64,000 nucleotides of DNA from Candidatus Collierbacteria bacterium RIFOXYD2_FULL_45_13 (GTDB lineage Bacteria > Patescibacteriota > Microgenomatia > UBA1400 > MFAQ01). This document shows, piece by piece, positions 1-64,000 of this stretch. Location: NCBI GenBank assembly GCA_001774685.1, contig MFAS01000001.1:897252-961251 (forward strand), written 5' to 3'. The translations under genes and the position numbers were made by a program. Every line of letters begins with the position of its first letter. The first letter of the stretch is position 1. Under the pieces are notes generated by a model. It was not told the DNA's origin and made no database searches. It was given only the letters and a program-made list of their open reading frames with translations.

Positions 1-162
1 CAGACCATAAGATCCTGCCATCAGACAAAAACCCATGATCGTCAAGAGCAGCATGATTTTGAAAAACTGGTTTTCAAAGCTGCGAACGTTCCACATAATC
101 AAGAGAAACGCAAAGTACAGCAGACCCAGGACAACCACAAACAGACCAAACGATGCTTCCAT
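1..162 (-). CDS. small 2-TM membrane protein, copy 1 of a tandem paralog family (C-terminus lies beyond the window edge)
   Basis: Minus-strand ATG at 162..160 follows the SD AAAGGAG. Translation MEASFGLFVVVLGLLYFAFLLIMWNVRSFENQFFKIMLLLTIMGF is similar to the ORFs at 591..827 and 1223..1450. The listed ORF 74..313 is a different frame. Confidence 0.5.
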   Translation of the reverse strand, partial: MEASFGLFVVVLGLLYFAFLLIMWNVRSFENQFFKIMLLLTIMGFCLMAGSYGL

Positions 163-177
163 CTCTATACTCCTTTA

Positions 178-215
178 AAAATTTCAATTTGCGAACTTCA
201 AGTATTATACACCTC
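178..215 (-). promoter_or_regulatory. conserved promoter and 5' UTR element (minus-strand TATAAT, then GAAGTTCGCAAATTGAAAT) upstream of small membrane gene copy 1
   Basis: Near-identical about 35-nt element repeated at 1118..1157 upstream of paralog copy 3. On the minus strand it reads ggtgTATAATacttgaagttcgcaaattgaaa, then the SD. Confidence 0.35.
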
Positions 216-242
216 CGAATATATAGGACAGTTATGCTATAA

Positions 243-506
243 TTGTGCACAAATCTACTTCCGGAGGCAACCTTGACAAAGCTGAAACCTGTTCTCTTCT
301 TTATGGCAACCATGCTCCTCTATCTGGTCGCTTTCTTCTTTTGGCAAACCCCCATTTTGAGTATCATCATCATGATCCTCGCCATGGGCTGCTCGTTCAC
401 TGGAGATTACTTCGTTGTTGGCACTAAGTGGGAGAAAAGGCTCTATTTCCTGGCCACAACCATGCAAATCATCCCCATTGTACTCTGGGCTTTCCTCATC
501 TTTTAA
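243..506 (+). CDS. hypothetical small hydrophobic protein (TTG start at 243, or ATG at 303)
   Basis: ORF with 2-3 predicted TM helices, followed directly by the plus-strand hairpin terminator 519..542 (cccgcc-tccct-ggcggg plus a T-run). It is convergent with the minus terminator at 545..580. Confidence 0.3.
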   Translation: MCTNLLPEATLTKLKPVLFFMATMLLYLVAFFFWQTPILSIIIMILAMGCSFTGDYFVVGTKWEKRLYFLATTMQIIPIVLWAFLIF

Positions 507-518
507 TCAAGCTCCCTC

Positions 519-542
519 CCCGCCTCCCTGGCGGGATTTTTT
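519..542 (+). terminator. rho-independent terminator
   Basis: GC hairpin cccgcc/ggcggg with a 5-nt loop, followed by TTTTTT. Confidence 0.5.
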
Positions 543-544
543 GC

Positions 545-580
545 ACAAAAAATCCCGTACACAATGTACGGGATTAATAA
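545..580 (-). terminator. rho-independent terminator for paralog copy 2 (family hairpin atcccgtac...gtacgggat)
   Basis: Hairpin followed by a T-run on the minus strand. Related hairpins occur at 1180..1210 and 47001..47028. Confidence 0.5.
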
Positions 581-590
581 GAAAATCGGA

Positions 591-827
591 CTACTCGTCG
601 AGCAGAGTTCCGCCCAGAATCACGAACTGAACTCCCAGGTTGACGATCCACACCAGGACTACGATCGTTGAACCGGACAGAGCCGCGAACAGAATGATCA
701 CGAGCAAAAAGAGGATTTTGAAAATCACGTATTCGACGGTGCGCACCTTCCACATGAGAAGCAACATCATCAAGTACAGCAACCCCAACCAAACAACAAT
801 CAGACCAAAAGGTAACTCCATAAACAT
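591..827 (-). CDS. small 2-3 TM membrane protein, paralog copy 2
   Basis: 78-aa ORF; SD GGAGG upstream; paralogous to 1..162, 854..1090 and 1223..1450. Confidence 0.6.
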   Translation of the reverse strand: MFMELPFGLIVVWLGLLYLMMLLLMWKVRTVEYVIFKILFLLVIILFAALSGSTIVVLVWIVNLGVQFVILGGTLLDE

Positions 828-853
828 TTAAGCCTCCAATACTCAAATCCAGT

Positions 854-1090
854 TTAGGTACGGGGATTGATGCGTCGGGAGATCAAAACTCCCAGCTGAA
901 CGAATCCAAAAATTCCCCAAAACACGGCTGGTGCATACAGACCACCTGCCAGATCAAAGGCCACAACCAAGATCGTAACGAGAAGCTGAAGCAGTCTGGA
1001 TTCAAAAGACCTGTCCATGGTGAAAATCATGGCCAAATACAACACGGTCATCAAGGTTCCAAGGACAATAAACGTAGCTTCAAGGATCAT
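854..1090 (-). CDS. small membrane protein, paralog copy 3 (more divergent)
   Basis: 78-aa ORF; SD GAGGAG upstream; only 26 nt upstream of copy 2, so likely co-transcribed. Confidence 0.55.
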   Translation of the reverse strand: MILEATFIVLGTLMTVLYLAMIFTMDRSFESRLLQLLVTILVVAFDLAGGLYAPAVFWGIFGFVQLGVLISRRINPRT

Positions 1091-1117
1091 TTTTCTCCTC
1101 TTGAGTCATTCAGAATT

Positions 1118-1157
1118 TCAATTTTGCGAACTTCGCCATAATTATAATACCCTATAG
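1118..1157 (-). promoter_or_regulatory. second copy of the conserved TATAAT plus 5' UTR element
   Basis: Minus strand reads ggtaTTATAATtatggcgaagttcgcaaaattgaaattc, matching 178..215. Confidence 0.35.
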
Positions 1158-1222
1158 GCTACATGTCAAGCCTGGCGTTAAAAATCCCGCACATAATGTA
1201 CGGGAAATTGTGGAAACCAGGT

Positions 1223-1450
1223 TTAGTCATCAAGGATCATGTAAAGGAGCAAGAATTGGATTGCCAGGTTGACGATCCAGATGATGGCTGAGAAGTACAA
1301 GCCACCCAGCACACAAAAAAGGGTGATCGCGAGAACAAAGAATATCTTGAAGATTACGTAATCAAGAGTCTGCACGTCCCGCAAGATCACGAGCATAATC
1401 ACATAGAGTATGCACAAAATGACTGCCGTAATACCAAAAGTAAGTTCCAT
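1223..1450 (-). CDS. small membrane protein, paralog copy 4
   Basis: 75-aa ORF; SD AGGAGG; hairpin terminator downstream at about 1180..1210. Confidence 0.6.
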   Translation of the reverse strand: MELTFGITAVILCILYVIMLVILRDVQTLDYVIFKIFFVLAITLFCVLGGLYFSAIIWIVNLAIQFLLLYMILDD

Positions 1451-1462
1451 GTGAACCTCCTA

Positions 1463-1723
1463 CTATCGCTTCTCGCTTACATGAACGAGCTTCGTCTCGA
1501 AAGTCAGAACGTATGCACGGTGACGATCAGGCACGTCTACCGTCCGCTTGCACTTCGGACAATCGCACCAGAGACTTTTATATCCACCCATCTCACCCTG
1601 AGAATAGCCTTCCGAGATTTTGATTTCGTCAGGATGTTCCGGTGTAAAACGCTGGTCACAATGGCCACACTCCATTGCAATCTCACGATCAAATGTGACT
1701 GTTACGGTGCTCAAAAGTTTCAT
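1463..1723 (-). CDS. zinc-ribbon protein (CxxC...CxCxxC), hypothetical
   Basis: 86-aa ORF with cysteine pairs ECGHCD and CDCPKC; AAAGGA SD; abuts paralog copy 4, so an operon is likely. Confidence 0.5.
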   Translation of the reverse strand: MKLLSTVTVTFDREIAMECGHCDQRFTPEHPDEIKISEGYSQGEMGGYKSLWCDCPKCKRTVDVPDRHRAYVLTFETKLVHVSEKR

Positions 1724-1791
1724 ATCCAGTCCTTTCTACTTGAGAATTTCAAGGTGTTTCAACCTATATTATACCCCAGTTCCATCAGTTC

Positions 1792-3360
1792 TCAACCCAG
1801 ACTTTTGGTCATATACTCCTCCTCAAGATCATACCCCAGCTTCTTGTAATACTCCCTGGTGCCGATAGCCGAAATTACCGCCATTTTCTTGAAACCCCGA
1901 TCTAGAGCAATCCCCTCCGCCTCCACCATCAACCTCTTCCCTAAACCCCTATGCTGACTCTCACTTCCTCCTGACTTGAGTTCTTGAGTTCTTGATTCCT
2001 TGAGTTCTCTTTCTATCTCCTTCACTTGTCCATATGTATGCACTTCACGAATTATGGCCGAGCCCTCCAGCTCTTTAAACAGCATATTCTCTCCGGCATC
2101 AGGCAACCTCAATCTCAGCATTGAAAACAACATATCTCCACTCTCAAACGATAAAAATATTTCTTTTCCACCCAAGGTTTCCCTTTCATCAATCGCGAGT
2201 TGTATTTCAGCATTATAAACACCGGCGCGGACTTCACGACAGCGGATACATCGGCACTTCTTTCCTTCCTTTTTAAGCTCTTCTTGGAGCATCTGCCTCA
2301 GATTCGTTCTCAAAGTCCCGGAACTTACCCACTGTTTACTGATATCCCGAACCAACCGGTCAATCCGGCACCAGCGGGGCGTCATCTTTTTTATCTCTTT
2401 CAAAACTCGTATCAAATCCGTGTCGTTGTAACTTTTATACTCCCCCCGCTTCCACATATTGAACAGCTCCGTCCCTGGGATCACCATAGCAGGATAAACT
2501 TTCAGGTAATCCGGCTGAAAACGAGGATCCGTAAACATAATCTTTGCCATCTCGATATCTTTTTCCGGTGTGCTTCCCGGGAGATTGGGCATAAAGTGGT
2601 AGCAAATCTTGATTCCTGCATTCCGGCACATCCTCGTGGCTTCGGCTACTTCGTCCAAAGAATGTCCCCTGTTTATTTTTTGCAATATTTGCTCATCAAA
2701 TGCCTGCACTCCCAGTTGAACTTTGGTTACCCCCATCTTTCTCCAGAGCACTATTTCTTCTTCGGTCACCCAGTCGGGTCTGGTTTCTACCGAGATACCC
2801 ACGATTCGTCTTTCTCCCGTCTCGTTGTATTTCTGCGCTTCCACTAGACTGCCAGCCTCAAAGCCATTTACCCCATCGTACATGCCCTTGAAAAACTCCA
2901 GTTTGTACTCATCGGGATAAGCCGAAAAGGTTCCTCCAATCACAATCAAATCAATTTTATTGGTAATGTGTCCGGTCTCTTCCAGCTGTTTCAGTCTCAT
3001 TTCTACTTGTAGATATGGATCAAACTTAAGCTTCTTGGCCCTCTGGGCGGCCGGCTCGTCCGATAGATAAGACTTCGGCATACCGGCCTCTAAGGGACAA
3101 TAAACACACTCCCCGGGGCAGTAGTGCGGTTTCATCATCACGGCAAATGGCGCAACCCCTGACTCCGTCCGCACACTTCTGGTCTTATACAACTCTCTGA
3201 TTTCCTCATCCCCCACAAAAGGCCATATTTCCGAGTTCTTAGGCATCCTCCCAAGCACCTTGGCCCATACCCGTCGATAGTCCTCCAAATTCTCAGGAGT
3301 GAGTTTTTCCGCATCCCTTCGCACCATTTCTTCAATTGACATCTCTATATTGTACCTCAC
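1792..3360 (-). CDS. elp3: Elp3-family radical SAM plus GNAT acetyltransferase (tRNA wobble uridine modification enzyme homolog)
   Basis: 522 aa. N-terminal radical-SAM region with cysteine cluster CPGECVYCP; C-terminal GNAT motif QHRGLGKRLMVEAE; the domain order matches ELP3. Confidence 0.8.
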   Translation of the reverse strand: MRYNIEMSIEEMVRRDAEKLTPENLEDYRRVWAKVLGRMPKNSEIWPFVGDEEIRELYKTRSVRTESGVAPFAVMMKPHYCPGECVYCPLEAGMPKSYLSDEPAAQRAKKLKFDPYLQVEMRLKQLEETGHITNKIDLIVIGGTFSAYPDEYKLEFFKGMYDGVNGFEAGSLVEAQKYNETGERRIVGISVETRPDWVTEEEIVLWRKMGVTKVQLGVQAFDEQILQKINRGHSLDEVAEATRMCRNAGIKICYHFMPNLPGSTPEKDIEMAKIMFTDPRFQPDYLKVYPAMVIPGTELFNMWKRGEYKSYNDTDLIRVLKEIKKMTPRWCRIDRLVRDISKQWVSSGTLRTNLRQMLQEELKKEGKKCRCIRCREVRAGVYNAEIQLAIDERETLGGKEIFLSFESGDMLFSMLRLRLPDAGENMLFKELEGSAIIREVHTYGQVKEIERELKESRTQELKSGGSESQHRGLGKRLMVEAEGIALDRGFKKMAVISAIGTREYYKKLGYDLEEEYMTKSLG

Positions 3361-3449
3361 AGAACTTGACTTTTAGCCACAACTGTGATATTATATAGGC
3401 TGTTCGTACGTACACTTCCAACTTAAAAAACAGCCCAAGGAGGCCAAAA

Positions 3450-3830
3450 ATGGCAACATTTTCTTTCTACTTCCTCAGTTTTGCCTGGCCTCTGGCTCTA
3501 GGCATCTTTTTTGGACTCCTATCCAACAAAGTAAACCGTGGTTCATTCTGGTGGATCGTCCCCCTCCCTACTCTGGGGATATTAGTCTGCTTGTCACTCT
3601 ACACCAGCGTCTGGTACGGCGTTGCCTTTGCGGTCATGTCTTTGAGCGGACTACTGACCGGAGTAATTTTCAAAAACAGGAACTTGGGAAAGTTCCAAGT
3701 TGGTTTTGTTTGGGGTTTTCTTCCCCTAATTGGCCAGCTAATTGCGATTACCCTATTGCTTATCTCTGGCGATCGCACCACCCACAGTTCTGGAGGAAAT
3801 ATCCAGCACGCTCACGGCAGTCATGATTAG
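3450..3830 (+). CDS. hypothetical polytopic membrane protein
   Basis: SD AAGGAGG; 4 predicted TM helices; hairpin terminator at 3838..3866. Confidence 0.55.
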   Translation: MATFSFYFLSFAWPLALGIFFGLLSNKVNRGSFWWIVPLPTLGILVCLSLYTSVWYGVAFAVMSLSGLLTGVIFKNRNLGKFQVGFVWGFLPLIGQLIAITLLLISGDRTTHSSGGNIQHAHGSHD

Positions 3831-3837
3831 GTTTCAA

Positions 3838-3866
3838 GCGCCCCGCAATTTGCGGGGCGTTTTCTA
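3838..3866 (+). terminator. rho-independent terminator
   Basis: gcgccccgcaatttgcggggcg followed by a T-run. Confidence 0.6.
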
Positions 3867-3899
3867 TGACAAAAGGCCCGGTCACCCGGGCCACGAAAA

Positions 3900-4268
3900 C
3901 TAATTCAAGAAGTAGAAAAGGGCTTCGCTCAACTCACGCTGGTTAACTTCGAATTCGAAGGGGAACCCCGCGTCATCTTCGTTCGGTGAGATAACTACCA
4001 GCTTTTCGCCATTTACATCTAACCCCCAAAAATCCAATTTCCCGACGGTCTGTATTGTACTCAGCTGTTTTAGTGCCATTTCCAACTTTTTTCCATCTAT
4101 CCGGAACTCCATCTTTCCCCTACTTCTTGGAAACTTGATCCACATATACAGATTCGACACCTCGATATATCCACCGGGAACATCCACCATCCAGACTCGG
4201 ATTGGTGCATTCTCGGCCTTCAGGGGTGCTCGCTTCCTGGGTGCGGTATTGGCCATTTCTACCTCCAA
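3900..4268 (-). CDS. hypothetical protein
   Basis: 122-aa ORF; SD GGAGG; minus-strand hairpin terminator ggcccggtcacccgggcc at 3875..3892. Confidence 0.5.
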   Translation of the reverse strand: MEVEMANTAPRKRAPLKAENAPIRVWMVDVPGGYIEVSNLYMWIKFPRSRGKMEFRIDGKKLEMALKQLSTIQTVGKLDFWGLDVNGEKLVVISPNEDDAGFPFEFEVNQRELSEALFYFLN

Positions 4269-4348
4269 ATTTCAAACGTACGATTTTGATTATTTTAGTT
4301 CAATCATTGTGTAAACGCAAGCTATAGGATCTAGTGTAAAATATTCCC

Positions 4349-4987
4349 ATGCCCGAAATTCCCGGAAAAATTCAAGATCTGAGAGCTACTTACAACGAAA
4401 TTGGGATCAATTTTAGCGCCTCACGTGGCTATATCTGGCCAGACCTCAAGCCATTTCTTGTAGATGTAACGGAAAACAATTCTGTCCTTGACGTTGGCTG
4501 TGGTAACGGCAGACTACTACTAGGATTACCGGAAAAAGTTAAATACACCGGTATTGATTTTTCGACTGTATTATTGGAAAAAGCAGTCGGCCTGCATCCC
4601 AACGCCCATTTTATCGAAACAGACATCACCAAACCCGATGTCTGGAATCATTTGCCAAAATTCGATTTTATTTTCTGCATCGCTGTCATTCATCATCTAG
4701 CCACCCGCAAAGACCAGCTCTATGTTCTCACTCAAATCAAAAAACATCTCAAGCCTGGCGGTAGGTGTCTTATCACTGCTTGGAACCTATGGCAACCAAA
4801 GCTCCTCAGACACCACCTAGATCTAAAAACCAAAGTCCAGAACCGCCACCATGTCTACATTCCCTTCCAGGGAAAACCACGCTTCCATTTCGCTCACACC
4901 AAACCCTACCTGGAAGGCCTTCTGCGGGAGGCTGGCTTAAATTTGAACGTGACCAAGACGTCCCGAAACTATCTTCTCCATAACTAA
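4349..4987 (+). CDS. class I SAM-dependent methyltransferase
   Basis: Motif I VLDVGCGNGRLL and downstream acidic or hydrophobic motifs typical of the Methyltransf_11/25 fold. Confidence 0.75.
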   Translation: MPEIPGKIQDLRATYNEIGINFSASRGYIWPDLKPFLVDVTENNSVLDVGCGNGRLLLGLPEKVKYTGIDFSTVLLEKAVGLHPNAHFIETDITKPDVWNHLPKFDFIFCIAVIHHLATRKDQLYVLTQIKKHLKPGGRCLITAWNLWQPKLLRHHLDLKTKVQNRHHVYIPFQGKPRFHFAHTKPYLEGLLREAGLNLNVTKTSRNYLLHN

Positions 4988-5244
4988 ACGCCTTCTAGTT
5001 GACATCATTTGCCTATTATGAGATAATACTTCTGTTTCATAACTTGTTCGTTAAAAAACGAGGTACTTCGATGAGCCATATGAACTGGAAAGTTATGTCT
5101 GAAAAAGGTGTCGTAGCCCTCGTAGCGGCTGCGGACTATCTCGGGTATCGTATTTATCGACCTGGAACCATGTCTCGACAACTTAGGCACCACTAATTTG
5201 CCTATATTTTTCTTTTTAAAATCATGTTCCGTTAGGAGGAATAT

Positions 5245-5709
5245 ATGAATACGCCAAATGAAGACTCGAAAGGTGTTCTGGTCAACGTAGAGAATGTCAG
5301 GATTTACCTACAGGGTAAGTTCGCCATCGGAAAATTTGAAATCAAAGGTGAGAGTGTGGATCTAGCTGTGGGTACACCGGATTCAAAAATTGCGATTACA
5401 GACCATCGTCCAAACACGATTTCTCAACTCAATAATATTCTCAGCGGACAGGCAGATCAGAACTCTTTTGCCAACGCCTTTAACCAACCAGGGCTTATCC
5501 GTGTTTACCTCCGGTTACCAGCTAACGAGGTCCACATTGATATCTATATAGAGGATCCAAAGCTCCCAATTCCAGAACATACTCTCTACTTGGGAGTCAT
5601 CTGGGACCACACGTTTCCAGCGGTAAGTGTTGTCTGGGAAAAATTCGAAACCGTTCGCATTGATGGCCAAGAAGCTATCGCTTTCTGTTCCTTTATTAAT
5701 TTAAAATAA
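5245..5709 (+). CDS. hypothetical protein
   Basis: 154 aa; SD AGGAGG; terminator after the stop codon. Confidence 0.55.
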   Translation: MNTPNEDSKGVLVNVENVRIYLQGKFAIGKFEIKGESVDLAVGTPDSKIAITDHRPNTISQLNNILSGQADQNSFANAFNQPGLIRVYLRLPANEVHIDIYIEDPKLPIPEHTLYLGVIWDHTFPAVSVVWEKFETVRIDGQEAIAFCSFINLK

Positions 5710-5801
5710 TTACCCCCCCTGCCATCAGGCGGGGTTCTTTTTTTTAACACACTCTTAAGGAAGTTGACACCTTGTTTCATTTTTGACATACTTAAATTAC
5801 C

Positions 5802-6953
5802 ATGCCAAACGACGACCTCGGCCAGTTCCCCACCCCAGCATCCTCAGCTCCTCCACCTGCGGACCAACAACCGCCAACCTCTACCTCAATCATCGAAGAC
5901 ATCAATGCGCCAGTGACAAACCAAATCTCTTCCGAACCGTTCACCACCCCACCCATCATAAATCCAAGCCTGACATCTGAGAACCGAGACCTAAAATCTA
6001 ATATCGCTCCACCCGCCTTTGAAGAAACCCCGGAGGTCATTCCTTCTTTTAATCCTCCCACTCAGGAGTTACAGACGGATGCCTTACCTCAAGAAACCGC
6101 GTCCTCCCCGGTCCAAGAAACTGTGGTCCAATCCCCCGAACTACCCGATCTCCCCCCGGCACCGGTAGAAATGCCTGCCACAATCGTTCCCAAGGGCGGT
6201 TCCTCCTTTGGTGCATTCATCACCATTATTATTCTACTTATCGCCGGAGTGGCCATTGTTGCCGCTGTTTTTCTATTCTCCCAATCCCAACAGCTAAAAC
6301 AACAGATTCTGGAAATTACCCAAACTTTGGAGAAACAAAAAACAACCGTAACCCCTTCTCCCACACCAACGATCATCGAGTTTCTTACCCCAACTCCAGA
6401 ATCCACCTTGAGTGCCACACCTACCATAACGCTTACGCCCACACCCCTCTCCACCATTTCTGCAGAGACAGCTCTTTCTCTGGCCAATGCCACCAAAGCA
6501 CTTAAAATCGCTGTTAATCATCAGCCAAACGCACAACTCATACTTATTAAGACCGAAAACGCGACCGTCCCTCAAACAGCCAGCACCAAATATTTTTTCC
6601 GCCAAGATCTCACCACCAAAAAATATTTTTATGTCCTGATTACCGATAACCAAGAACCCGAGATCGTCGATAAGGCCATTTACGTTACTCCGGACAATAA
6701 TATTCCTTCTTTAAACGATCTCGTCTTAGGGAACACTCTGGGCATCGACCTCAACGAAGCGGTCGGTTTGGCCAACAGTCTCTGTCTAAGTGGTCTCTGC
6801 AAAACCGCCTATGTCAAAGCTCAGTACATCAAATCCGGGGCAAATGTCATCTGGCAGCTCTCCTTCACTCCCGCCGACACCACCAAGGATACCCTTATTG
6901 TTCAACTGAACGCTCAGACCAAAGCAGTCCTCTTCAAATCTGCTGGCTTCTAA
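5802..6953 (+). CDS. Pro/Thr/Ser-rich protein with one TM helix (extracytoplasmic low-complexity N-terminus and linker, C-terminal globular domain)
   Basis: 383 aa. TM segment FGAFITIIILLIAGVAIVAAVFLF. Possible promoter TTGACA-17-CATACT immediately upstream; the transcript may be leaderless. Confidence 0.55.
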   Translation: MPNDDLGQFPTPASSAPPPADQQPPTSTSIIEDINAPVTNQISSEPFTTPPIINPSLTSENRDLKSNIAPPAFEETPEVIPSFNPPTQELQTDALPQETASSPVQETVVQSPELPDLPPAPVEMPATIVPKGGSSFGAFITIIILLIAGVAIVAAVFLFSQSQQLKQQILEITQTLEKQKTTVTPSPTPTIIEFLTPTPESTLSATPTITLTPTPLSTISAETALSLANATKALKIAVNHQPNAQLILIKTENATVPQTASTKYFFRQDLTTKKYFYVLITDNQEPEIVDKAIYVTPDNNIPSLNDLVLGNTLGIDLNEAVGLANSLCLSGLCKTAYVKAQYIKSGANVIWQLSFTPADTTKDTLIVQLNAQTKAVLFKSAGF

Positions 6954-6996
6954 TCTTCTGTCATTGCGAGTTTCGGTATTCCGAACCGTGGCAATC

Positions 6997-7275
6997 TCAC
7001 TCCACGCTGTCCACATACAATGTTGTTCCACTAAACTCTCCTGTCACCGTAACTGTTTTTCCGGCATATTGTTTTAAATCTACCTTACGACTGGTAATTT
7101 CAGTATTCTTTGTTCCGTCAGAGATCGTAATTAGACTACCAGATACGACCACCATGCCTGTAAAAGTTTTCGTTGGCGTTTCGGTCACCACATCTGCAGG
7201 CTGAGCTACCAAACTGCAACCGCCAAAAAAGACACTACTTACTAAAACACCACCCAATATTAGTTTCTTAGACAT
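6997..7275 (-). CDS. small lipoprotein (signal peptide with lipobox FGGC)
   Basis: N-terminus MSKKLILGGVLVSSVFFGGCS. Confidence 0.5.
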   Translation of the reverse strand: MSKKLILGGVLVSSVFFGGCSLVAQPADVVTETPTKTFTGMVVVSGSLITISDGTKNTEITSRKVDLKQYAGKTVTVTGEFSGTTLYVDSVE

Positions 7276-7385
7276 ATCTTCATAAATAATTACTGACTTA
7301 TTACTTAATCATCTCAGTCTTTGTCAATATACAATCATCATATCAAACTCTTGACTTTCGTATTATTTTCGGTAATACTTGAAAC

Positions 7386-7990
7386 ATGAAATGCGTTCCT
7401 TCTGCCCAGGAATTGACTATACTTTACTGCGACAAAAAACTCTCTCTGTCGGAAATGGCATACACCACCAACCTCAAGATTCACAAGATTCTCTATTGGA
7501 TGGACAAATACGGTATAAAAAGAAGACATAAAAGTGAAGCTAATTACCTTAAAGCAAATCCCAACGGGGAACCATTCAAGATCAAGTCAAAGCTAACAAA
7601 ACGTGAAATTAAATTAAAATATCTGGCCTTAGGATTGTATTGGGGTGAAGGGAATAAAGCTACGAACCATAAAAACCGTGTCACAAACTCCGATCCTGGA
7701 GTAATTAAAATTTCCAAAAATATTTACTTAAGTTGTGCCAAGTACAAGATAACAAAATTCATTATTACCTTCAAACATTCAAGGATAACGACATTAGCAA
7801 AGCGAGGGGCTTTTGGTCCAAACAGTTGTCAGTCAACCCCAACAGAATTAATACCGGTAAACCCGTCCATTCGATGGGTCATGGTACCTACAAGAAAATC
7901 AGCACTTTTGGAGTAATGTCCATTGACCTTTCAAACACCCATCTTAAATCATACATAATGAGTCAACTCAGCAAATTGGGCATGAGATAA
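7386..7990 (+). pseudogene. homing-endonuclease-like ORF (LAGLIDADG-like motif LALGLYWGEGNK) split by a frameshift near 7700-7735
   Basis: Two overlapping ORFs (7386..7916 in frame 0 and 7733..7990 in frame 2) read as one coherent protein of about 200 aa. They sit immediately upstream of the tRNA-Thr/tRNA-Tyr pair. Confidence 0.35.
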
Positions 7991-8015
7991 GGTAAAATAC
8001 AGTGTTGCTAAACAC

Positions 8016-8086
8016 GCCGGGATAGTTCAGTGGCAGAACAGGTCATTGGTAATGACCAAACTCGAGTCCGATTCTCGGTCCCGGCT
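8016..8086 (+). tRNA. tRNA-Thr (anticodon GGU)
   Basis: Manual fold: acceptor GCCGGGA/TCCCGGC; D stem GTTC/GAAC; anticodon stem GGTCA/TGACC with loop TTGGTAA; T arm TCGAG-TCCGATT-CTCGG; no encoded CCA. Confidence 0.8.
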
Positions 8087-8110
8087 CACTGGTACAATTA
8101 ATCATCTCCT

Positions 8111-8193
8111 GCCGAGATGGTAGAGTGGTCAAATACTCGGGTCTGTAAAACCCGCGGCGCAAGCCTACGCAGGTTCGAACCCTGCTCTCGGCA
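8111..8193 (+). tRNA. tRNA-Tyr (anticodon GUA), type II with long variable arm
   Basis: Acceptor GCCGAGA/TCTCGGC; 3-bp D stem; anticodon stem CGGGT/ACCCG with loop CTGTAAA; T arm GCAGG-TTCGAAC-CCTGC. Confidence 0.85.
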
Positions 8194-8200
8194 CTAAATA

Positions 8201-8234
8201 AACATCCTCCCCTTGCGGAAGGATGTTTTATTTT
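8201..8234 (+). terminator. rho-independent terminator after the tRNA pair
   Basis: aacatcctcc...ggaaggatgtt hairpin followed by TTTTATTTT. Confidence 0.6.
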
Positions 8235-8240
8235 GACATT

Positions 8241-8346
8241 AAGCGGGGTTCGAACTGCCGGAGCCGAACACGTAACGTTTCCCGCGAGGCGGGGTGAGGC
8301 GATGTATCCGTCGACCGAACCTCGGAAAACCCTGCTCTCGGCACCA
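8241..8346 (+). other. partial duplicate of the tRNA-Tyr 3' end (GGTTCGAAC, about 75-nt insert, then CCTGCTCTCGGCACCA)
   Basis: The 17-nt 3' terminus accctgctctcggcac is repeated (8179..8195 and 8328..8344); the second copy ends with CCA. Confidence 0.35.
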
Positions 8347-8403
8347 AGGCACAGGTGGTAAAATTCACCAATCTTTGTTTGCATCTTAACATCGGAGGTA
8401 TCT

Positions 8404-8664
8404 ATGAACACCTTTCTTCTCGTCACAGACGTGGTTCTTTTAGCTATATTCGGAGCTTCCATGATCAGTGATTTCGTTCTTTTTGTCCACCAAGGCAGAC
8501 ATCTTGTTCCTTCTTATTATCAGACCATTTCCCTGATCTTTCTGCTTATGGGTATCGTTAATTTCGGCCTAATGGTCTTCATCAGTGAGCTGGCCTTCAA
8601 CCTCTTTCTAATCGCACTGGGGTGCCTATTCATCTCTGCTTGTTACGCATGGTGCGCCAGGTAA
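8404..8664 (+). CDS. small membrane protein
   Basis: SD GGAGG; 86 aa; 3 hydrophobic helices. Confidence 0.5.
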   Translation: MNTFLLVTDVVLLAIFGASMISDFVLFVHQGRHLVPSYYQTISLIFLLMGIVNFGLMVFISELAFNLFLIALGCLFISACYAWCAR

Positions 8665-8681
8665 CAACAAGGAGCCTCAAA

Positions 8682-9041
8682 ATGACTTTTCAAAGCGGTA
8701 GATGCGTGAACTGCGATTCGCCAATATCCACAGGCATTCTTTGTCAGAGTTGTACCCCAAGCGTGCCCAGCGTAGCAAACCGAGAGCCAACCATCGCTGA
8801 TATGACCTCCGGCCAATCAGGTTATGTGGCTGAATATGCTGTTTTTAAAGCCGAAGGCATGATCATGCTAGTCGGGTCAGCCAAAATCACCACAGAGATC
8901 AGCCGTTATCAGACCGTCCGAATTACCAAGCGGAATGATATTTACGAGGTCGATAGCCAGACCATCGCCAGTTGGGATATCTACGAGGGCTGGCCACAAG
9001 CAAAAGAAGACACCGACTATCTCTTGGCCAAGCTGGTCTAG
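8682..9041 (+). CDS. hypothetical protein with N-terminal zinc ribbon (CVNC...CQSC)
   Basis: SD AAGGAG at the correct spacing before the ATG at 8682. Confidence 0.5.
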   Translation: MTFQSGRCVNCDSPISTGILCQSCTPSVPSVANREPTIADMTSGQSGYVAEYAVFKAEGMIMLVGSAKITTEISRYQTVRITKRNDIYEVDSQTIASWDIYEGWPQAKEDTDYLLAKLV

Positions 9042-9063
9042 ACACTCAATAAAGGAGAACTGT

Positions 9064-9564
9064 ATGTTAATTTTCGCCCGTGGTTTTTCGGAACGTCTCA
9101 ATATCATTGCCACAGCCAATCGTCCCCCGGTGACCACCCTTTCCTTTGCCGAAATCACCGAGCTATGTAAGCTAGCCGGTTATCGTTTATCTAAGGTGAA
9201 CGAAACCATGTTCACCATCTTTCATCATGATGGCAAACACGGTCTGGACAATGGCCTCTATATCATCTGGCACGTCCTTCCGGACCACCGCGGTCTGGCC
9301 TACTATCCTACGTTGCAGCCGTTATATTCCCGCGGTAAAAATCATCAACTGCTGGACGAGATGCTAAAGCACCTTGCCTCGTTTTTGCCCAATATTGGGT
9401 TTAAGTCCGAGATTGTCTTCTCCCTCCAGGAAGAGATCGTGGTTCTTCCGGAAGAACTTAAAGCTCGTAACTCAGGCATTGAAGTTATGCTTCTTTCCGA
9501 GTTCCAAGCCAAGTACAAACCTCTTTACCGCTTCCTGCAAGAAAAAATGGTCACCCCTCGCTAA
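9064..9564 (+). CDS. hypothetical protein
   Basis: SD AAAGGAGAA; 166 aa; terminator at 9607..9633. Confidence 0.5.
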   Translation: MLIFARGFSERLNIIATANRPPVTTLSFAEITELCKLAGYRLSKVNETMFTIFHHDGKHGLDNGLYIIWHVLPDHRGLAYYPTLQPLYSRGKNHQLLDEMLKHLASFLPNIGFKSEIVFSLQEEIVVLPEELKARNSGIEVMLLSEFQAKYKPLYRFLQEKMVTPR

Positions 9565-9672
9565 TCACCAACCTCGCCACTCGTGGGCAGGGACAGCATT
9601 CATTCTAAAGCCGCGTAAACGCGGCTTTTTTTGTATCTAAATTTCCAAAAAATGGTAAAATTAGCTTCGTAA

Positions 9673-9748
9673 GGCCACCTTAGCTCAGTTGGCTAGAGCG
9701 CCAATTTTGTAAATTGGAAGTCCTGAGTTCGAATCTCAGAGGTGGCTC
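9673..9748 (+). tRNA. tRNA-Thr (anticodon UGU)
   Basis: Acceptor GGCCACC/GGTGGCT; D arm AGCTC-AGTTGGCT-AGAGC; anticodon stem CCAAT/ATTGG with loop TTTGTAA; T arm CTGAG-TTCGAAT-CTCAG. Confidence 0.85.
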
Positions 9749-9752
9749 AATT

Positions 9753-10163
9753 ATGGATATGTGTCTTAATTGCGGACAAAATTTAAACAGACATCAATTT
9801 AAATATTGTTCAAACTTGTGTCAATCCAAAAAAAGACAGTTAGAGTACATCGAAAAATGGCAAAAAGGTAATGCTGATGGCTCAAGTGGTCTAGCCACAA
9901 AAAATATTTCAAGGTATTTAAAGCATTATTTGGAAGAAAAGTCTGGTAATAAATGTAGCTTGTGTGGCTGGAAGGAGAAAAATGTCAAAACCGGTAAGGT
10001 TCCACTTGAAATTGACCACATCAACGGAATAGCAGAGGATAATCGCGAGGAAAACCTCAGAATAATCTGCCCCAATTGCCATTCCCTAAGCCCAAATTTT
10101 AGAAACTTAAACAAAGGTCGAGGCAGGTCCTGGCGAACAAAAAAATATCTTAAAAATAAGTAG
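9753..10163 (+). CDS. HNH endonuclease
   Basis: Motif EIDHINGIAEDNREENLRIICPNCH plus an N-terminal CxxC pair; starts 5 nt after tRNA-Thr. Confidence 0.75.
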   Translation: MDMCLNCGQNLNRHQFKYCSNLCQSKKRQLEYIEKWQKGNADGSSGLATKNISRYLKHYLEEKSGNKCSLCGWKEKNVKTGKVPLEIDHINGIAEDNREENLRIICPNCHSLSPNFRNLNKGRGRSWRTKKYLKNK

Positions 10164-10336
10164 CGACCAAAACCACCCTCTAACTACTATATATGTCCAA
10201 AGAAATTGATCCTAGACAAGCCATTTATTCTGCTCAAACAATTGTTCAGGAGATGCGGGGCTTTTTCATATAAAATATACCCTGACTTCCCCACTGTATA
10301 ATCCATAACATACACTTTGAAATAAGGAGATTGCCT

Positions 10337-10570
10337 GTGAGTATCACCACCTTACTTCCTGTCGTCTTGTACGTTCTGATCGCCATCGAAATCACCATCA
10401 CTCTATTCACTGACGCACTCAAGAGCAAACCACTCACCTCTATTGTTTTGATCATTGGAATAGCTATCAGTAGCCTACTTTTTGCCTTAAACAGCCCATT
10501 CGTTGCCATCTGTTGGCTGTCTCTCCCCACCATAGCCACATACAACCTACTCAAACTGTACCGTAAGTGA
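10337..10570 (+). CDS. small membrane protein (GTG start)
   Basis: SD AAGGAG 7 nt before the GTG; two TM helices; terminator at 10575..10600. Confidence 0.45.
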   Translation: MSITTLLPVVLYVLIAIEITITLFTDALKSKPLTSIVLIIGIAISSLLFALNSPFVAICWLSLPTIATYNLLKLYRK

Positions 10571-10608
10571 TCCTCCACCCGCCCTAAGGTGGGTTTTTTT
10601 ATTAATAT

Positions 10609-11328
10609 TTACTTAAAATCCGCGCCGACCATAATCATCAAATCCGCCTTCGGATAAGTTTCTGCAGACTGTGTGGCGACTTCACCGCCTACCAGCTGAG
10701 CCATCTCAGCCGCCTGTTTACCCAACTTCCCAGTCAAATCCACAACTAGCGTTTTTTCATAAGCATCGGACTTCGCCGTCGCCTTGGAAACTATCGAGAC
10801 ACCGGGAATGTTCTTCTCTACAATTCTTTTCTCCAACTCATTAGTTATACCCGAGTTTTTTGAACCATTTACCAGTGCTATTTTCAAGGGATTTCTTTCA
10901 TCTACTCCACTTATAGATATCTGTTGATTCCCGATATTCACCGGAACAACATCTACCAAAAGGTTTGTCGACGGCCGATAAATGTAAGCCTTTTGCGCCT
11001 TCGAATATATCAGGATCTTGTCACCATTCTCGGCCCTAGCAAATACGGGTTGGTCTTTCAGCTTTTCTTTGTCCGTCACCGTCGCCACCACCGGCTCTTC
11101 ATCAGCAGGTAAAACTACTAATTTTGCAAGTTTCTCTGTCAGCATCTTTATTTCCTCCCTAGCTACGCTGTTCGGATCTTTCTTCAAAGTTTCAATCTCT
11201 ATACCCAATCTTTTATTCTGCTTTGATAGCCGAAAGGAGTTTAGTGTTAGCCCTCCAATTACTACGACTACTCCAATTGCTAAAAGCTGAGCTTTTGACA
11301 GTTTGATCATTTGTACTAAATTTAACAA
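10609..11328 (-). CDS. LytR_C-domain (LytR/CpsA/Psr C-terminal) membrane-anchored protein
   Basis: N-terminal TM anchor, coiled-coil region, C-terminal NGSKNSGITNELEKRI...VVDLTGK segment resembling the LytR_C domain. Last gene of the minus-strand operon with the giant protein. Confidence 0.5.
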   Translation of the reverse strand: MLNLVQMIKLSKAQLLAIGVVVVIGGLTLNSFRLSKQNKRLGIEIETLKKDPNSVAREEIKMLTEKLAKLVVLPADEEPVVATVTDKEKLKDQPVFARAENGDKILIYSKAQKAYIYRPSTNLLVDVVPVNIGNQQISISGVDERNPLKIALVNGSKNSGITNELEKRIVEKNIPGVSIVSKATAKSDAYEKTLVVDLTGKLGKQAAEMAQLVGGEVATQSAETYPKADLMIMVGADFK

Positions 11329-11353
11329 ATAATTAATAAATTTACAAGTTTTT

Positions 11354-14300
11354 TCACAATTGAGCGCTTGATGAAGCCATTGGTGTAACCTCCGGCGTTA
11401 TTTCCACAGTCGGTGTCGGTGTAGGCGTCGTCGTGATTATCAATGCTGGGGTAGTAGTCGGGGTGACCTCCGGCGTTATTTCCACAGTTGGTGTAGGAAC
11501 GGGAGTCGCCTGAGAAGACGGCCCTTGAGTGCTCACGGCACCTTGCGACTCTATTGACTTGGCATCTTTAACGGCTATGGCTATCCAGGCGAATCTAAGG
11601 TCCATACCTGCTACTTTGTTCATTCGGATCTTGAATCCTTTAGTGTTCACATCAGCGACTGCATGGGTCGGCAGATTATTCATATCCACGGCTCCGACAA
11701 TCTGTAGAGTCACATTTACCACCGGCTCGTTTGCATATTCTTTCTCAAACTTTACTTCCACTTCATTACTGTCTCCTTTGATGATGGCAAACCCGGCCGT
11801 GTCTTTGTTAAAGGTTGGTCTACCGACAAAGAAAACATCGCCGTGGAAAATTACTTTGTCAAAGAACTCGGCCACATTTCTGAACAGGTTGTTGACAATA
11901 TCGGACATGGATAAAGATTTATTCTCTGCGCTCGGTGTTGCCGTGGCACTTGAAGTCGCAATACCCGCCACCTTGTCAGAAAGCGTCGTAATACTATCCG
12001 CCATTAGTTTGAAGCCCTTGATCTCATTAGCTTCTATCTTGTCGGCCTTGATTGTTCCCATAAAGATAGCGTTTCCGTCGGAGGTGATCTTTACATTCTC
12101 ATTCCCCTCTTTGTCCTGCATCACAAACATGCCGGTAGCCAATATATCTTGTGTGATTACTTTAGGAGTAATCACTTCCAGTCCCGCTACCACTCTATCG
12201 GTCATGATTTCCGAAATATTGGCCGAAGTTGAAGCAATCTGTTCTTTTTCCAGCACCAAGTTGTTTAGCACTTGAGATTTGTAGTCACCGCTAGTTTCAT
12301 CCAGTCCTTTCATGACACTAGCCAATTTACTGCCGCTACTCTCACCGTTTTTGACAAAGGCTAGCACCAAACCCACACCCTGTCCGTTAAAGTCCGACAT
12401 CGCATTACCGATAATCGCTCCCGCTTTGGTCGCTTTCATAGCGATACCAGGTACTGATGAGGTAGTCAGCAAATCCCCCGCCTTGATGGCACCGTTTTCC
12501 GTATTTACCTTCACCGGAACTCTACCCGACAAAGCCACCGGTACAGCTGAGGCACCTTCACCATCTGTTCCACCAATTGTTAATGCTGGTGCGGTTGAAA
12601 CAATTCCCAGTACTGAAGGATCGTATCTTCCCTCAGATTTCTTCACTCCGGCTCTCAGGGATGAATCCAGACTCACCACATCTCCCATTGCGATAGACTT
12701 ATCATTGGTAGAATATATCTCCGCCAAGTCGGCCGTGCTATTTGTCACTTCAATCAAAGTAATGGTCGCGTCTGTCTTTGTTGGGATACTACCCAAAGTA
12801 GAATTGACACTTGAACAAAGCGTGTATCGGACATTGCTGGTCGATGCCGGTGAGTCTAGAAATGCCAAGGTAGCTGTCCCTTCTGCACCCGCACTCGAAA
12901 AGAATTTCCCAAATGAACCATCCACCTGATTTGATGGTGGATTTACACACGTTGGTGTAGCTCCGATACCTCTTCGAATAGTTCCTACGGCATCGGTATC
13001 GCCCGCACCCCCGGCCGCTATTACCACCTCAACCATTACCAATACAGAGTTTGACGCCGAAGTTGGGGTAATATTGGCTCTGGTAGTCGGTGTTGTAAAG
13101 AACTCAGTCACATTATCATCGCTCCATGCCACATCCGCCGGATCATTGAAACTTCTGGTTTGCAGCACATTCTCATTGGCACAGCTAAATAAATTGGTCG
13201 AAGAGTTCCATTGTAGTTTTTGATTGGTTCCGGTACAGCTTGTTAGTCCACTGCCCTGGGTTGTCGTAAAGTTTGCTTGTCCAGCCGCACTTATTGACCA
13301 ATCGTTGCCTCCAGTCATAGCCAGAGTTGTCGCCGCATTACTGTTTCCAATCGAGACTACATCTGCTGCTGTACCATTGGTAGCTATATTGATAGTGTCT
13401 GTTCCTGAATTGGTCACTCCTCCAATGTCTATTGTCTTGGTGTTGGCATTGTCTCCAAAGTTTATCCCTCCGGTACCTGTATCAAAGTTCAAAGCGGTTG
13501 CTCCAGTGGTATTTCCAAAAGTTATGGTCTTTGCGTTTGCCCCTGTCCCAATACTTATTCCCCCGGTTGTACCCGAATCAATAGTTAAAGCGCGAGCAGC
13601 CGTAGAAGTGATGTCTGTCCCGATAGTTCCGTTAAACATTATCCCATTGGTCACTGTTCCGGCTGTTCTCGTGATATTCAAACCACTTGTCATTGTCCCT
13701 GCCCCAGTTTGCTCGATCAATAATCCATTGGTTAATGTCCCGCTCGCGATAGAATTAAATATTCTTTGAGAGGAAACTCCGGCGGTATCTTGATTTTCCA
13801 AAGTAAATGATGTGGGAGTTGTCACCTCTCCTAGCGTGAACTCAATATTCCGAGCATCAGTTGTGGTAAGCGTATTACCGTTATCGTATGCGACCTGCAA
13901 TGTCGCTGTTCCTCCACCGGTTTGATCAGACGCACAAGCCCATCCACCAGCATCAGTCCATTTCAAAAGTTCTCCGTCAGCGCATCCTTTTAATAAAGTC
14001 AGTCCTGATAAGGAAACTTCTAGACCAGAATCTGACGATGCCAATCCGGTTGTGCCGGATGTCGTTAGATTTATACCCAAAGCATTTGAAGAATTTGTTA
14101 ATCCGTTGCCTGTTAAGTCGGTAAACAAATCACTTCTAAGTTTTAGGGTAGATGAGAAAGTTGCATCTCGACTGATCAAACCTTGGAATCCTCCAACTCT
14201 AGTAACTACGTCTGATTGTTGATCTAAAATATCGGTCGAACCGGCCACAGAAAAGGCAGGGAACGCAAGTAAGACATCGGGATCATACCAGCCGGGTACT

Positions 14301-17300
14301 ACCTGCACCGCAATTCTGGTCACACCGGCAGTACTTTTTGCTGCCAATGCTTTTCCAATAGTCGGTCCAGCTTTGGTCTGCTTCATGCCAACTCCAGCTA
14401 CCGAGCTAGGAGCGATCGGATCACCAATGGCGATTTCACCATTTGTTATATCCACTTTTGTATTAACCCTACCAAGCATACCCACAATCTCTTTACCGGC
14501 GTTGCCGTCAGTCCCAAAAGAGTCATTACCCACAAAAGCTGCTGTGTCCGAAACCACTCCCAAGATAAGGTCACCCGTCACCGCTTTTTGATTTCCTGAA
14601 GTTTTTGAAGCAATAATATCTCCGGCCGCATACGATCCTGTTATTACTTCCGTCCACTCGGCCAAATCAGCACCTCCTGAGGTAAACTGAACACCGGCGT
14701 TATTTAGTACAATTCTACCTACCCCTTCACCAATAGTACTTGCTGTTGCAGATCTATAAAACTGCATAAATCTAGTAAGGTTCCCAGTCATCGTCCCGGT
14801 ACTTAGAGTCATCACAGAATTTGCAACAGAACTAGTCTGATTTAAGTTTGTCACACTCGCACTAGCCGTTGCTGCTTGGTTATCGACTACCGTAAATTTA
14901 CGTCCGGGAGTCGTCGTTCCAATTCCCACTTTGTTATTCGTCGCATCTACAAACATCGTATTAGAATCAAAATTAATTCCACCTGTCCCCGCGTTTATAT
15001 TCACAGTTCCTGTCGAGGCGGTCGAGCCAATCGTAAGGGTCTTTGCCCCTGTTCCACCGGTGCCGAAGTTTAGAGCTTGTACCCCTGTTCCGGTACCGAT
15101 ATTGATGGTTCCGGTTGAAGTTCCTCCGGCAATCGAAACATCAAAATTTGAAGAATCGTTTAATGAAACAGTGGCTCCTGTGATGGCCAGACCCGCAGTA
15201 CCCGTTAGTAAACTGGAGAAAGTCTTGGCTCCGGCCAGTGTTTGTGTGCCGGTCGATACTACACCCCCATTTGACCCATCTGCCGGCTGAAGATTCAGTA
15301 CCTGTCCTGTAAGTGTGGCTCCATTGGCGTTCGGTGTAGATCCAATTGCTGCCAAGGTGACATCTCCGGTGTTAGTTCCCGAGCTGGATCCAGTAAAATT
15401 CGATCCGGATAATCCCCCGGCACAACTTAGAGCCCCTGTAGCATTTACAATGGTGCATCCCGTCGAAACCGAACCTCCACCAATTAATATATCTCCCGTA
15501 GAAGTTCCATTGAGGTTTAATACTCCAGATGCTCCTCCGTCAATATTCATGGCGTTAGCTCCCGTAGAGGTTACTGTTCCCGCGCCTGCAAATGTAAGAG
15601 CTGTGGCTGAAACACCGATTGTGTCGATTGAAGAGACTCCGGTTAAGACTCCGGAGTTAATAATCAATCCATTAATCGTATTGGTTGTAGTCGGACCCAC
15701 AAAAGCTCCGGCTGAAGTAATTGTTCCTGTTCCTGATGTAGAAATATTTCCTGAGGTAGTCACAGCATCTCCAGCAGTACTTGGTGACAAAGTAGTTCCC
15801 GTTCTACTCCAGTAGCCAATAGTTCCCGATGTTGGAGCGGTTGAAGTTAGTTGCTTACTGCCGTCTGTATATACTGCCGATGAGGCAGATAAACCGGTGT
15901 CAATAATATCTGTAAGTGTCGCCAATCCTGCAGTAGAAACAGACCAAGTAGCTCCACCCGTTAACGCTAAAGTTGTACCCACCGTACTTGATCCGATTGT
16001 AATTGCTTTCGCGTTCGCATCGTTACCGATTAATATATTACCCGTCCCTGACTGTAAAGTAATTGGCGTGTTAGCCGTCGTATTTCCAAAGGTCAAACCA
16101 CCGGTATTAGTTGTATTTATTATGGTATTGCCTTCAGCTATCACTCTAAAGGGAGCCGCCGTAGAACCTACTTCCGTGGAGGCTTCTAAAATATACTGTA
16201 ACCCGGCTCCGTTTGTTGACGCCGCACTTTCACCAAAACTAAAAGCCGTATTATTTGCAGTCGTTAGTGACCAATTCCAGATTTGCGCATGGTCACCGTT
16301 ACTGATAGTGTTTCCTCCTGTCGCGGCTATGACCGCCGAAAGAGCGGCCCCAGAACCGGCACCGCAGGCAGCATCGGTTTTATTACATAATACTTTCCAC
16401 GCTCCACCTTCATAAATATTAAATTTTCCGGTCGAATCTAGTAGTATTGCCCCATTCGTTCCGGCCGCTAGCGATGTTGTATCTTGATCAATCACTAGTA
16501 TATCGGGAGTTGACGAACCGCCTCCGCCACCACCTATTTGAATAAAGCCTGATGCTGCTCCATTGGTATTAATTGATAGCGTAGAGGCCGTGGAAGTAAT
16601 ATCACCACCATTGATGGCGATATCTCCAGAAAGGGTTAAACCTGTAAATGCACCCGAATTAGGTGTTGTTGAGCCGATTGTTCCTGGTATTGCCCAAGTC
16701 CCACCAAGTAGTGTAGACGAGTTCAAGACTCCGCTTCCGGAGAAAGTTAATGTTGCCCCCGTTCCCACAGTCATGGTTGCCGACGTATTAGTTCCGCTTG
16801 TTAGAGTGTCGAACGAAGACGCTCCACCGGTTCCGGAAGTACCATCTGCCCCAGCAGGGCCCTGCGCTCCCGCTATTCCCTGATCTCCCTTGTCCCCCTT
16901 GTCTCCCTTATCCCCCTTCGGTCCACCTGCTGGCCCAGGAGGACCGGGCGGGCCAGGGACGACAGTTATGCCTGTGGAGGGGAATCCGGGGCCGGACTGA
17001 GTCAAAATCGTGAGCGAGCCATCGCCGACGTCTTGTTTTACCTGAAAGAATGAGGCAACCATTCCCAAATTGAGTGGCACCACCGCCGGTAACGGGGAAA
17101 CATTATCTGTTGTCACGGCTAACACACGACTGTCCGGTTTTCTGTCGATAGACTCCGCCAATTTCAATATCTCTTTCGCTATCATGGCCTGAGTGGCGTC
17201 AGGTTCACGTATGGCGTTCTCCACCCTGACCGAAGTTAGTTTTCCCCGGGTATCAAAATTACCCAGTATCCTTTTATTAGTCGTCAAAGTTTGCAGTTCA

Positions 17301-17806
17301 AAATCCCCCGCCAGTTTTCCTCTTACAATTTTGCCGGTTACCAACTTCACCGGCAATAAAGTATTGTCCGGAAGTGTAATGGTGGTCGCCCCTCTTTCGA
17401 CAAGCTGGGCACTTTCCTTACCACCCTTCTTGGAAATAAAAATGTCTACTTTACTATCAGCTTCCGTAATTAGTCCGGAATCGCCATTTTGATAGGTGAG
17501 TTCCACCTCATTGGGAAATCTTTCATTGGAGACAACCGCGTTTTCAATTCTGGCAAAAGAGAACGAGCCATTCGTCCTCAGTACCGTCATCAAATACGGT
17601 TTGTCAAAAGTGCTCTTCTGTAACACTTCAGGCGTTACATCGTTGATTTCTTCTGTGCCAACCACTTCCTTGGAGACCGGATAAATATAGTTAAACTTGC
17701 TGGCGACCACTGCAAAAGAGACACCGGTGATCACCAAAAAAGTTATCAAAACTCCTTTGATGGTTCGATTGTATTTATTTCCGGTGACTGGTAATACTTG
17801 CTCCAT
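11354..17806 (-). CDS. giant (2150 aa) cell-surface fibrous protein: N-terminal TM anchor, collagen-like GXY repeats, long Gly/Thr/Ser/Ala-rich beta-rich region with two internal homologous modules, C-terminal PT-rich tandem repeat
   Basis: Single uninterrupted ORF. GPPGPPGPAGGPKGDKGDKGDKGDQGIAGAQGPAGADG at nt about 16860-16960. Repeated modules carrying ADLAEW and ADLAEIY at nt about 14280-14680 and 12350-12735. TPTPTVEITPEVTP occurs twice at the C-terminus. Confidence 0.8.
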   Translation of the reverse strand: MEQVLPVTGNKYNRTIKGVLITFLVITGVSFAVVASKFNYIYPVSKEVVGTEEINDVTPEVLQKSTFDKPYLMTVLRTNGSFSFARIENAVVSNERFPNEVELTYQNGDSGLITEADSKVDIFISKKGGKESAQLVERGATTITLPDNTLLPVKLVTGKIVRGKLAGDFELQTLTTNKRILGNFDTRGKLTSVRVENAIREPDATQAMIAKEILKLAESIDRKPDSRVLAVTTDNVSPLPAVVPLNLGMVASFFQVKQDVGDGSLTILTQSGPGFPSTGITVVPGPPGPPGPAGGPKGDKGDKGDKGDQGIAGAQGPAGADGTSGTGGASSFDTLTSGTNTSATMTVGTGATLTFSGSGVLNSSTLLGGTWAIPGTIGSTTPNSGAFTGLTLSGDIAINGGDITSTASTLSINTNGAASGFIQIGGGGGGSSTPDILVIDQDTTSLAAGTNGAILLDSTGKFNIYEGGAWKVLCNKTDAACGAGSGAALSAVIAATGGNTISNGDHAQIWNWSLTTANNTAFSFGESAASTNGAGLQYILEASTEVGSTAAPFRVIAEGNTIINTTNTGGLTFGNTTANTPITLQSGTGNILIGNDANAKAITIGSSTVGTTLALTGGATWSVSTAGLATLTDIIDTGLSASSAVYTDGSKQLTSTAPTSGTIGYWSRTGTTLSPSTAGDAVTTSGNISTSGTGTITSAGAFVGPTTTNTINGLIINSGVLTGVSSIDTIGVSATALTFAGAGTVTSTGANAMNIDGGASGVLNLNGTSTGDILIGGGSVSTGCTIVNATGALSCAGGLSGSNFTGSSSGTNTGDVTLAAIGSTPNANGATLTGQVLNLQPADGSNGGVVSTGTQTLAGAKTFSSLLTGTAGLAITGATVSLNDSSNFDVSIAGGTSTGTINIGTGTGVQALNFGTGGTGAKTLTIGSTASTGTVNINAGTGGINFDSNTMFVDATNNKVGIGTTTPGRKFTVVDNQAATASASVTNLNQTSSVANSVMTLSTGTMTGNLTRFMQFYRSATASTIGEGVGRIVLNNAGVQFTSGGADLAEWTEVITGSYAAGDIIASKTSGNQKAVTGDLILGVVSDTAAFVGNDSFGTDGNAGKEIVGMLGRVNTKVDITNGEIAIGDPIAPSSVAGVGMKQTKAGPTIGKALAAKSTAGVTRIAVQVVPGWYDPDVLLAFPAFSVAGSTDILDQQSDVVTRVGGFQGLISRDATFSSTLKLRSDLFTDLTGNGLTNSSNALGINLTTSGTTGLASSDSGLEVSLSGLTLLKGCADGELLKWTDAGGWACASDQTGGGTATLQVAYDNGNTLTTTDARNIEFTLGEVTTPTSFTLENQDTAGVSSQRIFNSIASGTLTNGLLIEQTGAGTMTSGLNITRTAGTVTNGIMFNGTIGTDITSTAARALTIDSGTTGGISIGTGANAKTITFGNTTGATALNFDTGTGGINFGDNANTKTIDIGGVTNSGTDTINIATNGTAADVVSIGNSNAATTLAMTGGNDWSISAAGQANFTTTQGSGLTSCTGTNQKLQWNSSTNLFSCANENVLQTRSFNDPADVAWSDDNVTEFFTTPTTRANITPTSASNSVLVMVEVVIAAGGAGDTDAVGTIRRGIGATPTCVNPPSNQVDGSFGKFFSSAGAEGTATLAFLDSPASTSNVRYTLCSSVNSTLGSIPTKTDATITLIEVTNSTADLAEIYSTNDKSIAMGDVVSLDSSLRAGVKKSEGRYDPSVLGIVSTAPALTIGGTDGEGASAVPVALSGRVPVKVNTENGAIKAGDLLTTSSVPGIAMKATKAGAIIGNAMSDFNGQGVGLVLAFVKNGESSGSKLASVMKGLDETSGDYKSQVLNNLVLEKEQIASTSANISEIMTDRVVAGLEVITPKVITQDILATGMFVMQDKEGNENVKITSDGNAIFMGTIKADKIEANEIKGFKLMADSITTLSDKVAGIATSSATATPSAENKSLSMSDIVNNLFRNVAEFFDKVIFHGDVFFVGRPTFNKDTAGFAIIKGDSNEVEVKFEKEYANEPVVNVTLQIVGAVDMNNLPTHAVADVNTKGFKIRMNKVAGMDLRFAWIAIAVKDAKSIESQGAVSTQGPSSQATPVPTPTVEITPEVTPTTTPALIITTTPTPTPTVEITPEVTPMASSSAQL

Positions 17807-17823
17807 TTAGATTATTGGCTTGA

Positions 17824-19788
17824 TTACTCCATTCTTTTTTTTGAAAATACAAATGAAAAAGACACGGTTAACACTGCCACCGAGAGTAAAAACAAAACAA
17901 TCATCAGACCGGACCGGCTAACATCCAAAATAGAAAAAATCGGTTGAGAAACTACTACTGTCCAGTTCAGATCTTTTGCCTTACCCGAACTAAACAAAGA
18001 ATATTTTCCGGCCGAGTCATACCCGATTTCCGCTCCCGTCGTTCTCGACCATAACAAATTCGTAGTATCGGACTCAGCCACCCTTTCTCCCACTACTCCT
18101 GTTTGGGGTACAAAGAGCCACCGGCCTCCGCCATCAATGAGTGTCACTTTTTGATCCAAAGAGCTCGTGGCGATTTCTTCCAACCGGTCGCCCATGGCGT
18201 TGAGGTTCACTGTAGCCACCATGGCTCCAATCACCAAGCCTTTTTCTGTAATTGGGGTCCCAATAATAATCGCCGTGTTGGAGACTCCTGCCAAGGGCTC
18301 AACCGTCCGGGAAAAATACTTATTTTCCGCACTCACCGATCGGAAAAATATTTCACTCATATAGTATCTGCCAACCACATCGGAGGAAAATGGATATGAA
18401 GAGATTGCCTTTCCGCTATTGTCCAGCACCAAAACTATTCCCAAGTCCGCGTTGCTTTTGAATATTGCCTTGGTAAAACTATCCATCCCGGCCGTGTCGC
18501 CTGCCTTAAAGGCCTTTTGAAAGAGAGGATTCTGAGCTATACCATCCAGGGCCGAAAAACCGGAATTGACCACGTTCTCGGCTGTCAATCTCCCAAAATC
18601 TGCTTTCTCGGCGAGATTCCGATTGGCGTCCTGCAAAAGAATCGACTGAACAATAGCGATTAAGATAATCACGAGCGAGAAAAACATCAAGACTGTACCA
18701 AACATCCTGAATACCATAGGCCGATCGGTCTGAAACTTCAATTTGAACAGTTCCCAAATCGGCTCTATCAGTCCGATCATCCCGGCAATCAAAATAAAAA
18801 ACGCTCTGTCCCAATAGTTGTTATTAGCGAAATACAGAGCCAAAAAGATCAGCAGTATCCCACAAAACGCCGAAAAGGTTTTGAGTACTTTCTTTTCCCA
18901 AAAAAAGCCATAAAGCGTAATCATAATTAAAGAAACTACCACCATCGTCCAGATCCACTTAAAACCGTCCAACATCAACAACAGTCCGCCCGAAATCTGT
19001 GAAAGTGACGGGTCTGCCGGGAAAAGCACAAAGATCAAGGCAGTACTGATGAGCAGACCTTGAATAAAGAGCATGTAGGCGGTCGAAGACTTAACCGCAA
19101 AGGCGGCCTCGATCAAAATCGTCACTGCAAAAAGCCCATAGATCATAAAACCGTCAATATCGCTCCCCTGAAGCAATATCCACGACAAACCAAGGTAAGT
19201 GACAAAGAGAACCACCCTGAAATAATTCGAGAGATTCCGATAACGAACGAACTCCTCTTGAATCATGTCCGCTATGATGAGACCCAGACCGGACAGCATC
19301 AGTGAAATTCTGATGGGTGTAAACCAGATAGAAAACCGACCAACGGTCAACGCATCCACTTGTTTGGTGTGCAGGTACATGGAAGCACCCAAAATAATCG
19401 AGCTCAAACTGATGAACCAATCAAACAATTTGGGAATAGTTACCCGCTCCTCAAACCATAATTTGATTACCGTCAGCGGTTTTTCACCCCCCAGCTCCTC
19501 CAGACTCTTTCCTGGTCGCGGTAAGGGCAAGATGACCGGGCCCGGCTCTGTCGGAGCTACTTCTTCTTTGACCTCCGCCACCATTTTCTCTACCATCTTT
19601 TTATCCTCCAACTTTTCTTTGGAGGCACCTGCGCCTAAAAACTTATCTATTTCCGACTGCGGGATTCTAAACTTTCCCTTGCCGATACGGACGGATTTGA
19701 TATCACCGTCCTTCAAAAATGAATAGATGCTGTTCATTGAATAACCCAGCAGCTTCGAGGCTTCTTTGACCGAGTAAGTTTTTTCCAT
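17824..19788 (-). CDS. membrane-embedded one-component regulator: N-terminal excisionase/MerR-type HTH, about 9 TM helices, extracytoplasmic Cache-like sensor domain, C-terminal TM
   Basis: N-terminus SVKEASKLLGYSMNSIYSFLKDGDIKSVRIGKGKFRIPQSEIDKFL (HTH_17-like). Long hydrophobic core, then an approximately 230-aa soluble domain and a final TM. Stop codon lies 18 nt upstream of the giant gene. Confidence 0.65.
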   Translation of the reverse strand: MEKTYSVKEASKLLGYSMNSIYSFLKDGDIKSVRIGKGKFRIPQSEIDKFLGAGASKEKLEDKKMVEKMVAEVKEEVAPTEPGPVILPLPRPGKSLEELGGEKPLTVIKLWFEERVTIPKLFDWFISLSSIILGASMYLHTKQVDALTVGRFSIWFTPIRISLMLSGLGLIIADMIQEEFVRYRNLSNYFRVVLFVTYLGLSWILLQGSDIDGFMIYGLFAVTILIEAAFAVKSSTAYMLFIQGLLISTALIFVLFPADPSLSQISGGLLLMLDGFKWIWTMVVVSLIMITLYGFFWEKKVLKTFSAFCGILLIFLALYFANNNYWDRAFFILIAGMIGLIEPIWELFKLKFQTDRPMVFRMFGTVLMFFSLVIILIAIVQSILLQDANRNLAEKADFGRLTAENVVNSGFSALDGIAQNPLFQKAFKAGDTAGMDSFTKAIFKSNADLGIVLVLDNSGKAISSYPFSSDVVGRYYMSEIFFRSVSAENKYFSRTVEPLAGVSNTAIIIGTPITEKGLVIGAMVATVNLNAMGDRLEEIATSSLDQKVTLIDGGGRWLFVPQTGVVGERVAESDTTNLLWSRTTGAEIGYDSAGKYSLFSSGKAKDLNWTVVVSQPIFSILDVSRSGLMIVLFLLSVAVLTVSFSFVFSKKRME

Positions 19789-19989
19789 TTTTTACAATAT
19801 GTAACAATAATTACAAGTATCTACAATTCACTGTATAGGAAAAACCAACCTATGTCAAACCTCAATCTGTGCGTAATGTTACATTCGTTTAACCAAAACA
19901 GTTTTTGATCTGACCACACACGCCTGCGTCCTCCTTTCGTGGTAAAATATCCTCTGTTATAGATCGTAACCAAAATAAATCAAAAGATT

Positions 19990-20163
19990 ATGGCAAAAAA
20001 AGGTCCCCGACAACACATGGGTTTGAAGTGCAGTAAATGCGGTCACTTCAACTACATCTCCGAGCGAAACAAAACAAACACTCCCGAGAAACTGACCATC
20101 AGTAAATATTGCCGCACTTGCAGAGATCATACCGACCACAAAGAGGCTAGTAAGCTGAAGTAA
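19990..20163 (+). CDS. rpmG: 50S ribosomal protein L33
   Basis: 57 aa, MAKKGPRQHMGLKCSKCGHFNYISERNKTNTPEKLTISKYCRTCRDHTDHKEASKLK. Shows the L33 zinc-ribbon signature. Below the 60-aa threshold of the ORF track. Confidence 0.9.
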   Translation: MAKKGPRQHMGLKCSKCGHFNYISERNKTNTPEKLTISKYCRTCRDHTDHKEASKLK

Positions 20164-20247
20164 AACCTTTCCAAACCAAAATGAGGCATCCGATGGTTGG
20201 TCGTGATACAATATAGGTTAACTATACTTTGACTTTTGGAGGCCCAA

Positions 20248-20589
20248 ATGCAAGTCGATCCTATCAGCAGTTTGTATATGGTCAGACATGAGGCTGACCA
20301 CCTCATCAAGCCCGAACAACAAACCCCAGCCGCTGCAGAGAAGTGCCTAGGCTTTCTCCGGGTTTGCACCCACGACGCCGACGCGTCTATCCTCTTTCTC
20401 GGCAACCTCTTTCGCGTACCAGGCCAGTTTGACTTCTTCCGAATGGTCCCCCAACCGGAACACCCTGACAGCGGAGTTGGCTCCACCTTTATTATCGGCG
20501 GAGACGCCGAGTTCATCCGGAACTGTCGTTTTCTGCAAACCGGAGGTCTTACGATCCACATTGAGACCGACAATCATATTTTTGACTAA
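20248..20589 (+). CDS. hypothetical protein, paralog A of a pair co-transcribed with rpmG
   Basis: SD GGAGG. Shares the pattern T.D.AD.SI.F...L...PG..F.....D.GxGS.FI.GGDA.FI with 20617..20922. Confidence 0.55.
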   Translation: MQVDPISSLYMVRHEADHLIKPEQQTPAAAEKCLGFLRVCTHDADASILFLGNLFRVPGQFDFFRMVPQPEHPDSGVGSTFIIGGDAEFIRNCRFLQTGGLTIHIETDNHIFD

Positions 20590-20616
20590 GCCAGAGCCAC
20601 AACTAAGGAGACTGAG

Positions 20617-20922
20617 ATGCAACAAACTCAAGGCCAAGTTCGCACGGTCGTGGCCAACCTTATTGGAGTCACCCGTTCATCGTATGCGGACAAAATGAAT
20701 TGTGAAGACGCCATCCTCCGCATCACCACGGACCGAGCGGACGTCTCTATCGCATTTATCGAACAACTGGCAAAATTACCTGGAAAACTTATCTACTTCC
20801 AGGCCTATGGTACAGACGGGTACGGGAACGAAGGTTCTGTCTTTGTGGCCGGAGGCGACGCCTCCTTCATTGGCTCCATCAGCAACCTCGCCGGCCCGGG
20901 AGTCCACGTCGACCCATACTAG
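20617..20922 (+). CDS. hypothetical protein, paralog B
   Basis: SD AAGGAG; followed by terminator 20930..20955. Confidence 0.55.
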   Translation: MQQTQGQVRTVVANLIGVTRSSYADKMNCEDAILRITTDRADVSIAFIEQLAKLPGKLIYFQAYGTDGYGNEGSVFVAGGDASFIGSISNLAGPGVHVDPY

Positions 20923-20929
20923 CTCAATA

Positions 20930-20955
20930 CCCCGTCTATCCAGACGGGGTTTTTA
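20930..20955. terminator. bidirectional rho-independent terminator
   Basis: ccccgtctatccagacgggg followed by TTTTT; convergent genes on both sides. Confidence 0.6.
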
Positions 20956-21597
20956 TATCTCTACCATCCCAAACTTTGCAGGCTTCTGGTCACCTTTTTT
21001 CGCCACAACAAATATTAGTCGTTTCTCCAATACATAAATCTTTTTCCCCCTGGCGTCTTTGCCAATCCGGTCATCCCACCACCGCTCCTCGAACTCCCAC
21101 AAGGCCACAAAACGGTCTTTGCCGGCGTAATGGCCATAAGGATCGGCAAACCTCAAATACCCCTTTTTCTTATTGACCTCCAAAGCCACACAATAATGCC
21201 CCTGTTCCCCTTTAATCTCAGGAACGCCGGTAATCTTGTTCCAAAAATCACTCCATTTATTAACCGCGTCATCTCCATACTCATCCGAGTTAAAGATCCC
21301 CTGCCAATCCACGCCCACAATGTAACCAGCCTCCAACAGCTTATGAATGTCCTCCACGGAGGAGTCTTCTTTTTGCCACACCATCAACTCCGGATAGATC
21401 TTTCTTAACCCTTTTGCCAGATCGACCAAGGGGAGGCCCAGTCTTTGGACTGTATCTCTGGCTTTACACGCGTCCACAATAGCCTCCTGATCCAAGCTCA
21501 ACCCGAGGCTGGAAACCAGCATCTGCATCACCGCGGGACCACAGTAGGACCCCGTCTCTTGCCTAGCACGAGATAATGTAATATTCGACTTCATCAA
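20953..21597 (-). CDS. papain-fold C39-like cysteine peptidase (putative)
   Basis: N-terminal GSYCGPAVMQMLVSSLGL (Cys in a C39-like context) and a downstream His in HYCVALEV. Confidence 0.45.
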   Translation of the reverse strand: MMKSNITLSRARQETGSYCGPAVMQMLVSSLGLSLDQEAIVDACKARDTVQRLGLPLVDLAKGLRKIYPELMVWQKEDSSVEDIHKLLEAGYIVGVDWQGIFNSDEYGDDAVNKWSDFWNKITGVPEIKGEQGHYCVALEVNKKKGYLRFADPYGHYAGKDRFVALWEFEERWWDDRIGKDARGKKIYVLEKRLIFVVAKKGDQKPAKFGMVEI

Positions 21598-21651
21598 GCT
21601 ATTCTATCATCGAGATCCCAAAACCTGACATCCGAGATCTGAAACCATGTC

Positions 21652-22890
21652 TTACCCCAGTTGTCTAGCGTATTTGCTCAACAGAGCTGCCAGTACTTCG
21701 TCGAAGCTCACTCCATGCATGGCCAAAACCTCAGTCATGGGCAGACCCATATCCGGGCCAAAGGCGGTATTTGGATTTGAGTCGGTAAAGTAGGGAATAT
21801 TTGTGTCATCGTCAACGCGAACATCAAACTTGGCATAGTCCTTGTGCTGCAAACCTGTAAATGCCCGTACAGCTAGCTGTTGAATTTTGGTTGCCAAAGG
21901 CTCCTCCACGTGTTTATAGGTATATGCCCGCTCGTCGTCGTAAGACTCAAAGCTAGTAAAGAAATGTTTACCATCCGGCTTCTTTCGAAACACCTTTTGC
22001 CCCATGTACACTCTCTTTTTGGTACCATCATCAAAGACTACTACTGTAACCTCCGGCCCATCAATAAACTGTTCCACTATTACCGGGATTTTATAGGTAG
22101 AGATCATGTTGTTTACCTTCCTCTGAGCGTCCTTAATGGTCTCCTTCACCGCCTTGTTGTCAATTCCCACACTTCCCCCGCTCTCGTTCAGCTTAACAAT
22201 CAAAGGTAAGCCAAGATCTTCATTGACTGCCGTCCCCGCCCGGCGAATAAACTGGAAGGCCGGTGTCGGAATCCCATAGGCCATCAAAAGTCTCTTGGTC
22301 AGGTTACGGTTGTTGCCAATCACCAAGCCTTCCATGCCCGCTCCTGTATACAAAACATTGGAAAGCTCCAAAGCGGCCGGCACAGACGTCTGCAATTTAT
22401 CTTTACCTCTCAAGGTGTCAACCAAGTTGATCACCACATCCGGCTTGTCTACCAAAAGATTCGTCAAAAAGTACTGGTCTCCGGTCAGGGCTTTGACAGG
22501 AATCCCTAGCGACTTCACTCTTTCCACCACCTCGGCGGCCCTCTCCTCGACTTCGACCTCCGCCTCGTATGAATCTTTTGTCGGGAAGAAATCTCTTTCT
22601 ACGTGAGAATAGGCCACAATTACCAAATTTAAGTTCTTCAAAGCCGCCTTATCGATCCTCACCTTTATGTTTTTTCGAATTTTTGGAACCCGTACGGTGG
22701 GAACAGCAGTCTCCGTTTTTATGTCTTTTCCCGTCACAGAAGCTTCTCCGGCCACGGTTTTAACTTCCATTTGATCTGTCTTAGACTCATCGGTCTTTGT
22801 TTCTTCACCAAAATCCTTCTTCTTTTTTAGTCCAAGCAGTTCTTTTATTCCCATACATTCAGAATAGCACTCTCTTGCCCTCTTGGACAA
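21652..22890 (-). CDS. ATP-grasp enzyme, D-alanine--D-alanine ligase family, with about 100-aa charged N-terminal extension
   Basis: LPLIVKLNESGGSVGI plus the Ddl-like central and C-terminal segments (EQFIDGPEVTVVVF). Confidence 0.6.
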   Translation of the reverse strand: MSKRARECYSECMGIKELLGLKKKKDFGEETKTDESKTDQMEVKTVAGEASVTGKDIKTETAVPTVRVPKIRKNIKVRIDKAALKNLNLVIVAYSHVERDFFPTKDSYEAEVEVEERAAEVVERVKSLGIPVKALTGDQYFLTNLLVDKPDVVINLVDTLRGKDKLQTSVPAALELSNVLYTGAGMEGLVIGNNRNLTKRLLMAYGIPTPAFQFIRRAGTAVNEDLGLPLIVKLNESGGSVGIDNKAVKETIKDAQRKVNNMISTYKIPVIVEQFIDGPEVTVVVFDDGTKKRVYMGQKVFRKKPDGKHFFTSFESYDDERAYTYKHVEEPLATKIQQLAVRAFTGLQHKDYAKFDVRVDDDTNIPYFTDSNPNTAFGPDMGLPMTEVLAMHGVSFDEVLAALLSKYARQLG

Positions 22891-23007
22891 TAGCTAATTT
22901 AAAGGCACCGTGCCCGCGCTACCTTCGTGTATTATTGACACTTTGATTAAGATAAGCTATAATGCCTTGCACGTTGATTTTCTATTCCCCTCTCCCAAAG
23001 GAGTTAA

Positions 23008-23524
23008 TATGACCGTCACTCTGATTTCCCCACCCGATGAGGACCTGCTCCCTGTCATTTGTACCTGTCAAGGCCACAAATGCAAACAGGGCCATCAAGT
23101 CACTGAGATTTCCGATTTCACAGTCAAGACTCTATACGGTGCCGACCGTGAATCCCCAACCGGTTCAGAAGAGATTGTGATCACTTGCCAAATCTGTGGC
23201 GACTATGCTTTCCCTCCGGAAAAGAAAAGGCAAGCTCTCATCAAGGCTTACAAGGTATGGCAGAAAACCGGTCAAGCTTCTAAATCCACCCAATGGTCTC
23301 TGAGTTTCACTTGTCCCGAATGTAACCGAACCTCTGAGATCACCCGTCGCAATCTGACCCCGGGAACCACCGCGGACAGTGCCAACTACGGTGGAGATCA
23401 TCCAAGTTACGAGGTCAAAATCGTCTGTCCTGTCTGTGAATCCAGAATCAAGGCGCGCGGTAAAATCCCCTCAGGTATTGAGATGCGAGTAATCGCCGAT
23501 TTCCACAATGCCACCGCCGACTGA
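23008..23524 (+). CDS. cysteine-rich protein with four CxxC pairs (multi zinc ribbon), hypothetical
   Basis: SD AAAGGAG; CTCQGHKC, CQICGD, CPECNR, CPVCES; terminator 23532..23560. Confidence 0.55.
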
Positions 23525-23556
23525 TTATTCGATCCCGTCTTTCAGACGGGATTTTT

Positions 23557-24093
23557 TTATATCCTCGCCCAGTCCAAAGTCCAGACACCGTTCCCATACC
23601 TATCAAAGTCACGGGTCTTTACAAATCCGGCTTTTTCGATGGCGACAATCGAAGCGACGTTCCCCCTCTCAATCTCAGCCACGATCGTTACCACCAGCCC
23701 CATTTTTTCGCGAACAATCCTACATGTGTCCTGCAAGGCGGGTGTGATTAGACCGCCCGGAGCCCCCGGTCTTTTTGCATAGCTAACTTCCAATGCCCCA
23801 CGCACCAGCTCCGATGGATAGACATAAATGAATCCATGTACTCGTTGAATCTCGGGTCTTTCTGCGTCGGCACCGGCAATCGCCAGTAAGAAGTTGTTAC
23901 CCTCCCCCTTCTCATTCATCCACTTGCCATAGTGCTTGTGGCTCATATTTCGTACACTAGTCATCCACGACTGCACTCCCGGGCTCTGAACTATTTCCCG
24001 CAAGTCTCTCAAATCAAAAAAAGAGTTCGAGTCAAAAAATCTGACCTCATAAGTCTGTCCATCTTTATCAAACGTTTTTCCCTCTGGAACCAT
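23557..24093 (-). CDS. GNAT-family N-acetyltransferase (putative)
   Basis: GNAT-like motif-A region in LEVSYAKRPGAPGGLITPAL; 178 aa. Confidence 0.45.
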   Translation of the reverse strand: MVPEGKTFDKDGQTYEVRFFDSNSFFDLRDLREIVQSPGVQSWMTSVRNMSHKHYGKWMNEKGEGNNFLLAIAGADAERPEIQRVHGFIYVYPSELVRGALEVSYAKRPGAPGGLITPALQDTCRIVREKMGLVVTIVAEIERGNVASIVAIEKAGFVKTRDFDRYGNGVWTLDWARI

Positions 24094-24189
24094 AATTAAC
24101 TATACCAATTATCAAAGCATTTTGGATACCCACCCCGTCCCCGTTCACGCTCCATTTGAGGCTAACCAGCCTCAACATCAAACTACCAC

Positions 24190-24218
24190 TTGACATTATG
24201 GGGTAGTTATGATAATAT
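24190..24218 (+). promoter_or_regulatory. sigma70-like promoter TTGACA-17-TAATAT
   Basis: Consensus -35 box, 17-nt spacer and near-consensus -10 box, 55 nt upstream of the 24274 gene. Confidence 0.4.
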
Positions 24219-24273
24219 ATACCAGTCTCAAGACACGTAAACCCTAATTCTGCTCTACATCCAGGAGGATGAC

Positions 24274-24585
24274 ATGTCTGACGGTAAGCACATTACCAGC
24301 ACGACCGATCGCAAGCCCACCACAATCAACAGCGACCTGACCATCTCGGTCCGCCCGTTCAACGCCGGACCCAAGAGCCGCAAGGGAACCAGCATGGCCA
24401 CCTTGCAGATCGTCGGCGGCCGCGGCCACTTCACCCGCCACCTGCGCAACACCGCAGGTAAATGGATGGGCACCTTGCCCGAAGTCAAGCGCTGCAATCC
24501 CGAAATCGCGGGAAAGGTGCTCGAACTCCGGGCCAAGAACCCCCGCACCATCGTCCTCTGCACCTACGTGGTTGCAGAAGACTGA
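24274..24585 (+). CDS. hypothetical protein encoded by a high-GC (about 60%) gene
   Basis: SD AGGAGG; terminator 24607..24636; composition and codon usage differ from their surroundings. All overlapping ORFs (24244..24663-, 24255..24563-, 24462..24665+) are GC-driven artefacts. Confidence 0.6.
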   Translation: MSDGKHITSTTDRKPTTINSDLTISVRPFNAGPKSRKGTSMATLQIVGGRGHFTRHLRNTAGKWMGTLPEVKRCNPEIAGKVLELRAKNPRTIVLCTYVVAED

Positions 24586-24668
24586 CACAACCCCCAAGTA
24601 AAAAGGAAAACCCCTCTTACTGGGGGTTTTTCTTTGTTTACTTTTATGTCTTTTCTGTATCATGAATT

Positions 24669-24962
24669 ATGACTCAGAACGATCTTTCTCAAATCAGAGC
24701 CGTTTTCAAAGAAGAAATCCAACAAGAGGTCAAGAAGGTTGTCGAAGACGTTCTCGAAGAAAAGCTTGAGGACAAGTTAAAACCTATCAAAACCCAGCTC
24801 GAATCGGTAGAAACTCGGGTCAAATCAGTGGAAATTCAGGTCAAGTCGATGGACAAAAAAATCAACAAGCTCCAAAGGGGTCAAAATATAATTCTGAAAT
24901 ATGTCGACGACCAAGATACTCGTATAGAAAAAACGCGTCAGCCGTATCGAAAACCATCTTAA
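24669..24962 (+). CDS. coiled-coil protein, hypothetical
   Basis: 97 aa, with a heptad-like charged pattern. Confidence 0.5.
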   Translation: MTQNDLSQIRAVFKEEIQQEVKKVVEDVLEEKLEDKLKPIKTQLESVETRVKSVEIQVKSMDKKINKLQRGQNIILKYVDDQDTRIEKTRQPYRKPS

Positions 24963-25064
24963 CCTTCCGTCATTGCGAGCCTTGTAGACAAGGCGTGGCA
25001 ACCTCCCTCCACCAATATTTCTGCTAAAATTACCTTGCTTGGGTCCCTGTCAAAGCGAAGCTAA

Positions 25065-25138
25065 AGGGGTGTAGTTCAACGGTAGAATCCGGGTCTCCAA
25101 AACCTGTGACGAAGGTCCGACACCTTCCACCCCTGCCA
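25065..25138 (+). tRNA. tRNA-Trp (anticodon CCA), 3' CCA encoded
   Basis: Acceptor AGGGGTG/CACCCCT; anticodon stem CGGGT/ACCTG with loop CTCCAAA; T arm GAAGG-TCCGACA-CCTTC; discriminator G followed by CCA. Confidence 0.85.
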
Positions 25139-25145
25139 CTTAACT

Positions 25146-25433
25146 CTACCCTCCCCCTCTCCGTTGTGACAATTTCTCATATCCTCTTGGTGCACAGTCG
25201 GAGCAGGTTAAAGCCACAAAGTTCTGACCCATATGATCCCTGGTATGTTGAATATACTTAGCACCCTTCCCGCAGAAATCACACAACAATGAACTTTCTC
25301 CACTACACGTTATTTCGTAAACAATTTCGCTGTGCCCCATCTCGGTCACCGCATCAATGTAGCGCAACTTTTCCTGAGACAGAATCTTACTCGTATCGTA
25401 TGAATTCAATATTTCTCTTGGCATATATCTCAC
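25146..25433 (-). CDS. small cysteine-containing protein, hypothetical
   Basis: SD AGGGGGTGAG; CSGESSLLCDFC...CSDC. Confidence 0.4.
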   Translation of the reverse strand: MRYMPREILNSYDTSKILSQEKLRYIDAVTEMGHSEIVYEITCSGESSLLCDFCGKGAKYIQHTRDHMGQNFVALTCSDCAPRGYEKLSQRRGGG

Positions 25434-25443
25434 CCCCTTTCGA

Positions 25444-25475
25444 CAACAAAAAAGCCTTTCGCAAAGAAAGGCTTT
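25444..25475. terminator. bidirectional terminator aaagcctttcgcaaagaaaggcttt
   Basis: Perfect hairpin flanked by an A-run and a T-run. Confidence 0.6.
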
Positions 25476-25503
25476 TTTACTTATCTACGATTGGTTTATT
25501 TGT

Positions 25504-26913
25504 CTACGTTTTTCCTTTCTTTGCTTTTGTCTTTTTCTTCCAGAGAATTGAGCTATAACGAACTGAGGTGGTATGTCCCAAAAACTCTTGACTAAAATCT
25601 AAGGCTTTCATAGCCAGATCGACGTCGAAGTTTTCGTTGGCACCGTGCATATTACAATCCTCATTACAAAGAGGAATCATCAGAGTATCGACTCCCAAAA
25701 TTTTCTTCACCTCTCCCACAAAAGGAATCGCTCCTCCAACATTTTTCCGGTTCACCTTGCTGCCATAAATTTTCTTCAAAAGCTTTTCAACCGCATCAAA
25801 GTATTGGTTTTCTGTATCAATCTTCACCGGGTCATGTAGGCCGCTAAACTTCAACTCGTACTCAACAAACTTGGGCGTTACCTTCTTCACAAACTTTTCA
25901 AAACTTTTGGCTATGGCTTCTGCTTTTTGGGAAGCTACGATTCTAAAATTCAGCCTTACCTCTGCCTCTGCCGGCACGATATTGGCATATCCGTGATCCG
26001 TGTAGCCGACTTTCAAACCCGTAATTTGAATTGTCGGTCTCAAACCGGTTTGGGTATAAAAATCGACTCCTTTTTCACCCAAGAGTATTTTGACACCAGC
26101 CAACTCAGTGAGATCGTTTGCCTCCCTGATCAGTCTCTTATTGTTTAAAAGCTGGGGTTTGGAAATAATATCCGCTCTTCTATAAAACTCGGCGTATTTA
26201 ATAGAGTTGTCTGCATTAAAAACTTTCGCCAGAAACTTGATCATCTCGGCTCCGGCATTTGGTACACCTCCGCCGAAGATACCCGAGTGAAGATTGTTTC
26301 TTCCCGTTTTATAAACCAAGGTACTGTTAAAACCACCTCTCAGCGACACCTCAATGGTTGGTTTGTTGTTGGTCAATTCACCATCGGAAACCACCAATAC
26401 GTTGCAGGCCAACTTAGCTTTATTTTGTTTCATGAGGTCTGCCAAATCATCGTTGCCGGTCTCCTCGTTGCCCTCAATCAGAAACTTCAAATTGTGACCA
26501 AGCTTCCCCTCTTTGATCAGTTCACTAGCCGTGAAAACGTGGGCCAAGATCTGGCCTTTGTTGTCTACCACTCCCCGTCCAAAAAGTTTATTGTTTGCTT
26601 GAATAAGATCAAATGGTTCATTTTTCCAACCGTCCTTCTTGGCCGCCGGCTGAACATCGTAGTGCCCGTAAATCATGACTGTGTCCAGATCGTCTGACAC
26701 ATGGTAACTGGCAAACACCACCGGATTAGTCGTCTTTCCGTTCCAAACTTCCACTTCGAATTCCGCCTTCTCCAGTTTCTTTTTCAACCAAGCCACTGTT
26801 TTCCTGATCTCTGGTTGATATTTCGGATCCGTTGAAACACTTTTCAGCTTTACGAACTCGGCTAATAACTTCTTGTACTCCTCAAATTTGTTGGTCATAT
26901 GTTTAATAAACAA
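25504..26913 (-). CDS. M20-family metallopeptidase (dipeptidase, ArgE/DapE/CPG2-like)
   Basis: IYGHYDVQPA and GRGVVDNKGQ metal-binding motifs; 469 aa. Confidence 0.85.
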   Translation of the reverse strand: MFIKHMTNKFEEYKKLLAEFVKLKSVSTDPKYQPEIRKTVAWLKKKLEKAEFEVEVWNGKTTNPVVFASYHVSDDLDTVMIYGHYDVQPAAKKDGWKNEPFDLIQANNKLFGRGVVDNKGQILAHVFTASELIKEGKLGHNLKFLIEGNEETGNDDLADLMKQNKAKLACNVLVVSDGELTNNKPTIEVSLRGGFNSTLVYKTGRNNLHSGIFGGGVPNAGAEMIKFLAKVFNADNSIKYAEFYRRADIISKPQLLNNKRLIREANDLTELAGVKILLGEKGVDFYTQTGLRPTIQITGLKVGYTDHGYANIVPAEAEVRLNFRIVASQKAEAIAKSFEKFVKKVTPKFVEYELKFSGLHDPVKIDTENQYFDAVEKLLKKIYGSKVNRKNVGGAIPFVGEVKKILGVDTLMIPLCNEDCNMHGANENFDVDLAMKALDFSQEFLGHTTSVRYSSILWKKKTKAKKGKT

Positions 26914-26997
26914 AAAACTCTCCTTTTGAGGTGAGAGTTGTAACTTCTAATTACGATATTATCTCTCACCACATCAATCCATACCCCAAAAGGAGCG

Positions 26998-27867
26998 GTG
27001 TTTAATGGTAGTAAGACGATACTGGCTCATACTCCAAATTCTATCACACTTGATTTACAATATTACTCAGTGCCCAAATTAAAATCCAATCACCGCCCGC
27101 TTGAACTGGTTTTTGTCCGACATGGAGAGTCCGAGGGTAATGTGGCTGTCAAAGCCGCCGAGAACGGAGACGACAGCTTCTTCACCGACGATTTCAAAAA
27201 ACGTCACAGCTCCACTTGGGATCTTACTCTTAGAGGCGTCGAACAGGCCATCGCCGCCGGCAAATGGATCCGCGCAAATATCCACGGTGGAGTTTTTGAC
27301 GGCTACTACGCCTCCACCTACCGCCGTGCCAAACGCACCGCCGGTTTCCTCAATCTTCCCGGTGCCAAATGGAACCTTCGTGACTATATCCGCGAACATG
27401 ACTGGGGTAATCTGGACGTGATGACCGATGAAGAAAGACAAACCAAGTATCCGGATGTTATGGACAAGCGCGAAATCAACCCCTTTTACTTTTCTGCTCC
27501 CGGTGGCGAATCTTTGGCAGAGGTACTCATCCGCGCCCGGGTCGGCATTATGGCTACCCTTTATCGAAAGCTTCCCAATAAACGCGGTATTGTGGTCACT
27601 CATGGCAACATGATGTGGCCCATCCGCATTATCATGGAAGGCTTACTGCCCGACGAATACCTGGCCCTCAAAAAGAAAAAGGACCCCCTAGACAAGATCA
27701 ACAACTGTCAGATCTTTCAATACACCAGGATCAATCCCCAAACGCACGAGATCTCCGAAAAATTTACCTGGATGAGGTCCGTTTGCCCCTGGAATCTCAA
27801 TCCCAAAAATGATGCCTGGCGCCCCATACTCCACAAAAAGTACTCCAACGAAGAACTGGTTAACTAA
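26998..27867 (+). CDS. histidine phosphatase superfamily protein (phosphoglycerate-mutase-like); exact start uncertain
   Basis: LVFVRHGESEGN catalytic RHG motif. Confidence 0.7.
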   Translation: MFNGSKTILAHTPNSITLDLQYYSVPKLKSNHRPLELVFVRHGESEGNVAVKAAENGDDSFFTDDFKKRHSSTWDLTLRGVEQAIAAGKWIRANIHGGVFDGYYASTYRRAKRTAGFLNLPGAKWNLRDYIREHDWGNLDVMTDEERQTKYPDVMDKREINPFYFSAPGGESLAEVLIRARVGIMATLYRKLPNKRGIVVTHGNMMWPIRIIMEGLLPDEYLALKKKKDPLDKINNCQIFQYTRINPQTHEISEKFTWMRSVCPWNLNPKNDAWRPILHKKYSNEELVN

Positions 27868-27938
27868 CAAGCCTCCTAATATTCCATATTGGTATACAAT
27901 ATAGGTTGTAGCAACTTGAAATTTAAAAGGAGATAACC

Positions 27939-28892
27939 ATGCTCTACGATTCGCACGAAGCAATTAGAGATGCCATTACTTCACTCCGAAATCTCAACGC
28001 CTTGATCCGGGAACGTCACCAGGCAGGATATGTCCGAAAAGAACGGCTCCAAGAGTGGGTCGTCCTGGGACGCTTCTACTTCGATTCCTGTGGCAACTGC
28101 TGGAAATATACCGGCGGCTCGATACCGGCTGAAGTCTTTCCCGACCTCCCCAAAGTTATGAGACAGACTGAGTTTTCAGCGTTTATCAAGAGGTCATCTC
28201 TTCCCAGCAAAACATCTTCGTTTACGTGTTCGATTGGTGATGATATACCTCCTGCCGATTTATTCTGTCCGGAATGCGGCACCCACTGGACGGTTCAAAA
28301 CTGTCACGATACCGTGATAGAACACGAGACGAGAACTGTAGACCTGAACAAAAAAGCCGGCCAGAGATTAGTTGACGTCGTCGGACGCTGGAAAATGAAC
28401 GGCTATGCCGTCTGGAGACTACAACCGGGCAAATCCATTCGCAATGACATTTACATCGATTCCTCAAATAAGTTGGGTTGGATCGAGCCGGAAGGTGAGT
28501 ATTTCATCAATCCCGGTGACGAAGCCCTGGCCAATATCTGGACTTACCGGCACCACAAATGCCATCGCCAGAACCAACTCAAACGAGAACAGGAATACTT
28601 CCAAAAAATCTTCACCGAAGCCGGGTTCCAGGAAATCTGGCTCTCACCGATCGAAAACAAATATTGCCCCTGTAACAGTTGCGCTCCCTGGTTTGAAGTC
28701 GTCGTCAACAGCATTCATTTCACCATCGGCTGGCGCAAAAGAGTCATCAGCATTCAATCAACCGATCCCCGAATAATCTTCGACAAAATGTTTCCCAACG
28801 AAGAGACCACCAAGAGCACTCATGAGATTCACGCTTGGGGACGCGAAAAATGCATCGAGTACCTCTCGGCCATCAGAAAAATCGTTAAATAA
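27939..28892 (+). CDS. cysteine-rich hypothetical protein (putative Zn-binding)
   Basis: SD AAAGGAG; CGNCW, CPECGTHW, CPCNSC motifs. Confidence 0.55.
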   Translation: MLYDSHEAIRDAITSLRNLNALIRERHQAGYVRKERLQEWVVLGRFYFDSCGNCWKYTGGSIPAEVFPDLPKVMRQTEFSAFIKRSSLPSKTSSFTCSIGDDIPPADLFCPECGTHWTVQNCHDTVIEHETRTVDLNKKAGQRLVDVVGRWKMNGYAVWRLQPGKSIRNDIYIDSSNKLGWIEPEGEYFINPGDEALANIWTYRHHKCHRQNQLKREQEYFQKIFTEAGFQEIWLSPIENKYCPCNSCAPWFEVVVNSIHFTIGWRKRVISIQSTDPRIIFDKMFPNEETTKSTHEIHAWGREKCIEYLSAIRKIVK

Positions 28893-29018
28893 ATTTCCGT
28901 TCAACCCCTGCCGTTGGCGGGGGTTTTGTTTTACCACATGGGTATACTCACCGACTTGATATAATTCAAAACTGTAAGCACTCTTAAACCTTATTTTTAT
29001 CTTTTACGGAGGTAAACC

Positions 29019-29513
29019 ATGCCTGAGAATACTTTCAACGTTGTTTTTGAGTACGACGAAACTACCGGAGGGGCTTACGGAGTTCGCACTTGGACTTCCT
29101 ACCGCGACCAAGCCGAAGCCGAGGCTATGACCAAAGTCAGAACCAATGAAAAGATCATCGCTCAAGGTGTTTCCGACGAAGAGGCCTTGGATCTTACCAG
29201 CCTGACTCCGGAGATCTGCCGCCTGATGTGCGCGGTTGAACAAGCCTTTCAGGACGAGATCAGGCCATCGAAAGAGATGATCTCGTTCCATATGTCCAAC
29301 GCTAAATACGCCATCGCCGCGGACAGACAACGGATCTCCGAACGCCACTTGGTTCGCCACAACGGCCACAGATACATCCAGGCGGCTAGAAAACTGTTGG
29401 CAAGTAGACCGACGTTCAAAACCGCCTCCATGCAGGGAGCTATGATTTTTCTCCAAAACCAACAGGGTCAGGTGGTCTTGGATCTCCAGGATTTCACCTT
29501 CCCCCGCGAGTAA
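29019..29513 (+). CDS. hypothetical protein
   Basis: SD GGAGG; terminator 29531..29554. Confidence 0.55.
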   Translation: MPENTFNVVFEYDETTGGAYGVRTWTSYRDQAEAEAMTKVRTNEKIIAQGVSDEEALDLTSLTPEICRLMCAVEQAFQDEIRPSKEMISFHMSNAKYAIAADRQRISERHLVRHNGHRYIQAARKLLASRPTFKTASMQGAMIFLQNQQGQVVLDLQDFTFPRE

Positions 29514-29631
29514 CTGCCATCTCAATTATTCCCCGCCATCCGGCGGGGGTTTTCATAAAGCCTATAGTTGACATTTCTTTGATACTGCTCTATAATTCAC
29601 CGAAACACACCCTAACAACTAAGGAGCAATC

Positions 29632-30060
29632 ATGAAATCTTCTCTTAAGCTGAGTATGTTCCCGCTTTATACATTCACCCTTGGCGGTATTCTCACGATC
29701 ATCTTCGTCTTTTTCACTCTTCACCAAGCGGGGGAAATCATTGGAGTTGGGCGAGTCATCGCAGGCGTGACTGTGGTGCTTCTATTTGCCTTCATGGGAT
29801 ACGGGGTATCTCTCATGAACAGCACTAATTTTCACCGTAAAGTCGCCAATCCGGTCGTTCTGGAGAAGTTGTCTCCCGAAGTTCGATACTGGCTTAACGG
29901 GGAGACCTGGGCCAGATACTACGGGCACGATGAAGACTCTGGTCAATTCAAGTTCGGGATTTGGGGAAGAAACGATCTTACCGATCCAAATGACTACGAA
30001 CTGATCCCGCCTTGGAAAGTCAAAGCCTATTTCTCCCTCTCACAGGAAGTTTTTAGCTAG
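29632..30060 (+). CDS. membrane protein, paralog 1 of the YWLNGET family
   Basis: SD AAGGAG; 2 TM helices, then FHRKV...RYWLNGETWARY. Confidence 0.6.
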   Translation: MKSSLKLSMFPLYTFTLGGILTIIFVFFTLHQAGEIIGVGRVIAGVTVVLLFAFMGYGVSLMNSTNFHRKVANPVVLEKLSPEVRYWLNGETWARYYGHDEDSGQFKFGIWGRNDLTDPNDYELIPPWKVKAYFSLSQEVFS

Positions 30061-30141
30061 AGCCATCTCCCCGCCATCCGGCGGGGATTTTAGTGATAAA
30101 ATAAACCCCATAGTACCTTAAACCAACTACGGAGGCTGAAC

Positions 30142-30582
30142 ATGAAGTCCCCTCTCAAATACTCCAAGTGGCCAATTGTTCTTTATGGCCTTGGAAGTCT
30201 TATTCTCTTTGGCTTAACTCTTAATTCGTATTATCTATCCGGAGGAGTTATTACACTTGAGAGAATCTTCTGGCTTATAGTCGGAGTGGGAACCTCTATG
30301 CTTGCCGGCTGGTGGATTGCTATCAAGTTTACCGGCACTATATTCCATCGTCAGGTTGACCGCCCTATAGAACCTTCGGATCTTCAAATCCTGCAAACCT
30401 ATTGGTTAAATGGAGAGACCGCTGCTGTCTTTATTGGCAGGCTTGATCATCCAGGCACATATTTGTTCCACATTCACGGACTCAACAAAAGGCACGATCT
30501 CCTTGACGCCAAGGCGTTAACCTTCGACCAAGTGAGTAAATACATTTCCTCTCATAAGGAGCACAATGAAAAATCCCGTTAA
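30142..30582 (+). CDS. membrane protein, paralog 2 of the YWLNGET family
   Basis: SD GGAGG; FHRQV...TYWLNGETAAVF. Confidence 0.6.
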   Translation: MKSPLKYSKWPIVLYGLGSLILFGLTLNSYYLSGGVITLERIFWLIVGVGTSMLAGWWIAIKFTGTIFHRQVDRPIEPSDLQILQTYWLNGETAAVFIGRLDHPGTYLFHIHGLNKRHDLLDAKALTFDQVSKYISSHKEHNEKSR

Positions 30583-30985
30583 GTACGCCTGGAAGTCTTT
30601 TCCTTCACTTATGCTCATTAGTGCCGTTTTCGTCCTGTTTCTAGCCTGGATCAGCAACGGCGCCACACCCATGAGCCTTCTCAAAGGCATCGCGATGTTG
30701 GGGATGTATCTTGTCCTCCTTTTCCTTGATGCAATCCTCATTGTTCGCTGGGGAACTATTCTCAATCGCAAGGTTGACCACTCCGTCATCCCCGAAGAAT
30801 TAGTCGTCGGTCAGAGATACTGGCTGAATGGCGAAACATGGGCTGACTATGCAGGCTTCGAAAGCTATACCGGGCAATATATCTTTGCCATTTACGAAGT
30901 ACACAACCGTAATGATCCACACACCAGGCTCCTCCGTGGACAAGTAAGCCAATACATCTCCAAAGAACAAGAAGTCTTCGAATAA
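30566..30985 (+). CDS. membrane protein, paralog 3 of the YWLNGET family
   Basis: SD AAGGAG; LNRKV...RYWLNGETWADY; terminator 30996..31021. Confidence 0.6.
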   Translation: MKNPVKYAWKSFPSLMLISAVFVLFLAWISNGATPMSLLKGIAMLGMYLVLLFLDAILIVRWGTILNRKVDHSVIPEELVVGQRYWLNGETWADYAGFESYTGQYIFAIYEVHNRNDPHTRLLRGQVSQYISKEQEVFE

Positions 30986-31247
30986 TAACGACTCTAGAGG
31001 CACATAAGTGCCTCTTTTTTGTACTGTGTCTGTCCGGCCAATGGTATCAATCTATTAACCAAGACATCACTTTTTAGTAAAGTAGTCATCACCAATTCTC
31101 TGTCAAACCACTCCAAACAATTTCCAAATATCACAATTCTCGACATTTCCTCACTTCTTTCCAAAGCAATCACATCCTCCCTTCCCAAGATGTCATCCCA
31201 AGCGTAGACGAGGAATCTCACATTAATAATACACTCACCCACCACTC

Positions 31248-31276
31248 TTGCATTTTACCCACATTTGTGGTATATT
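31248..31276 (+). promoter_or_regulatory. sigma70-like promoter TTGCAT-17-TATATT
   Basis: About 60 nt upstream of the 31338 gene. Confidence 0.4.
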
Positions 31277-31337
31277 ATGGGTTAGATATCAACCGTGATA
31301 GCCACGGTCAAACATTAAAAAAGACAGGAGGTGCGCC

Positions 31338-31664
31338 ATGCGCCTACAAGTTCTGGACGGTGGACGTCTGTCCCTCGTTGAAGAGGGAGAGACCGTTCTT
31401 ATCCTAGAGGGCAAGATGAGCCTCAGAATTTCTCCAACCGAGCTTAGGCCGGAAGTCATGTTCTTACCTGATAGCAAACTTCCCTCCAGTTTCCACATTG
31501 GAGACGAAGTTGTGTCTGACGGAGAAAATGCTCTTCTTTTTCGAAGGTGGCAACCGCTTCGAGCGGATACCACCATCGTGACCCACGACGATGAAGCCCG
31601 TTTGGAGGCAAGAATCGCCATCGAAGCCGATGATCCGGCTGACGATCCTGATATGCCATTCTAA
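31338..31664 (+). CDS. hypothetical acidic protein
   Basis: SD AGGAGG; 108 aa. Confidence 0.5.
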   Translation: MRLQVLDGGRLSLVEEGETVLILEGKMSLRISPTELRPEVMFLPDSKLPSSFHIGDEVVSDGENALLFRRWQPLRADTTIVTHDDEARLEARIAIEADDPADDPDMPF

Positions 31665-31683
31665 CTACAGGAAGGAGGCCACT

Positions 31684-31743
31684 ATGTTCCTCACTGCAAT
31701 ACTTCTTGGTGCGTTGGTGTTCTTCATCATACGCACGATGTAA
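31684..31743 (+). CDS. 19-aa hydrophobic micro-protein (MFLTAILLGALVFFIIRTM)
   Basis: Strong SD GGAAGGAGG 6 nt upstream; single TM-like peptide; hairpin follows. Confidence 0.3.
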   Translation: MFLTAILLGALVFFIIRTM

Positions 31744-31874
31744 CTTTCTCCCCGATAAAGCCCCGACATTGTGTGCGAGGCTTTCTTTTTTTATCTCAGC
31801 TATACGATCCGTGCATCGGCCACCACAGCGCAAATCTGCTAAAATTCCTCATTCTTTGACATCAAGGAGACCTC

Positions 31875-32063
31875 ATGATCCTCATTCTTTTCGCGATCGG
31901 TTCATTTGCCGGTGGTCTCTACTTGCTGGCCACCTTTCCCAACCTGTTCATGGCCGCCATTGCTCTTTTCTTCGTGGGGTCCTTCCTGCTCTTCCTTATG
32001 ACCCAGGGTCAATCTCGTTCAACCACCGAGGCTCCCCCTCCCAGCACCCACAAAACAAAGTAG
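31875..32063 (+). CDS. small membrane protein
   Basis: SD AAGGAG; 2 TM helices. Confidence 0.45.
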   Translation: MILILFAIGSFAGGLYLLATFPNLFMAAIALFFVGSFLLFLMTQGQSRSTTEAPPPSTHKTK

Positions 32064-32196
32064 TCACCATAGGCTAAATAATATCCCATAGTTGACAAAA
32101 TGTGGTTTAGGTGATATACTCTAGCACTGTAAGTACATTGAGTGGGCACCCGCCCAACTCTCCACCCTCAGATTCAGATTCCCAAGGAGAACGCAA

Positions 32197-32655
32197 ATGA
32201 CCACAACCGCATTCGTTGCCCCCCAGCCTTCCATGTTCGTCATGGCCAAGGTCGAAGAACTGCAAAAAGCAGCCGCCAAGGCCGAAACGGCCATGGGAGA
32301 TGCCTCCAACCTGCCCTTCCTGACCTGGAACCGCAAGGGCAAGATCGCAACCGCCCGTGCGGCCTACGATGCCGCCATGGCGGAACTGACCGAAGCCCGC
32401 GAAGAACTGGCCGTATCGCGCGACTACGAAGCCAAGATGGCCACCGAGAATGCCGCCGCGTCCAATCAGGGTCGCAAGGATGCCATCGACGCCGCCCTCC
32501 TCTTCGCGCCCGAACTGAAGGGCATCGCCCGCACCGGGCTCAAGGAAGCCGCGAATGAACTCGACGCAGTCGAGAACGCCCGCAAGGCCCTCGCCCTCCG
32601 CGAAGAACTCGCCCTGGAAAAAGCCACCGCGGCGCGTACCCTGCTCCGCAAGTAA
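32197..32655 (+). CDS. Ala-rich helical protein encoded by a high-GC gene, hypothetical
   Basis: SD AAGGAGAA; terminator 32678..32707; GC about 62%. The opposing ORFs 32107..32724 and 32142..32558 are artefacts. Confidence 0.6.
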   Translation: MTTTAFVAPQPSMFVMAKVEELQKAAAKAETAMGDASNLPFLTWNRKGKIATARAAYDAAMAELTEAREELAVSRDYEAKMATENAAASNQGRKDAIDAALLFAPELKGIARTGLKEAANELDAVENARKALALREELALEKATAARTLLRK

Positions 32656-32736
32656 TCCCGCGCACCCGCGCAAACGTCCCCCCGACAGTGTCGGGGGGAT
32701 ATTTTTTGGCAAAAAACATGCCAAACCCCAAGATGC

Positions 32737-33378
32737 TCAAGTGGCCAGCCTCTTAAGCACTTCTTCCTCCAGCATCCCAGTATCTACCGGTGCCTGCTTG
32801 AGGCGGTCTTCATCCGTTTGCGAGGCTGATAATATTACCTTCCAATTTTTTAAGTGTTTTTGAAGTCTCTCTCGGATCTTGTTCATGACAATAGTTTCGT
32901 TGGGGTAGGCTTGGCGGGACTCCTCCGCGGAAGCTCGAATACCGGTCAATAGATGAGTTCTCGCACGCGCGTTTCGGCTGGTTTGCCTACCTCCACCACC
33001 CGCCTTGACACTAGCCGTCAGCTTCTCCCAGTTGCTCATTTCGCCTTCATTTATTACCAAATCATCTGGATCGTGTATATTTTCCTTCAACCAGCCTAAA
33101 TACTGTGTTGTGCATTTCATTTCTACCGAACCGGCATCCTGGGACTTTATATATTCCAGCACGTCCTGAACCTCTGCTGCCGGTGATTTATCCGAATTTT
33201 CAGCCCGATTGACCGTATTTTCAGCCTGATTTTGTCGCACTTCTTTAGCATGCTCTCGCAAAGTCAGGTCACCCTGTCGTTTTTCACCCTTTTTTCCTCC
33301 CCCACCACCCCCGGCCCTACCTTGCTCAAAATCATCAAAGTCATCAGGATCAACTCGGAGGGAATATTCGATTTCCAT
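32737..33378 (-). CDS. hypothetical protein with Gly-runs
   Basis: 213-aa ORF. Confidence 0.45.
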   Translation of the reverse strand: MEIEYSLRVDPDDFDDFEQGRAGGGGGGKKGEKRQGDLTLREHAKEVRQNQAENTVNRAENSDKSPAAEVQDVLEYIKSQDAGSVEMKCTTQYLGWLKENIHDPDDLVINEGEMSNWEKLTASVKAGGGGRQTSRNARARTHLLTGIRASAEESRQAYPNETIVMNKIRERLQKHLKNWKVILSASQTDEDRLKQAPVDTGMLEEEVLKRLAT

Positions 33379-33730
33379 AAGTTCGATTTTACACGTTTTA
33401 GTTGCATTTTTGCCAAAGCAAAGCCCCCTTAACGGGGGCTTTTTTGTATTTGATCAGTGCGGCCTCACTCCGCACGAATGAATCGGGGCGTAAAGACGCC
33501 CGGAGGAAAAGCAGTATAACCTCACGGTCCATTCAGGTTTCTCCTTTTATGGTTTGGGGTTGACGAGGAATTGCCTCAACAACCGGTGATGATCCTGCTT
33601 TTTAAGTGCTCCTCACGCGTGTGAGGATGTGCCTAGTATACCACAGTGTTATAGGTCTGTCAAGAGCTTGCCACTAGGCACAAAAAATCCCCGCTCACTT
33701 GGAGCGGGGATCATCGATCTGGGATCGGGG

Positions 33731-34642
33731 TTATTCCGGCTTGGCGCCGGAGCCCTTCTTCTTTCCACCCTTTTTCTTGCTCTGCTGGCGATCAGGATCG
33801 TCACCCTGCTTGCGGGCTTCTTTCTTCTGATCGCGCGCCTTCTTGGCGGCGCCATCTTGGCGCTGGCCGGGGCGCAGGCTCTGAAGGTCGTCCAACTCGC
33901 GCTGGCGATTCTTTTCAATCTCCGCCTGACGGGCGCGCTTCGCAGCCTTGAGGGCCTCCGGGCTCTGTTGGGGCGCGGCCGGTTTCTGCGGGGCAGATGC
34001 CTTCTTGGAAGAGACCTTCGGCTCGGGCTCGGTCGTGTAGCAGACCTTGCACAGGCTCGGAATGAAGGATTTCTTGCCCTCACCCTTCGGCGTGATCATC
34101 TCAACGGGGGTGCCACAGTGGCACCATCCCGCCTGGACGTAATTGCCAACCGCGAAGGTCAGCTTGTCGAGATCCGCGAGCAAGGGCTGGATGTCGTCCT
34201 TGCCTTCAGGCCACAGGTTGGCCATTCGAGTTTCGATGGAGACGTAGACGCAGAAGGCGGGACGTTCGTCGAGGATCTGGGCGCGGGACATGGCTTCTTG
34301 GCCCTTGTGCCCCTTGGCGTCCTCGGCCCGGACCCAGTTGGTCCATGTGTCGAGAGCCGTCTGCCAGGCGACGCGCACGGGCTCGGTTGCAGCGAGGTAG
34401 CGCTGATAGGCGGCGGCCTCGTCGGCCAAACGGCCGATGTACTGGCCGATACGGCCGTACAGTTTGATAAGACCGATGCGATCGCCCTTGTCCTGGAGGA
34501 CCTGCATGTCTTTCCACATCATGTCCTTTTGGTCGTTGTGACCTTCGATCCCATTGATGCGGACGGTCAGCTTGCCGACCATCTCTTCGACGGTATCCTC
34601 GTGGCGAGGCTTGCGGACGGGCTGTGCGGTGGGCTGGGTCAT
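33731..34642 (-). CDS. hypothetical protein (high-GC gene) with a Cys4 cluster and a Lys-rich C-terminal tail
   Basis: SD AGGAGG on the minus strand and a minus-strand terminator (aatccccgctcacttggagcggggat). The antisense ORF 33629..34657 is rejected. Confidence 0.6.
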   Translation of the reverse strand: MTQPTAQPVRKPRHEDTVEEMVGKLTVRINGIEGHNDQKDMMWKDMQVLQDKGDRIGLIKLYGRIGQYIGRLADEAAAYQRYLAATEPVRVAWQTALDTWTNWVRAEDAKGHKGQEAMSRAQILDERPAFCVYVSIETRMANLWPEGKDDIQPLLADLDKLTFAVGNYVQAGWCHCGTPVEMITPKGEGKKSFIPSLCKVCYTTEPEPKVSSKKASAPQKPAAPQQSPEALKAAKRARQAEIEKNRQRELDDLQSLRPGQRQDGAAKKARDQKKEARKQGDDPDRQQSKKKGGKKKGSGAKPE

Positions 34643-34778
34643 GGAAACACCTCCTAGGGTGTGGAGCTTTTAAGGGCTCCGGGTAGAGTTTTGAATGTTC
34701 CCCCTTACGGGTTCGTCCGTAAGTTCGGACGTGATAGGCGGAATTATAGCATAGCTATAGGTCAATGTCAAGCCTATC

Positions 34779-35954
34779 TCAAATATTCTTCACTCTCTCC
34801 ACGAACTTCAGTTTGTACCTGATCCCAGAATACGCCGCCTTCACAAGCAAGTTTACGATAAAAGTCACGAGCATCAAAAGCCCGAAGTAGATCATCCCCT
34901 GGCTAGTTACCTTCGGCAAGCTGTCGCGGGACAGGTAGCCTATGATCCCCCCAACCACTCCATAAGTGGTTATCAGCTGGAGGCTCTGAATACTCTTGTT
35001 TGTCGCTTGGCCCTTGATCTCAGCAATCACCCCAATGGCAGCCGCCAAGTAATTGTTGGTCATTACCCAGATCTCTTTGATATAGCCATGGGTGTTGGTA
35101 AGCACATCAAATTTGTACTGGAATACGTTCGACAAATGATCAGCCAACTTCATCTCCTTGGCAATGTCAGCTCTGGTATGCACGTACGCACCCATCTGGT
35201 TGATTCTGCTACTGATGAGGTTAATGGTTTTTTGGTAAGCATCCAGCTGTAGCCGAACCTTCTCGACTTCCCTGCCTCGGATTAGCTTCCGCTCCTTGAT
35301 CTCGGAAATTTCCTCCCATAGCTTCCGGTGTATGTCCAAGTACTTCTGAAGCTGATCCTTGAACTCCCGGAAAAATATTTGCATCTCCACCAGCCCTTCC
35401 ACAAAGTCCTTGTACTCCGGCTTAGCAATCAAGAATATAAATCCAGGTGTTTTTTTTACTGTTAGCTCAGGTGAGTCTATGGTGCTGTATATTTCCCCAA
35501 ACTGTGCATCCAGAGCAAATTCCTCCGGGTCTTTGTCAATCACCCCCACCGCAATCGGGTGAACAGTTTTTATGTTCGCTAGCTCCTTCGGGGTCGGGGC
35601 ACCAAGCGAGAAAATATACGCGATTGCAGGAGCAAACTTATCGTCATAATAACTTTTTAATTTCTCTTTGGCTTCATCAATATCACTCGAGGATTGTTTC
35701 AGAATATACAACCCATCCTCGTAATACTGAATCTCAATCCCCTCCTTTGTTTCGGCTCTCACATACTCCAGATAGCCAGCCTTACGGCTAACTTTAACCA
35801 ACTCCAAACCAGTGTGGAGTTTCTTCAGCCTCTCCTTGGATAAAGGTAGATCGCTTTTGGCTTCAGTAAAGAAATCCGCTATCTCCGTCAGGTGCAGAGT
35901 GGTTCGCTGATACCATCCGCCGAAGTAAACACTCAGTTTCGTCTTTTCGGGCAT
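34779..35954 (-). CDS. hypothetical protein with two C-terminal TM helices
   Basis: 391 aa. Confidence 0.55.
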   Translation of the reverse strand: MPEKTKLSVYFGGWYQRTTLHLTEIADFFTEAKSDLPLSKERLKKLHTGLELVKVSRKAGYLEYVRAETKEGIEIQYYEDGLYILKQSSSDIDEAKEKLKSYYDDKFAPAIAYIFSLGAPTPKELANIKTVHPIAVGVIDKDPEEFALDAQFGEIYSTIDSPELTVKKTPGFIFLIAKPEYKDFVEGLVEMQIFFREFKDQLQKYLDIHRKLWEEISEIKERKLIRGREVEKVRLQLDAYQKTINLISSRINQMGAYVHTRADIAKEMKLADHLSNVFQYKFDVLTNTHGYIKEIWVMTNNYLAAAIGVIAEIKGQATNKSIQSLQLITTYGVVGGIIGYLSRDSLPKVTSQGMIYFGLLMLVTFIVNLLVKAAYSGIRYKLKFVERVKNI

Positions 35955-36032
35955 ACTTTCATATTACACTGTCGTCGTGCTATATTTACGGCAAGTCTTG
36001 AACGTTAAAATCAGCTGAAAAGGAGGGCCCCC

Positions 36033-36650
36033 ATGACCCCCAAACCACGCCGAAAAAAAATAAAAGATCCCCCGTTTGAAGACTGTGTCAGTATTGACAC
36101 GCCCATCGAGCTTTTCCAAATTCAGCAACTCTTACGCACTGCAGGCGCAGTCCTAGTCGATCTGCAGACCGGACTGGTAATTAAGGGTTTTGTTGATTTG
36201 CCGGAGATCGGCCTTGTCGACACCACCAAGAATCATCCAATCAGAAAAGGCCTTGGATTCATCCCCCCTGTCGCACCAGCACCCCCAGACTATAACTTTA
36301 TTGATGTGGATGCAATTCTCCTGGTCAACCAAGATTACCTCGAGAAGGGCCAACCACCCTACTCCATTCTTGTTGTGGAGGATGCCGACATAGATAAGTG
36401 GGCGGAGCTAGCCTATGCCATCTGCCTTCAGTTTGTCACCAAGGTCGATGGCCAACCCAAACCCTCGGTTACAATCAAGGTGGGTTCCTTGGCTGTTTCC
36501 GACGACAATGATCCAAAATCAGCCATCAACGCCGTCCTCCGACGCCGGCAGGGATATGGTTTCGAAGATGCCGACGCCGTTTCCGGCCAATTCATATTTG
36601 ACGAGAGCCAATATTTTGCCGATGAGGAAGACGATGACGAGGGTGAATAG
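36033..36650 (+). CDS. hypothetical protein with acidic C-terminus
   Basis: SD AAAGGAGGG. Confidence 0.5.
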   Translation: MTPKPRRKKIKDPPFEDCVSIDTPIELFQIQQLLRTAGAVLVDLQTGLVIKGFVDLPEIGLVDTTKNHPIRKGLGFIPPVAPAPPDYNFIDVDAILLVNQDYLEKGQPPYSILVVEDADIDKWAELAYAICLQFVTKVDGQPKPSVTIKVGSLAVSDDNDPKSAINAVLRRRQGYGFEDADAVSGQFIFDESQYFADEEDDDEGE

Positions 36651-36736
36651 GCTCAAAGCGCTTGACTTTTGACCCATAATGGTATATAATCACCCACAGT
36701 CAAGAACACGAAAAACCTATTCCCGAGGAGATTCCA

Positions 36737-36919
36737 ATGAATGAATTCAAGAATCGTATGCTGTTATTCCTGGCCAATAATAACGTCACCATCTCCAACC
36801 TCACCGTTATCGCTGGCCTCGTCCTGGCCAATGTGATCACCCTGCCGCAAGCCGCCTTCTGGCTTGCTGTCGGACTCGCCGTGTACGGCATCATGTACCT
36901 GATCACCCGCAACCGCTAG
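36737..36919 (+). CDS. small membrane protein
   Basis: SD GAGGAG; terminator 36937..36967. Confidence 0.45.
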   Translation: MNEFKNRMLLFLANNNVTISNLTVIAGLVLANVITLPQAAFWLAVGLAVYGIMYLITRNR

Positions 36920-37054
36920 TTGGTCACCCCCACCCCGCCCCGTCTCAACCGAGACGGGGCATTTTTGTGTCTTGACAACCCATAGAAACCAGTCATGATA
37001 TAATCTCGCCATGAGTTGATGAGGTATGCACATTTATTTGAGAGGAGAGTCTCC

Positions 37055-37414
37055 ATGCTTAAGAAAACGCTATTAATCGTTGCACTGGTACTTATTGCCT
37101 TGATGGGGTATAGCCTCTTCGCTACCTCTTCATTCGGCGCCATCATAATGGTTGTGATATTCGCCTTTATAGCCTTCGTCATCTACAACGAATTTGTTAC
37201 CAGAGAAGCCAGTCAAGAAGAACAAGAGCGCTACTGGGAAATAGTTCAGAGTATGACGGACGTCGGCATAAGCCGCAAAACTGCAATCAACAATCTTAAC
37301 GAACTAGTCAGAAAAGGTTACTCTCTTCCCAAGATACTCGAAGAGGTAGACAAGTCCATCGCCGCCACACAACAGAAATCCAAACGAGAATTCTTCCGCC
37401 GTTCACCTCGCTGA
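37055..37414 (+). CDS. membrane-anchored hypothetical protein
   Basis: SD GAGGAGAG; terminator 37421..37450. Confidence 0.5.
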   Translation: MLKKTLLIVALVLIALMGYSLFATSSFGAIIMVVIFAFIAFVIYNEFVTREASQEEQERYWEIVQSMTDVGISRKTAINNLNELVRKGYSLPKILEEVDKSIAATQQKSKREFFRRSPR

Positions 37415-37506
37415 AATCAACCCCCGACCAAAAGTCGGGGTTTTGTTTTATCCTAGAGAATGAGATAAAATACCGCAGAACAAAAATCGTACCTTAAGGA
37501 GACACC

Positions 37507-37836
37507 ATGCCCGTATTGACTCTCAAACCATTATCCTGCAAAGTTCAGGATTTTATTAATGCCTGGAAAGCGGCCAACGGTTCGGGTCTATTTCCAATTC
37601 ACCCGCAAACAGGTAAACGTATTTCAGACATTCTGCCGGACATTCCCAATATCGGTTTGTCAGCCAAGAAGACTCCGGAACACCGTGAAATGGGATTCAT
37701 CGGCTCACCTGATGATGAAACCCCCAACGACCAAGAGGCTACGTATGAGATTCAGGCTCTGTTGAATCTGAAAGTCGATCCGGAAAAACTCCCACCGGAA
37801 CTGAAAGAAATAAGTGGACCCTTTTGGCTTTTATAG
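37507..37836 (+). CDS. hypothetical protein
   Basis: SD AAGGAGA. Confidence 0.5.
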   Translation: MPVLTLKPLSCKVQDFINAWKAANGSGLFPIHPQTGKRISDILPDIPNIGLSAKKTPEHREMGFIGSPDDETPNDQEATYEIQALLNLKVDPEKLPPELKEISGPFWLL

Positions 37837-38036
37837 AGCTGATTGAAAGCAGTCTCTTGTCAGAAATCGAAACCCTTGCCGGCGCACTTTCCAAAGAACT
37901 CGGTGTCGACATCGTCATCCTCCCCGCTCAACTCCGAGACGAGGATACACAACACCTCGAGGCTCGCCCAGTAAACACCCAATTCCCGAGTGTTATGATG
38001 TGTCCTATCATCAAACCGGTTAAGAAAGAAATTTAG
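37824..38036 (+). CDS. hypothetical small protein
   Basis: Overlaps the previous stop by 13 nt; terminator 38043..38068. Confidence 0.35.
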   Translation: MAFIELIESSLLSEIETLAGALSKELGVDIVILPAQLRDEDTQHLEARPVNTQFPSVMMCPIIKPVKKEI

Positions 38037-38114
38037 TCCTTCCCCCCGCACTCTAGCGGGGTTTTTTTGGCCTCAATCACCCGAAAATCAGTATGTGTAC
38101 AATAGGAATCAATT

Positions 38115-39122
38115 GTGAAAACCAGAATCGTCACCATAGGCGGAGGCACCGGTGCCCCGGTCATAATCCAAGCCCTGCTCCAGGCGGGTTTCACCGATCT
38201 TTCCTGTATTTGCGCCAGTATGGACTCCGGTGGCAAGACCGGCATTATCCGCTCGGACGAACGTGATCAGGTTATCGCCATTTCCGATCTTCTCCGCAAT
38301 CTTCTTGCACTTATCACCTCAGCCAATCATAAGAAGAACATCTCGGCCTTCACCGATATGGTTTCTTTTGTCGACGGCCGCCAAAGAAATCTGGGTTACA
38401 CCATCTACTACGCCCTGCTCGAAAAATATCAAAATAATTTTCTGCGGGTTCAGGAACACTTGGAAGAACTTTTGGGTATCAGGTTCGGTGGCACCGCCAT
38501 CCCCATTACCACCGACTCCAGCAATCTTTACTTCAAGACTAAAGCCGGCCAAATTTTCCGCGGCGAGCACGAGCTGGATAAACAGTCTATGTCCAAAAAC
38601 ACCATCACCAAACTCTGGCTCGACCCCAAAGTCCAAGCCTCCCCGGAGGCTATTAGGGCTATCAAGACCGCCAAATATATTATCTACTGCCCAGGAAGTC
38701 TCTATGGCTCAATTCTCTCAAACTTTCTCCCCGATGGCATCAAAAAGGCTCTCAAAGCCTCAAAAGCCAAGAAAATCCTCATCACCAATCTGGTGAGCAA
38801 CCGCAATCAAACTCATCACTTCACTCCCAGAAAATATCTCCATATTTTTCAAAAATACACCGGCCTCAAAAAGCCATTTAATATCCTTTTGGCTCCGAAA
38901 CAATCCAAGATGCGTTTCAACCGGCTACACCCCAAGATTGCCGCTTCATACGCCTGTGAACATTCTCATTTTCTCGGCTGGTCATCCAAAAAATTAAGGG
39001 GTCTTAGCCGACACCACATCAAAGTGGTAACTTCCAATACTATCTCCATCACACCACAGCTCAATCGCCTCCGTCACGACCCGACGAAACTCGCCAAAAT
39101 TCTCAAAAAAATCATCAAATAA
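38115..39122 (+). CDS. CofD/YvcK (UPF0052, gluconeogenesis-factor) family protein
   Basis: IVTIGGGTG N-terminal motif and a DSGGKTGIIRSDE loop equivalent to DDGGSSGRLR. Confidence 0.6.
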   Translation: MKTRIVTIGGGTGAPVIIQALLQAGFTDLSCICASMDSGGKTGIIRSDERDQVIAISDLLRNLLALITSANHKKNISAFTDMVSFVDGRQRNLGYTIYYALLEKYQNNFLRVQEHLEELLGIRFGGTAIPITTDSSNLYFKTKAGQIFRGEHELDKQSMSKNTITKLWLDPKVQASPEAIRAIKTAKYIIYCPGSLYGSILSNFLPDGIKKALKASKAKKILITNLVSNRNQTHHFTPRKYLHIFQKYTGLKKPFNILLAPKQSKMRFNRLHPKIAASYACEHSHFLGWSSKKLRGLSRHHIKVVTSNTISITPQLNRLRHDPTKLAKILKKIIK

Positions 39123-39150
39123 AAGCCCCCTATCACTAGAGGGCCGGTTC

Positions 39151-39408
39151 TTACTTGAGCAATCTGCCGGAAACTGAGTCGTATTCCCTTGCCCTCAAAA
39201 TTTCCACCCCTGAGGGGATCTCCTCTTCAGGAACCGAGGTAAACTTGGTGGGATAATCAGACACCAATTTATAAACCCTACCGTCAGGCAAACGAACGTA
39301 ATCACCTTCAGCCAAATGCCTTGAATCAGGCACTACTGCTGGGTCGGTCGTAAAATAATTCGGTATTCCGGCAATTCCAAAAATAACCGTCATTGTAAAG
39401 ACCTCCAT
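39151..39408 (-). CDS. hypothetical small protein
   Basis: 85-aa ORF. Confidence 0.4.
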   Translation of the reverse strand: MEVFTMTVIFGIAGIPNYFTTDPAVVPDSRHLAEGDYVRLPDGRVYKLVSDYPTKFTSVPEEEIPSGVEILRAREYDSVSGRLLK

Positions 39409-39949
39409 CGGTTTTGTTAGAGTTCCATCAAGTGATTTTACACCAAAAACAAGACCATTCTTCCGGCTAGATAAAAATACACTAACCGTCTAACAGCTTC
39501 CAAAAAAACAAATCCGTTTCACTTCATGCCTTCCAAGAACAAAGCCTGCCAAAATCCACATTTTTGACGAAAGGTCCTTCAAAAGCACTTCGTGCTCAGT
39601 TTCCCCTACTCAAATCTGCCCCTGCTCCACTTTGACATCCTTCGAAAGTGGGCCTTCGTTAGAGATATGGTCCGTTTTGATGAGAAGGTCACGTAGAACG
39701 GACAAATGGTCTATCCCTGACAGCAATCATCGGTACATCAGCCAAGCATAGCTTGGCACTAGGGCTGGCAGGATTGGGGTCTTTCCCCGTTAATACAAAA
39801 TTGGGTGAACTGGTCACGACTCACGACTTTTGATCAGATATCTGACACTACGCTCCCCTTAAGCGGAGCTTGTGGAGGAAAAACCTCCCAAGTCCTGACA
39901 CAGCTTCTAGGGCCATATTCATTTAATACTTTTTTCACAACCAAGTCAA

Positions 39950-39985
39950 ATTACAAAAAGCCCCGGCGCAAGCCGGGGCAAATCA
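39950..39985 (-). terminator. rho-independent terminator (gccccggcgcaagccggggc)
   Basis: Perfect 8-bp GC stem followed by a T-run on the minus strand. Confidence 0.55.
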
Positions 39986-40369
39986 CTACTCCATTCCCAG
40001 CACTCCGGGAGGCGGGATTCGAAAACTTTCCAAGTTTCCCTGTCCAAATCCAATGCAAACACTTCCCTCCGGAAACTTCTCCCAGGCCGGGTCGATACGC
40101 ACAGGGAGCTGGTAATCAGACGCACCAACTACCACCACCCCCGCTCTTTCGATATAAAGATCCCTCAGGTGGAGAATCAACACCTGCCCGTGGGCGTCTG
40201 CGGGTAATTCTGTCCATAACTCTTCGCCGATTACTGTCAGAACATCTCTGACGGTAATGCAAGCATTTAGTGGATCCATGCCCAAACTGTTCCAGATGTG
40301 CACATTGGTCAGCATCAAGGACATGGTCAAATTATCCGACAACATAATACTTCTCGTCAGATGGAACAC
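39986..40369 (-). CDS. short dCTP-deaminase/dUTPase-like protein (weak, divergent)
   Basis: MLSD N-terminus and PVRIDPAWEK, reminiscent of the dCD/dUTPase motif-3 RIDPGW; at 127 aa it is shorter than canonical members. Confidence 0.3.
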   Translation of the reverse strand: MFHLTRSIMLSDNLTMSLMLTNVHIWNSLGMDPLNACITVRDVLTVIGEELWTELPADAHGQVLILHLRDLYIERAGVVVVGASDYQLPVRIDPAWEKFPEGSVCIGFGQGNLESFRIPPPGVLGME

Positions 40370-40484
40370 TTTTCACCTCGTCTAACCAAGATTAACGTAC
40401 CCCATAATTGTACCACTGCTCCCAGCCAACTTCCATCCTAGACAATCCATGCACAAAAGATTACAAGCGTGATAAAATAACTCG

Positions 40485-40670
40485 ATGTCTCGACCACTTG
40501 AATTTTTACGCTCGGTCAAGCTGGAGCTTGCCCAAGTAAAATGGCCCTCTCACAAAGAGGCCATGAAGATGACTGTGTTGGTAATTGTCACTACCATCAT
40601 TGTCGCTCTCTATTCCGGTGGACTAGACTATATCTTTACCGCTGCCTTACAAACAGTACTTAAACGTTAA
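40485..40670 (+). CDS. secE: preprotein translocase subunit SecE
   Basis: 61 aa; LELAQVKWPSHKEAMKMTVLVIVTTII single-TM SecE signature; immediately upstream of nusG. Confidence 0.85.
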   Translation: MSRPLEFLRSVKLELAQVKWPSHKEAMKMTVLVIVTTIIVALYSGGLDYIFTAALQTVLKR

Positions 40671-40676
40671 AACAAA

Positions 40677-41297
40677 ATGAAGCTAAAAGAAGCCAAAGTA
40701 CCAGCCATCGATTCTAACGCCGCTCTCAAGGTGGCCGATCCGAATCATATCATCATCACTCCGGAAGTCCCCGACTCCGCTAGGTGGTACGTCGTTCACA
40801 CCCAGTCCGGTCACGAAAATCGCGTTGCTATTACCCTGAAAACCAGAGTCGAATCGATGGGGTTGACCAACAATATCTATGAAATTCTTATCCCCACTCA
40901 GGAGAAAATCAAAATCAATAAAGGCAAAAAGATTACCATCAAAGAGAAACTTTTCCCCGGCTATATCTTGGTCCGCATGATCGTCACCGATGATGCTTGG
41001 CTCGCTGTTCGTACCACCCAAGGAGTTACCGGCTTTGTCGGCACCGCTGATCAGCCCACCCCTCTTCCGGAAAACGAAGTCAAAGCCATCACCGCCTTCG
41101 GCGAACAGGCCGCACCTAAGTTCCAATCTGCCTATACTATTTCCGAAGCAGTCAGAATCATCGAGGGACCATTCACCGACCTTTTGGGGACCATCTCCGC
41201 GATCGACGAGGCCAAAGGCAAGGTCATCGTCCTTGTCTCCATCTTCGGCCGCGAAACTCCAGTGGAATTGGATTTCTTACAGGTATCAAAGATTTAA
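40677..41297 (+). CDS. nusG: transcription termination/antitermination factor NusG
   Basis: NGN domain WYVVHTQSGHENRV and a C-terminal KOW domain. Confidence 0.9.
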   Translation: MKLKEAKVPAIDSNAALKVADPNHIIITPEVPDSARWYVVHTQSGHENRVAITLKTRVESMGLTNNIYEILIPTQEKIKINKGKKITIKEKLFPGYILVRMIVTDDAWLAVRTTQGVTGFVGTADQPTPLPENEVKAITAFGEQAAPKFQSAYTISEAVRIIEGPFTDLLGTISAIDEAKGKVIVLVSIFGRETPVELDFLQVSKI

Positions 41298-41408
41298 TTC
41301 TGTAGGGGCGATTCGTGAATCGCCCGTTCCCCTAGACAAAGTTGCAGTCCCATAGTTATTGATGGTATAATACCCCAGATCGCAACCTTTGACATTCTCG
41401 GAGGAAAA

Positions 41409-41672
41409 ATGGTATCAGAATTAGCATTGTTGATCGCTGTCCTGTATTTCTTAGTTCTTGTTCTTTCCAGCTACATCATCGCGAAATCCAACGATAGCAC
41501 CACCAAATCATTCGGCATGTTCTTGGGTTTTGTTGTCAACATTGCCTACGGCTTCACCATGGGTGTACTGGGTATCATCTTTCTCGCGCCAATCATCAAT
41601 ATTCTCTGGCTCCTCATTCCAGCTATCGCCGGTAACGTAATTGGCTATATGTTGGGACGTCTCGATAGATAA
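41409..41672 (+). CDS. small membrane protein
   Basis: SD GGAGG; terminator 41708..41733. Confidence 0.5.
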   Translation: MVSELALLIAVLYFLVLVLSSYIIAKSNDSTTKSFGMFLGFVVNIAYGFTMGVLGIIFLAPIINILWLLIPAIAGNVIGYMLGRLDR

Positions 41673-41776
41673 ATACCAGAACAATTAACTTTCACTTCAT
41701 CTCGACAATCCCGCTGCAAAGCGGGATTTTTTGCCACAAAAAAGAGGGGGTACTTCCCCCTCTCAAACATTACCTG

Positions 41777-42010
41777 CTACTTGTGACGTGCATAGGCCAG
41801 GAAACAAATAGCGAAGGCCAGCAAACTAATCGAGGCGGCCAAGAATTGCGCAGTGAAATACAAGTAGGCAATCAGCCAAGCCGCAGCAACCACCAGTGCA
41901 TACGGAGCAAACAACAGGAGCGTTGCAATCCAAACACCGCCAACAAGCCGAGTGATTATGATTGCGTGATGAAGGCGGACCAGTAACCAGTTTATTACAG
42001 GTTTATCCAT
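41777..42010 (-). CDS. small membrane protein
   Basis: SD AAGGAGG before the internal ATG (MDKPVINW...); terminator hairpin agagggggtacttccccctct. Confidence 0.45.
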   Translation of the reverse strand: MDKPVINWLLVRLHHAIIITRLVGGVWIATLLLFAPYALVVAAAWLIAYLYFTAQFLAASISLLAFAICFLAYARHK

Positions 42011-42021
42011 TGTTCCTCCTT

Positions 42022-42243
42022 CTAGCTTTGGCGCACCAACCACTTCCAGATCAGATTGGTCACGATGATCAAGCCACCGGCGACTACAACGGTGATGATC
42101 CATTCCGTATGTGCGGTGAAAAACAGCACTCCGACCAAGATCGGTACAGCCACAAGCGACACCTTTGCCAGCAGGTTGTAGCCACGAGCGAGCCAGTACA
42201 CAAGGTTCCAGTAGATCCTTGAAGGCAATCGATTATCAGCCAT
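42022..42243 (-). CDS. small membrane protein
   Basis: SD GAGGAG. Confidence 0.45.
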   Translation of the reverse strand: MADNRLPSRIYWNLVYWLARGYNLLAKVSLVAVPILVGVLFFTAHTEWIITVVVAGGLIIVTNLIWKWLVRQS

Positions 42244-42388
42244 GGTATCTCCTCTTTTTACAGTTTTTCAGGTACGAACAAAACATTCTAACGCCCTATA
42301 ATACCACAAACACGCTCAAAAGTCAAGCTGCCAGACACGCATCCAGGTACAAAAAAGAGGGGGTACTTCCCCCTCTGAGCGAACGACT

Positions 42389-42550
42389 TTACCGGTGAAA
42401 AACAAAATAGAAGAAAATCGCCACAAACGCCACAAACAAGATAAAGGCGAGCACAAAACTGATCATCCCGGCGAAGTGGAGCCACAAAATAACGGCACTT
42501 ACCATTGCGGGGATGACAAAGAATACAGAGATTGCTTTTAATCCAGCCAT
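42389..42550 (-). CDS. small membrane protein (53 aa)
   Basis: SD GGAGAAACA before MAGLKAIS; the same terminator hairpin as at 41745 is repeated at 42357..42377. Confidence 0.4.
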   Translation of the reverse strand: MAGLKAISVFFVIPAMVSAVILWLHFAGMISFVLAFILFVAFVAIFFYFVFHR

Positions 42551-42981
42551 TGTTTCTCCGGAAAGAGCATTTTCATACCAGATTCCGCAATTTCCACATC
42601 CTGATCCTCGGTTCCTCCGGAAAAGCCAACATATACGCAATAGTCTCCTTCCTGGCGAAGCAGGCCACCACGATACGCGGACTCGCCTTTCCTTAGACTG
42701 CCCGGAAGGTGCCCACTCCGATAACCTGTCCCCATCATCACTGCCAGTTTTTCCATAGCGATACCAAAGTGGTTGGTACCCAAGTCACCTTCGCCGCGAG
42801 AATCGCGCTGAAAACGACCCTCGACAATGGCAAATTGCAAATTCCGAATATTGGTTCTGGCCTCCTGGACCGAAATGAAGGCCACTCCGTGTTCGATCCC
42901 CATTCTCTTGGCTATGGAGATCATCGCCGTCAAAGCCCCGATCTGGATATACTCATTCGCAAACAGCTTGTTGTTATCCAT
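42538..42981 (-). CDS. GlcG/DUF336-family (heme-binding-like) protein
   Basis: VGFSGGTEDQDVEIAESG resembles the GlcG GVSGG...QDE motif. Confidence 0.45.
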   Translation of the reverse strand: MDNNKLFANEYIQIGALTAMISIAKRMGIEHGVAFISVQEARTNIRNLQFAIVEGRFQRDSRGEGDLGTNHFGIAMEKLAVMMGTGYRSGHLPGSLRKGESAYRGGLLRQEGDYCVYVGFSGGTEDQDVEIAESGMKMLFPEKQWLD

Positions 42982-43080
42982 TCCAACCATCCTCCAAAAA
43001 ATTTTTTAAAGATCAGGACGTATTTTACATCAAACTTGACGGCCGTCCCCATTTCTGCCATATTTAAATCACACCTAGTT

Positions 43081-43437
43081 ATGAAAAACCTTAGCGGTCA
43101 AGAATCACTTTGGGTCGCTTTCCCCATCCTTGTTGTCATCCTCATTCTCATTGCCGGGCTAATCTTTCTGCCTCGTGTCCAAACCGAGATCCGTAGCAAA
43201 GCTTCCGAGCCCACTCCCTCAGTAATAATTACCCCAAGGAGACTCACACCCGCACCGGCTCCTGAAATTGTCTGCAGTGCTCTCTATAGCCCAGTTTGCG
43301 GCGCCAACGGCGTTACCTACCCCAACTCCTGTGAGGCCAATCTGGCCGGAATCACGAACTATTTGGAAGGAAAGTGTGTGAAACCAACCACCACCAAAAC
43401 CCCTGCTCTTCAGTACAATCTACCCACCACCAATTAG
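43081..43437 (+). CDS. secreted or membrane-anchored Kazal-type serine protease inhibitor domain protein
   Basis: N-terminal TM or signal anchor, then CSALYSPVCGANGVTYPNSCEANLAGITNYLEGKC (PVCG-x-NG-x-TY-x-N-x-C Kazal core). Confidence 0.55.
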   Translation: MKNLSGQESLWVAFPILVVILILIAGLIFLPRVQTEIRSKASEPTPSVIITPRRLTPAPAPEIVCSALYSPVCGANGVTYPNSCEANLAGITNYLEGKCVKPTTTKTPALQYNLPTTN

Positions 43438-43745
43438 CTAGACAAATCCCTTAGATTGATACCGTCCGGAAAAATCATTTTCCTAATTTCTTCGTCGTTT
43501 ATATCACCTGGATTAAATACGTAGTAGACATCTCTACCTCCTCGAACATATGTCCTGGCCTCACCGTTTGCCACAAACGAGTCCCCAAGCACCGTAAGTA
43601 AACCAGTATACAAATTGACCAATACTCCACCTTCTTTAACACACAGATAAAAACTGCCCTTCGGAACCATGTCGTAAGTCGAAACCATCACTCGCCCCAA
43701 ACTCCATTTTTTTTCCAACTTCTCGTTTTCCCTACCCATACCCAC
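43434..43745 (-). CDS. hypothetical protein
   Basis: 103-aa ORF. Confidence 0.4.
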   Translation of the reverse strand: MGMGRENEKLEKKWSLGRVMVSTYDMVPKGSFYLCVKEGGVLVNLYTGLLTVLGDSFVANGEARTYVRGGRDVYYVFNPGDINDEEIRKMIFPDGINLRDLSS

Positions 43746-43813
43746 AATTTAGCATATTTCATCGAACCGGGTGTAAAATACTATATCGAGTAAAGTAATT
43801 TAACATTAAGGAG

Positions 43814-44272
43814 GTGGCCATGTCTGACCAGTTCATGTCCTATCAAGGATATTCCGGCCCATGCACTTTCAAAGTTCAAGGACCAAACTCATTATTTTAT
43901 AAGGGTGTGGCGAATAACAATGCGCAAGTATTTACAGTACCGGGCGTAGGAACAGTTTCCATCTACGATTTTCGCCCAAACACCATCCGCGCAGTCTCAA
44001 CGGCCGTGCTGACCGGGGATTTTGGTCCGGTAATCAAGGCCTTCAAACAAACCGCTTCGGTAACTGTCAGCCAGGAAGCCGGACATTTCTACATTGAAGT
44101 TGAACCCATCAACTCCTGGTTCCTTAGATTTCTGGCTTGGTTAGGCAGCAAGAAAACCATCTGGATCTCTACCAACGTCGGTCAGAGCCTACCCATAAAG
44201 AGTTATCTTTTTTGCGAGCACTTCCGAGCTCGTGGCCACCGGTTTTCGGTTTTTAGTCTCTACACCCGATAA
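43814..44272 (+). CDS. hypothetical protein
   Basis: SD AAGGAGG. Confidence 0.5.
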   Translation: MAMSDQFMSYQGYSGPCTFKVQGPNSLFYKGVANNNAQVFTVPGVGTVSIYDFRPNTIRAVSTAVLTGDFGPVIKAFKQTASVTVSQEAGHFYIEVEPINSWFLRFLAWLGSKKTIWISTNVGQSLPIKSYLFCEHFRARGHRFSVFSLYTR

Positions 44273-44286
44273 AGGATGGGTTCTCA

Positions 44287-44627
44287 TGGAACTACAAAAA
44301 TGTAGGGCTGTAATTGGCGTCTATCGCACCAATCACCCCAATTGGCATCAGGCACAGACTGACTACGCCATTTCAACGCTCGGACTGTCACTAGACGAGT
44401 ATATTGGGTCGGTAATTCTAATGAATTACTATTTTCAGAGTATGGGAATAATTTCCGACTTTGTCGTCAAGGTAGCGGGTAGACTCGAGAAGCCACCCAA
44501 GCTCAATAAAGCCAACTTCTACAAGGCGGTGGAGATAGCTTCGAAAATAGCAGCGCTAGGAATGAACTCAGAGGCGGATTTAACGTCCGCAATTCATAAA
44601 TTCAAAGAAGTCATGCGCCTCGAATAG
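44287..44627 (+). CDS. hypothetical protein
   Basis: Terminator 44639..44663. Confidence 0.45.
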
Positions 44628-44736
44628 ACCTCAAACTTCTCGCCGTAAGGCGGGAATTTTTGTACGCGTAGTTTGACTTCCACGCACAATTGTAGTACAC
44701 TACAGGACATCTGCTCACTTTCACAAAGGAGACAAC

Positions 44737-45111
44737 ATGCTTCGCAAATTGATTCTTTTTTTCATTCGCTGGCTCGCTCGTTACAATAATGAGATTATCC
44801 TCGAGAACAAACATCGAGGCATTATGATCGTCAAGCTCGACCGCTTAATTTTCGATGTTGACAGCGCATTCAAGGCAGGAAAAATTGGCCGTATTGTGCA
44901 CGAATTGTTGACCGAAAAGGGTCTTACCCCGGCCACCGAAGTCTACTATGCGTCCAGGCGGGCGAGCGATATCGGCCAGCTCAACCAATTTGACTGTGTC
45001 GAAATCATGTTTGCCACGGATCTTGAAGCTGCCCAAAAAGACCCCGAATATCACTTCCTGGTCATGAACGCCCCAGCTGCCTTCATCCAGCCCATCACCA
45101 CTCCAAAATAA
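44737..45111 (+). CDS. hypothetical protein
   Basis: SD AAAGGAGA; terminator 45129..45154. Confidence 0.5.
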   Translation: MLRKLILFFIRWLARYNNEIILENKHRGIMIVKLDRLIFDVDSAFKAGKIGRIVHELLTEKGLTPATEVYYASRRASDIGQLNQFDCVEIMFATDLEAAQKDPEYHFLVMNAPAAFIQPITTPK

Positions 45112-45347
45112 CCACCTCTTCCTCCAACTCTCCCCTTGCCGCGTTCCCACGCGGCATTTTTTGTGCTAAAATCTCTCTACCTCGTCATTGATGAGGGAGC
45201 TACTCGAAAAGAGTCCGCGAACTAAGTCAAACCACTGATTTCTATATCGTCGCCACCCGGCCGACTTATTCAAAACCCCTTTTCGCGTCAGCCACATAAT
45301 ACATGCAAATGTAAAATGTAAAATTATAAATATAAAATATTTTTCTT

Positions 45348-45773
45348 ATGGCCAAAAAAGTCAAAGCCATCCTGAAGCTCAACCTTCCCGGTGGTACCGC
45401 CAATCCCGCTCCTCCTGTAGGTCCAGCACTAGGTCAGCACGGTGTCAATATCATGGAGTTCATCCAGCAATACAACGCCAAGACAGCCGACATGAAAGGT
45501 CAGGTCATCCCCGCCCTCGTCACCATTTACGAAGATCGTTCCTTCAAGTTCGAGCTCAAGACCCCTCCGGTTTCCGCCCTCATCAAACAAGTTTTAAACC
45601 TTAAGCTTGGTTCCGGCGAACCAAACAAAAAGAAAGTTGGCACCATTACCAAGGACCAAATTCGAGCTATTGCCGAGAAAAAAATGGCCGACATGAACAC
45701 GAGCAACGTGGAATCCGCCATCAAAATGATTGAAGGCACATGCAAGTCCATGGGTATAACAATTGCCGAATAA
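45348..45773 (+). CDS. rplK: 50S ribosomal protein L11
   Basis: [38 protein letters not shown]... Confidence 0.92.
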
Positions 45774-45778
45774 CTACT

Positions 45779-46648
45779 ATGACAAAAATAAACTGGAAAG
45801 AACTCTACTCCGATCTCCCCACCCACGTTGCCGAAGCGCTTCGCGAGGCTCGTTTGAAGCCCGAACAGATCATTGCCAAAGAAGACGGTGAACTCATGGC
45901 TATCAATGGCATCACCGAAAAAGATGTCGAGTCTATTCGCCTTCTCTACAATGCGGAGACTGTCAAAGTTGATGCGGTCACCGCTTCACCCACCGTCCCT
46001 GGCGAAGTCGAAGCTACCGAAGAAGTCAAACCCAAGAAGGTCATTGCTCCCAAAAAGCATGGTAAGAAGTACAAGATGATGGCCAAAGAAATCAAAAAAG
46101 ACGAAATGTACTCCATCGAAGATGCTGTAGCCAAACTTCAAAAACTTTCTCAGAACTCCAAACTTAAAACCGTCGAACTCACGATCAACACCCGCGAAAC
46201 AGGACTGCGCGGAGAACTAAAACTCCCCCACAGCACAGGTAAAGAAGTAAAAATCGCCATTTTCTCGGACCAAGTCGCCAAGGATGTAGAAGCAGGAAAA
46301 ATAAACTTCAGCATACTCCTGGCAACTCCGGCCGACATGCCCAAACTGGCTCGACTGGCAAAAATACTTGGACCCAAAGGTCTCATGCCTAATCCCAAAT
46401 CGGGCACCGTCACCGACAATCCTGAGAAAAGAGCCGCCGACCTCGCCGCCGGAGGAACCTTGCCTTACAAGACAGAGGCCAAGTTCCCCATTATTCATCT
46501 GGCTCTGGGTAAATCTACTCAAGACGCCAAAGATCTGGTCGAAAATATTACCGAAGCCCTCAAGGCTATCGGAGCCACCAGAATCAAAAACGCCTACCTC
46601 TCTTGCACTCACACTCCCAGCATGAAGATCCATCTCGGAGCGCTGTAA
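45779..46648 (+). CDS. rplA: 50S ribosomal protein L1 with about 95-aa N-terminal extension
   Basis: Canonical L1 body starts at KKYKMMAKEIKK...GPKGLMPNPKSGTV; the preceding in-frame segment (INWKELYSDLPTHVAEALREARLKPEQ...) is not part of standard L1. Confidence 0.88.
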   Translation: MTKINWKELYSDLPTHVAEALREARLKPEQIIAKEDGELMAINGITEKDVESIRLLYNAETVKVDAVTASPTVPGEVEATEEVKPKKVIAPKKHGKKYKMMAKEIKKDEMYSIEDAVAKLQKLSQNSKLKTVELTINTRETGLRGELKLPHSTGKEVKIAIFSDQVAKDVEAGKINFSILLATPADMPKLARLAKILGPKGLMPNPKSGTVTDNPEKRAADLAAGGTLPYKTEAKFPIIHLALGKSTQDAKDLVENITEALKAIGATRIKNAYLSCTHTPSMKIHLGAL

Positions 46649-46772
46649 CCCCTCGTCACCACACATACACCAACAAAAAATCCTCCGCATGGAGGATTTT
46701 TTGATGCTAGCAATGCTATAATTCCAACTATAAGACAGAAAGCCGTCAAACTTTAATTTTTCAGGAGGTACT

Positions 46773-47000
46773 ATGCACATTCTTACCGCGACTCTGATTT
46801 TCGGGGTTGTGCTTACTACCACGATCCTTTCGATCAATGCCATGGTAAACGGTAATCCTGCCGCGAAGCATCTTCGATGTCGGTTTGGATTCCATCCTTA
46901 TACCGACGGTGTTGACCGATTCCCCGGGCAGCTTTTCTGTCCTCTTTGCGAACAGACTACGCCGGATGAGGAGCCATATTCTGACGATTATTACGACTAA
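46773..47000 (+). CDS. small TM protein with C-terminal CxxC
   Basis: SD CAGGAGG; terminator 47001..47028 (atcccgtaccaagtacgggat). Confidence 0.45.
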   Translation: MHILTATLIFGVVLTTTILSINAMVNGNPAAKHLRCRFGFHPYTDGVDRFPGQLFCPLCEQTTPDEEPYSDDYYD

Positions 47001-47080
47001 ATCCCGTACCAAGTACGGGATTTTTTGTACTACTCTAACCACAAAAATGGGGTGCCGTAAGGCACCCCAAAAACAGAAAA

Positions 47081-48757
47081 CTAAAAGATCATCGCGATAA
47101 ACCAGATCGCGGTGACAAGCGGGTAAAGTACCATGAGGGCAAACGACATGGCGTCGTACCGGGAGTTTACCTTCCAGCGATTGGTGAAATCGTCTTGAGG
47201 TCCACTCGATCGGCCTTCGTGGTTAGAAGGCTCCTGCTTTCCCACAAACGCGGTTCCGTTGGCTGTTTCGGGGGGCATGATGGCCGTGGAGATAAAATCT
47301 CCACCCACATAGGCAATACCCAAACCGATCAGAGCACCAACAAAAACACGTCCGGTGAACAGCGCGGTGAAAAAGAATTGTTGGATCAGCGGCATCGAGG
47401 CAGACGCCGGAGGCACCAAACCCAGCAGGAAATAGATCAACCAGGTTATACCTCCAAGAATCAAAATCATGATGAGTGCCGTCAGCAGACCGCGGAGGCC
47501 TTGATGAGTTCTGCTCATCTCTTTCGCCTCCAAGAAGATTCCGGCCGCCATGAGGATTGCACCGAGGACAACCAGGTAGGTACTTGGGGTGAACCACCAA
47601 ATAATCACCACACCGGTGATAAACAAGCCGGCTACAGCCAAGGCGGTGTAATCGATACGTCCTGCCGTTGAGGCTTGCCAGTTTGACCACAGGTTTATCA
47701 CGATCCCCATCAAAACAAATGGCCAAGACTCCACCACGTAAGCGTTTCCCACAGCCGCGAGACCCGCGGTAATTACAGTCGCAATCAGCTTCCCGCCCAA
47801 CACACCGACAAACAAGGCTATCAGCCCGCGTTTCGCCGCTTTAACGTCCGTCACTTCTTCGGCCGCTAAACGATCCTGTTTCAATAGCGTCCAAAGCATA
47901 ACGATTGGAATGATCCACAACAGCCATCGCGTCGGAAAGCGCTTGAAGAGATAGTTCGGACTATTCGGGTCGTTAATCACAGGCTTGTCCAAGAAAGCGC
48001 CGCGCTCTTCGCTGCTTTTCGCATTCAGTGACAAGAACTCTTGCCAGCGGCTTTGTTCTGCAGAAGGCTGCTGGGTGGGTACGACACCAGGTTGAGTCGG
48101 AACGACCGATTGGGTGGGTTGGCCACTGGCTGGAGTGTTTCTGGGAATGTAATCACCACCACCTCCACCAGAGATCGAGAAGTAAGCAACTCCACCACCA
48201 ACCAAAAGGAGAATGACGATCGCGATGATCGCGATGGTCAGGCCCTTTTTCTTGGCTCCGGCAGGCTTTTCAGCTGCCACAGCCGCCTCAGAGGGGGTGC
48301 CTTTTTTGGGCCAAATCCCCTTAAGGAAGCCGCCCTTCGGCGTAGACTCCGGATCAGCCTTCTGGCGCCGACCGGTGCTCTTCTTAATCGCAGGTTGCTC
48401 AGCAGAAACGTTTTCTGCAGCTGGTGACGGGGCTCCGCGTTTCATACGCAGGGCTTCGGAACGAGTTAGTTTGCCCACGCCACCAGCCTTTGGAGCAGGA
48501 GGCACGGCAGGAATAGCCGATGCCGGTGGGGGCATCGGAATGGCAGCTCCCGGCTTTTGCACCGGGGTATCGTCCGATCCCTTCAAATACTCGAGCATTT
48601 CCTGACCAGTCCAGCTTCCCTTCAAGGCATCATCAATCACCTTGTCGGCATCGGCACGAACACTTAAAAGTCCATAGATATTCGACAGTGCCTGGCCTCT
48701 AATTTTGGCTTTCTCATTCACCCATTCACGAAATTTGGCGCTATCAGTGACTGCCAT
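47081..48757 (-). CDS. polytopic membrane protein with N-terminal cytoplasmic domain and a Pro/Ala-rich linker, hypothetical
   Basis: 558 aa; about 8 TM helices; minus-strand terminator ggggtgccgtaaggcacccc at 47049..47068. Confidence 0.6.
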   Translation of the reverse strand: MAVTDSAKFREWVNEKAKIRGQALSNIYGLLSVRADADKVIDDALKGSWTGQEMLEYLKGSDDTPVQKPGAAIPMPPPASAIPAVPPAPKAGGVGKLTRSEALRMKRGAPSPAAENVSAEQPAIKKSTGRRQKADPESTPKGGFLKGIWPKKGTPSEAAVAAEKPAGAKKKGLTIAIIAIVILLLVGGGVAYFSISGGGGGDYIPRNTPASGQPTQSVVPTQPGVVPTQQPSAEQSRWQEFLSLNAKSSEERGAFLDKPVINDPNSPNYLFKRFPTRWLLWIIPIVMLWTLLKQDRLAAEEVTDVKAAKRGLIALFVGVLGGKLIATVITAGLAAVGNAYVVESWPFVLMGIVINLWSNWQASTAGRIDYTALAVAGLFITGVVIIWWFTPSTYLVVLGAILMAAGIFLEAKEMSRTHQGLRGLLTALIMILILGGITWLIYFLLGLVPPASASMPLIQQFFFTALFTGRVFVGALIGLGIAYVGGDFISTAIMPPETANGTAFVGKQEPSNHEGRSSGPQDDFTNRWKVNSRYDAMSFALMVLYPLVTAIWFIAMIF

Positions 48758-48940
48758 TTTTCACCTCCAATAAATACAGATTTGTTAAAGTCCCATCTCC
48801 TCAAAGGATTTGAGTCGACATTGTCCTGAATTATACTACTTTTTCCACTCGTCAAGCCGATAATAAGCTGTACCAAGCATCACCTGCCCTCCATATAAGA
48901 TACTAAAGAGCCCCGCCGTTAGGCGGGGCACATAATAAAT

Positions 48941-49360
48941 TCATCGCAAAAGGAAGGTCATCAGCCCGTTTCGGGTCGTTACTTCTACAACATCCAAATC
49001 AGTTAAGGACTTGATGATGGTTAGAGGGTTATCAATCCGTTCGATACGTGCCCAGGCCAGGAAATCTTCACGGCACATTCCACAGAAAGACAATGCGATC
49101 AGGGTCTTGATTTGTTGTTCATTCAAGCGGAGCCTTTGATCAAGCAACTCCACCGTGAACTGTGGATATGCTTCAGCCTTGGCGACGATAAGGCCCATAT
49201 CCAGTAGTGTTCTCACATCTCCGGCACGATGGTTGATTTCCCACTGAGGCACGGACACCGGTCCCTGAAGCACCTGTCTCCACAAAGAAGCGGCGTGCTG
49301 GGGTACGCTGATCTTGGTCAATCTTCCTCCTGTAAGGGTGCAAGGTTGTCGAACCTCCAC
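48941..49360 (-). CDS. hypothetical protein (GTG start; start uncertain)
   Basis: ORF with a minus-strand terminator gccccgccgttaggcggggc downstream. Confidence 0.35.
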   Translation of the reverse strand: MEVRQPCTLTGGRLTKISVPQHAASLWRQVLQGPVSVPQWEINHRAGDVRTLLDMGLIVAKAEAYPQFTVELLDQRLRLNEQQIKTLIALSFCGMCREDFLAWARIERIDNPLTIIKSLTDLDVVEVTTRNGLMTFLLR

Positions 49361-49394
49361 ATTTTACCATCCCCCGCTACCTCCGGGTGCTCTC

Positions 49395-49423
49395 TTGCAT
49401 TTTCTACCCCATCACTCTATAAT
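49395..49423 (+). promoter_or_regulatory. sigma70-like promoter TTGCAT-17-TATAAT for rplJ-rplL, followed by an approximately 100-nt leader
   Basis: Near-consensus boxes. The L10 operon typically carries an autoregulatory leader. Confidence 0.5.
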
Positions 49424-49521
49424 CCCCTTTAGTTCCAAGACCAGAGGCAATCATTAAGCCCTCTGCAGAACCTTCATAAGGCTCTCTTGAAATGGAGCTA
49501 TTTTTGTACCAAAAAAACAAC

Positions 49522-50046
49522 ATGCCAAACCAAAGAAAAGTCCACCAGCTCGCCGAAATCGTTAAAAGCCTAAACGACTCTAAAGCCATTATCCTTACCG
49601 AATACGCCGGCCTGACCGTCAAAGAACAAAATATGCTCCGCACCGAGGCTGACAAAATCGGAGGAAAGTTTCTGGTCACCAAGAATAACCTTATGCGTCT
49701 GGCTCTCGAAGAAAAATCAAAAGAGTTGGCAAAAGATCTAGGTTCCTTCCTCGAAGGACCTACTGCCGTTCTTTTTAGTCCCGACGCAGTTTCCGCCGCC
49801 AAAATTGTTTCGAAGTTCACCGATGATCACGAAAAGCTTAAGATAAAAACCGGTGTCATGGACGATAAGATAATCACTTTCGCCGAAATCACGGCGTTGT
49901 CCAAGCTCCCAAGCCGCGAACAGCTTCTGGCGTCCCTCTTGGCCCAGCTCCAAGCCCCCGCTCAGGCCTTGGTCCGACAGCTCCAAGCCCCTATGCAAAG
50001 CTTCGTCTACGGCTTGGAAGCCCTCCGTGCCAAACTCTCTGCTTAA
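49522..50046 (+). CDS. rplJ: 50S ribosomal protein L10
   Basis: MPNQRKVHQLAEIVKSLNDSKAIILTEYAGLTVKEQNMLR... Confidence 0.9.
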   Translation: MPNQRKVHQLAEIVKSLNDSKAIILTEYAGLTVKEQNMLRTEADKIGGKFLVTKNNLMRLALEEKSKELAKDLGSFLEGPTAVLFSPDAVSAAKIVSKFTDDHEKLKIKTGVMDDKIITFAEITALSKLPSREQLLASLLAQLQAPAQALVRQLQAPMQSFVYGLEALRAKLSA

Positions 50047-50081
50047 TCAGTCTCGCAAATTATTAAATTAAATAAACAAAC

Positions 50082-50459
50082 ATGTCCGAGAAAGTCACAA
50101 AACTCGTTGATCAAGTAAGCGAACTCTCCGTTTTGGAAGTTGCTGAGCTTGTCAAAGCTTTAGAGGAAAAGTTTGGTGTCTCTGCCGCTCCAGTCGCCGT
50201 CGCCGGTGGCGTAGCCGCAGCCGCCGCTGCTCCTGCTGAGGAAAAGACCGAATTTGACGTCGTCGTCACTGACGCAGGCGCCAATAAGATCGCCGTTATC
50301 AAAGCTGTCCGCGAGATCAAAACCGATCTAGGTTTGGTCGAAGCCAAAAACTTGGTTGAGAAAGCCCCCGCTACCATCATGGAGGGAGCCAAGAAAGAAG
50401 ACGCCGAAGCCGCTAAGAAGAAACTCGAAGAGGCAGGTGCCAAGGTCGAACTCAAATAA
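50082..50459 (+). CDS. rplL: 50S ribosomal protein L7/L12
   Basis: Ala-rich hinge and the C-terminal [20 protein letters not shown]...[10 protein letters not shown]. Confidence 0.93.
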
Positions 50460-50480
50460 TTTATTTATTGAGTAACAGAA

Positions 50481-50505
50481 AAACCCGCCGTAAGGCGGGT
50501 TTTTA
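50481..50505 (+). terminator. rho-independent terminator after rplL
   Basis: aaacccgccgtaaggcgggttt followed by a T-run. A second hairpin at 50539..50556 serves the convergent gene. Confidence 0.65.
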
Positions 50506-50566
50506 ATTGTAATTTAATACGCCCGTAACCATAAAATTCCCCGCCGTAAGGCGGGGGCAATTCACT

Positions 50567-50953
50567 TTATTCCACAACATAAATCTTCTTCTGTCCGTGG
50601 GCTCCACGGTTTCTCCCGTGAGCTCCAACTTTTTCGGAGTTATAAATTACTTCAATCACGGCCTCACCGGTAAAAATCATTTTCAAATTTCCATTGGCAT
50701 CCGGCTCTACCAAAATCGCAGGGGCCTGGCCAACATAGCGGATATTCGTCTTACCGATTCTAGATACCGGCAGTGAACCTTGTACCCCTCGTTTAACGTG
50801 CACAACCTCTAATGGGACTTTGCAAAAAGATGAGGCAATACCGATAAAAGCTTCCATCTCACCGGCCAAACCCGTCTTGGTCGAAAGTGAAAGTTCTCCA
50901 GAGGAGAGTTTGGCTCGTTCCAAGCTATAGCGATCATCTAATTGTTTAATCAC
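50567..50953 (-). CDS. hypothetical protein
   Basis: 128-aa ORF convergent with rplL. Confidence 0.45.
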   Translation of the reverse strand: MIKQLDDRYSLERAKLSSGELSLSTKTGLAGEMEAFIGIASSFCKVPLEVVHVKRGVQGSLPVSRIGKTNIRYVGQAPAILVEPDANGNLKMIFTGEAVIEVIYNSEKVGAHGRNRGAHGQKKIYVVE

Positions 50954-51067
50954 TCAAGGCCTCCAAAATGATTTAATGTACTTCGGTAGTGCTGGCTGAA
51001 ATTCTACCACAATTAGACCGATTATCCATATTGACTAACTATATTCTTTCTGATAACTTGTATATCA

Positions 51068-51316
51068 ATGGACAACAACCAAGACACAACCCAAACTCTA
51101 AAAACCAAAAAGGCTTTAGATTTGAATAACCTTCCCGACCTTTTAACCGTGTCTGAAGTTGCCCAACTCCTACGCGTCTCCACCCTCACCATCAAACGCT
51201 GGGGAAAAAGAGGTAAGCTCCCGGCCATCAGAATCAATTCGCGAGGTGACCGACGCTACAAAAAAGAGTCGGTCCTTTGGATGCTTGGTATCAACCCCGG
51301 CAGTTCGAACTCTTAA
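51068..51316 (+). CDS. excisionase/MerR-type helix-turn-helix DNA-binding protein
   Basis: LLTVSEVAQLLRVSTLTIKRWGKRGKLPAIRI is HTH_17-like, the same family as the N-terminus of the 17824..19788 protein. Confidence 0.55.
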   Translation: MDNNQDTTQTLKTKKALDLNNLPDLLTVSEVAQLLRVSTLTIKRWGKRGKLPAIRINSRGDRRYKKESVLWMLGINPGSSNS

Positions 51317-52131
51317 GCTTTCCACTTCAGGCTTTCTCTGAACACCAACCATGGAAACACAATCACCGCCCGCATGATCCGTCCCAGCCTCTTAGGTTCG
51401 ACCATCACCCTCCAAAGCCACTTGAGTCCCATTCGTTCCATCCAAACAGGAGACTTCTTAAAATCTCCCAAATATTCATTGAAGGTACCGCCCACTCCCA
51501 TTGCCATTCCAACACTCAGTCGAGGTAAGCGGGAAGCAATCCATTTTTCCTGTTTCACCGGATTGTACTGAACAAACAGAATGTCTGGTTTCCAACTATT
51601 AATCTTTTTTACCACCCGGTCATCCGTAGTCCTGTCGGTGCCAACGCGATTTTCTCCAGCGTCATACATCACTCTCAGTTTTGGAAACCGTTTTAGAAGC
51701 ATTGTGGCAGTTCGTGAGCTCACATCTCCCCATCCACCGAGCAGAAATATCTTCCAACCGCGCTTTTCGGCCAAAGCGTTTAGTTCTTCAAACAGCTTAA
51801 CTCCTGTCACCGTCTCTCCGATTGTGCCGGCCAAAATATCCCTTCCGACTTTTACCCCTTCGATTACCTTGCCAAAAACGTTCTTTCCTTTTGCCTTCTT
51901 CAGATACTTCACTGCCGCCAGTACCGAAACCCCGTCAGGTGTTACCAGGTCGGCTTTTTTGATCACGTCCGCAAAAAAATTGTCGTTTTGGGCTGCAACA
52001 AAGAATTCGCTATAGGCAGTCACCACAAGTCTAGGTTTCTTGCGCGGCTGTTTCAGCCAACGGTTAATGGTGTCTATAGTCTCCTTCCGACTTAGCAAGT
52101 CTACCGGTATACCCAAAACTTCTGATCTCAT
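51313..52131 (-). CDS. WecB/TagA/CpsF-family glycosyltransferase
   Basis: VTPDGVSVLAAVKYL and KIFLLGGWGDVSSRTATMLLKRFPKL motifs. Confidence 0.7.
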   Translation of the reverse strand: MRSEVLGIPVDLLSRKETIDTINRWLKQPRKKPRLVVTAYSEFFVAAQNDNFFADVIKKADLVTPDGVSVLAAVKYLKKAKGKNVFGKVIEGVKVGRDILAGTIGETVTGVKLFEELNALAEKRGWKIFLLGGWGDVSSRTATMLLKRFPKLRVMYDAGENRVGTDRTTDDRVVKKINSWKPDILFVQYNPVKQEKWIASRLPRLSVGMAMGVGGTFNEYLGDFKKSPVWMERMGLKWLWRVMVEPKRLGRIMRAVIVFPWLVFRESLKWKA

Positions 52132-52139
52132 GATACTAT

Positions 52140-53730
52140 TTTATCAGTAGGATATCTTGAAGAGCCACCATCTAACTCAATCCCCAGTTCAGGCACGAAT
52201 CTATCACCCGGTCGATTACTCTGCTAAACACCAATTTTCTGTCTTTATCTCAATATATCGATCCTTTTTATATGTTCATTGCCAAGCAAACTATCAAAAA
52301 GAGATTGTTTGACCCTACAGTAAAAGGTCCGAACCTCAAAAATAGTCAAAATTTTCAAAAGAAAACACTTTATATGGGTTTATACAGAACGTCTTATATT
52401 TATTTGTCAAAAAATACGGTTCAAAATTCTTATACGGTCACGGAGACGAAGACGAGGCGGCGTTGCATTTATATGTATTTGAACAATATTTATATACATT
52501 ATTAATAGCTAATTTATAAAATATATTATAATATACTTCATGTTTTCTATAACCTGTAGCAATCTCTCTTACACCCCCTCAAATCAACTCATTAAAGACA
52601 TACTTTTGGGCATATAAAGGAGGTTATTTACCCCATATAGTGGATACAATTGATATAGTATGATCGAAGGCGAAAAGTATTGTGCTACAAGTTTTAAAAA
52701 AACGAAATCTCAATATTAAATCTATCAAACCATATCATAGTTAAGAAATCGTGCTTAATAGTCTCAATGGCGTTAATAAACGACATCTCCCCTTCCCTCT
52801 CTATCCGGAATCATAAACATTACACTCAAGAATCATTTGCTTGTAAAGTCAGCGACTAAAACCGACAAAAAAATAAAATATAAAAATTATCCTATTATGT
52901 ATGCAAACAAATGGACCACTACTCAAGGATATTGATAAAAACTTCCTAGAAAATCGATTTGGGCCGCTAAAACTCACTACAGGACAATAAAATTCAAAAC
53001 AAGGATCACAATAATATATCAAAAACAAGATTGAAAGACAATTTCTAATAAGTAATTTATCATACATAATATAAGTTAATTACGCCCAATAAACATTATA
53101 ATTACGAAACTATACACACTATTACTTAGGTTATAGATGTAAAAATTCAAAAATATCACCAATATATATAAGCCATCAAAAATATTAAGAACTAGTCTAT
53201 GGGGTATCAAAAAAAATTTGCTAAAAAACATTAGACTGGGTGAATATCCACACGATACCCTGTACACCGAAATACTAGTATGATAACTTTACTTGGCATA
53301 CCATACCGCCATGAGGTATGTAAAAGAATAATAAGAGCCGTTGATGATATACCATAACGGGTATGTAGACATTCGTGAAAACAATCAATCGCTAGAACTC
53401 CTACAGACAAATGCCTTACAACTAAAACAGCAATCTCGCGAGGGTGCAGAGTCGACAGGTAGATTATTTCTACCAATAATCTTATCGACCGTCATTTTGG
53501 AACACCGGACTATTTCCAAAATGAAACAAATATCACCCAAAATAATTAGAAAAATTTCCTCAATTATCTCGGTAAATATAGTCTAATCTATTTGTAGAAT
53601 AATCAACAGATTCATAAACTTATAAAAGATATCAGTAAATATACATTTTGAGCCAGTTTATCTAATTATCACTCTCCTCAATCAACTGATTGAGTACTAT
53701 TTTTTGCTTGATGCAAAGGACCCTTATACT
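52140..53730. other. 1.6 kb AT-rich (about 30% GC) tract without a credible ORF
   Basis: Only short ORFs dominated by F, I, Y and N codons. Flanked by two minus-strand genes. Confidence 0.4.
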
Positions 53731-54738
53731 TTACTTCTTGATACTCCTAGCATAGACATCAAGATTCTCAATTGCTATCCCAATACCTTTTATTACACAC
53801 CTTAGTGGATCCTCTGCGACGAAGGCCGGAACACCGGTTTCCTGAGTGATCAATCTGTCAAAACTTTTTAATTGTGCCGTACCTCCAGTCATCACGATTC
53901 CTTTGTCAATGATATCTGACGATAACTCCGGAGGAACTTCTTCCATTACCGTCTTAAGCATTTGGATGATTTTTCCCAGAGGCTCTCTCATGGCTTCAAA
54001 GACCTCCACTGAGGACAAATGAATTTGTTTTGGCAGACCGGTGATGCTATCCCGACCGGTTACCTCCATTGCCTCTTCTTTAGAAGATGGCATAGCCGAA
54101 CCAATCTTTATCTTTATCGATTCGGCCGTAGTTTCTCCTATTACCAAATTGTGTTTTCTCCTCACATACTTAGAAATCGCCTCATCGATTCGGTTCCCTG
54201 CCACCCTAACGCTTTTAAATGTCACCACCCCTCCTAGGGATATTACAGCGGCTTCCGAAGCTCCGCCACCCATGTCCAAAACCATATTTCCAGATGGTTC
54301 GGAAATGGGTACACCGGCGCCAATGGCTGCTGCCAAAGGCTCTTCAATCAAATATGCGTTTCGCGCGCCAGCTTCCATCGCGGCGCCCAAGACTGCCCGC
54401 CGCTCCACTTGTGTTACTCCGGCTGGGACACATATCATGACCTCCGGCTTCATCAATCCATACGCCCCTACTTTACGGAGAAAATACTTCAGCATGGCTT
54501 CAGTCACCGCGTAATCGGCAATCACCCCGTCACGCATTGGTTTACTGGCCTTGATATTTCCCGGAGTTCGGCCCAACATCTTCTGAGCTTCGTGACCCAC
54601 CGCCAAGACTTTTCCGTCATTGAGTGAAACCGCTACCACTGTCGGCTCCTCAAGCACCACTCCTTCACCCACGACATAAACCAAGCTATTTGCCGTCCCC
54701 AAATCAATTGCAATTTTTTTATAAAATGAAAATGACAT
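53731..54738 (-). CDS. mreB: rod-shape-determining actin homolog MreB
   Basis: MSFSFYKKIAIDLGTANSLVYV...; true start with SD GAAGGAG (the 69-codon upstream extension in the ORF track is rejected). Confidence 0.85.
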   Translation of the reverse strand: MSFSFYKKIAIDLGTANSLVYVVGEGVVLEEPTVVAVSLNDGKVLAVGHEAQKMLGRTPGNIKASKPMRDGVIADYAVTEAMLKYFLRKVGAYGLMKPEVMICVPAGVTQVERRAVLGAAMEAGARNAYLIEEPLAAAIGAGVPISEPSGNMVLDMGGGASEAAVISLGGVVTFKSVRVAGNRIDEAISKYVRRKHNLVIGETTAESIKIKIGSAMPSSKEEAMEVTGRDSITGLPKQIHLSSVEVFEAMREPLGKIIQMLKTVMEEVPPELSSDIIDKGIVMTGGTAQLKSFDRLITQETGVPAFVAEDPLRCVIKGIGIAIENLDVYARSIKK

Positions 54739-54862
54739 CTTTGTGTCCAATTCTATCAGTAATTTTAACCAAACATAATCTATCAAACTATAACATGCAG
54801 TATCATGAGGACGCTCCGGCGCACGAGACCCATTTGTAATCGAGAATTGGTATAATATACCT

Positions 54863-56206
54863 GTGAACCGAACTCCTTCCAGAAATCCGAAAGGACGCCG
54901 CTTAACCGTTAATCTCTTCATCGTCCTCTTCCTCATCGTAGGCACGTTTGTGGCTATTCAGTTTGCCAAAGGCTACCGCCCAAATCTACAGAATCGCTCC
55001 TTGAGTGGCACCGGTCTACTAAGTGTCACCTCATACCCAAAGTCAGCCAGAGTCATCATCAACGACAAGCTGACTACAGTCACAGACGACAAACTCTATC
55101 TCCTACCCGGCAGCTACACCGTCAAGATCGAAAAAGATGGTTTTCATCCATGGGTCAAGACGCTACCCATAAAAAACGAACTGGTGACCTCCAGTGACGC
55201 CCGTCTCTTCCCTATTATCACCGCCACCTCTCCTCTCACTTTTTACCAAGTCAAAAACGCCGCCCTAAACACAGACGGAACCAAAATAGCCTACGTTCTC
55301 AAAGACTCACCTCAAGAAATTACCAATGGTCTCTACATACATTCACTCTCCGGCAATTTACTCGGCTCCTCCAACGTTCAAATTAGCGAAAACTCTCCCA
55401 AAGATTTTTCCCAAGCTCTACTCATCTGGTCGCCAGACAGTTCTCAGATATTGGCCATCTTCATCGACAAGATTCCTGCCACAAAAAATACCAGACAAAC
55501 CGAGCGCGTCTCCGCAGCCTATTTACTTTCCACCAAAGGTATAAACTCAAGAACCATGTCCGATGTTACTCTCAGACTTCCGTTGATTATTAGTGAATGG
55601 CAAGATCAATTTGCCAAGTTGAATCTGCCTACCCTAAACCTCTTCCCCAAGTATATGGTCGAGATCTTGACCAAAAAAGCAGGCAATGTGTACTTCTCTC
55701 CCGACAAAGAAAAAGTCTTCTATACCGCACTATTAGACGTCTCACTCCCAGAAAATGAGATTGCCAAAGCTCTACCAAATGTCAACTCTACCCTAGAATC
55801 AAGAAACCTCACCAAAGATCAAACTTACCTTTTTGATCTCAAAGAAGGCACCAATTACCTTTTACCTTTCGCCACCAAATCGTCTGAACTTACCAAAGAT
55901 CTAATCGTTTCCGTTTCAGCAACCCCATCTGCCAGTCTCTCTCTTATCCGCCAGCTAAAGGCTCAAACCGAAAGCCGGTTAACCACCAACCTAACCTGGT
56001 ACTCCAATAGCCGACAAATCATCGTAACCAACCCAGATGGGGTCAATATGGTCGACTATGACGGAATAAATATGGTCAACGTCACCTACGTGCAACCCCT
56101 AGATGGCTTTGTAGCTACCTCCCCAGACGGAGGCAAACTCGTTCTTCTCACAAACATAAATCAAAAACCAGATATTTTTAATCTCATTACTTTCGACCTG
56201 AAGTAA
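54863..56206 (+). CDS. PEGA-domain membrane-anchored protein with C-terminal beta-rich domain
   Basis: N-terminal TM; SARVIINDKLTTVTDDKLYLLPGSYTVKIEKDGFHPW resembles the PEGA fold. Confidence 0.5.
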   Translation: MNRTPSRNPKGRRLTVNLFIVLFLIVGTFVAIQFAKGYRPNLQNRSLSGTGLLSVTSYPKSARVIINDKLTTVTDDKLYLLPGSYTVKIEKDGFHPWVKTLPIKNELVTSSDARLFPIITATSPLTFYQVKNAALNTDGTKIAYVLKDSPQEITNGLYIHSLSGNLLGSSNVQISENSPKDFSQALLIWSPDSSQILAIFIDKIPATKNTRQTERVSAAYLLSTKGINSRTMSDVTLRLPLIISEWQDQFAKLNLPTLNLFPKYMVEILTKKAGNVYFSPDKEKVFYTALLDVSLPENEIAKALPNVNSTLESRNLTKDQTYLFDLKEGTNYLLPFATKSSELTKDLIVSVSATPSASLSLIRQLKAQTESRLTTNLTWYSNSRQIIVTNPDGVNMVDYDGINMVNVTYVQPLDGFVATSPDGGKLVLLTNINQKPDIFNLITFDLK

Positions 56207-56858
56207 CTACTTCGCGAACTGTCTTCCACGCCTTAGTTGCCGTTTCAAAATCATCAAAGTAAAAAATATCCAGATGTCCTCTTCCCGATTTATCAGCCGG
56301 ATCATGTTGATGATCGATTGTTCTTCTTACCAGTCGATCTCCATCATAATAGCTGGTAGTAATATACTCCTGATCGCTAAATACCTTTCTAATCACTTCA
56401 TTAGTAAGAGTTTTGGCCTCATTATCTGTTAATATTCTCATTATCCCTGACTCGGCAATCGCTTTTGTCAGGTCGTTCAGTTTGATTTTCTCTCTATACG
56501 TCGGCAACATCATCCGTATCTCGTAACGAGCTTCGGCTAAAATAAAATCGAATTCCCACTCATCGTCCACTTTGCCCATCGCTTCGTTACCAAGACAAAC
56601 TTCATCAATGTAAACTGATCGCGCTTCCGTTAGTTTCAACTTTGCGATTTCCGCCTCCAATTGCTTGGCTTTTGCTTCTACCAAATAAAAATCGTCACTA
56701 TCGTATCTAATTTCTCGTACCATTTCCGACAGCTCAGTTCCCTGAGCCACAAGCTCCAAGTCCTTAAGAAACGAGCCCAAAACTACCGCTTCTCCGGCAA
56801 TGGCGTCAATCCAGTTCCCCCTGCCCAGTTCATTCATCAAATCGTACTCTTTTCCCAT
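56187..56858 (-). CDS. hypothetical protein
   Basis: 223 aa. Confidence 0.5.
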   Translation of the reverse strand: MGKEYDLMNELGRGNWIDAIAGEAVVLGSFLKDLELVAQGTELSEMVREIRYDSDDFYLVEAKAKQLEAEIAKLKLTEARSVYIDEVCLGNEAMGKVDDEWEFDFILAEARYEIRMMLPTYREKIKLNDLTKAIAESGIMRILTDNEAKTLTNEVIRKVFSDQEYITTSYYDGDRLVRRTIDHQHDPADKSGRGHLDIFYFDDFETATKAWKTVREVVTSGRK

Positions 56859-56897
56859 GCCCGTATTTTACCCCCAACAATAGTAAAATAAAGCTAT

Positions 56898-56971
56898 GTC
56901 GATGTAGCTCAGACGGATAGAGCATCTCACTCCTAACGAGAAGGTCCCCAGTTCGACTCTGGGCATCGACA
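56898..56971 (+). tRNA. tRNA-Arg (anticodon CCU)
   Basis: Acceptor GTCGATG/CATCGAC; D arm GCTC-AGACGGAT-AGAGC; anticodon loop CTCCTAA; T arm CCCAG-TTCGACT-CTGGG (one A-C mismatch at 31-39). Confidence 0.75.
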
Positions 56972-57073
56972 CAACCTACCGACCACATTGACCTATAGCT
57001 TGACTTTTTACCCAAGCCAAGCTACAATTTCCCCAGACTGATCTGATCTTTGATATTTGAGAAGGAGACAAAA

Positions 57074-57514
57074 ATGAACGGATTCATTCGTTGGCTCATT
57101 GCCAGTCTTATTTTCGGCACTTTGTACGTAATTGGCCTCGGAACCATTGTCTACGTTTTTGCCCCGACCTTCTTCACCACCGCGTACGGTGTCGTTTCAA
57201 CCAATTTTCTCTTCTTTCCTTTGTGGATTACCTCTGGCATGGCCGGCATCACCATCGGCACTCCCAGACAACCTACTGAGCTTTTTACCAGAACTGACGA
57301 CCCGTGGTACAACACTATCCTGGTGATGATTGAGAACATTCTTATCTCCGGCCTTATGCTTCTCATCGCCTACTGGATCAGCAAACTGGCTTTTGGCTTC
57401 ATCATTACCAGTTTACCTATTGTATGGTTAGCCCTCTTCTTCGTGGTCATCATCATGCATGCTTGCAGCGCCGGCTACCGAGCCATCCGCTGGAACCAAA
57501 AAGAAGAGATATAA
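57074..57514 (+). CDS. polytopic membrane protein, hypothetical
   Basis: SD GAAGGAGA; terminator 57529..57553. Confidence 0.5.
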   Translation: MNGFIRWLIASLIFGTLYVIGLGTIVYVFAPTFFTTAYGVVSTNFLFFPLWITSGMAGITIGTPRQPTELFTRTDDPWYNTILVMIENILISGLMLLIAYWISKLAFGFIITSLPIVWLALFFVVIIMHACSAGYRAIRWNQKEEI

Positions 57515-57621
57515 ACAAAACACTTTCATCCCCGCTTTGTAGCGGGGATTTTACGTATGATATACTTCGACTATAGGCGAAGAGCCTTGCACTTTCATTT
57601 TTTTCAAGAAACAGGAGAAAT

Positions 57622-58359
57622 ATGACTGCAAAAGCCCCGAGTATTTCCATCAAAGGCGTCCTTGAAAGTATGGTCTCCGTCCTTCCTACTGCCACGCAGC
57701 AGAACAAGTTACCTCTACTGGAAAGAAGTCTTGAGGATCTGAACACCGGAGAATTTTTCGCCTTCGAAGCAGTCGAGGGAAAAATCGAAGAGCTCGAAGC
57801 CAAACTCAAAGCAGAAAAAGTTCGTCTGCAAATGGCCAGTCTTGGCTACCCCCAGTTGGATTATTCCTTCCTGACCTGGCAAAAAAAAGAATCCAAAATG
57901 CCGGCTTTTATGGTACTCACCCTTGATTCCAACGAGTTCTCCATTATTGTTGAGCCAAATACCAGCCGTGCTATGGATATCGAGAACGACGTCATCTGGT
58001 CCATCGAGCCAGACCTTCCCGAAGCTGTCCAGTGGCAATACGAAAATTCGATTCTGGCTATCGCCCGGCTCTCCAACAGGGATTACGATGACGAAGAAAT
58101 CTCCGTCACGGCCCAGTTTCAAGGAGTCATGCCGTCTGAGGTACGCACCGAGGTCAGACGGGTTCTCGAAGCAGAGATCTTTGACGACATCTTTGTCATC
58201 TGCGAAGCTCCTAAGTGGGTCGTTAACAAGACCGGCCGCACTTCGCTAAGAGACCCCCTGGTCGTCGGCTGGGACGAAGAGACCGATCAGATGTTCCTGA
58301 TTGCCTCTTTCGACCCCACAACTTTGGAAAAATACGTCCAAGACCAATTCGCCTTATGA
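57622..58359 (+). CDS. hypothetical protein
   Basis: SD CAGGAGA; terminator 58375..58403. Confidence 0.5.
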   Translation: MTAKAPSISIKGVLESMVSVLPTATQQNKLPLLERSLEDLNTGEFFAFEAVEGKIEELEAKLKAEKVRLQMASLGYPQLDYSFLTWQKKESKMPAFMVLTLDSNEFSIIVEPNTSRAMDIENDVIWSIEPDLPEAVQWQYENSILAIARLSNRDYDDEEISVTAQFQGVMPSEVRTEVRRVLEAEIFDDIFVICEAPKWVVNKTGRTSLRDPLVVGWDEETDQMFLIASFDPTTLEKYVQDQFAL

Positions 58360-58407
58360 AGTAGCAATCTGTACACCCCGCCAACGGCGGGGTTTTTATT
58401 TTTAAAG

Positions 58408-58479
58408 TCGGGGTGCGGAGAATTGAACTCCGTGTCTCTTCGTCCCGAACGAAGCGTGATACCGATTCACTACACCCCG
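58408..58479 (-). tRNA. tRNA-Pro (anticodon CGG)
   Basis: Minus strand: acceptor CGGGGTG/CACCCCG; anticodon stem CTTCG/CGAAG with loop TTCGGGA; T arm CGGAG-TTCAATT-CTCCG. Confidence 0.8.
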
Positions 58480-58570
58480 GTAATATATTTTAACTCCTGA
58501 GATGCTGCCAACTTCACATTTTACTACTTTTGGCCACAAAAAAGCTCCCCATTGCTGAGGAGCCAGCGTC

Positions 58571-58888
58571 TCAATTTACTGTGACTACCGAAGGTCGATT
58601 CGAACTTGGTAGAATGGCAATCTTCCCCTCCAAAACCGCTTCTTTTAGACCGGACTCACGCCAGGAACCCTTAATACCATAGATGCCATATTTGGCATCT
58701 TGACCCCGGACAAAAGCCTGTCGCACAAAGGTATATCGTCCACGAGGCAGATCCTCTGTGGGCATAACTACGAATACGTTGACCTCTTCTGCACCATCCG
58801 GCCACGGATTCACAATCCTGGGTGCCGGAACCGGCGGCTCAACCGATTTTCTTCCGGTAAACCATTTCTTCACGTTTGACAGTTTCAT
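58571..58888 (-). CDS. hypothetical protein, paralog B of a tandem pair
   Basis: SD GAAGGAG before MKLSNVKKWF. The 203-aa ORF in the track is an upstream read-through of this gene. Confidence 0.45.
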   Translation of the reverse strand: MKLSNVKKWFTGRKSVEPPVPAPRIVNPWPDGAEEVNVFVVMPTEDLPRGRYTFVRQAFVRGQDAKYGIYGIKGSWRESGLKEAVLEGKIAILPSSNRPSVVTVN

Positions 58889-58899
58889 TTCGTCTCCTT

Positions 58900-59196
58900 C
58901 TAATCGAACACTCGCTCTACTTCCGCCTGACCAGACTCTATCAGATCTTTCCACCATCGTTCTGCCGCCCCCACCACTTTTCCCTCGGTTACCATCCACG
59001 GATCGGTAAAGCCAAAAGGATTGGGAATACGATGCAAAGTATGTGATGTACCCACCCCAACCTCGGCAGGCGGATTTTTTCGTTCCGTATCCATCAAGGT
59101 CACGTCTATTAAAATCTTGACCCTGCAGCTGTCGGTGTTCGGCCAGATGTTGCAAGGACGTGTCACTTTGATTTTGAACCAATTTTTCCAGTCCAT
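58900..59196 (-). CDS. hypothetical protein, paralog A of a tandem pair
   Basis: SD GGAGGAG before MDWKNWFKI. Shares the KxWF...NxWP N-terminal pattern with 58571..58888. Confidence 0.45.
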   Translation of the reverse strand: MDWKNWFKIKVTRPCNIWPNTDSCRVKILIDVTLMDTERKNPPAEVGVGTSHTLHRIPNPFGFTDPWMVTEGKVVGAAERWWKDLIESGQAEVERVFD

Positions 59197-59265
59197 GGGC
59201 ACTCCTCCGACTAAATTTTCAAACTACCCGGCTATTCTAGCAGACCCTATAATGACAAGCAACCT

Positions 59266-59751
59266 CTATCTGAACTCACCACTCAGCTCTTCTTCGCTAT
59301 ACACTAGTTGATCCATCGTGGTTTGGTACTCATGAATCTCTTTTTCAGAAAAAACGATGCCAATTTCCCTCTGCACATTCTCTAGAGAGTCGGATGAGTG
59401 AACCAGATTGTTCCCTCCGCTCATGCCCCAGTCACCGCGTACAGAACCCGCCTCAGCCTCGTATCCTTTACGGGTCCCAATGATTCTCCTGATGAGATCC
59501 ACGGCGTTGTAACCCTCCCAGATCATGGCGACTATCGGTGTCCACTTCATAAACTTGGCTATTTTGGGAAAAAATGGCGCCTCGGCATACTGGTGATACC
59601 ATTTTTTCAGTATCTCATCGTCCATCTGGATCATTTTTAGGGCGACCAACTTGAACCCTTTTTTTTCAAACCGGCTGATAATATCTCCAATCAGACCTCT
59701 TTGTAGAGCATCCGGCTTGATTAAGACGAGCGATCTCTCCATTTTTTTCAT
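59266..59751 (-). CDS. ndk: nucleoside diphosphate kinase
   Basis: LVLIKPDALQRGLIGDIISRFE...NLVHSSDS active-site His motif. Confidence 0.9.
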   Translation of the reverse strand: MKKMERSLVLIKPDALQRGLIGDIISRFEKKGFKLVALKMIQMDDEILKKWYHQYAEAPFFPKIAKFMKWTPIVAMIWEGYNAVDLIRRIIGTRKGYEAEAGSVRGDWGMSGGNNLVHSSDSLENVQREIGIVFSEKEIHEYQTTMDQLVYSEEELSGEFR

Positions 59752-59765
59752 ATCCCTATTTTAAC

Positions 59766-60158
59766 TTAATATACCGCTTCGTAGTGCTCCAATTTTTCCA
59801 CCTCCCCATTTTCTTTTAACACTACTGCCACCACGTCCACCCGACACCCACCGAACCATTTTTTACCGTTTTGAGTTTTTGAGTTTTCGACTTTTTTGAT
59901 TTCCACATACACCTCTCCGATTCTCTGTACCTGCAACATCTTCCTCTTATTCACCATCTCTTCCGGCTCGCCAAAATCATGCCCTATTTTTGTCTTTACT
60001 TCCACAAATACTAAAGTTTGCTCGTTCCAGCAGACAATATCGATCTCACCAAAACGGGTACGGAAGTTCCTCTCTTCTATCTTGTAACCCTTTTTCTGCA
60101 GATACTCCACGGCCAAGTCCTCTCCCCGATTCCCCGTCTTCTTGTTATCTTGTTTCAT
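59766..60158 (-). CDS. YraN/UPF0102-family endonuclease
   Basis: GEDLAVEYLQKKGYKIEERNFRTRFGEIDIV...LVFVEVKTK. Confidence 0.8.
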   Translation of the reverse strand: MKQDNKKTGNRGEDLAVEYLQKKGYKIEERNFRTRFGEIDIVCWNEQTLVFVEVKTKIGHDFGEPEEMVNKRKMLQVQRIGEVYVEIKKVENSKTQNGKKWFGGCRVDVVAVVLKENGEVEKLEHYEAVY

Positions 60159-60183
60159 ACATTAGTCGTCATGGTTCCACCCT

Positions 60184-60873
60184 CTACATTCCAAAATACT
60201 TTGGCCCCTTACCGTCTCCGACCACAATAGCTTTGCTTGACTTAGATTTCGGCTTCACCACCGCAGTCTTAGACTCCATCCTTGTATTTTCATCACCCTC
60301 TTTGTGCTTATTATGCATATAATTGAGCTTTCTTCGAAGGTCGCTCATATTGATGAAGTAACTCGAATACTTTTCGATCAGCGAGGAGTAGTTCCATTTA
60401 TTCGGTACGATAATTTTGGCCAACTTTCCCTGCCGCTCTAGATACTCTTCCAGGCAGAAAAAATCCCCATCACCCGAAACGATGATCGCCTTATCATACT
60501 TGGAAAAGTTGATCATGGCGTGCAAGACAAGCTCGGCATCGATGTTGCCTTTCACCTTAATATCCGTGGTTTCCTTGTTCGTCACTTCCAAAATTGGCTT
60601 GTAAACTAGCTCATACCCGTGTTTCGCAAGAGCATCGTAAAGCTCTTGATTGTCCGGCAGAAAGCCGATAAAGATAAAGGCTTTTTCAACATGCAATTCA
60701 TTCTTCAGATACTCAAAAAACTTACCAAAGTCTAAGTTCCACCCTTTGTAGCGAAAATGTTTCCCATCTGCGGTCCGGATATCGTTTCTGACCCCGAGGT
60801 TCAGATTCTGACTATCAATAAAAGCATAAACACGTTGTTTGTCCCTAGCACTGCTAAGTTTCTTATTATCCAT
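60184..60873 (-). CDS. NYN-domain (LabA-like, PIN-fold) predicted ribonuclease
   Basis: RVYAFIDSQNL...KAIIVSGDGDF motifs; start at MDNKKLSS. Confidence 0.7.
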   Translation of the reverse strand: MDNKKLSSARDKQRVYAFIDSQNLNLGVRNDIRTADGKHFRYKGWNLDFGKFFEYLKNELHVEKAFIFIGFLPDNQELYDALAKHGYELVYKPILEVTNKETTDIKVKGNIDAELVLHAMINFSKYDKAIIVSGDGDFFCLEEYLERQGKLAKIIVPNKWNYSSLIEKYSSYFINMSDLRRKLNYMHNKHKEGDENTRMESKTAVVKPKSKSSKAIVVGDGKGPKYFGM

Positions 60874-60949
60874 ATATATAAAGATGATACACCACCTACA
60901 TATAACCACAAAAAAGCCCCCAGTTTCCCGGGGGCAAGTAAAAAGAAAT

Positions 60950-61342
60950 TTACCTGGTGACATCGTGCCTGAAATTACTATTCCGCAAAGTCGCAACGTT
61001 GCCACTCGTATCATACTTAAGCATCAAAGCTTCAAGCCTCTCAAGAAATCCGTCTGATACTTGCCCCGTTTGAAAAGAGCCAGACAAGTAGCCCACGGAT
61101 ACAGGCTGAACCATAGGTCCACCGCGTGTCTGTCGTCGCTCACCACCTGTACAATCAACAGTCATAACATCATCCACAAATGCCGTTGGGGGAAGCCAGT
61201 TGTGATCAGCCACGTAGTGCAAAATCATGTCCGGCATCACCCAAGCTCGCCCATTCGCAAACCGTAAAGTTACGTCACCACTGCTCTGATGACAAAAGAT
61301 CGATTGTTTATCGTGAGGGTAAGTACATTCATGCCATCCCAT
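60950..61342 (-). CDS. hypothetical protein, paralog 1 (MPDMILHYVADHNWLPP motif)
   Basis: Start inferred at MGWHECTYPHD by alignment with the neighbouring paralog. Confidence 0.45.
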   Translation of the reverse strand: MGWHECTYPHDKQSIFCHQSSGDVTLRFANGRAWVMPDMILHYVADHNWLPPTAFVDDVMTVDCTGGERRQTRGGPMVQPVSVGYLSGSFQTGQVSDGFLERLEALMLKYDTSGNVATLRNSNFRHDVTR

Positions 61343-61754
61343 CTTTTTTCTCCTTATTTCTCGGCGCCACCATCCAGGGATAATCCTTAGCGGCGATTTC
61401 ACACAACCGCACCAGTTTTTCCTTGAACTCAGCTGTCACTTCTCCGATAGAAAAATCTCCTTGCAAATACCCAATCTTCATATCGATCGGTTTGGGATCC
61501 ATAAGCCCCTTCGTTTGAAAGCGTTCTGTCTTTACCGATTCCGCGTCAAAGCTCAGAACGTCAACAATGAACTCTTGCGGTGGCAGCCATTGGTGATCAA
61601 AGACATAGTGAAGTACCATGTCCGGCATCTCAAACCTGTCTCCATTTGGAAAAACCAATATGATGTCACCGGTACTCGATGGATCGTAGATATGCTCCAG
61701 ATGCTCAGTGAAACCGTGATCCTCCAAGCAATATACACACATATGCATTCCCAT
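61329..61754 (-). CDS. hypothetical protein, paralog 2 (MPDMVLHYVFDHQWLPP motif)
   Basis: 141 aa, clearly homologous to 60950..61342. Confidence 0.5.
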   Translation of the reverse strand: MGMHMCVYCLEDHGFTEHLEHIYDPSSTGDIILVFPNGDRFEMPDMVLHYVFDHQWLPPQEFIVDVLSFDAESVKTERFQTKGLMDPKPIDMKIGYLQGDFSIGEVTAEFKEKLVRLCEIAAKDYPWMVAPRNKEKKDGMA

Positions 61755-61838
61755 ATAACCTCCGAAAATGTCAATATACTTTCACCCTATATTATACACC
61801 ACAAAAAAGCCCCAGGTTCCCCGAGGGCTTAGTAAAAA

Positions 61839-62735
61839 CTAACGATACGCGTCAACATCGAGGTGATAGAGCGACACGATTTGGCCGCCAACTTCTCGAA
61901 AATAGATGGCGGGTCCGTTGATCACCCAATCAAGTCTGGTCTCTGACATACCCAAGGTAAAACCGCCTTGCATTTCGGACACGTCACGGCTTCCCTTTTC
62001 GTCCATTTTGAGATGGGCGTAGATATGAGCAAAGTCCAGATGGATACCGGGAGCCTGAATACCAGTCATCCAAGGCAGATCTTCGCGGATTTCTATGTCC
62101 GTCATGGGCACAGTGAGAGATCTAACCGGCACCACTTTGTTGGCTTTCAGCATTCTCTCGGCCGCTTGATACAAAGCCCAACCGGTCAGAAGATGATCAT
62201 GTTGAGCCAGGTAAACATGTCCGCCTTCCACCACTTCGGTCATGAAGGTCGGGGTTTGAAATCCTGCCCCGACGTTGTCAAAACCTACAACGGCCGGCTC
62301 ATCCGTGGAACCCATCTCGCGAGCCATAAGTTTGAAGGCCAAACGACCACCACACGCTCGGTAGGGCTGGTAACGATCATCTGTTTTTCGACCCTTAAGC
62401 TTCCAGCCAGTCTCTATCTTTTGGCGGGCGACCACCCCCAGATCCACAAAATCACGCAGAGTGAGATGTAGGTCACTTGGAACTATAGTCTGCAGGCGTT
62501 TGAGGGTTGTCTCAGCCCAGGCCTCTACAGTCATTCCGGGTGTCTTCGCGAAAGCTTCCAGTCCGGCGATCCACTCGGGAAGCATCCTCACAAAGCCTAC
62601 CTGTTCATCCGAAGGAATTCCTGCCAACCAATGTGCTTCAGGCGTTCCCACAAAGCTAGCCGCCGTGGCAAACATCTTGGCACCAATCATCGTCGGAAAT
62701 ACTTGTGATGACATAATTCTCCTTTTTGAGCACAA
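61839..62735 (-). CDS. hypothetical protein
   Basis: 298 aa; moderately elevated GC. Confidence 0.5.
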   Translation of the reverse strand: MCSKRRIMSSQVFPTMIGAKMFATAASFVGTPEAHWLAGIPSDEQVGFVRMLPEWIAGLEAFAKTPGMTVEAWAETTLKRLQTIVPSDLHLTLRDFVDLGVVARQKIETGWKLKGRKTDDRYQPYRACGGRLAFKLMAREMGSTDEPAVVGFDNVGAGFQTPTFMTEVVEGGHVYLAQHDHLLTGWALYQAAERMLKANKVVPVRSLTVPMTDIEIREDLPWMTGIQAPGIHLDFAHIYAHLKMDEKGSRDVSEMQGGFTLGMSETRLDWVINGPAIYFREVGGQIVSLYHLDVDAYR

Positions 62736-62833
62736 AGCCCTGTTTCAGTTTTTCAGAGTTCAAAACACCCCATATTGTAACATAAAACCCCGCTCTCTTT
62801 CGAGAACGGGGCATGGTTCGATCAGGCGCAAGA

Positions 62834-63655
62834 CTAAATAATGATAATTAGCTTTGTGCCAAAGAGATTAGACGGATCTAGCCGGTCCACCAACCCAAAG
62901 ATGGGGTAAGTGCCCGGATAATTTCCGGACGCTGTTTGAACCGACAGGGTAAGCGACTCTCCGGCAGGCACAGTGCCACGCCAAGAGAGAGTGATCCCGG
63001 TGCGGTTTCCCTCAAGCCAATAAACCTCACCACCTGAGAAAGAATAGTTTGTACTACCATCCGTTCCCGCGTGGAACACCGTCATCGCCATGTCAAAGGG
63101 CAGATCCAGGTTGGTCTCGTTGGTTAATGTGAGGTCAACGAAGAAAATCACCCCACCCCTGCTGACCACATCAGGCGCGCTCGAGGTGACCGTTAGGCGC
63201 GGTTCCTGGATCTGGATCATCGCCTGGTGCAAAGTCCAGGTGTTTTCTGCAGACACCAACGTCTGCGATCTGGAGATGTCCGACCGGAGAGTTACCTCAA
63301 AATCAATTTTTGCCACTCCCCCGCCATTCAAGATGACTCCGTTCCAAACAAAAACAAAATCGGTCTCGTTGGACCGGTCGACGATGCGTCCATCGAACTT
63401 GGTTACTTCAACCGCCGCCACAACACTTTTCGAGAAGCTGATTCTCCAACCCTTAACCAGGGCAGGACGACGGTTGTTGTTCCTTGCAACGATGGATACC
63501 TGGACAGTTTCACCCTGGTAAGCAGTGGTCGGGGCCACCACCGACAGGCTCAGGGGCGCCAAAGCCGCCTGAGGCATGGCCAACACGGGAGTGAAGCTCA
63601 CGCCAAGCAAGACTATGGCCAGAAGCAATACTGCAATCTTCTTCATAATATTCAC
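62834..63655 (-). CDS. secreted beta-rich protein with cleavable signal peptide
   Basis: MNIMKKIAVLLLAIVLLGVSFTPVLA signal peptide; Thr/Val-rich strands. Confidence 0.55.
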   Translation of the reverse strand: MNIMKKIAVLLLAIVLLGVSFTPVLAMPQAALAPLSLSVVAPTTAYQGETVQVSIVARNNNRRPALVKGWRISFSKSVVAAVEVTKFDGRIVDRSNETDFVFVWNGVILNGGGVAKIDFEVTLRSDISRSQTLVSAENTWTLHQAMIQIQEPRLTVTSSAPDVVSRGGVIFFVDLTLTNETNLDLPFDMAMTVFHAGTDGSTNYSFSGGEVYWLEGNRTGITLSWRGTVPAGESLTLSVQTASGNYPGTYPIFGLVDRLDPSNLFGTKLIIII

Positions 63656-63730
63656 CTCTTTTCAATGTTCAGGATTTTTCAAACAGCCGTTATCATAGCA
63701 CGAAAACACCAATATTGCAAGATTATGGGC

Positions 63731-64000
63731 CTAAAACACCCTCTCGCGATACTGCAAGGCCTCTCCCAAATGCCCAGCCAGAATATCTTCACTTCTTTCC
63801 AAGTCAGCTATCGTTCTTGCCACTTTCAAAACTCGGAAATAACTTCGGGCCGATAGGTCGAACTTCTCCATTGCCAAACGCAGAATATGAACACCATCAA
63901 TATCCAATCGGCAAAACTCTTTCACCTGTTTGTTTTTCATCTGAGAATTACAAAAAATCCCAAACTTTAACAATCTTTCACTTTGTTTTTCCCTGGCTTT
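63731..64000 (-). CDS. C-terminal part of a YifB/ComM-family Mg-chelatase-like AAA+ ATPase (the gene continues beyond the window end)
   Basis: SARSYFRVLKVARTIADLERSEDILAGHLGEALQYR matches the conserved ComM/YifB C-terminus. The ORF is open to the edge of the window. Confidence 0.65.
   Translation of the reverse strand, partial: KAREKQSERLLKFGIFCNSQMKNKQVKEFCRLDIDGVHILRLAMEKFDLSARSYFRVLKVARTIADLERSEDILAGHLGEALQYRERVF

Follow-up and report, generated by a model that had tools for sequence, protein, structure and literature searches.

Old and differently filled spacers in the tRNA-rpmG-secE-nusG-rplKAJL gene string of a Candidatus Collierbacteria genome

Introduction

The window analysed here is a stretch of 64,000 nucleotides from the genome of Candidatus Collierbacteria bacterium RIFOXYD2_FULL_45_13 (contig MFAS01000001.1), a small bacterium from groundwater. 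Between positions 8016 and 50459 it carries tRNA-Thr(GGT), tRNA-Tyr, tRNA-Thr(TGT), rpmG, tRNA-Trp, secE, nusG, rplK, rplA, rplJ and rplL, collinear and on the + strand. The string is spread over 42 kb, with 38.9 kb of non-string DNA between its units, and the question raised by the locus is how so much other DNA came to lie between genes that have kept their order. In E. coli the tRNA genes are ordered thrU(UGU)-tyrU-glyT-thrT(GGU), and secE-nusG, rplKA and rplJL form units with their own promoters, under autoregulation by L1 and by L10-L12. A sequence-only reading of the window had taken the gaps as six accessory insertions, with the promoter neighbourhoods of the tRNA and ribosomal protein genes seeming to act as landing pads. 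We find that the layout is a product of ordinary genome evolution and not of fresh insertion of mobile DNA.

Results

The string and its junctions

The tRNAs were called by ARAGORN and Rfam and the protein-coding members of the string were confirmed by Pfam (Table 1); together they bear out the gene order read from the sequence, with every member on the + strand. The six gaps measure, in order, 1479, 10241, 4901, 15346, 4050 and 2843 nt, in agreement with the insert sizes first given. Only secE-nusG and rplK-rplA had been listed as closed, but four junctions are intact, since Thr-Tyr (23 nt) and rplJ-rplL (35 nt) are tight as well. No member of the expected synteny block is missing from this strand, and the canonical order is kept except that the Thr isoacceptors are reversed, and the tight pairs secE-nusG, rplKA and rplJL are kept here (6, 5 and 35 nt) and likewise in relatives. 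The members are not contiguous, being separated by gaps of 1.5-15.3 kb, and rpoBC and tuf are absent. Six separate blocks that remain collinear on one strand are far beyond chance, and the description of the string as an ancestral synteny block holding non-string genes whose content differs between genomes is upheld.

Table 1. Features of the string, its gaps and their contents (positions in the window).
Feature	Position	Strand	Called by	Remarks
tRNA-Thr(GGT)	8016-8087	+	ARAGORN, Rfam	
tRNA-Tyr(GTA)	8111-8194	+	ARAGORN, Rfam	
Gap 1	8195-9673	+		1479 nt; three small ORFs: 8404-8664, 8683-9041, 9064-9564
Strong terminator	9607-9628			closes the gap 1 ORF row
tRNA-Thr(TGT)	9674-9748	+	ARAGORN, Rfam	
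HNH endonuclease gene	9753-10163	+	Pfam, PHROGs	begins 4 nt past tRNA-Thr(TGT)
Rest of gap 2	10246-19788	-	Pfam	
95-aa ORF		-		gap 2
LytR_C-like gene	10609-11310	-	Pfam	gap 2
Giant protein gene	11354-17806	-		gap 2; 2150 aa
HTH_17 + dCache membrane protein gene	17824-19788	-	Pfam	gap 2; 654 aa; divergent from rpmG
rpmG unit	19990-20950	+		rpmG; paralogous ORFs 20236-20589 and 20617-20922; terminator 20929-20950
rpmG (L33)	19990-20163	+	Pfam	
Rest of gap 3	20953-25064	mixed	Pfam	
C39-like peptidase, Ddl-like ATP-grasp and GNAT genes		-		gap 3
ORF of no assigned family	22910-23524	+		gap 3
Coiled-coil ORF	24669-24962	+		gap 3
tRNA-Trp(CCA)	25065-25138	+	ARAGORN, Rfam	
Gap 4 cargo	25146-39408	mixed	Pfam, paralog comparison, composition	includes M20 peptidase (-), histidine phosphatase (+), several genes of no assigned family
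Three tandem membrane paralogs	29632-30985	+		gap 4
High-GC patch	32.1-34.7 kb			gap 4; GC 0.62-0.64
CofD/YvcK-like gene	38115-39122	+		gap 4
Small gene	39151-39393	-		gap 4
Structured non-coding RNA	39441-39951	-	blastn, nhmmer, covariation, covariance model	
Small gene	39986-40369	-		strong terminator 39979-39960
secE-nusG	40485-41297	+		6 nt apart, intact
secE	40485-40670	+	Pfam	
nusG	40677-41297	+	Pfam	
Gap 5	41298-45347	mixed		4050 nt; about nine ORFs
Kazal-domain gene	43081-43437	+		conserved gap 5 resident
rplK-rplA	45348-46648	+		5 nt apart, intact
rplK (L11)	45348-45773	+	Pfam	
rplA (L1)	45779-46648	+	Pfam	
Gap 6	46649-49491			2843 nt; three ORFs, each with its own terminator
75-aa ORF		+		gap 6
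Gene for 558-aa protein of no assigned family	47081-48757	-		gap 6
126-139-aa ORF	48941-49360	-		gap 6
rplJ-rplL	49492-50459	+		35 nt apart, intact
rplJ (L10)	49492-50046	+	Pfam	
rplL (L7/L12)	50082-50459	+	Pfam	
Bidirectional terminator	50479-50556			after rplL

The proposed match to thrU-tyrU-(glyT)-thrT stands for the order of gene types and fails for the Thr isoacceptors, which here run GGU-Tyr-UGU, the reverse of both E. coli and the related locus L060. An anticodon switch was ruled out, as the tRNAs cluster by anticodon, and the reversal is a positional swap. As claimed, tuf and tRNA-Gly are missing from their slots: ARAGORN calls no tRNA-Gly in the window, and tblastn with an E. coli EF-Tu query found no match there or in 101 related loci (L001-L101, Patescibacteria except two). 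With tuf having no place here in any of the 101 loci, the lack of it does not set this genome apart. Nor is rpoBC found 3' of rplL, where it would be expected from the conserved locus; apart from the giant protein (2150 aa) and the HTH-Cache protein (654 aa), nothing in the ORF list is longer than 560 aa, and the junction counts as a seventh break beyond the six listed earlier.

The two ORFs behind rpmG are indeed paralogs (31% identity, E 1e-9), and with rpmG they probably form one transcript ending at a single terminator. The paralog is single-copy in L081-84 and L089, which marks the pair as a tandem duplication. Intrinsic terminator-like sites bracket each module and are enriched (34 against 15.0 +/- 3.6 expected; 28 against 18.2 +/- 4.6). 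Gap 5 holds two identical 28-nt terminators (41736-41763 and 42349-42376), and a further one (45137-45156) lies directly before the rplK promoter-like site. Rfam searches at gathering and relaxed thresholds detected no L10 or L11 leader RNA, their hits being limited to tRNAs and terminator-like noise. In a PDB alignment L1 proves to be extended at its N terminus by about 90 aa. Taking transcription units from gene spacing and consensus scans, we infer that the string is broken only between units.

Age of the breaks and turnover of the gaps

Relatives share both the interleaved order and the residents, so the idea of six insertions peculiar to this genome is not supported. The order is ancestral to the lineage, which is largely the outcome that the sequence-only reading had itself named as counting against it. 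All Collierbacteria loci sampled (NusG 74-99% identical) have the same breaks with the same residents: the giant and HTH-Cache genes before rpmG, the C39, GNAT and Ddl genes after it, CofD before secE, the Kazal-like gene between nusG and rplK, and a small gene on the minus strand between rplA and rplJ. The giant gene, the HTH-Cache gene and rpmG are neighbours throughout Collierbacteria (L023, L081-84, L087-88, L091-92), except that L085 lacks the giant gene. The C39, GNAT and Ddl genes follow rpmG in all Collierbacteria loci in an order that varies relative to tRNA-Trp, which is itself inverted in L010, L023, L091 and L093. In the more distant L101 (NusG 66% identity) the whole string, flanks included, occupies 11 kb and the same junctions are already open. 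Its flanks are also the same, with a g7386 homolog upstream and MerR/HTH_17, WecG, MreB, PEGA and NDK downstream. These loci show the breaks to be ancestral, with the fill of each gap being what differs.

The nusG-rplK junction is open in every genome with NusG of at least 65% identity; it is tight in L107 and L108, where it measures 20-22 nt, and about 40 loci of the Parcubacteria type have 36-195 nt there. Where gaps are open their size ranges widely, from 279 to 7306 nt for nusG-rplK and from 1359 to 3713 nt for rplA-rplJ, the latter reaching about 8 kb in the P0096 contig. Many accessory families lie between these persistent core genes: 56 families among 85 ORFs from 19 genomes in the first gap, and 15 among 28 ORFs from 11 genomes in the second. 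Toxin-antitoxin, Fic and NfeD/Band_7 genes are among the cargo of the string's junctions in relatives. The Kazal-like gene is found in 13 of the 17 genomes in which the nusG-rplK gap is open, the 48941 family of gap 6 in 6 of 11 genomes, and the 558-aa family in three. CofD lies 5' of secE in Collierbacteria, L101 and the P0096 contig, the rpmG-secE distance being 20.3 kb here against 6.8-9.2 kb in other Collierbacteria. secE and nusG are 4-61 nt apart in nearly all relatives.

At the tRNA end, the Thr(GGT)-Tyr pair occurs in the same order in L101, L107 and L085. From tRNA-Tyr to tRNA-Thr(TGT) there are 3 nt in L101, whereas in L107 this junction has about 2.3 kb and contains two Ddl-like genes. 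All three ORFs of gap 1 are present in same-species contigs; the one searched for in other species' loci, at 9064-9564, had no homolog there, and the HNH gene is missing from the other species' loci compared. Inversions affect the Thr-Tyr pair in L085 and the whole tRNA-rpmG block in L107 and L060. The string has expanded 3.8-fold relative to L101 and the downstream flank only 1.6-fold, a hint that DNA gain at the string's junctions may be above average.

The same-species contigs returned (L075-L080 and L102-L105, from several samples) have an identical layout. The exact NusG sequence occurs in 39 blocks of the public collection, and the exact protein of ORF 9064-9564 in 56. A chimeric contig joining unrelated pieces between core genes had been raised as an explanation; with the same layout in dozens of independent assemblies, whose contigs of 0.34, 1.08 and 1.09 Mb stem from several samples and were built by different assemblers, it is refuted, and its likelihood is practically nil. 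Our search for literature on Collierbacteria synteny found no papers.

Tests for mobile DNA

Among about 50 ORFs of the 7.3-52.1 kb region (all but a few small ones), Pfam, PHROGs and PADLOC identify no integrase, transposase or recombinase. PADLOC and PHROGs searches of the larger cargo proteins of no assigned family for defence and phage families also found nothing, leaving the HNH gene as the sole selfish-element-like gene of the region. No repeats bracket the gaps; the repeat search gave terminator families, chance-level pairs and a tRNA-Tyr fragment. This last, at 8328-8347, repeats 20 nt of the 3' end of tRNA-Tyr (19/20 match, including CCA) and lies 133 nt downstream of that gene. As a lone tRNA-derived repeat (8178-8197 and 8328-8347) it brackets 130 nt and none of the gaps, unlike an att pair.

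The sequence-only reading had proposed GC-skew and codon-usage profiles as a check on the inserts. The cargo does not look foreign, with a GC content of 0.46-0.53 against 0.49 for the core, matching GC3 and the same negative GC skew. Exceptions are the HNH gene, with a GC content of 0.36 and a positive skew, and the high-GC patch of gap 4. The presence of cargo was also compared between genomes, where the same-species contigs returned are identical and, across species, some cargo is clade-wide and some is unique. The tRNA-Tyr 3' duplicate and the HNH gene at tRNA-Thr show that site-specific or selfish elements acted at tRNA junctions at least.

A structured RNA upstream of secE

The RNA gene on the minus strand a short way upstream of secE encodes a clade-wide, strongly covarying and previously unannotated structured RNA. 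Its core, about 165-180 nt long, occupies 39746-39926, and a structured 3' extension of about 310 nt, conserved in this sub-lineage only, reaches to about 39441. A promoter-like element (TTGACT-N17-TTAAAT, 39949-39921) is found on the same strand. The gene is 85-88% identical between species by blastn, with homologs also found by nhmmer and a covariance model, and among the relatives matched by the latter two it is always near secE. The 39986-40369 gene is a sub-lineage insertion between the two. Most of the 25 homologs folded singly form a long rod with a large internal loop, and the helices on either side of the loop covary.

No Rfam family, 6S included, matches the RNA at E values up to 10 in the window or up to 5 in eight relatives. 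It resembles 6S RNA in the size of its core, in its fold into a long imperfect rod that is opened at the centre by a large bubble, about 15 nt on either side, in having its own promoter-like element and in being conserved as a stand-alone gene. However, it differs in the lack of an Rfam 6S match and in the conserved extension of about 310 nt. Superficially similar motifs (GGGGAAAGAUCC, GAUGAUUGCUGUC) raised the possibility of RNase P, tmRNA or SRP RNA. These were ruled out, ARAGORN and Rfam being negative, a tRNA-like end being absent and the motifs standing in a strand order at odds with the P4 helix of RNase P. A 5' leader of secE was ruled out by the opposite strand, and a leader of the downstream small gene by L101, L107 and L108, in which no protein gene follows the RNA. 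Our literature search on structured RNAs of the CPR found nothing relevant.

Discussion

The explanation that we favour, with a probability of roughly three in four, is that these are old open spacers of a conserved string, refilled lineage by lineage under a selective filter. The string would consist of several independent transcription units, whose spacers would already have held residents in an ancestor of a broad Microgenomates clade: a Kazal-like gene downstream of nusG, CofD and the structured RNA upstream of secE, small genes on the minus strand ahead of rplJ and, around rpmG, genes for the cell envelope. Each spacer would later have grown or shrunk in each lineage by gene gain, tandem duplication, replacement with divergent alleles and deletion, giving 42 kb here against 11 kb in the compact relative. 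The junctions that never open would be those inside co-transcribed, translationally coupled units, which stay closed because an insertion there would break co-expression and autoregulation and be removed by selection, while an insertion between units that brings its own promoter and terminator would be nearly neutral. The pattern would then mainly reflect a selective filter on ordinary insertion and deletion, and active targeting of promoters would not be required as the route by which DNA entered.

The landing-pad idea of the earlier reading, taken further, would have tRNA genes and the promoter regions of ribosomal protein genes actively attract accessory or mobile DNA, in six separate and fairly recent landings. 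The HNH gene of foreign composition directly 3' of tRNA-Thr(TGT), the tRNA-Tyr copy, the 9064-9564 ORF without a homolog in other species, the high-GC patch and the toxin-antitoxin and Fic cargo of these junctions in relatives speak for it. However, the bulk of the inserted length is syntenic clade-wide, by which the idea is largely refuted for most of the DNA; neither integrases or transposases nor flanking direct repeats delimit any gap, the DNA is native in composition and skew, and the layout is identical in every same-species contig returned. A specific attraction of these promoters is not supported, as junctions between non-string neighbours vary too (MerR-WecG, for example, from 0 to 2333 nt), and we consider this explanation unlikely. 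Integrative elements and islands that target tRNAs share with the locus some cargo abutting tRNAs, including an HNH gene, and the duplication of 20 nt from a tRNA 3' end, but differ in that here there is neither integrase nor att pair, composition is native and most cargo is conserved clade-wide.

Alternatively, the junctions could be hotspots of exchange without mobile elements, where DNA acquired from related species replaces the cargo by homologous recombination in the flanks; such swapping is conceivable because the tRNA and ribosomal protein flanks are extremely conserved. Hotspots of this kind and how they work have been set out for 80 species (Oliveira, Touchon, Cury, Rocha 2017, PMC5635113), and they resemble the gaps in being core-bounded intervals, some tRNA-adjacent, with high cargo diversity and turnover and no integrases. 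The very high diversity of both gap inventories fits this, as does a bimodal identity of cargo: identity of the 36033-36650 gene is 86% to L002 but 37-39% to L001, L003 and L026, and the 558-aa protein matches its L001 counterpart at 24%, next to an L1 of 84% and an L10 of 96%. Published hotspots are, however, defined within species against a genome-wide background, while the present comparison runs between species and genera over 10-kb flanks of related genomes, and the stable resident of each gap is atypical of a pure hotspot. Against exchange also stand the variable non-string junctions, the flanking core genes, whose identity is 75-88% all along with no stretch of unusually high DNA identity from recent exchange, and the many single-genome ORF families that may not be real genes. 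We regard exchange of this kind as somewhat unlikely.

A functional or regulatory tie, keeping residents beside the translation genes so that the interleaving would be adaptive and not neutral, is quite improbable. Its candidates are the Kazal-like, CofD/YvcK-like, C39/GNAT/Ddl and HTH-Cache genes and the RNA, which hold their positions from 65% to 100% NusG identity, with HTH-Cache always divergent from rpmG and the RNA gene never far from secE. Most residents, however, are encoded on the other strand or set off by terminators of their own, genomes differ in how the residents are ordered relative to tRNA-Trp, and plain inheritance in small, rarely rearranging genomes also predicts a conserved neighbourhood.

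The old, refilled spacers are best seen against the conserved tuf/rpmG-tRNA-Trp-secE-nusG-rplKAJL-rpoBC locus. Content, order and strand agree from rpmG to rplL, as do the upstream tRNA-Thr/Tyr genes and, as in the E. coli operons, the tight pairs secE-nusG, rplKA and rplJL. The locus here differs in lacking tuf, tRNA-Gly and rpoBC, in its reversed Thr order and in the 38.9 kb between units. Breaks between rplKA and rplJL have been recorded in Bradyrhizobium and Actinomyces (PMC12993453), but six or seven in one string are an extreme case.

The locus is an example of where a conserved string can break, with unit boundaries opening and coupled pairs never doing so, and a layout that looks accessory can be hundreds of millions of years old within a lineage. 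In the CPR, variable and mostly secreted or membrane cargo genes sit beside the most conserved genes, which makes the latter handy anchors for comparative and population study of gene turnover in unculturable organisms. As a by-product, the analysis yields a covarying, unannotated RNA gene near secE that is conserved in Collierbacteria and related Microgenomates. More speculatively, and with a rather low expectation, the string could be a scaffold for exchange hotspots free of mobile elements and, as a separate matter, the 6S-shaped RNA a possible new housekeeping RNA of the Microgenomates. If true, the hotspot scaffold would explain why different cargo is found at the same junctions across lineages while the core stays collinear.

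Layout of the string

The string of tRNA and ribosomal-protein genes is ancestral and still collinear in the window (Table), with caveats that concern the order of tRNA isoacceptors and inversions in relatives. Its units are separated by six gaps of, from 5' to 3', 1479, 10241, 4901, 15346, 4050 and 2843 nt, exactly the sizes claimed in the sequence-only reading. That reading left only secE-nusG (6 nt) and rplK-rplA (5 nt) unbroken, but Thr-Tyr (23 nt) and rplJ-rplL (35 nt) are also intact, giving four closed junctions. It correctly described tRNA-Gly and tuf as missing from their slots, as neither tRNA-Gly (by ARAGORN) nor EF-Tu was found in the window. In all 101 related loci tested tuf is absent from the string neighbourhood, so that its absence belongs to a phylum-level arrangement and not to this genome. 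The window ORF list contains no ORF 3' of rplL with a length that would fit rpoB or rpoC, which represents an additional, previously unlisted break.

Features of the string and its gaps, in window coordinates
Feature	Position	Strand	Basis or remark
tRNA-Thr(GGT)	8016-8087	+	ARAGORN, Rfam
tRNA-Tyr	8111-8194	+	ARAGORN, Rfam
Copy of tRNA-Tyr 3' end (8178-8197)	8328-8347		19/20 nt including CCA
tRNA-Thr(TGT)	9674-9748	+	ARAGORN, Rfam
HNH endonuclease gene	9753-10163		GC 0.36 vs 0.47
Giant protein	11354-17806	-	2150 aa; weak collagen(-repeat), H-lectin (H-type lectin) and peptidase-G2 matches (Pfam)
L33 (rpmG)	19990-20163		Pfam
tRNA-Trp	25065-25138	+	ARAGORN, Rfam
Three small membrane-protein paralogs	29632-30985		30-32% identity
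High-GC patch	32100-34700		62-64% GC, GC3 0.76-0.79
RNA gene	39441-39951	-	Unannotated structured RNA; core 39746-39926
SecE	40485-40670		Pfam
NusG	40677-41297		Pfam
Identical 28-nt terminator hairpins	41736-41763, 42349-42376		613 nt apart
Conserved DNA 5' of rplK	45163-45292		Between species
L11 (rplK)	45348-45773		Pfam
L1 (rplA)	45779-46648		Pfam; N-terminus 45779-46050
Conserved DNA 5' of rplJ	49382-49471		Between species
L10 (rplJ)	49492-50046		Pfam
L7/L12 (rplL)	50082-50459		Pfam
Terminator-like hairpins	9607, 20929, 23531, 44637, 45137, 46999, 50479
Terminator-like hairpins	47069, 48929, 50556	-

The two ORFs that follow rpmG are paralogs of each other (31% identity, E 1e-9), as had been proposed. 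Their co-transcription with rpmG is plausible, inferred from the one strong terminator (20929-20950) common to all three genes. The L1 protein is 289 aa long and matches solved L1 structures from residue 93 onward. L1 measures 286-297 aa in relatives with NusG identities as low as 65%, and has the usual size of 236 aa in L107 and L108, two more distant loci, which makes the N-terminal extension of about 90 aa particular to the clade with NusG identity of at least 65%.

Age of the breaks

In the genome collection, the matches to the NusG query were 82-99% identical and came from Candidatus Collierbacteria, a CPR lineage in Microgenomates. In the public collection 39 blocks index the exact NusG protein and 56 the exact 9064-9564 protein, on contigs that include ones of 0.34, 1.08 and 1.09 Mb (GCA_001774675.1, MFAP01000001.1). 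The gene layout is identical at all places among the same-species matches listed (L075-L080, L102-L105), and its recurrence in separate contigs of up to 1.09 Mb rules out a chimeric assembly, a possibility raised with the sequence-only reading.

To compare gene order, all window proteins were mapped by tblastn and all tRNAs by ARAGORN onto 108 related loci. The interleaved order is shared by all Collierbacteria loci, junction by junction, wherever a locus spans the junction. On the rpmG side it runs giant protein(-), HTH_17-Cache(-), rpmG(+), C39(-), GNAT(-), Ddl-like(-), tRNA-Trp, and on the secE side further genes, CofD, secE, nusG, Kazal-like, rplK, rplA, a small minus-strand gene, rplJ and rplL. 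Among these genomes the nusG-rplK gap is shortest in L020 (530 nt) and longest in L013 (7306 nt), and the rplA-rplJ gap ranges from 2013 to 3713 nt, while rpmG and secE are 20.3 kb apart in the window versus 6.8-9.2 kb in five other Collierbacteria. The giant gene always adjoins the HTH-Cache gene in Collierbacteria, but it is deleted in the close relative L085 (HTH-Cache 90%, Ddl 95%), which also lacks LytR_C and HNH and in which the comparison points to gene loss.

A more compact form is found in L101 (NusG 66% identical), which has the same flanking genes on both sides and the entire string in 11.15 kb, compared with 42.44 kb in the window. Its spacers are 3 nt for Tyr-Thr, 1.25 kb for Thr-rpmG (two minus-strand genes), 54 nt for rpmG-Trp, 4.7 kb for Trp-secE (sigma-70, CofD and the RNA gene), 270 nt for nusG-rplK (a 74-aa Kazal-like ORF) and 1.36 kb for rplA-rplJ. 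In L107 and L108 (NusG 61-63%) nusG and rplK are 20 nt apart, yet a gene of about 650 aa lies between rplA and rplJ, and L107 carries two Ddl-like genes inside the Tyr-Thr(TGT) junction. In about 40 Parcubacteria-type loci secE-nusG-rplK-rplA is tight, and no rplJL, rpmG or tRNAs were detectable within 10 kb. The breaks are thus old and nested: the rplA-rplJ break and those around rpmG are older than the clade, and the nusG-rplK break originated in the common ancestor of the loci whose NusG is at least 65% identical. The sequence-only reading had itself named such an ancestral interleaved order as grounds for rejecting it, and the idea of recent insertions is largely refuted.

The claim that the string was kept in order stands for the window as a whole, but not for every element. 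The window's Thr isoacceptors (GGU-Tyr-UGU) run opposite to those of L060 and of E. coli, where the order is thrU(UGU)-tyrU-glyT-thrT(GGU), and since tRNA-Thr sequences cluster by anticodon this reversal is a positional change. Among relatives tRNA-Trp is inverted in L010, L023 and L091, the Thr-Tyr pair in L085, and the whole tRNA-rpmG block in L107 and L060.

Content and turnover of the gaps

Pfam identified an HNH endonuclease, a LytR_C-like protein, HTH_17 plus dCache, a C39-like peptidase, a Ddl-like ATP-grasp protein, GNAT, an M20 peptidase, a histidine phosphatase, a CofD/YvcK-like protein and a Kazal domain among the cargo genes, the others including many small membrane or unknown proteins. 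No integrase or transposase was among the Pfam-identified cargo, PADLOC and PHROGs searches of the larger unknown cargo proteins gave no defence or phage genes beyond HNH, and no direct repeats flank any of the six gaps. Cargo GC (0.46-0.53) and GC3 match those of core genes (GC 0.49, GC3 0.56), and the GC skew of the plus strand is strongly negative and uniform across both.

The nusG/ribosomal-protein coding strand is C-rich throughout, with a skew of -0.04 to -0.32 in every 2-kb window, including where genes lie on the other strand, and each of the 66 related loci above 8 kb in length (among L001-L074, L099-L101, L106-L108) likewise has a negative skew. As the leading strand is usually G-rich, either these highly expressed genes may lie on the lagging strand or the rule may be reversed in this group.

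The composition outliers are the HNH gene and the high-GC patch. The HNH gene is free-standing, begins 4 nt past tRNA-Thr(TGT), has positive skew and matches phage HNH families; other species' loci spanning the site yielded no homolog, and it is therefore probably a recent selfish arrival. The copied tRNA-Tyr 3' end, 133 nt 3' of the tRNA gene, does not bracket the 1.5-kb gap and looks like either a tRNA remnant or the scar of an earlier site-specific event, whether integration or excision. Such putative traces of site-specific or selfish activity are seen only at the tRNA end of the string. The high-GC patch (32.1-34.7 kb, GC 0.62-0.64, in a 47% GC genome) has long ORFs on both strands, one of which (33731-34642, minus strand) has homologs 26-64% identical in several Collierbacteria; it is possibly a later acquisition.

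Growth of the gaps by local tandem duplication is visible in three places: the rpmG-linked paralogs, which are single copy in L081-84, the three membrane-protein paralogs, and the paired terminator hairpins. Outside the string, upstream of a radical-SAM gene, lies another small membrane-paralog array (591-827 and 1223-1450, minus strand; 75-86 aa, 48% identity between two of its members).

Turnover can be measured at the fixed junctions. The nusG-rplK gap of 19 genomes holds 85 ORFs of at least 70 aa in 56 families, of which 48 occur in a single genome and only a Kazal-like family is widespread (13 genomes), while the rplA-rplJ gap of 11 genomes holds 28 ORFs in 15 families. In other lineages the same junctions are occupied by NfeD plus Band_7, ParE plus Fic, BrnT/CopG, or an 8-kb block that includes an M23/amidase/SLT protein. 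Some cargo genes share just 24-39% identity between species whose NusG is 97-99% identical, and their flanks 84-99%. Hotspots that lack mobile elements and owe their diversity to recombination in the core genes on either side have been described (PMC5635113), and the turnover, as seen across species only, fits this picture. Junctions outside the string vary as well (rplL-MerR 103-609 nt; MerR-WecG 0-2333 nt, with few visible), and the sole hint of excess DNA gain at string junctions is a 3.8-fold expansion relative to L101, versus 1.6-fold for the downstream flank. Between WecG and an MreB-like gene, an AT-rich stretch (52150-53700, 34% GC, very low GC3, short ORFs only) is missing from the compact relatives L101 and L108.

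A structured RNA upstream of secE

In window coordinates, the first 360 nt of 39441-39951 contain no ORF of at least 50 aa, although the stretch is 85-88% identical between species, about the conservation of nusG DNA. With nhmmer and a covariance model we detected the RNA gene in all Collierbacteria loci as well as in L099, L100, L101, L106 and L024; its orientation is constant and it lies just 5' of secE each time. Matches are weaker in L107 and L108 (E 1e-4, 5e-5) and marginal in L060 (E 0.3), directly adjoining a tRNA-Thr gene in L107 and L060, and none was found in Parcubacteria-type loci. In the 165-nt core on the minus strand 93% of cells are paired compared with 84% in shuffles, and 17 of 31 pairs show compensatory changes; none of 500 shuffles reaches the observed values and slid controls score much lower. 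The many conserved G-U pairs fix the predicted strand as minus, on which a conserved promoter-like TTGACT-N17-TTAAAT, read from the sequence, lies upstream.

When the 25 homologs are folded one at a time, most are predicted to form a single long rod that opens at its centre into a bubble of about 15 nt per side. This is the architecture of 6S RNA, but no Rfam family matches. The 310 nt 3' of the core are also conserved and covarying in this sub-lineage, and a minus-strand gene (39986-40369) is inserted between the RNA gene and secE. This unannotated structured RNA, which covaries strongly, occurs across Collierbacteria and related Microgenomates. A near-threshold type III hammerhead ribozyme match (42 bits vs a gathering score of 48.5, E 8e-6) lies at 5187-5241 (minus strand) of L106, a related Microgenomates contig.

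Origin of the break pattern

In E. coli secE-nusG, rplKA (L1 autoregulation) and rplJL (L10-L12 autoregulation) each form a co-transcribed unit with translational coupling. Junctions inside such units always stay closed, and those that open are boundaries between them. Terminator-like hairpins bracket each module and are enriched about twofold over shuffled sequence (34 vs 15.0, and 28 vs 18.2), and the conserved short stretches just 5' of rplK and rplJ are consistent with retained promoters or leaders. Insertions within a co-transcribed unit would be lost, while self-contained insertions between units would persist and build up. As breaks are limited to unit boundaries and terminators bracket the modules, we interpret the pattern chiefly as the work of a selective filter. 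The proposal of six accessory insertions at landing pads is thus only partly supported: cargo does turn over at fixed junctions, but the lineage inherited the breaks from its ancestor, the bulk of the cargo is native and has resided there for long, and active targeting is unproven.

Separation of rplKA and rplJL is already known in Bradyrhizobium and Actinomyces (PMC12993453), and the locus is extreme but not new in kind. Of most interest are the unannotated RNA beside secE and the fact that, in a CPR lineage, turnover of cargo can be measured at junctions that stay fixed.
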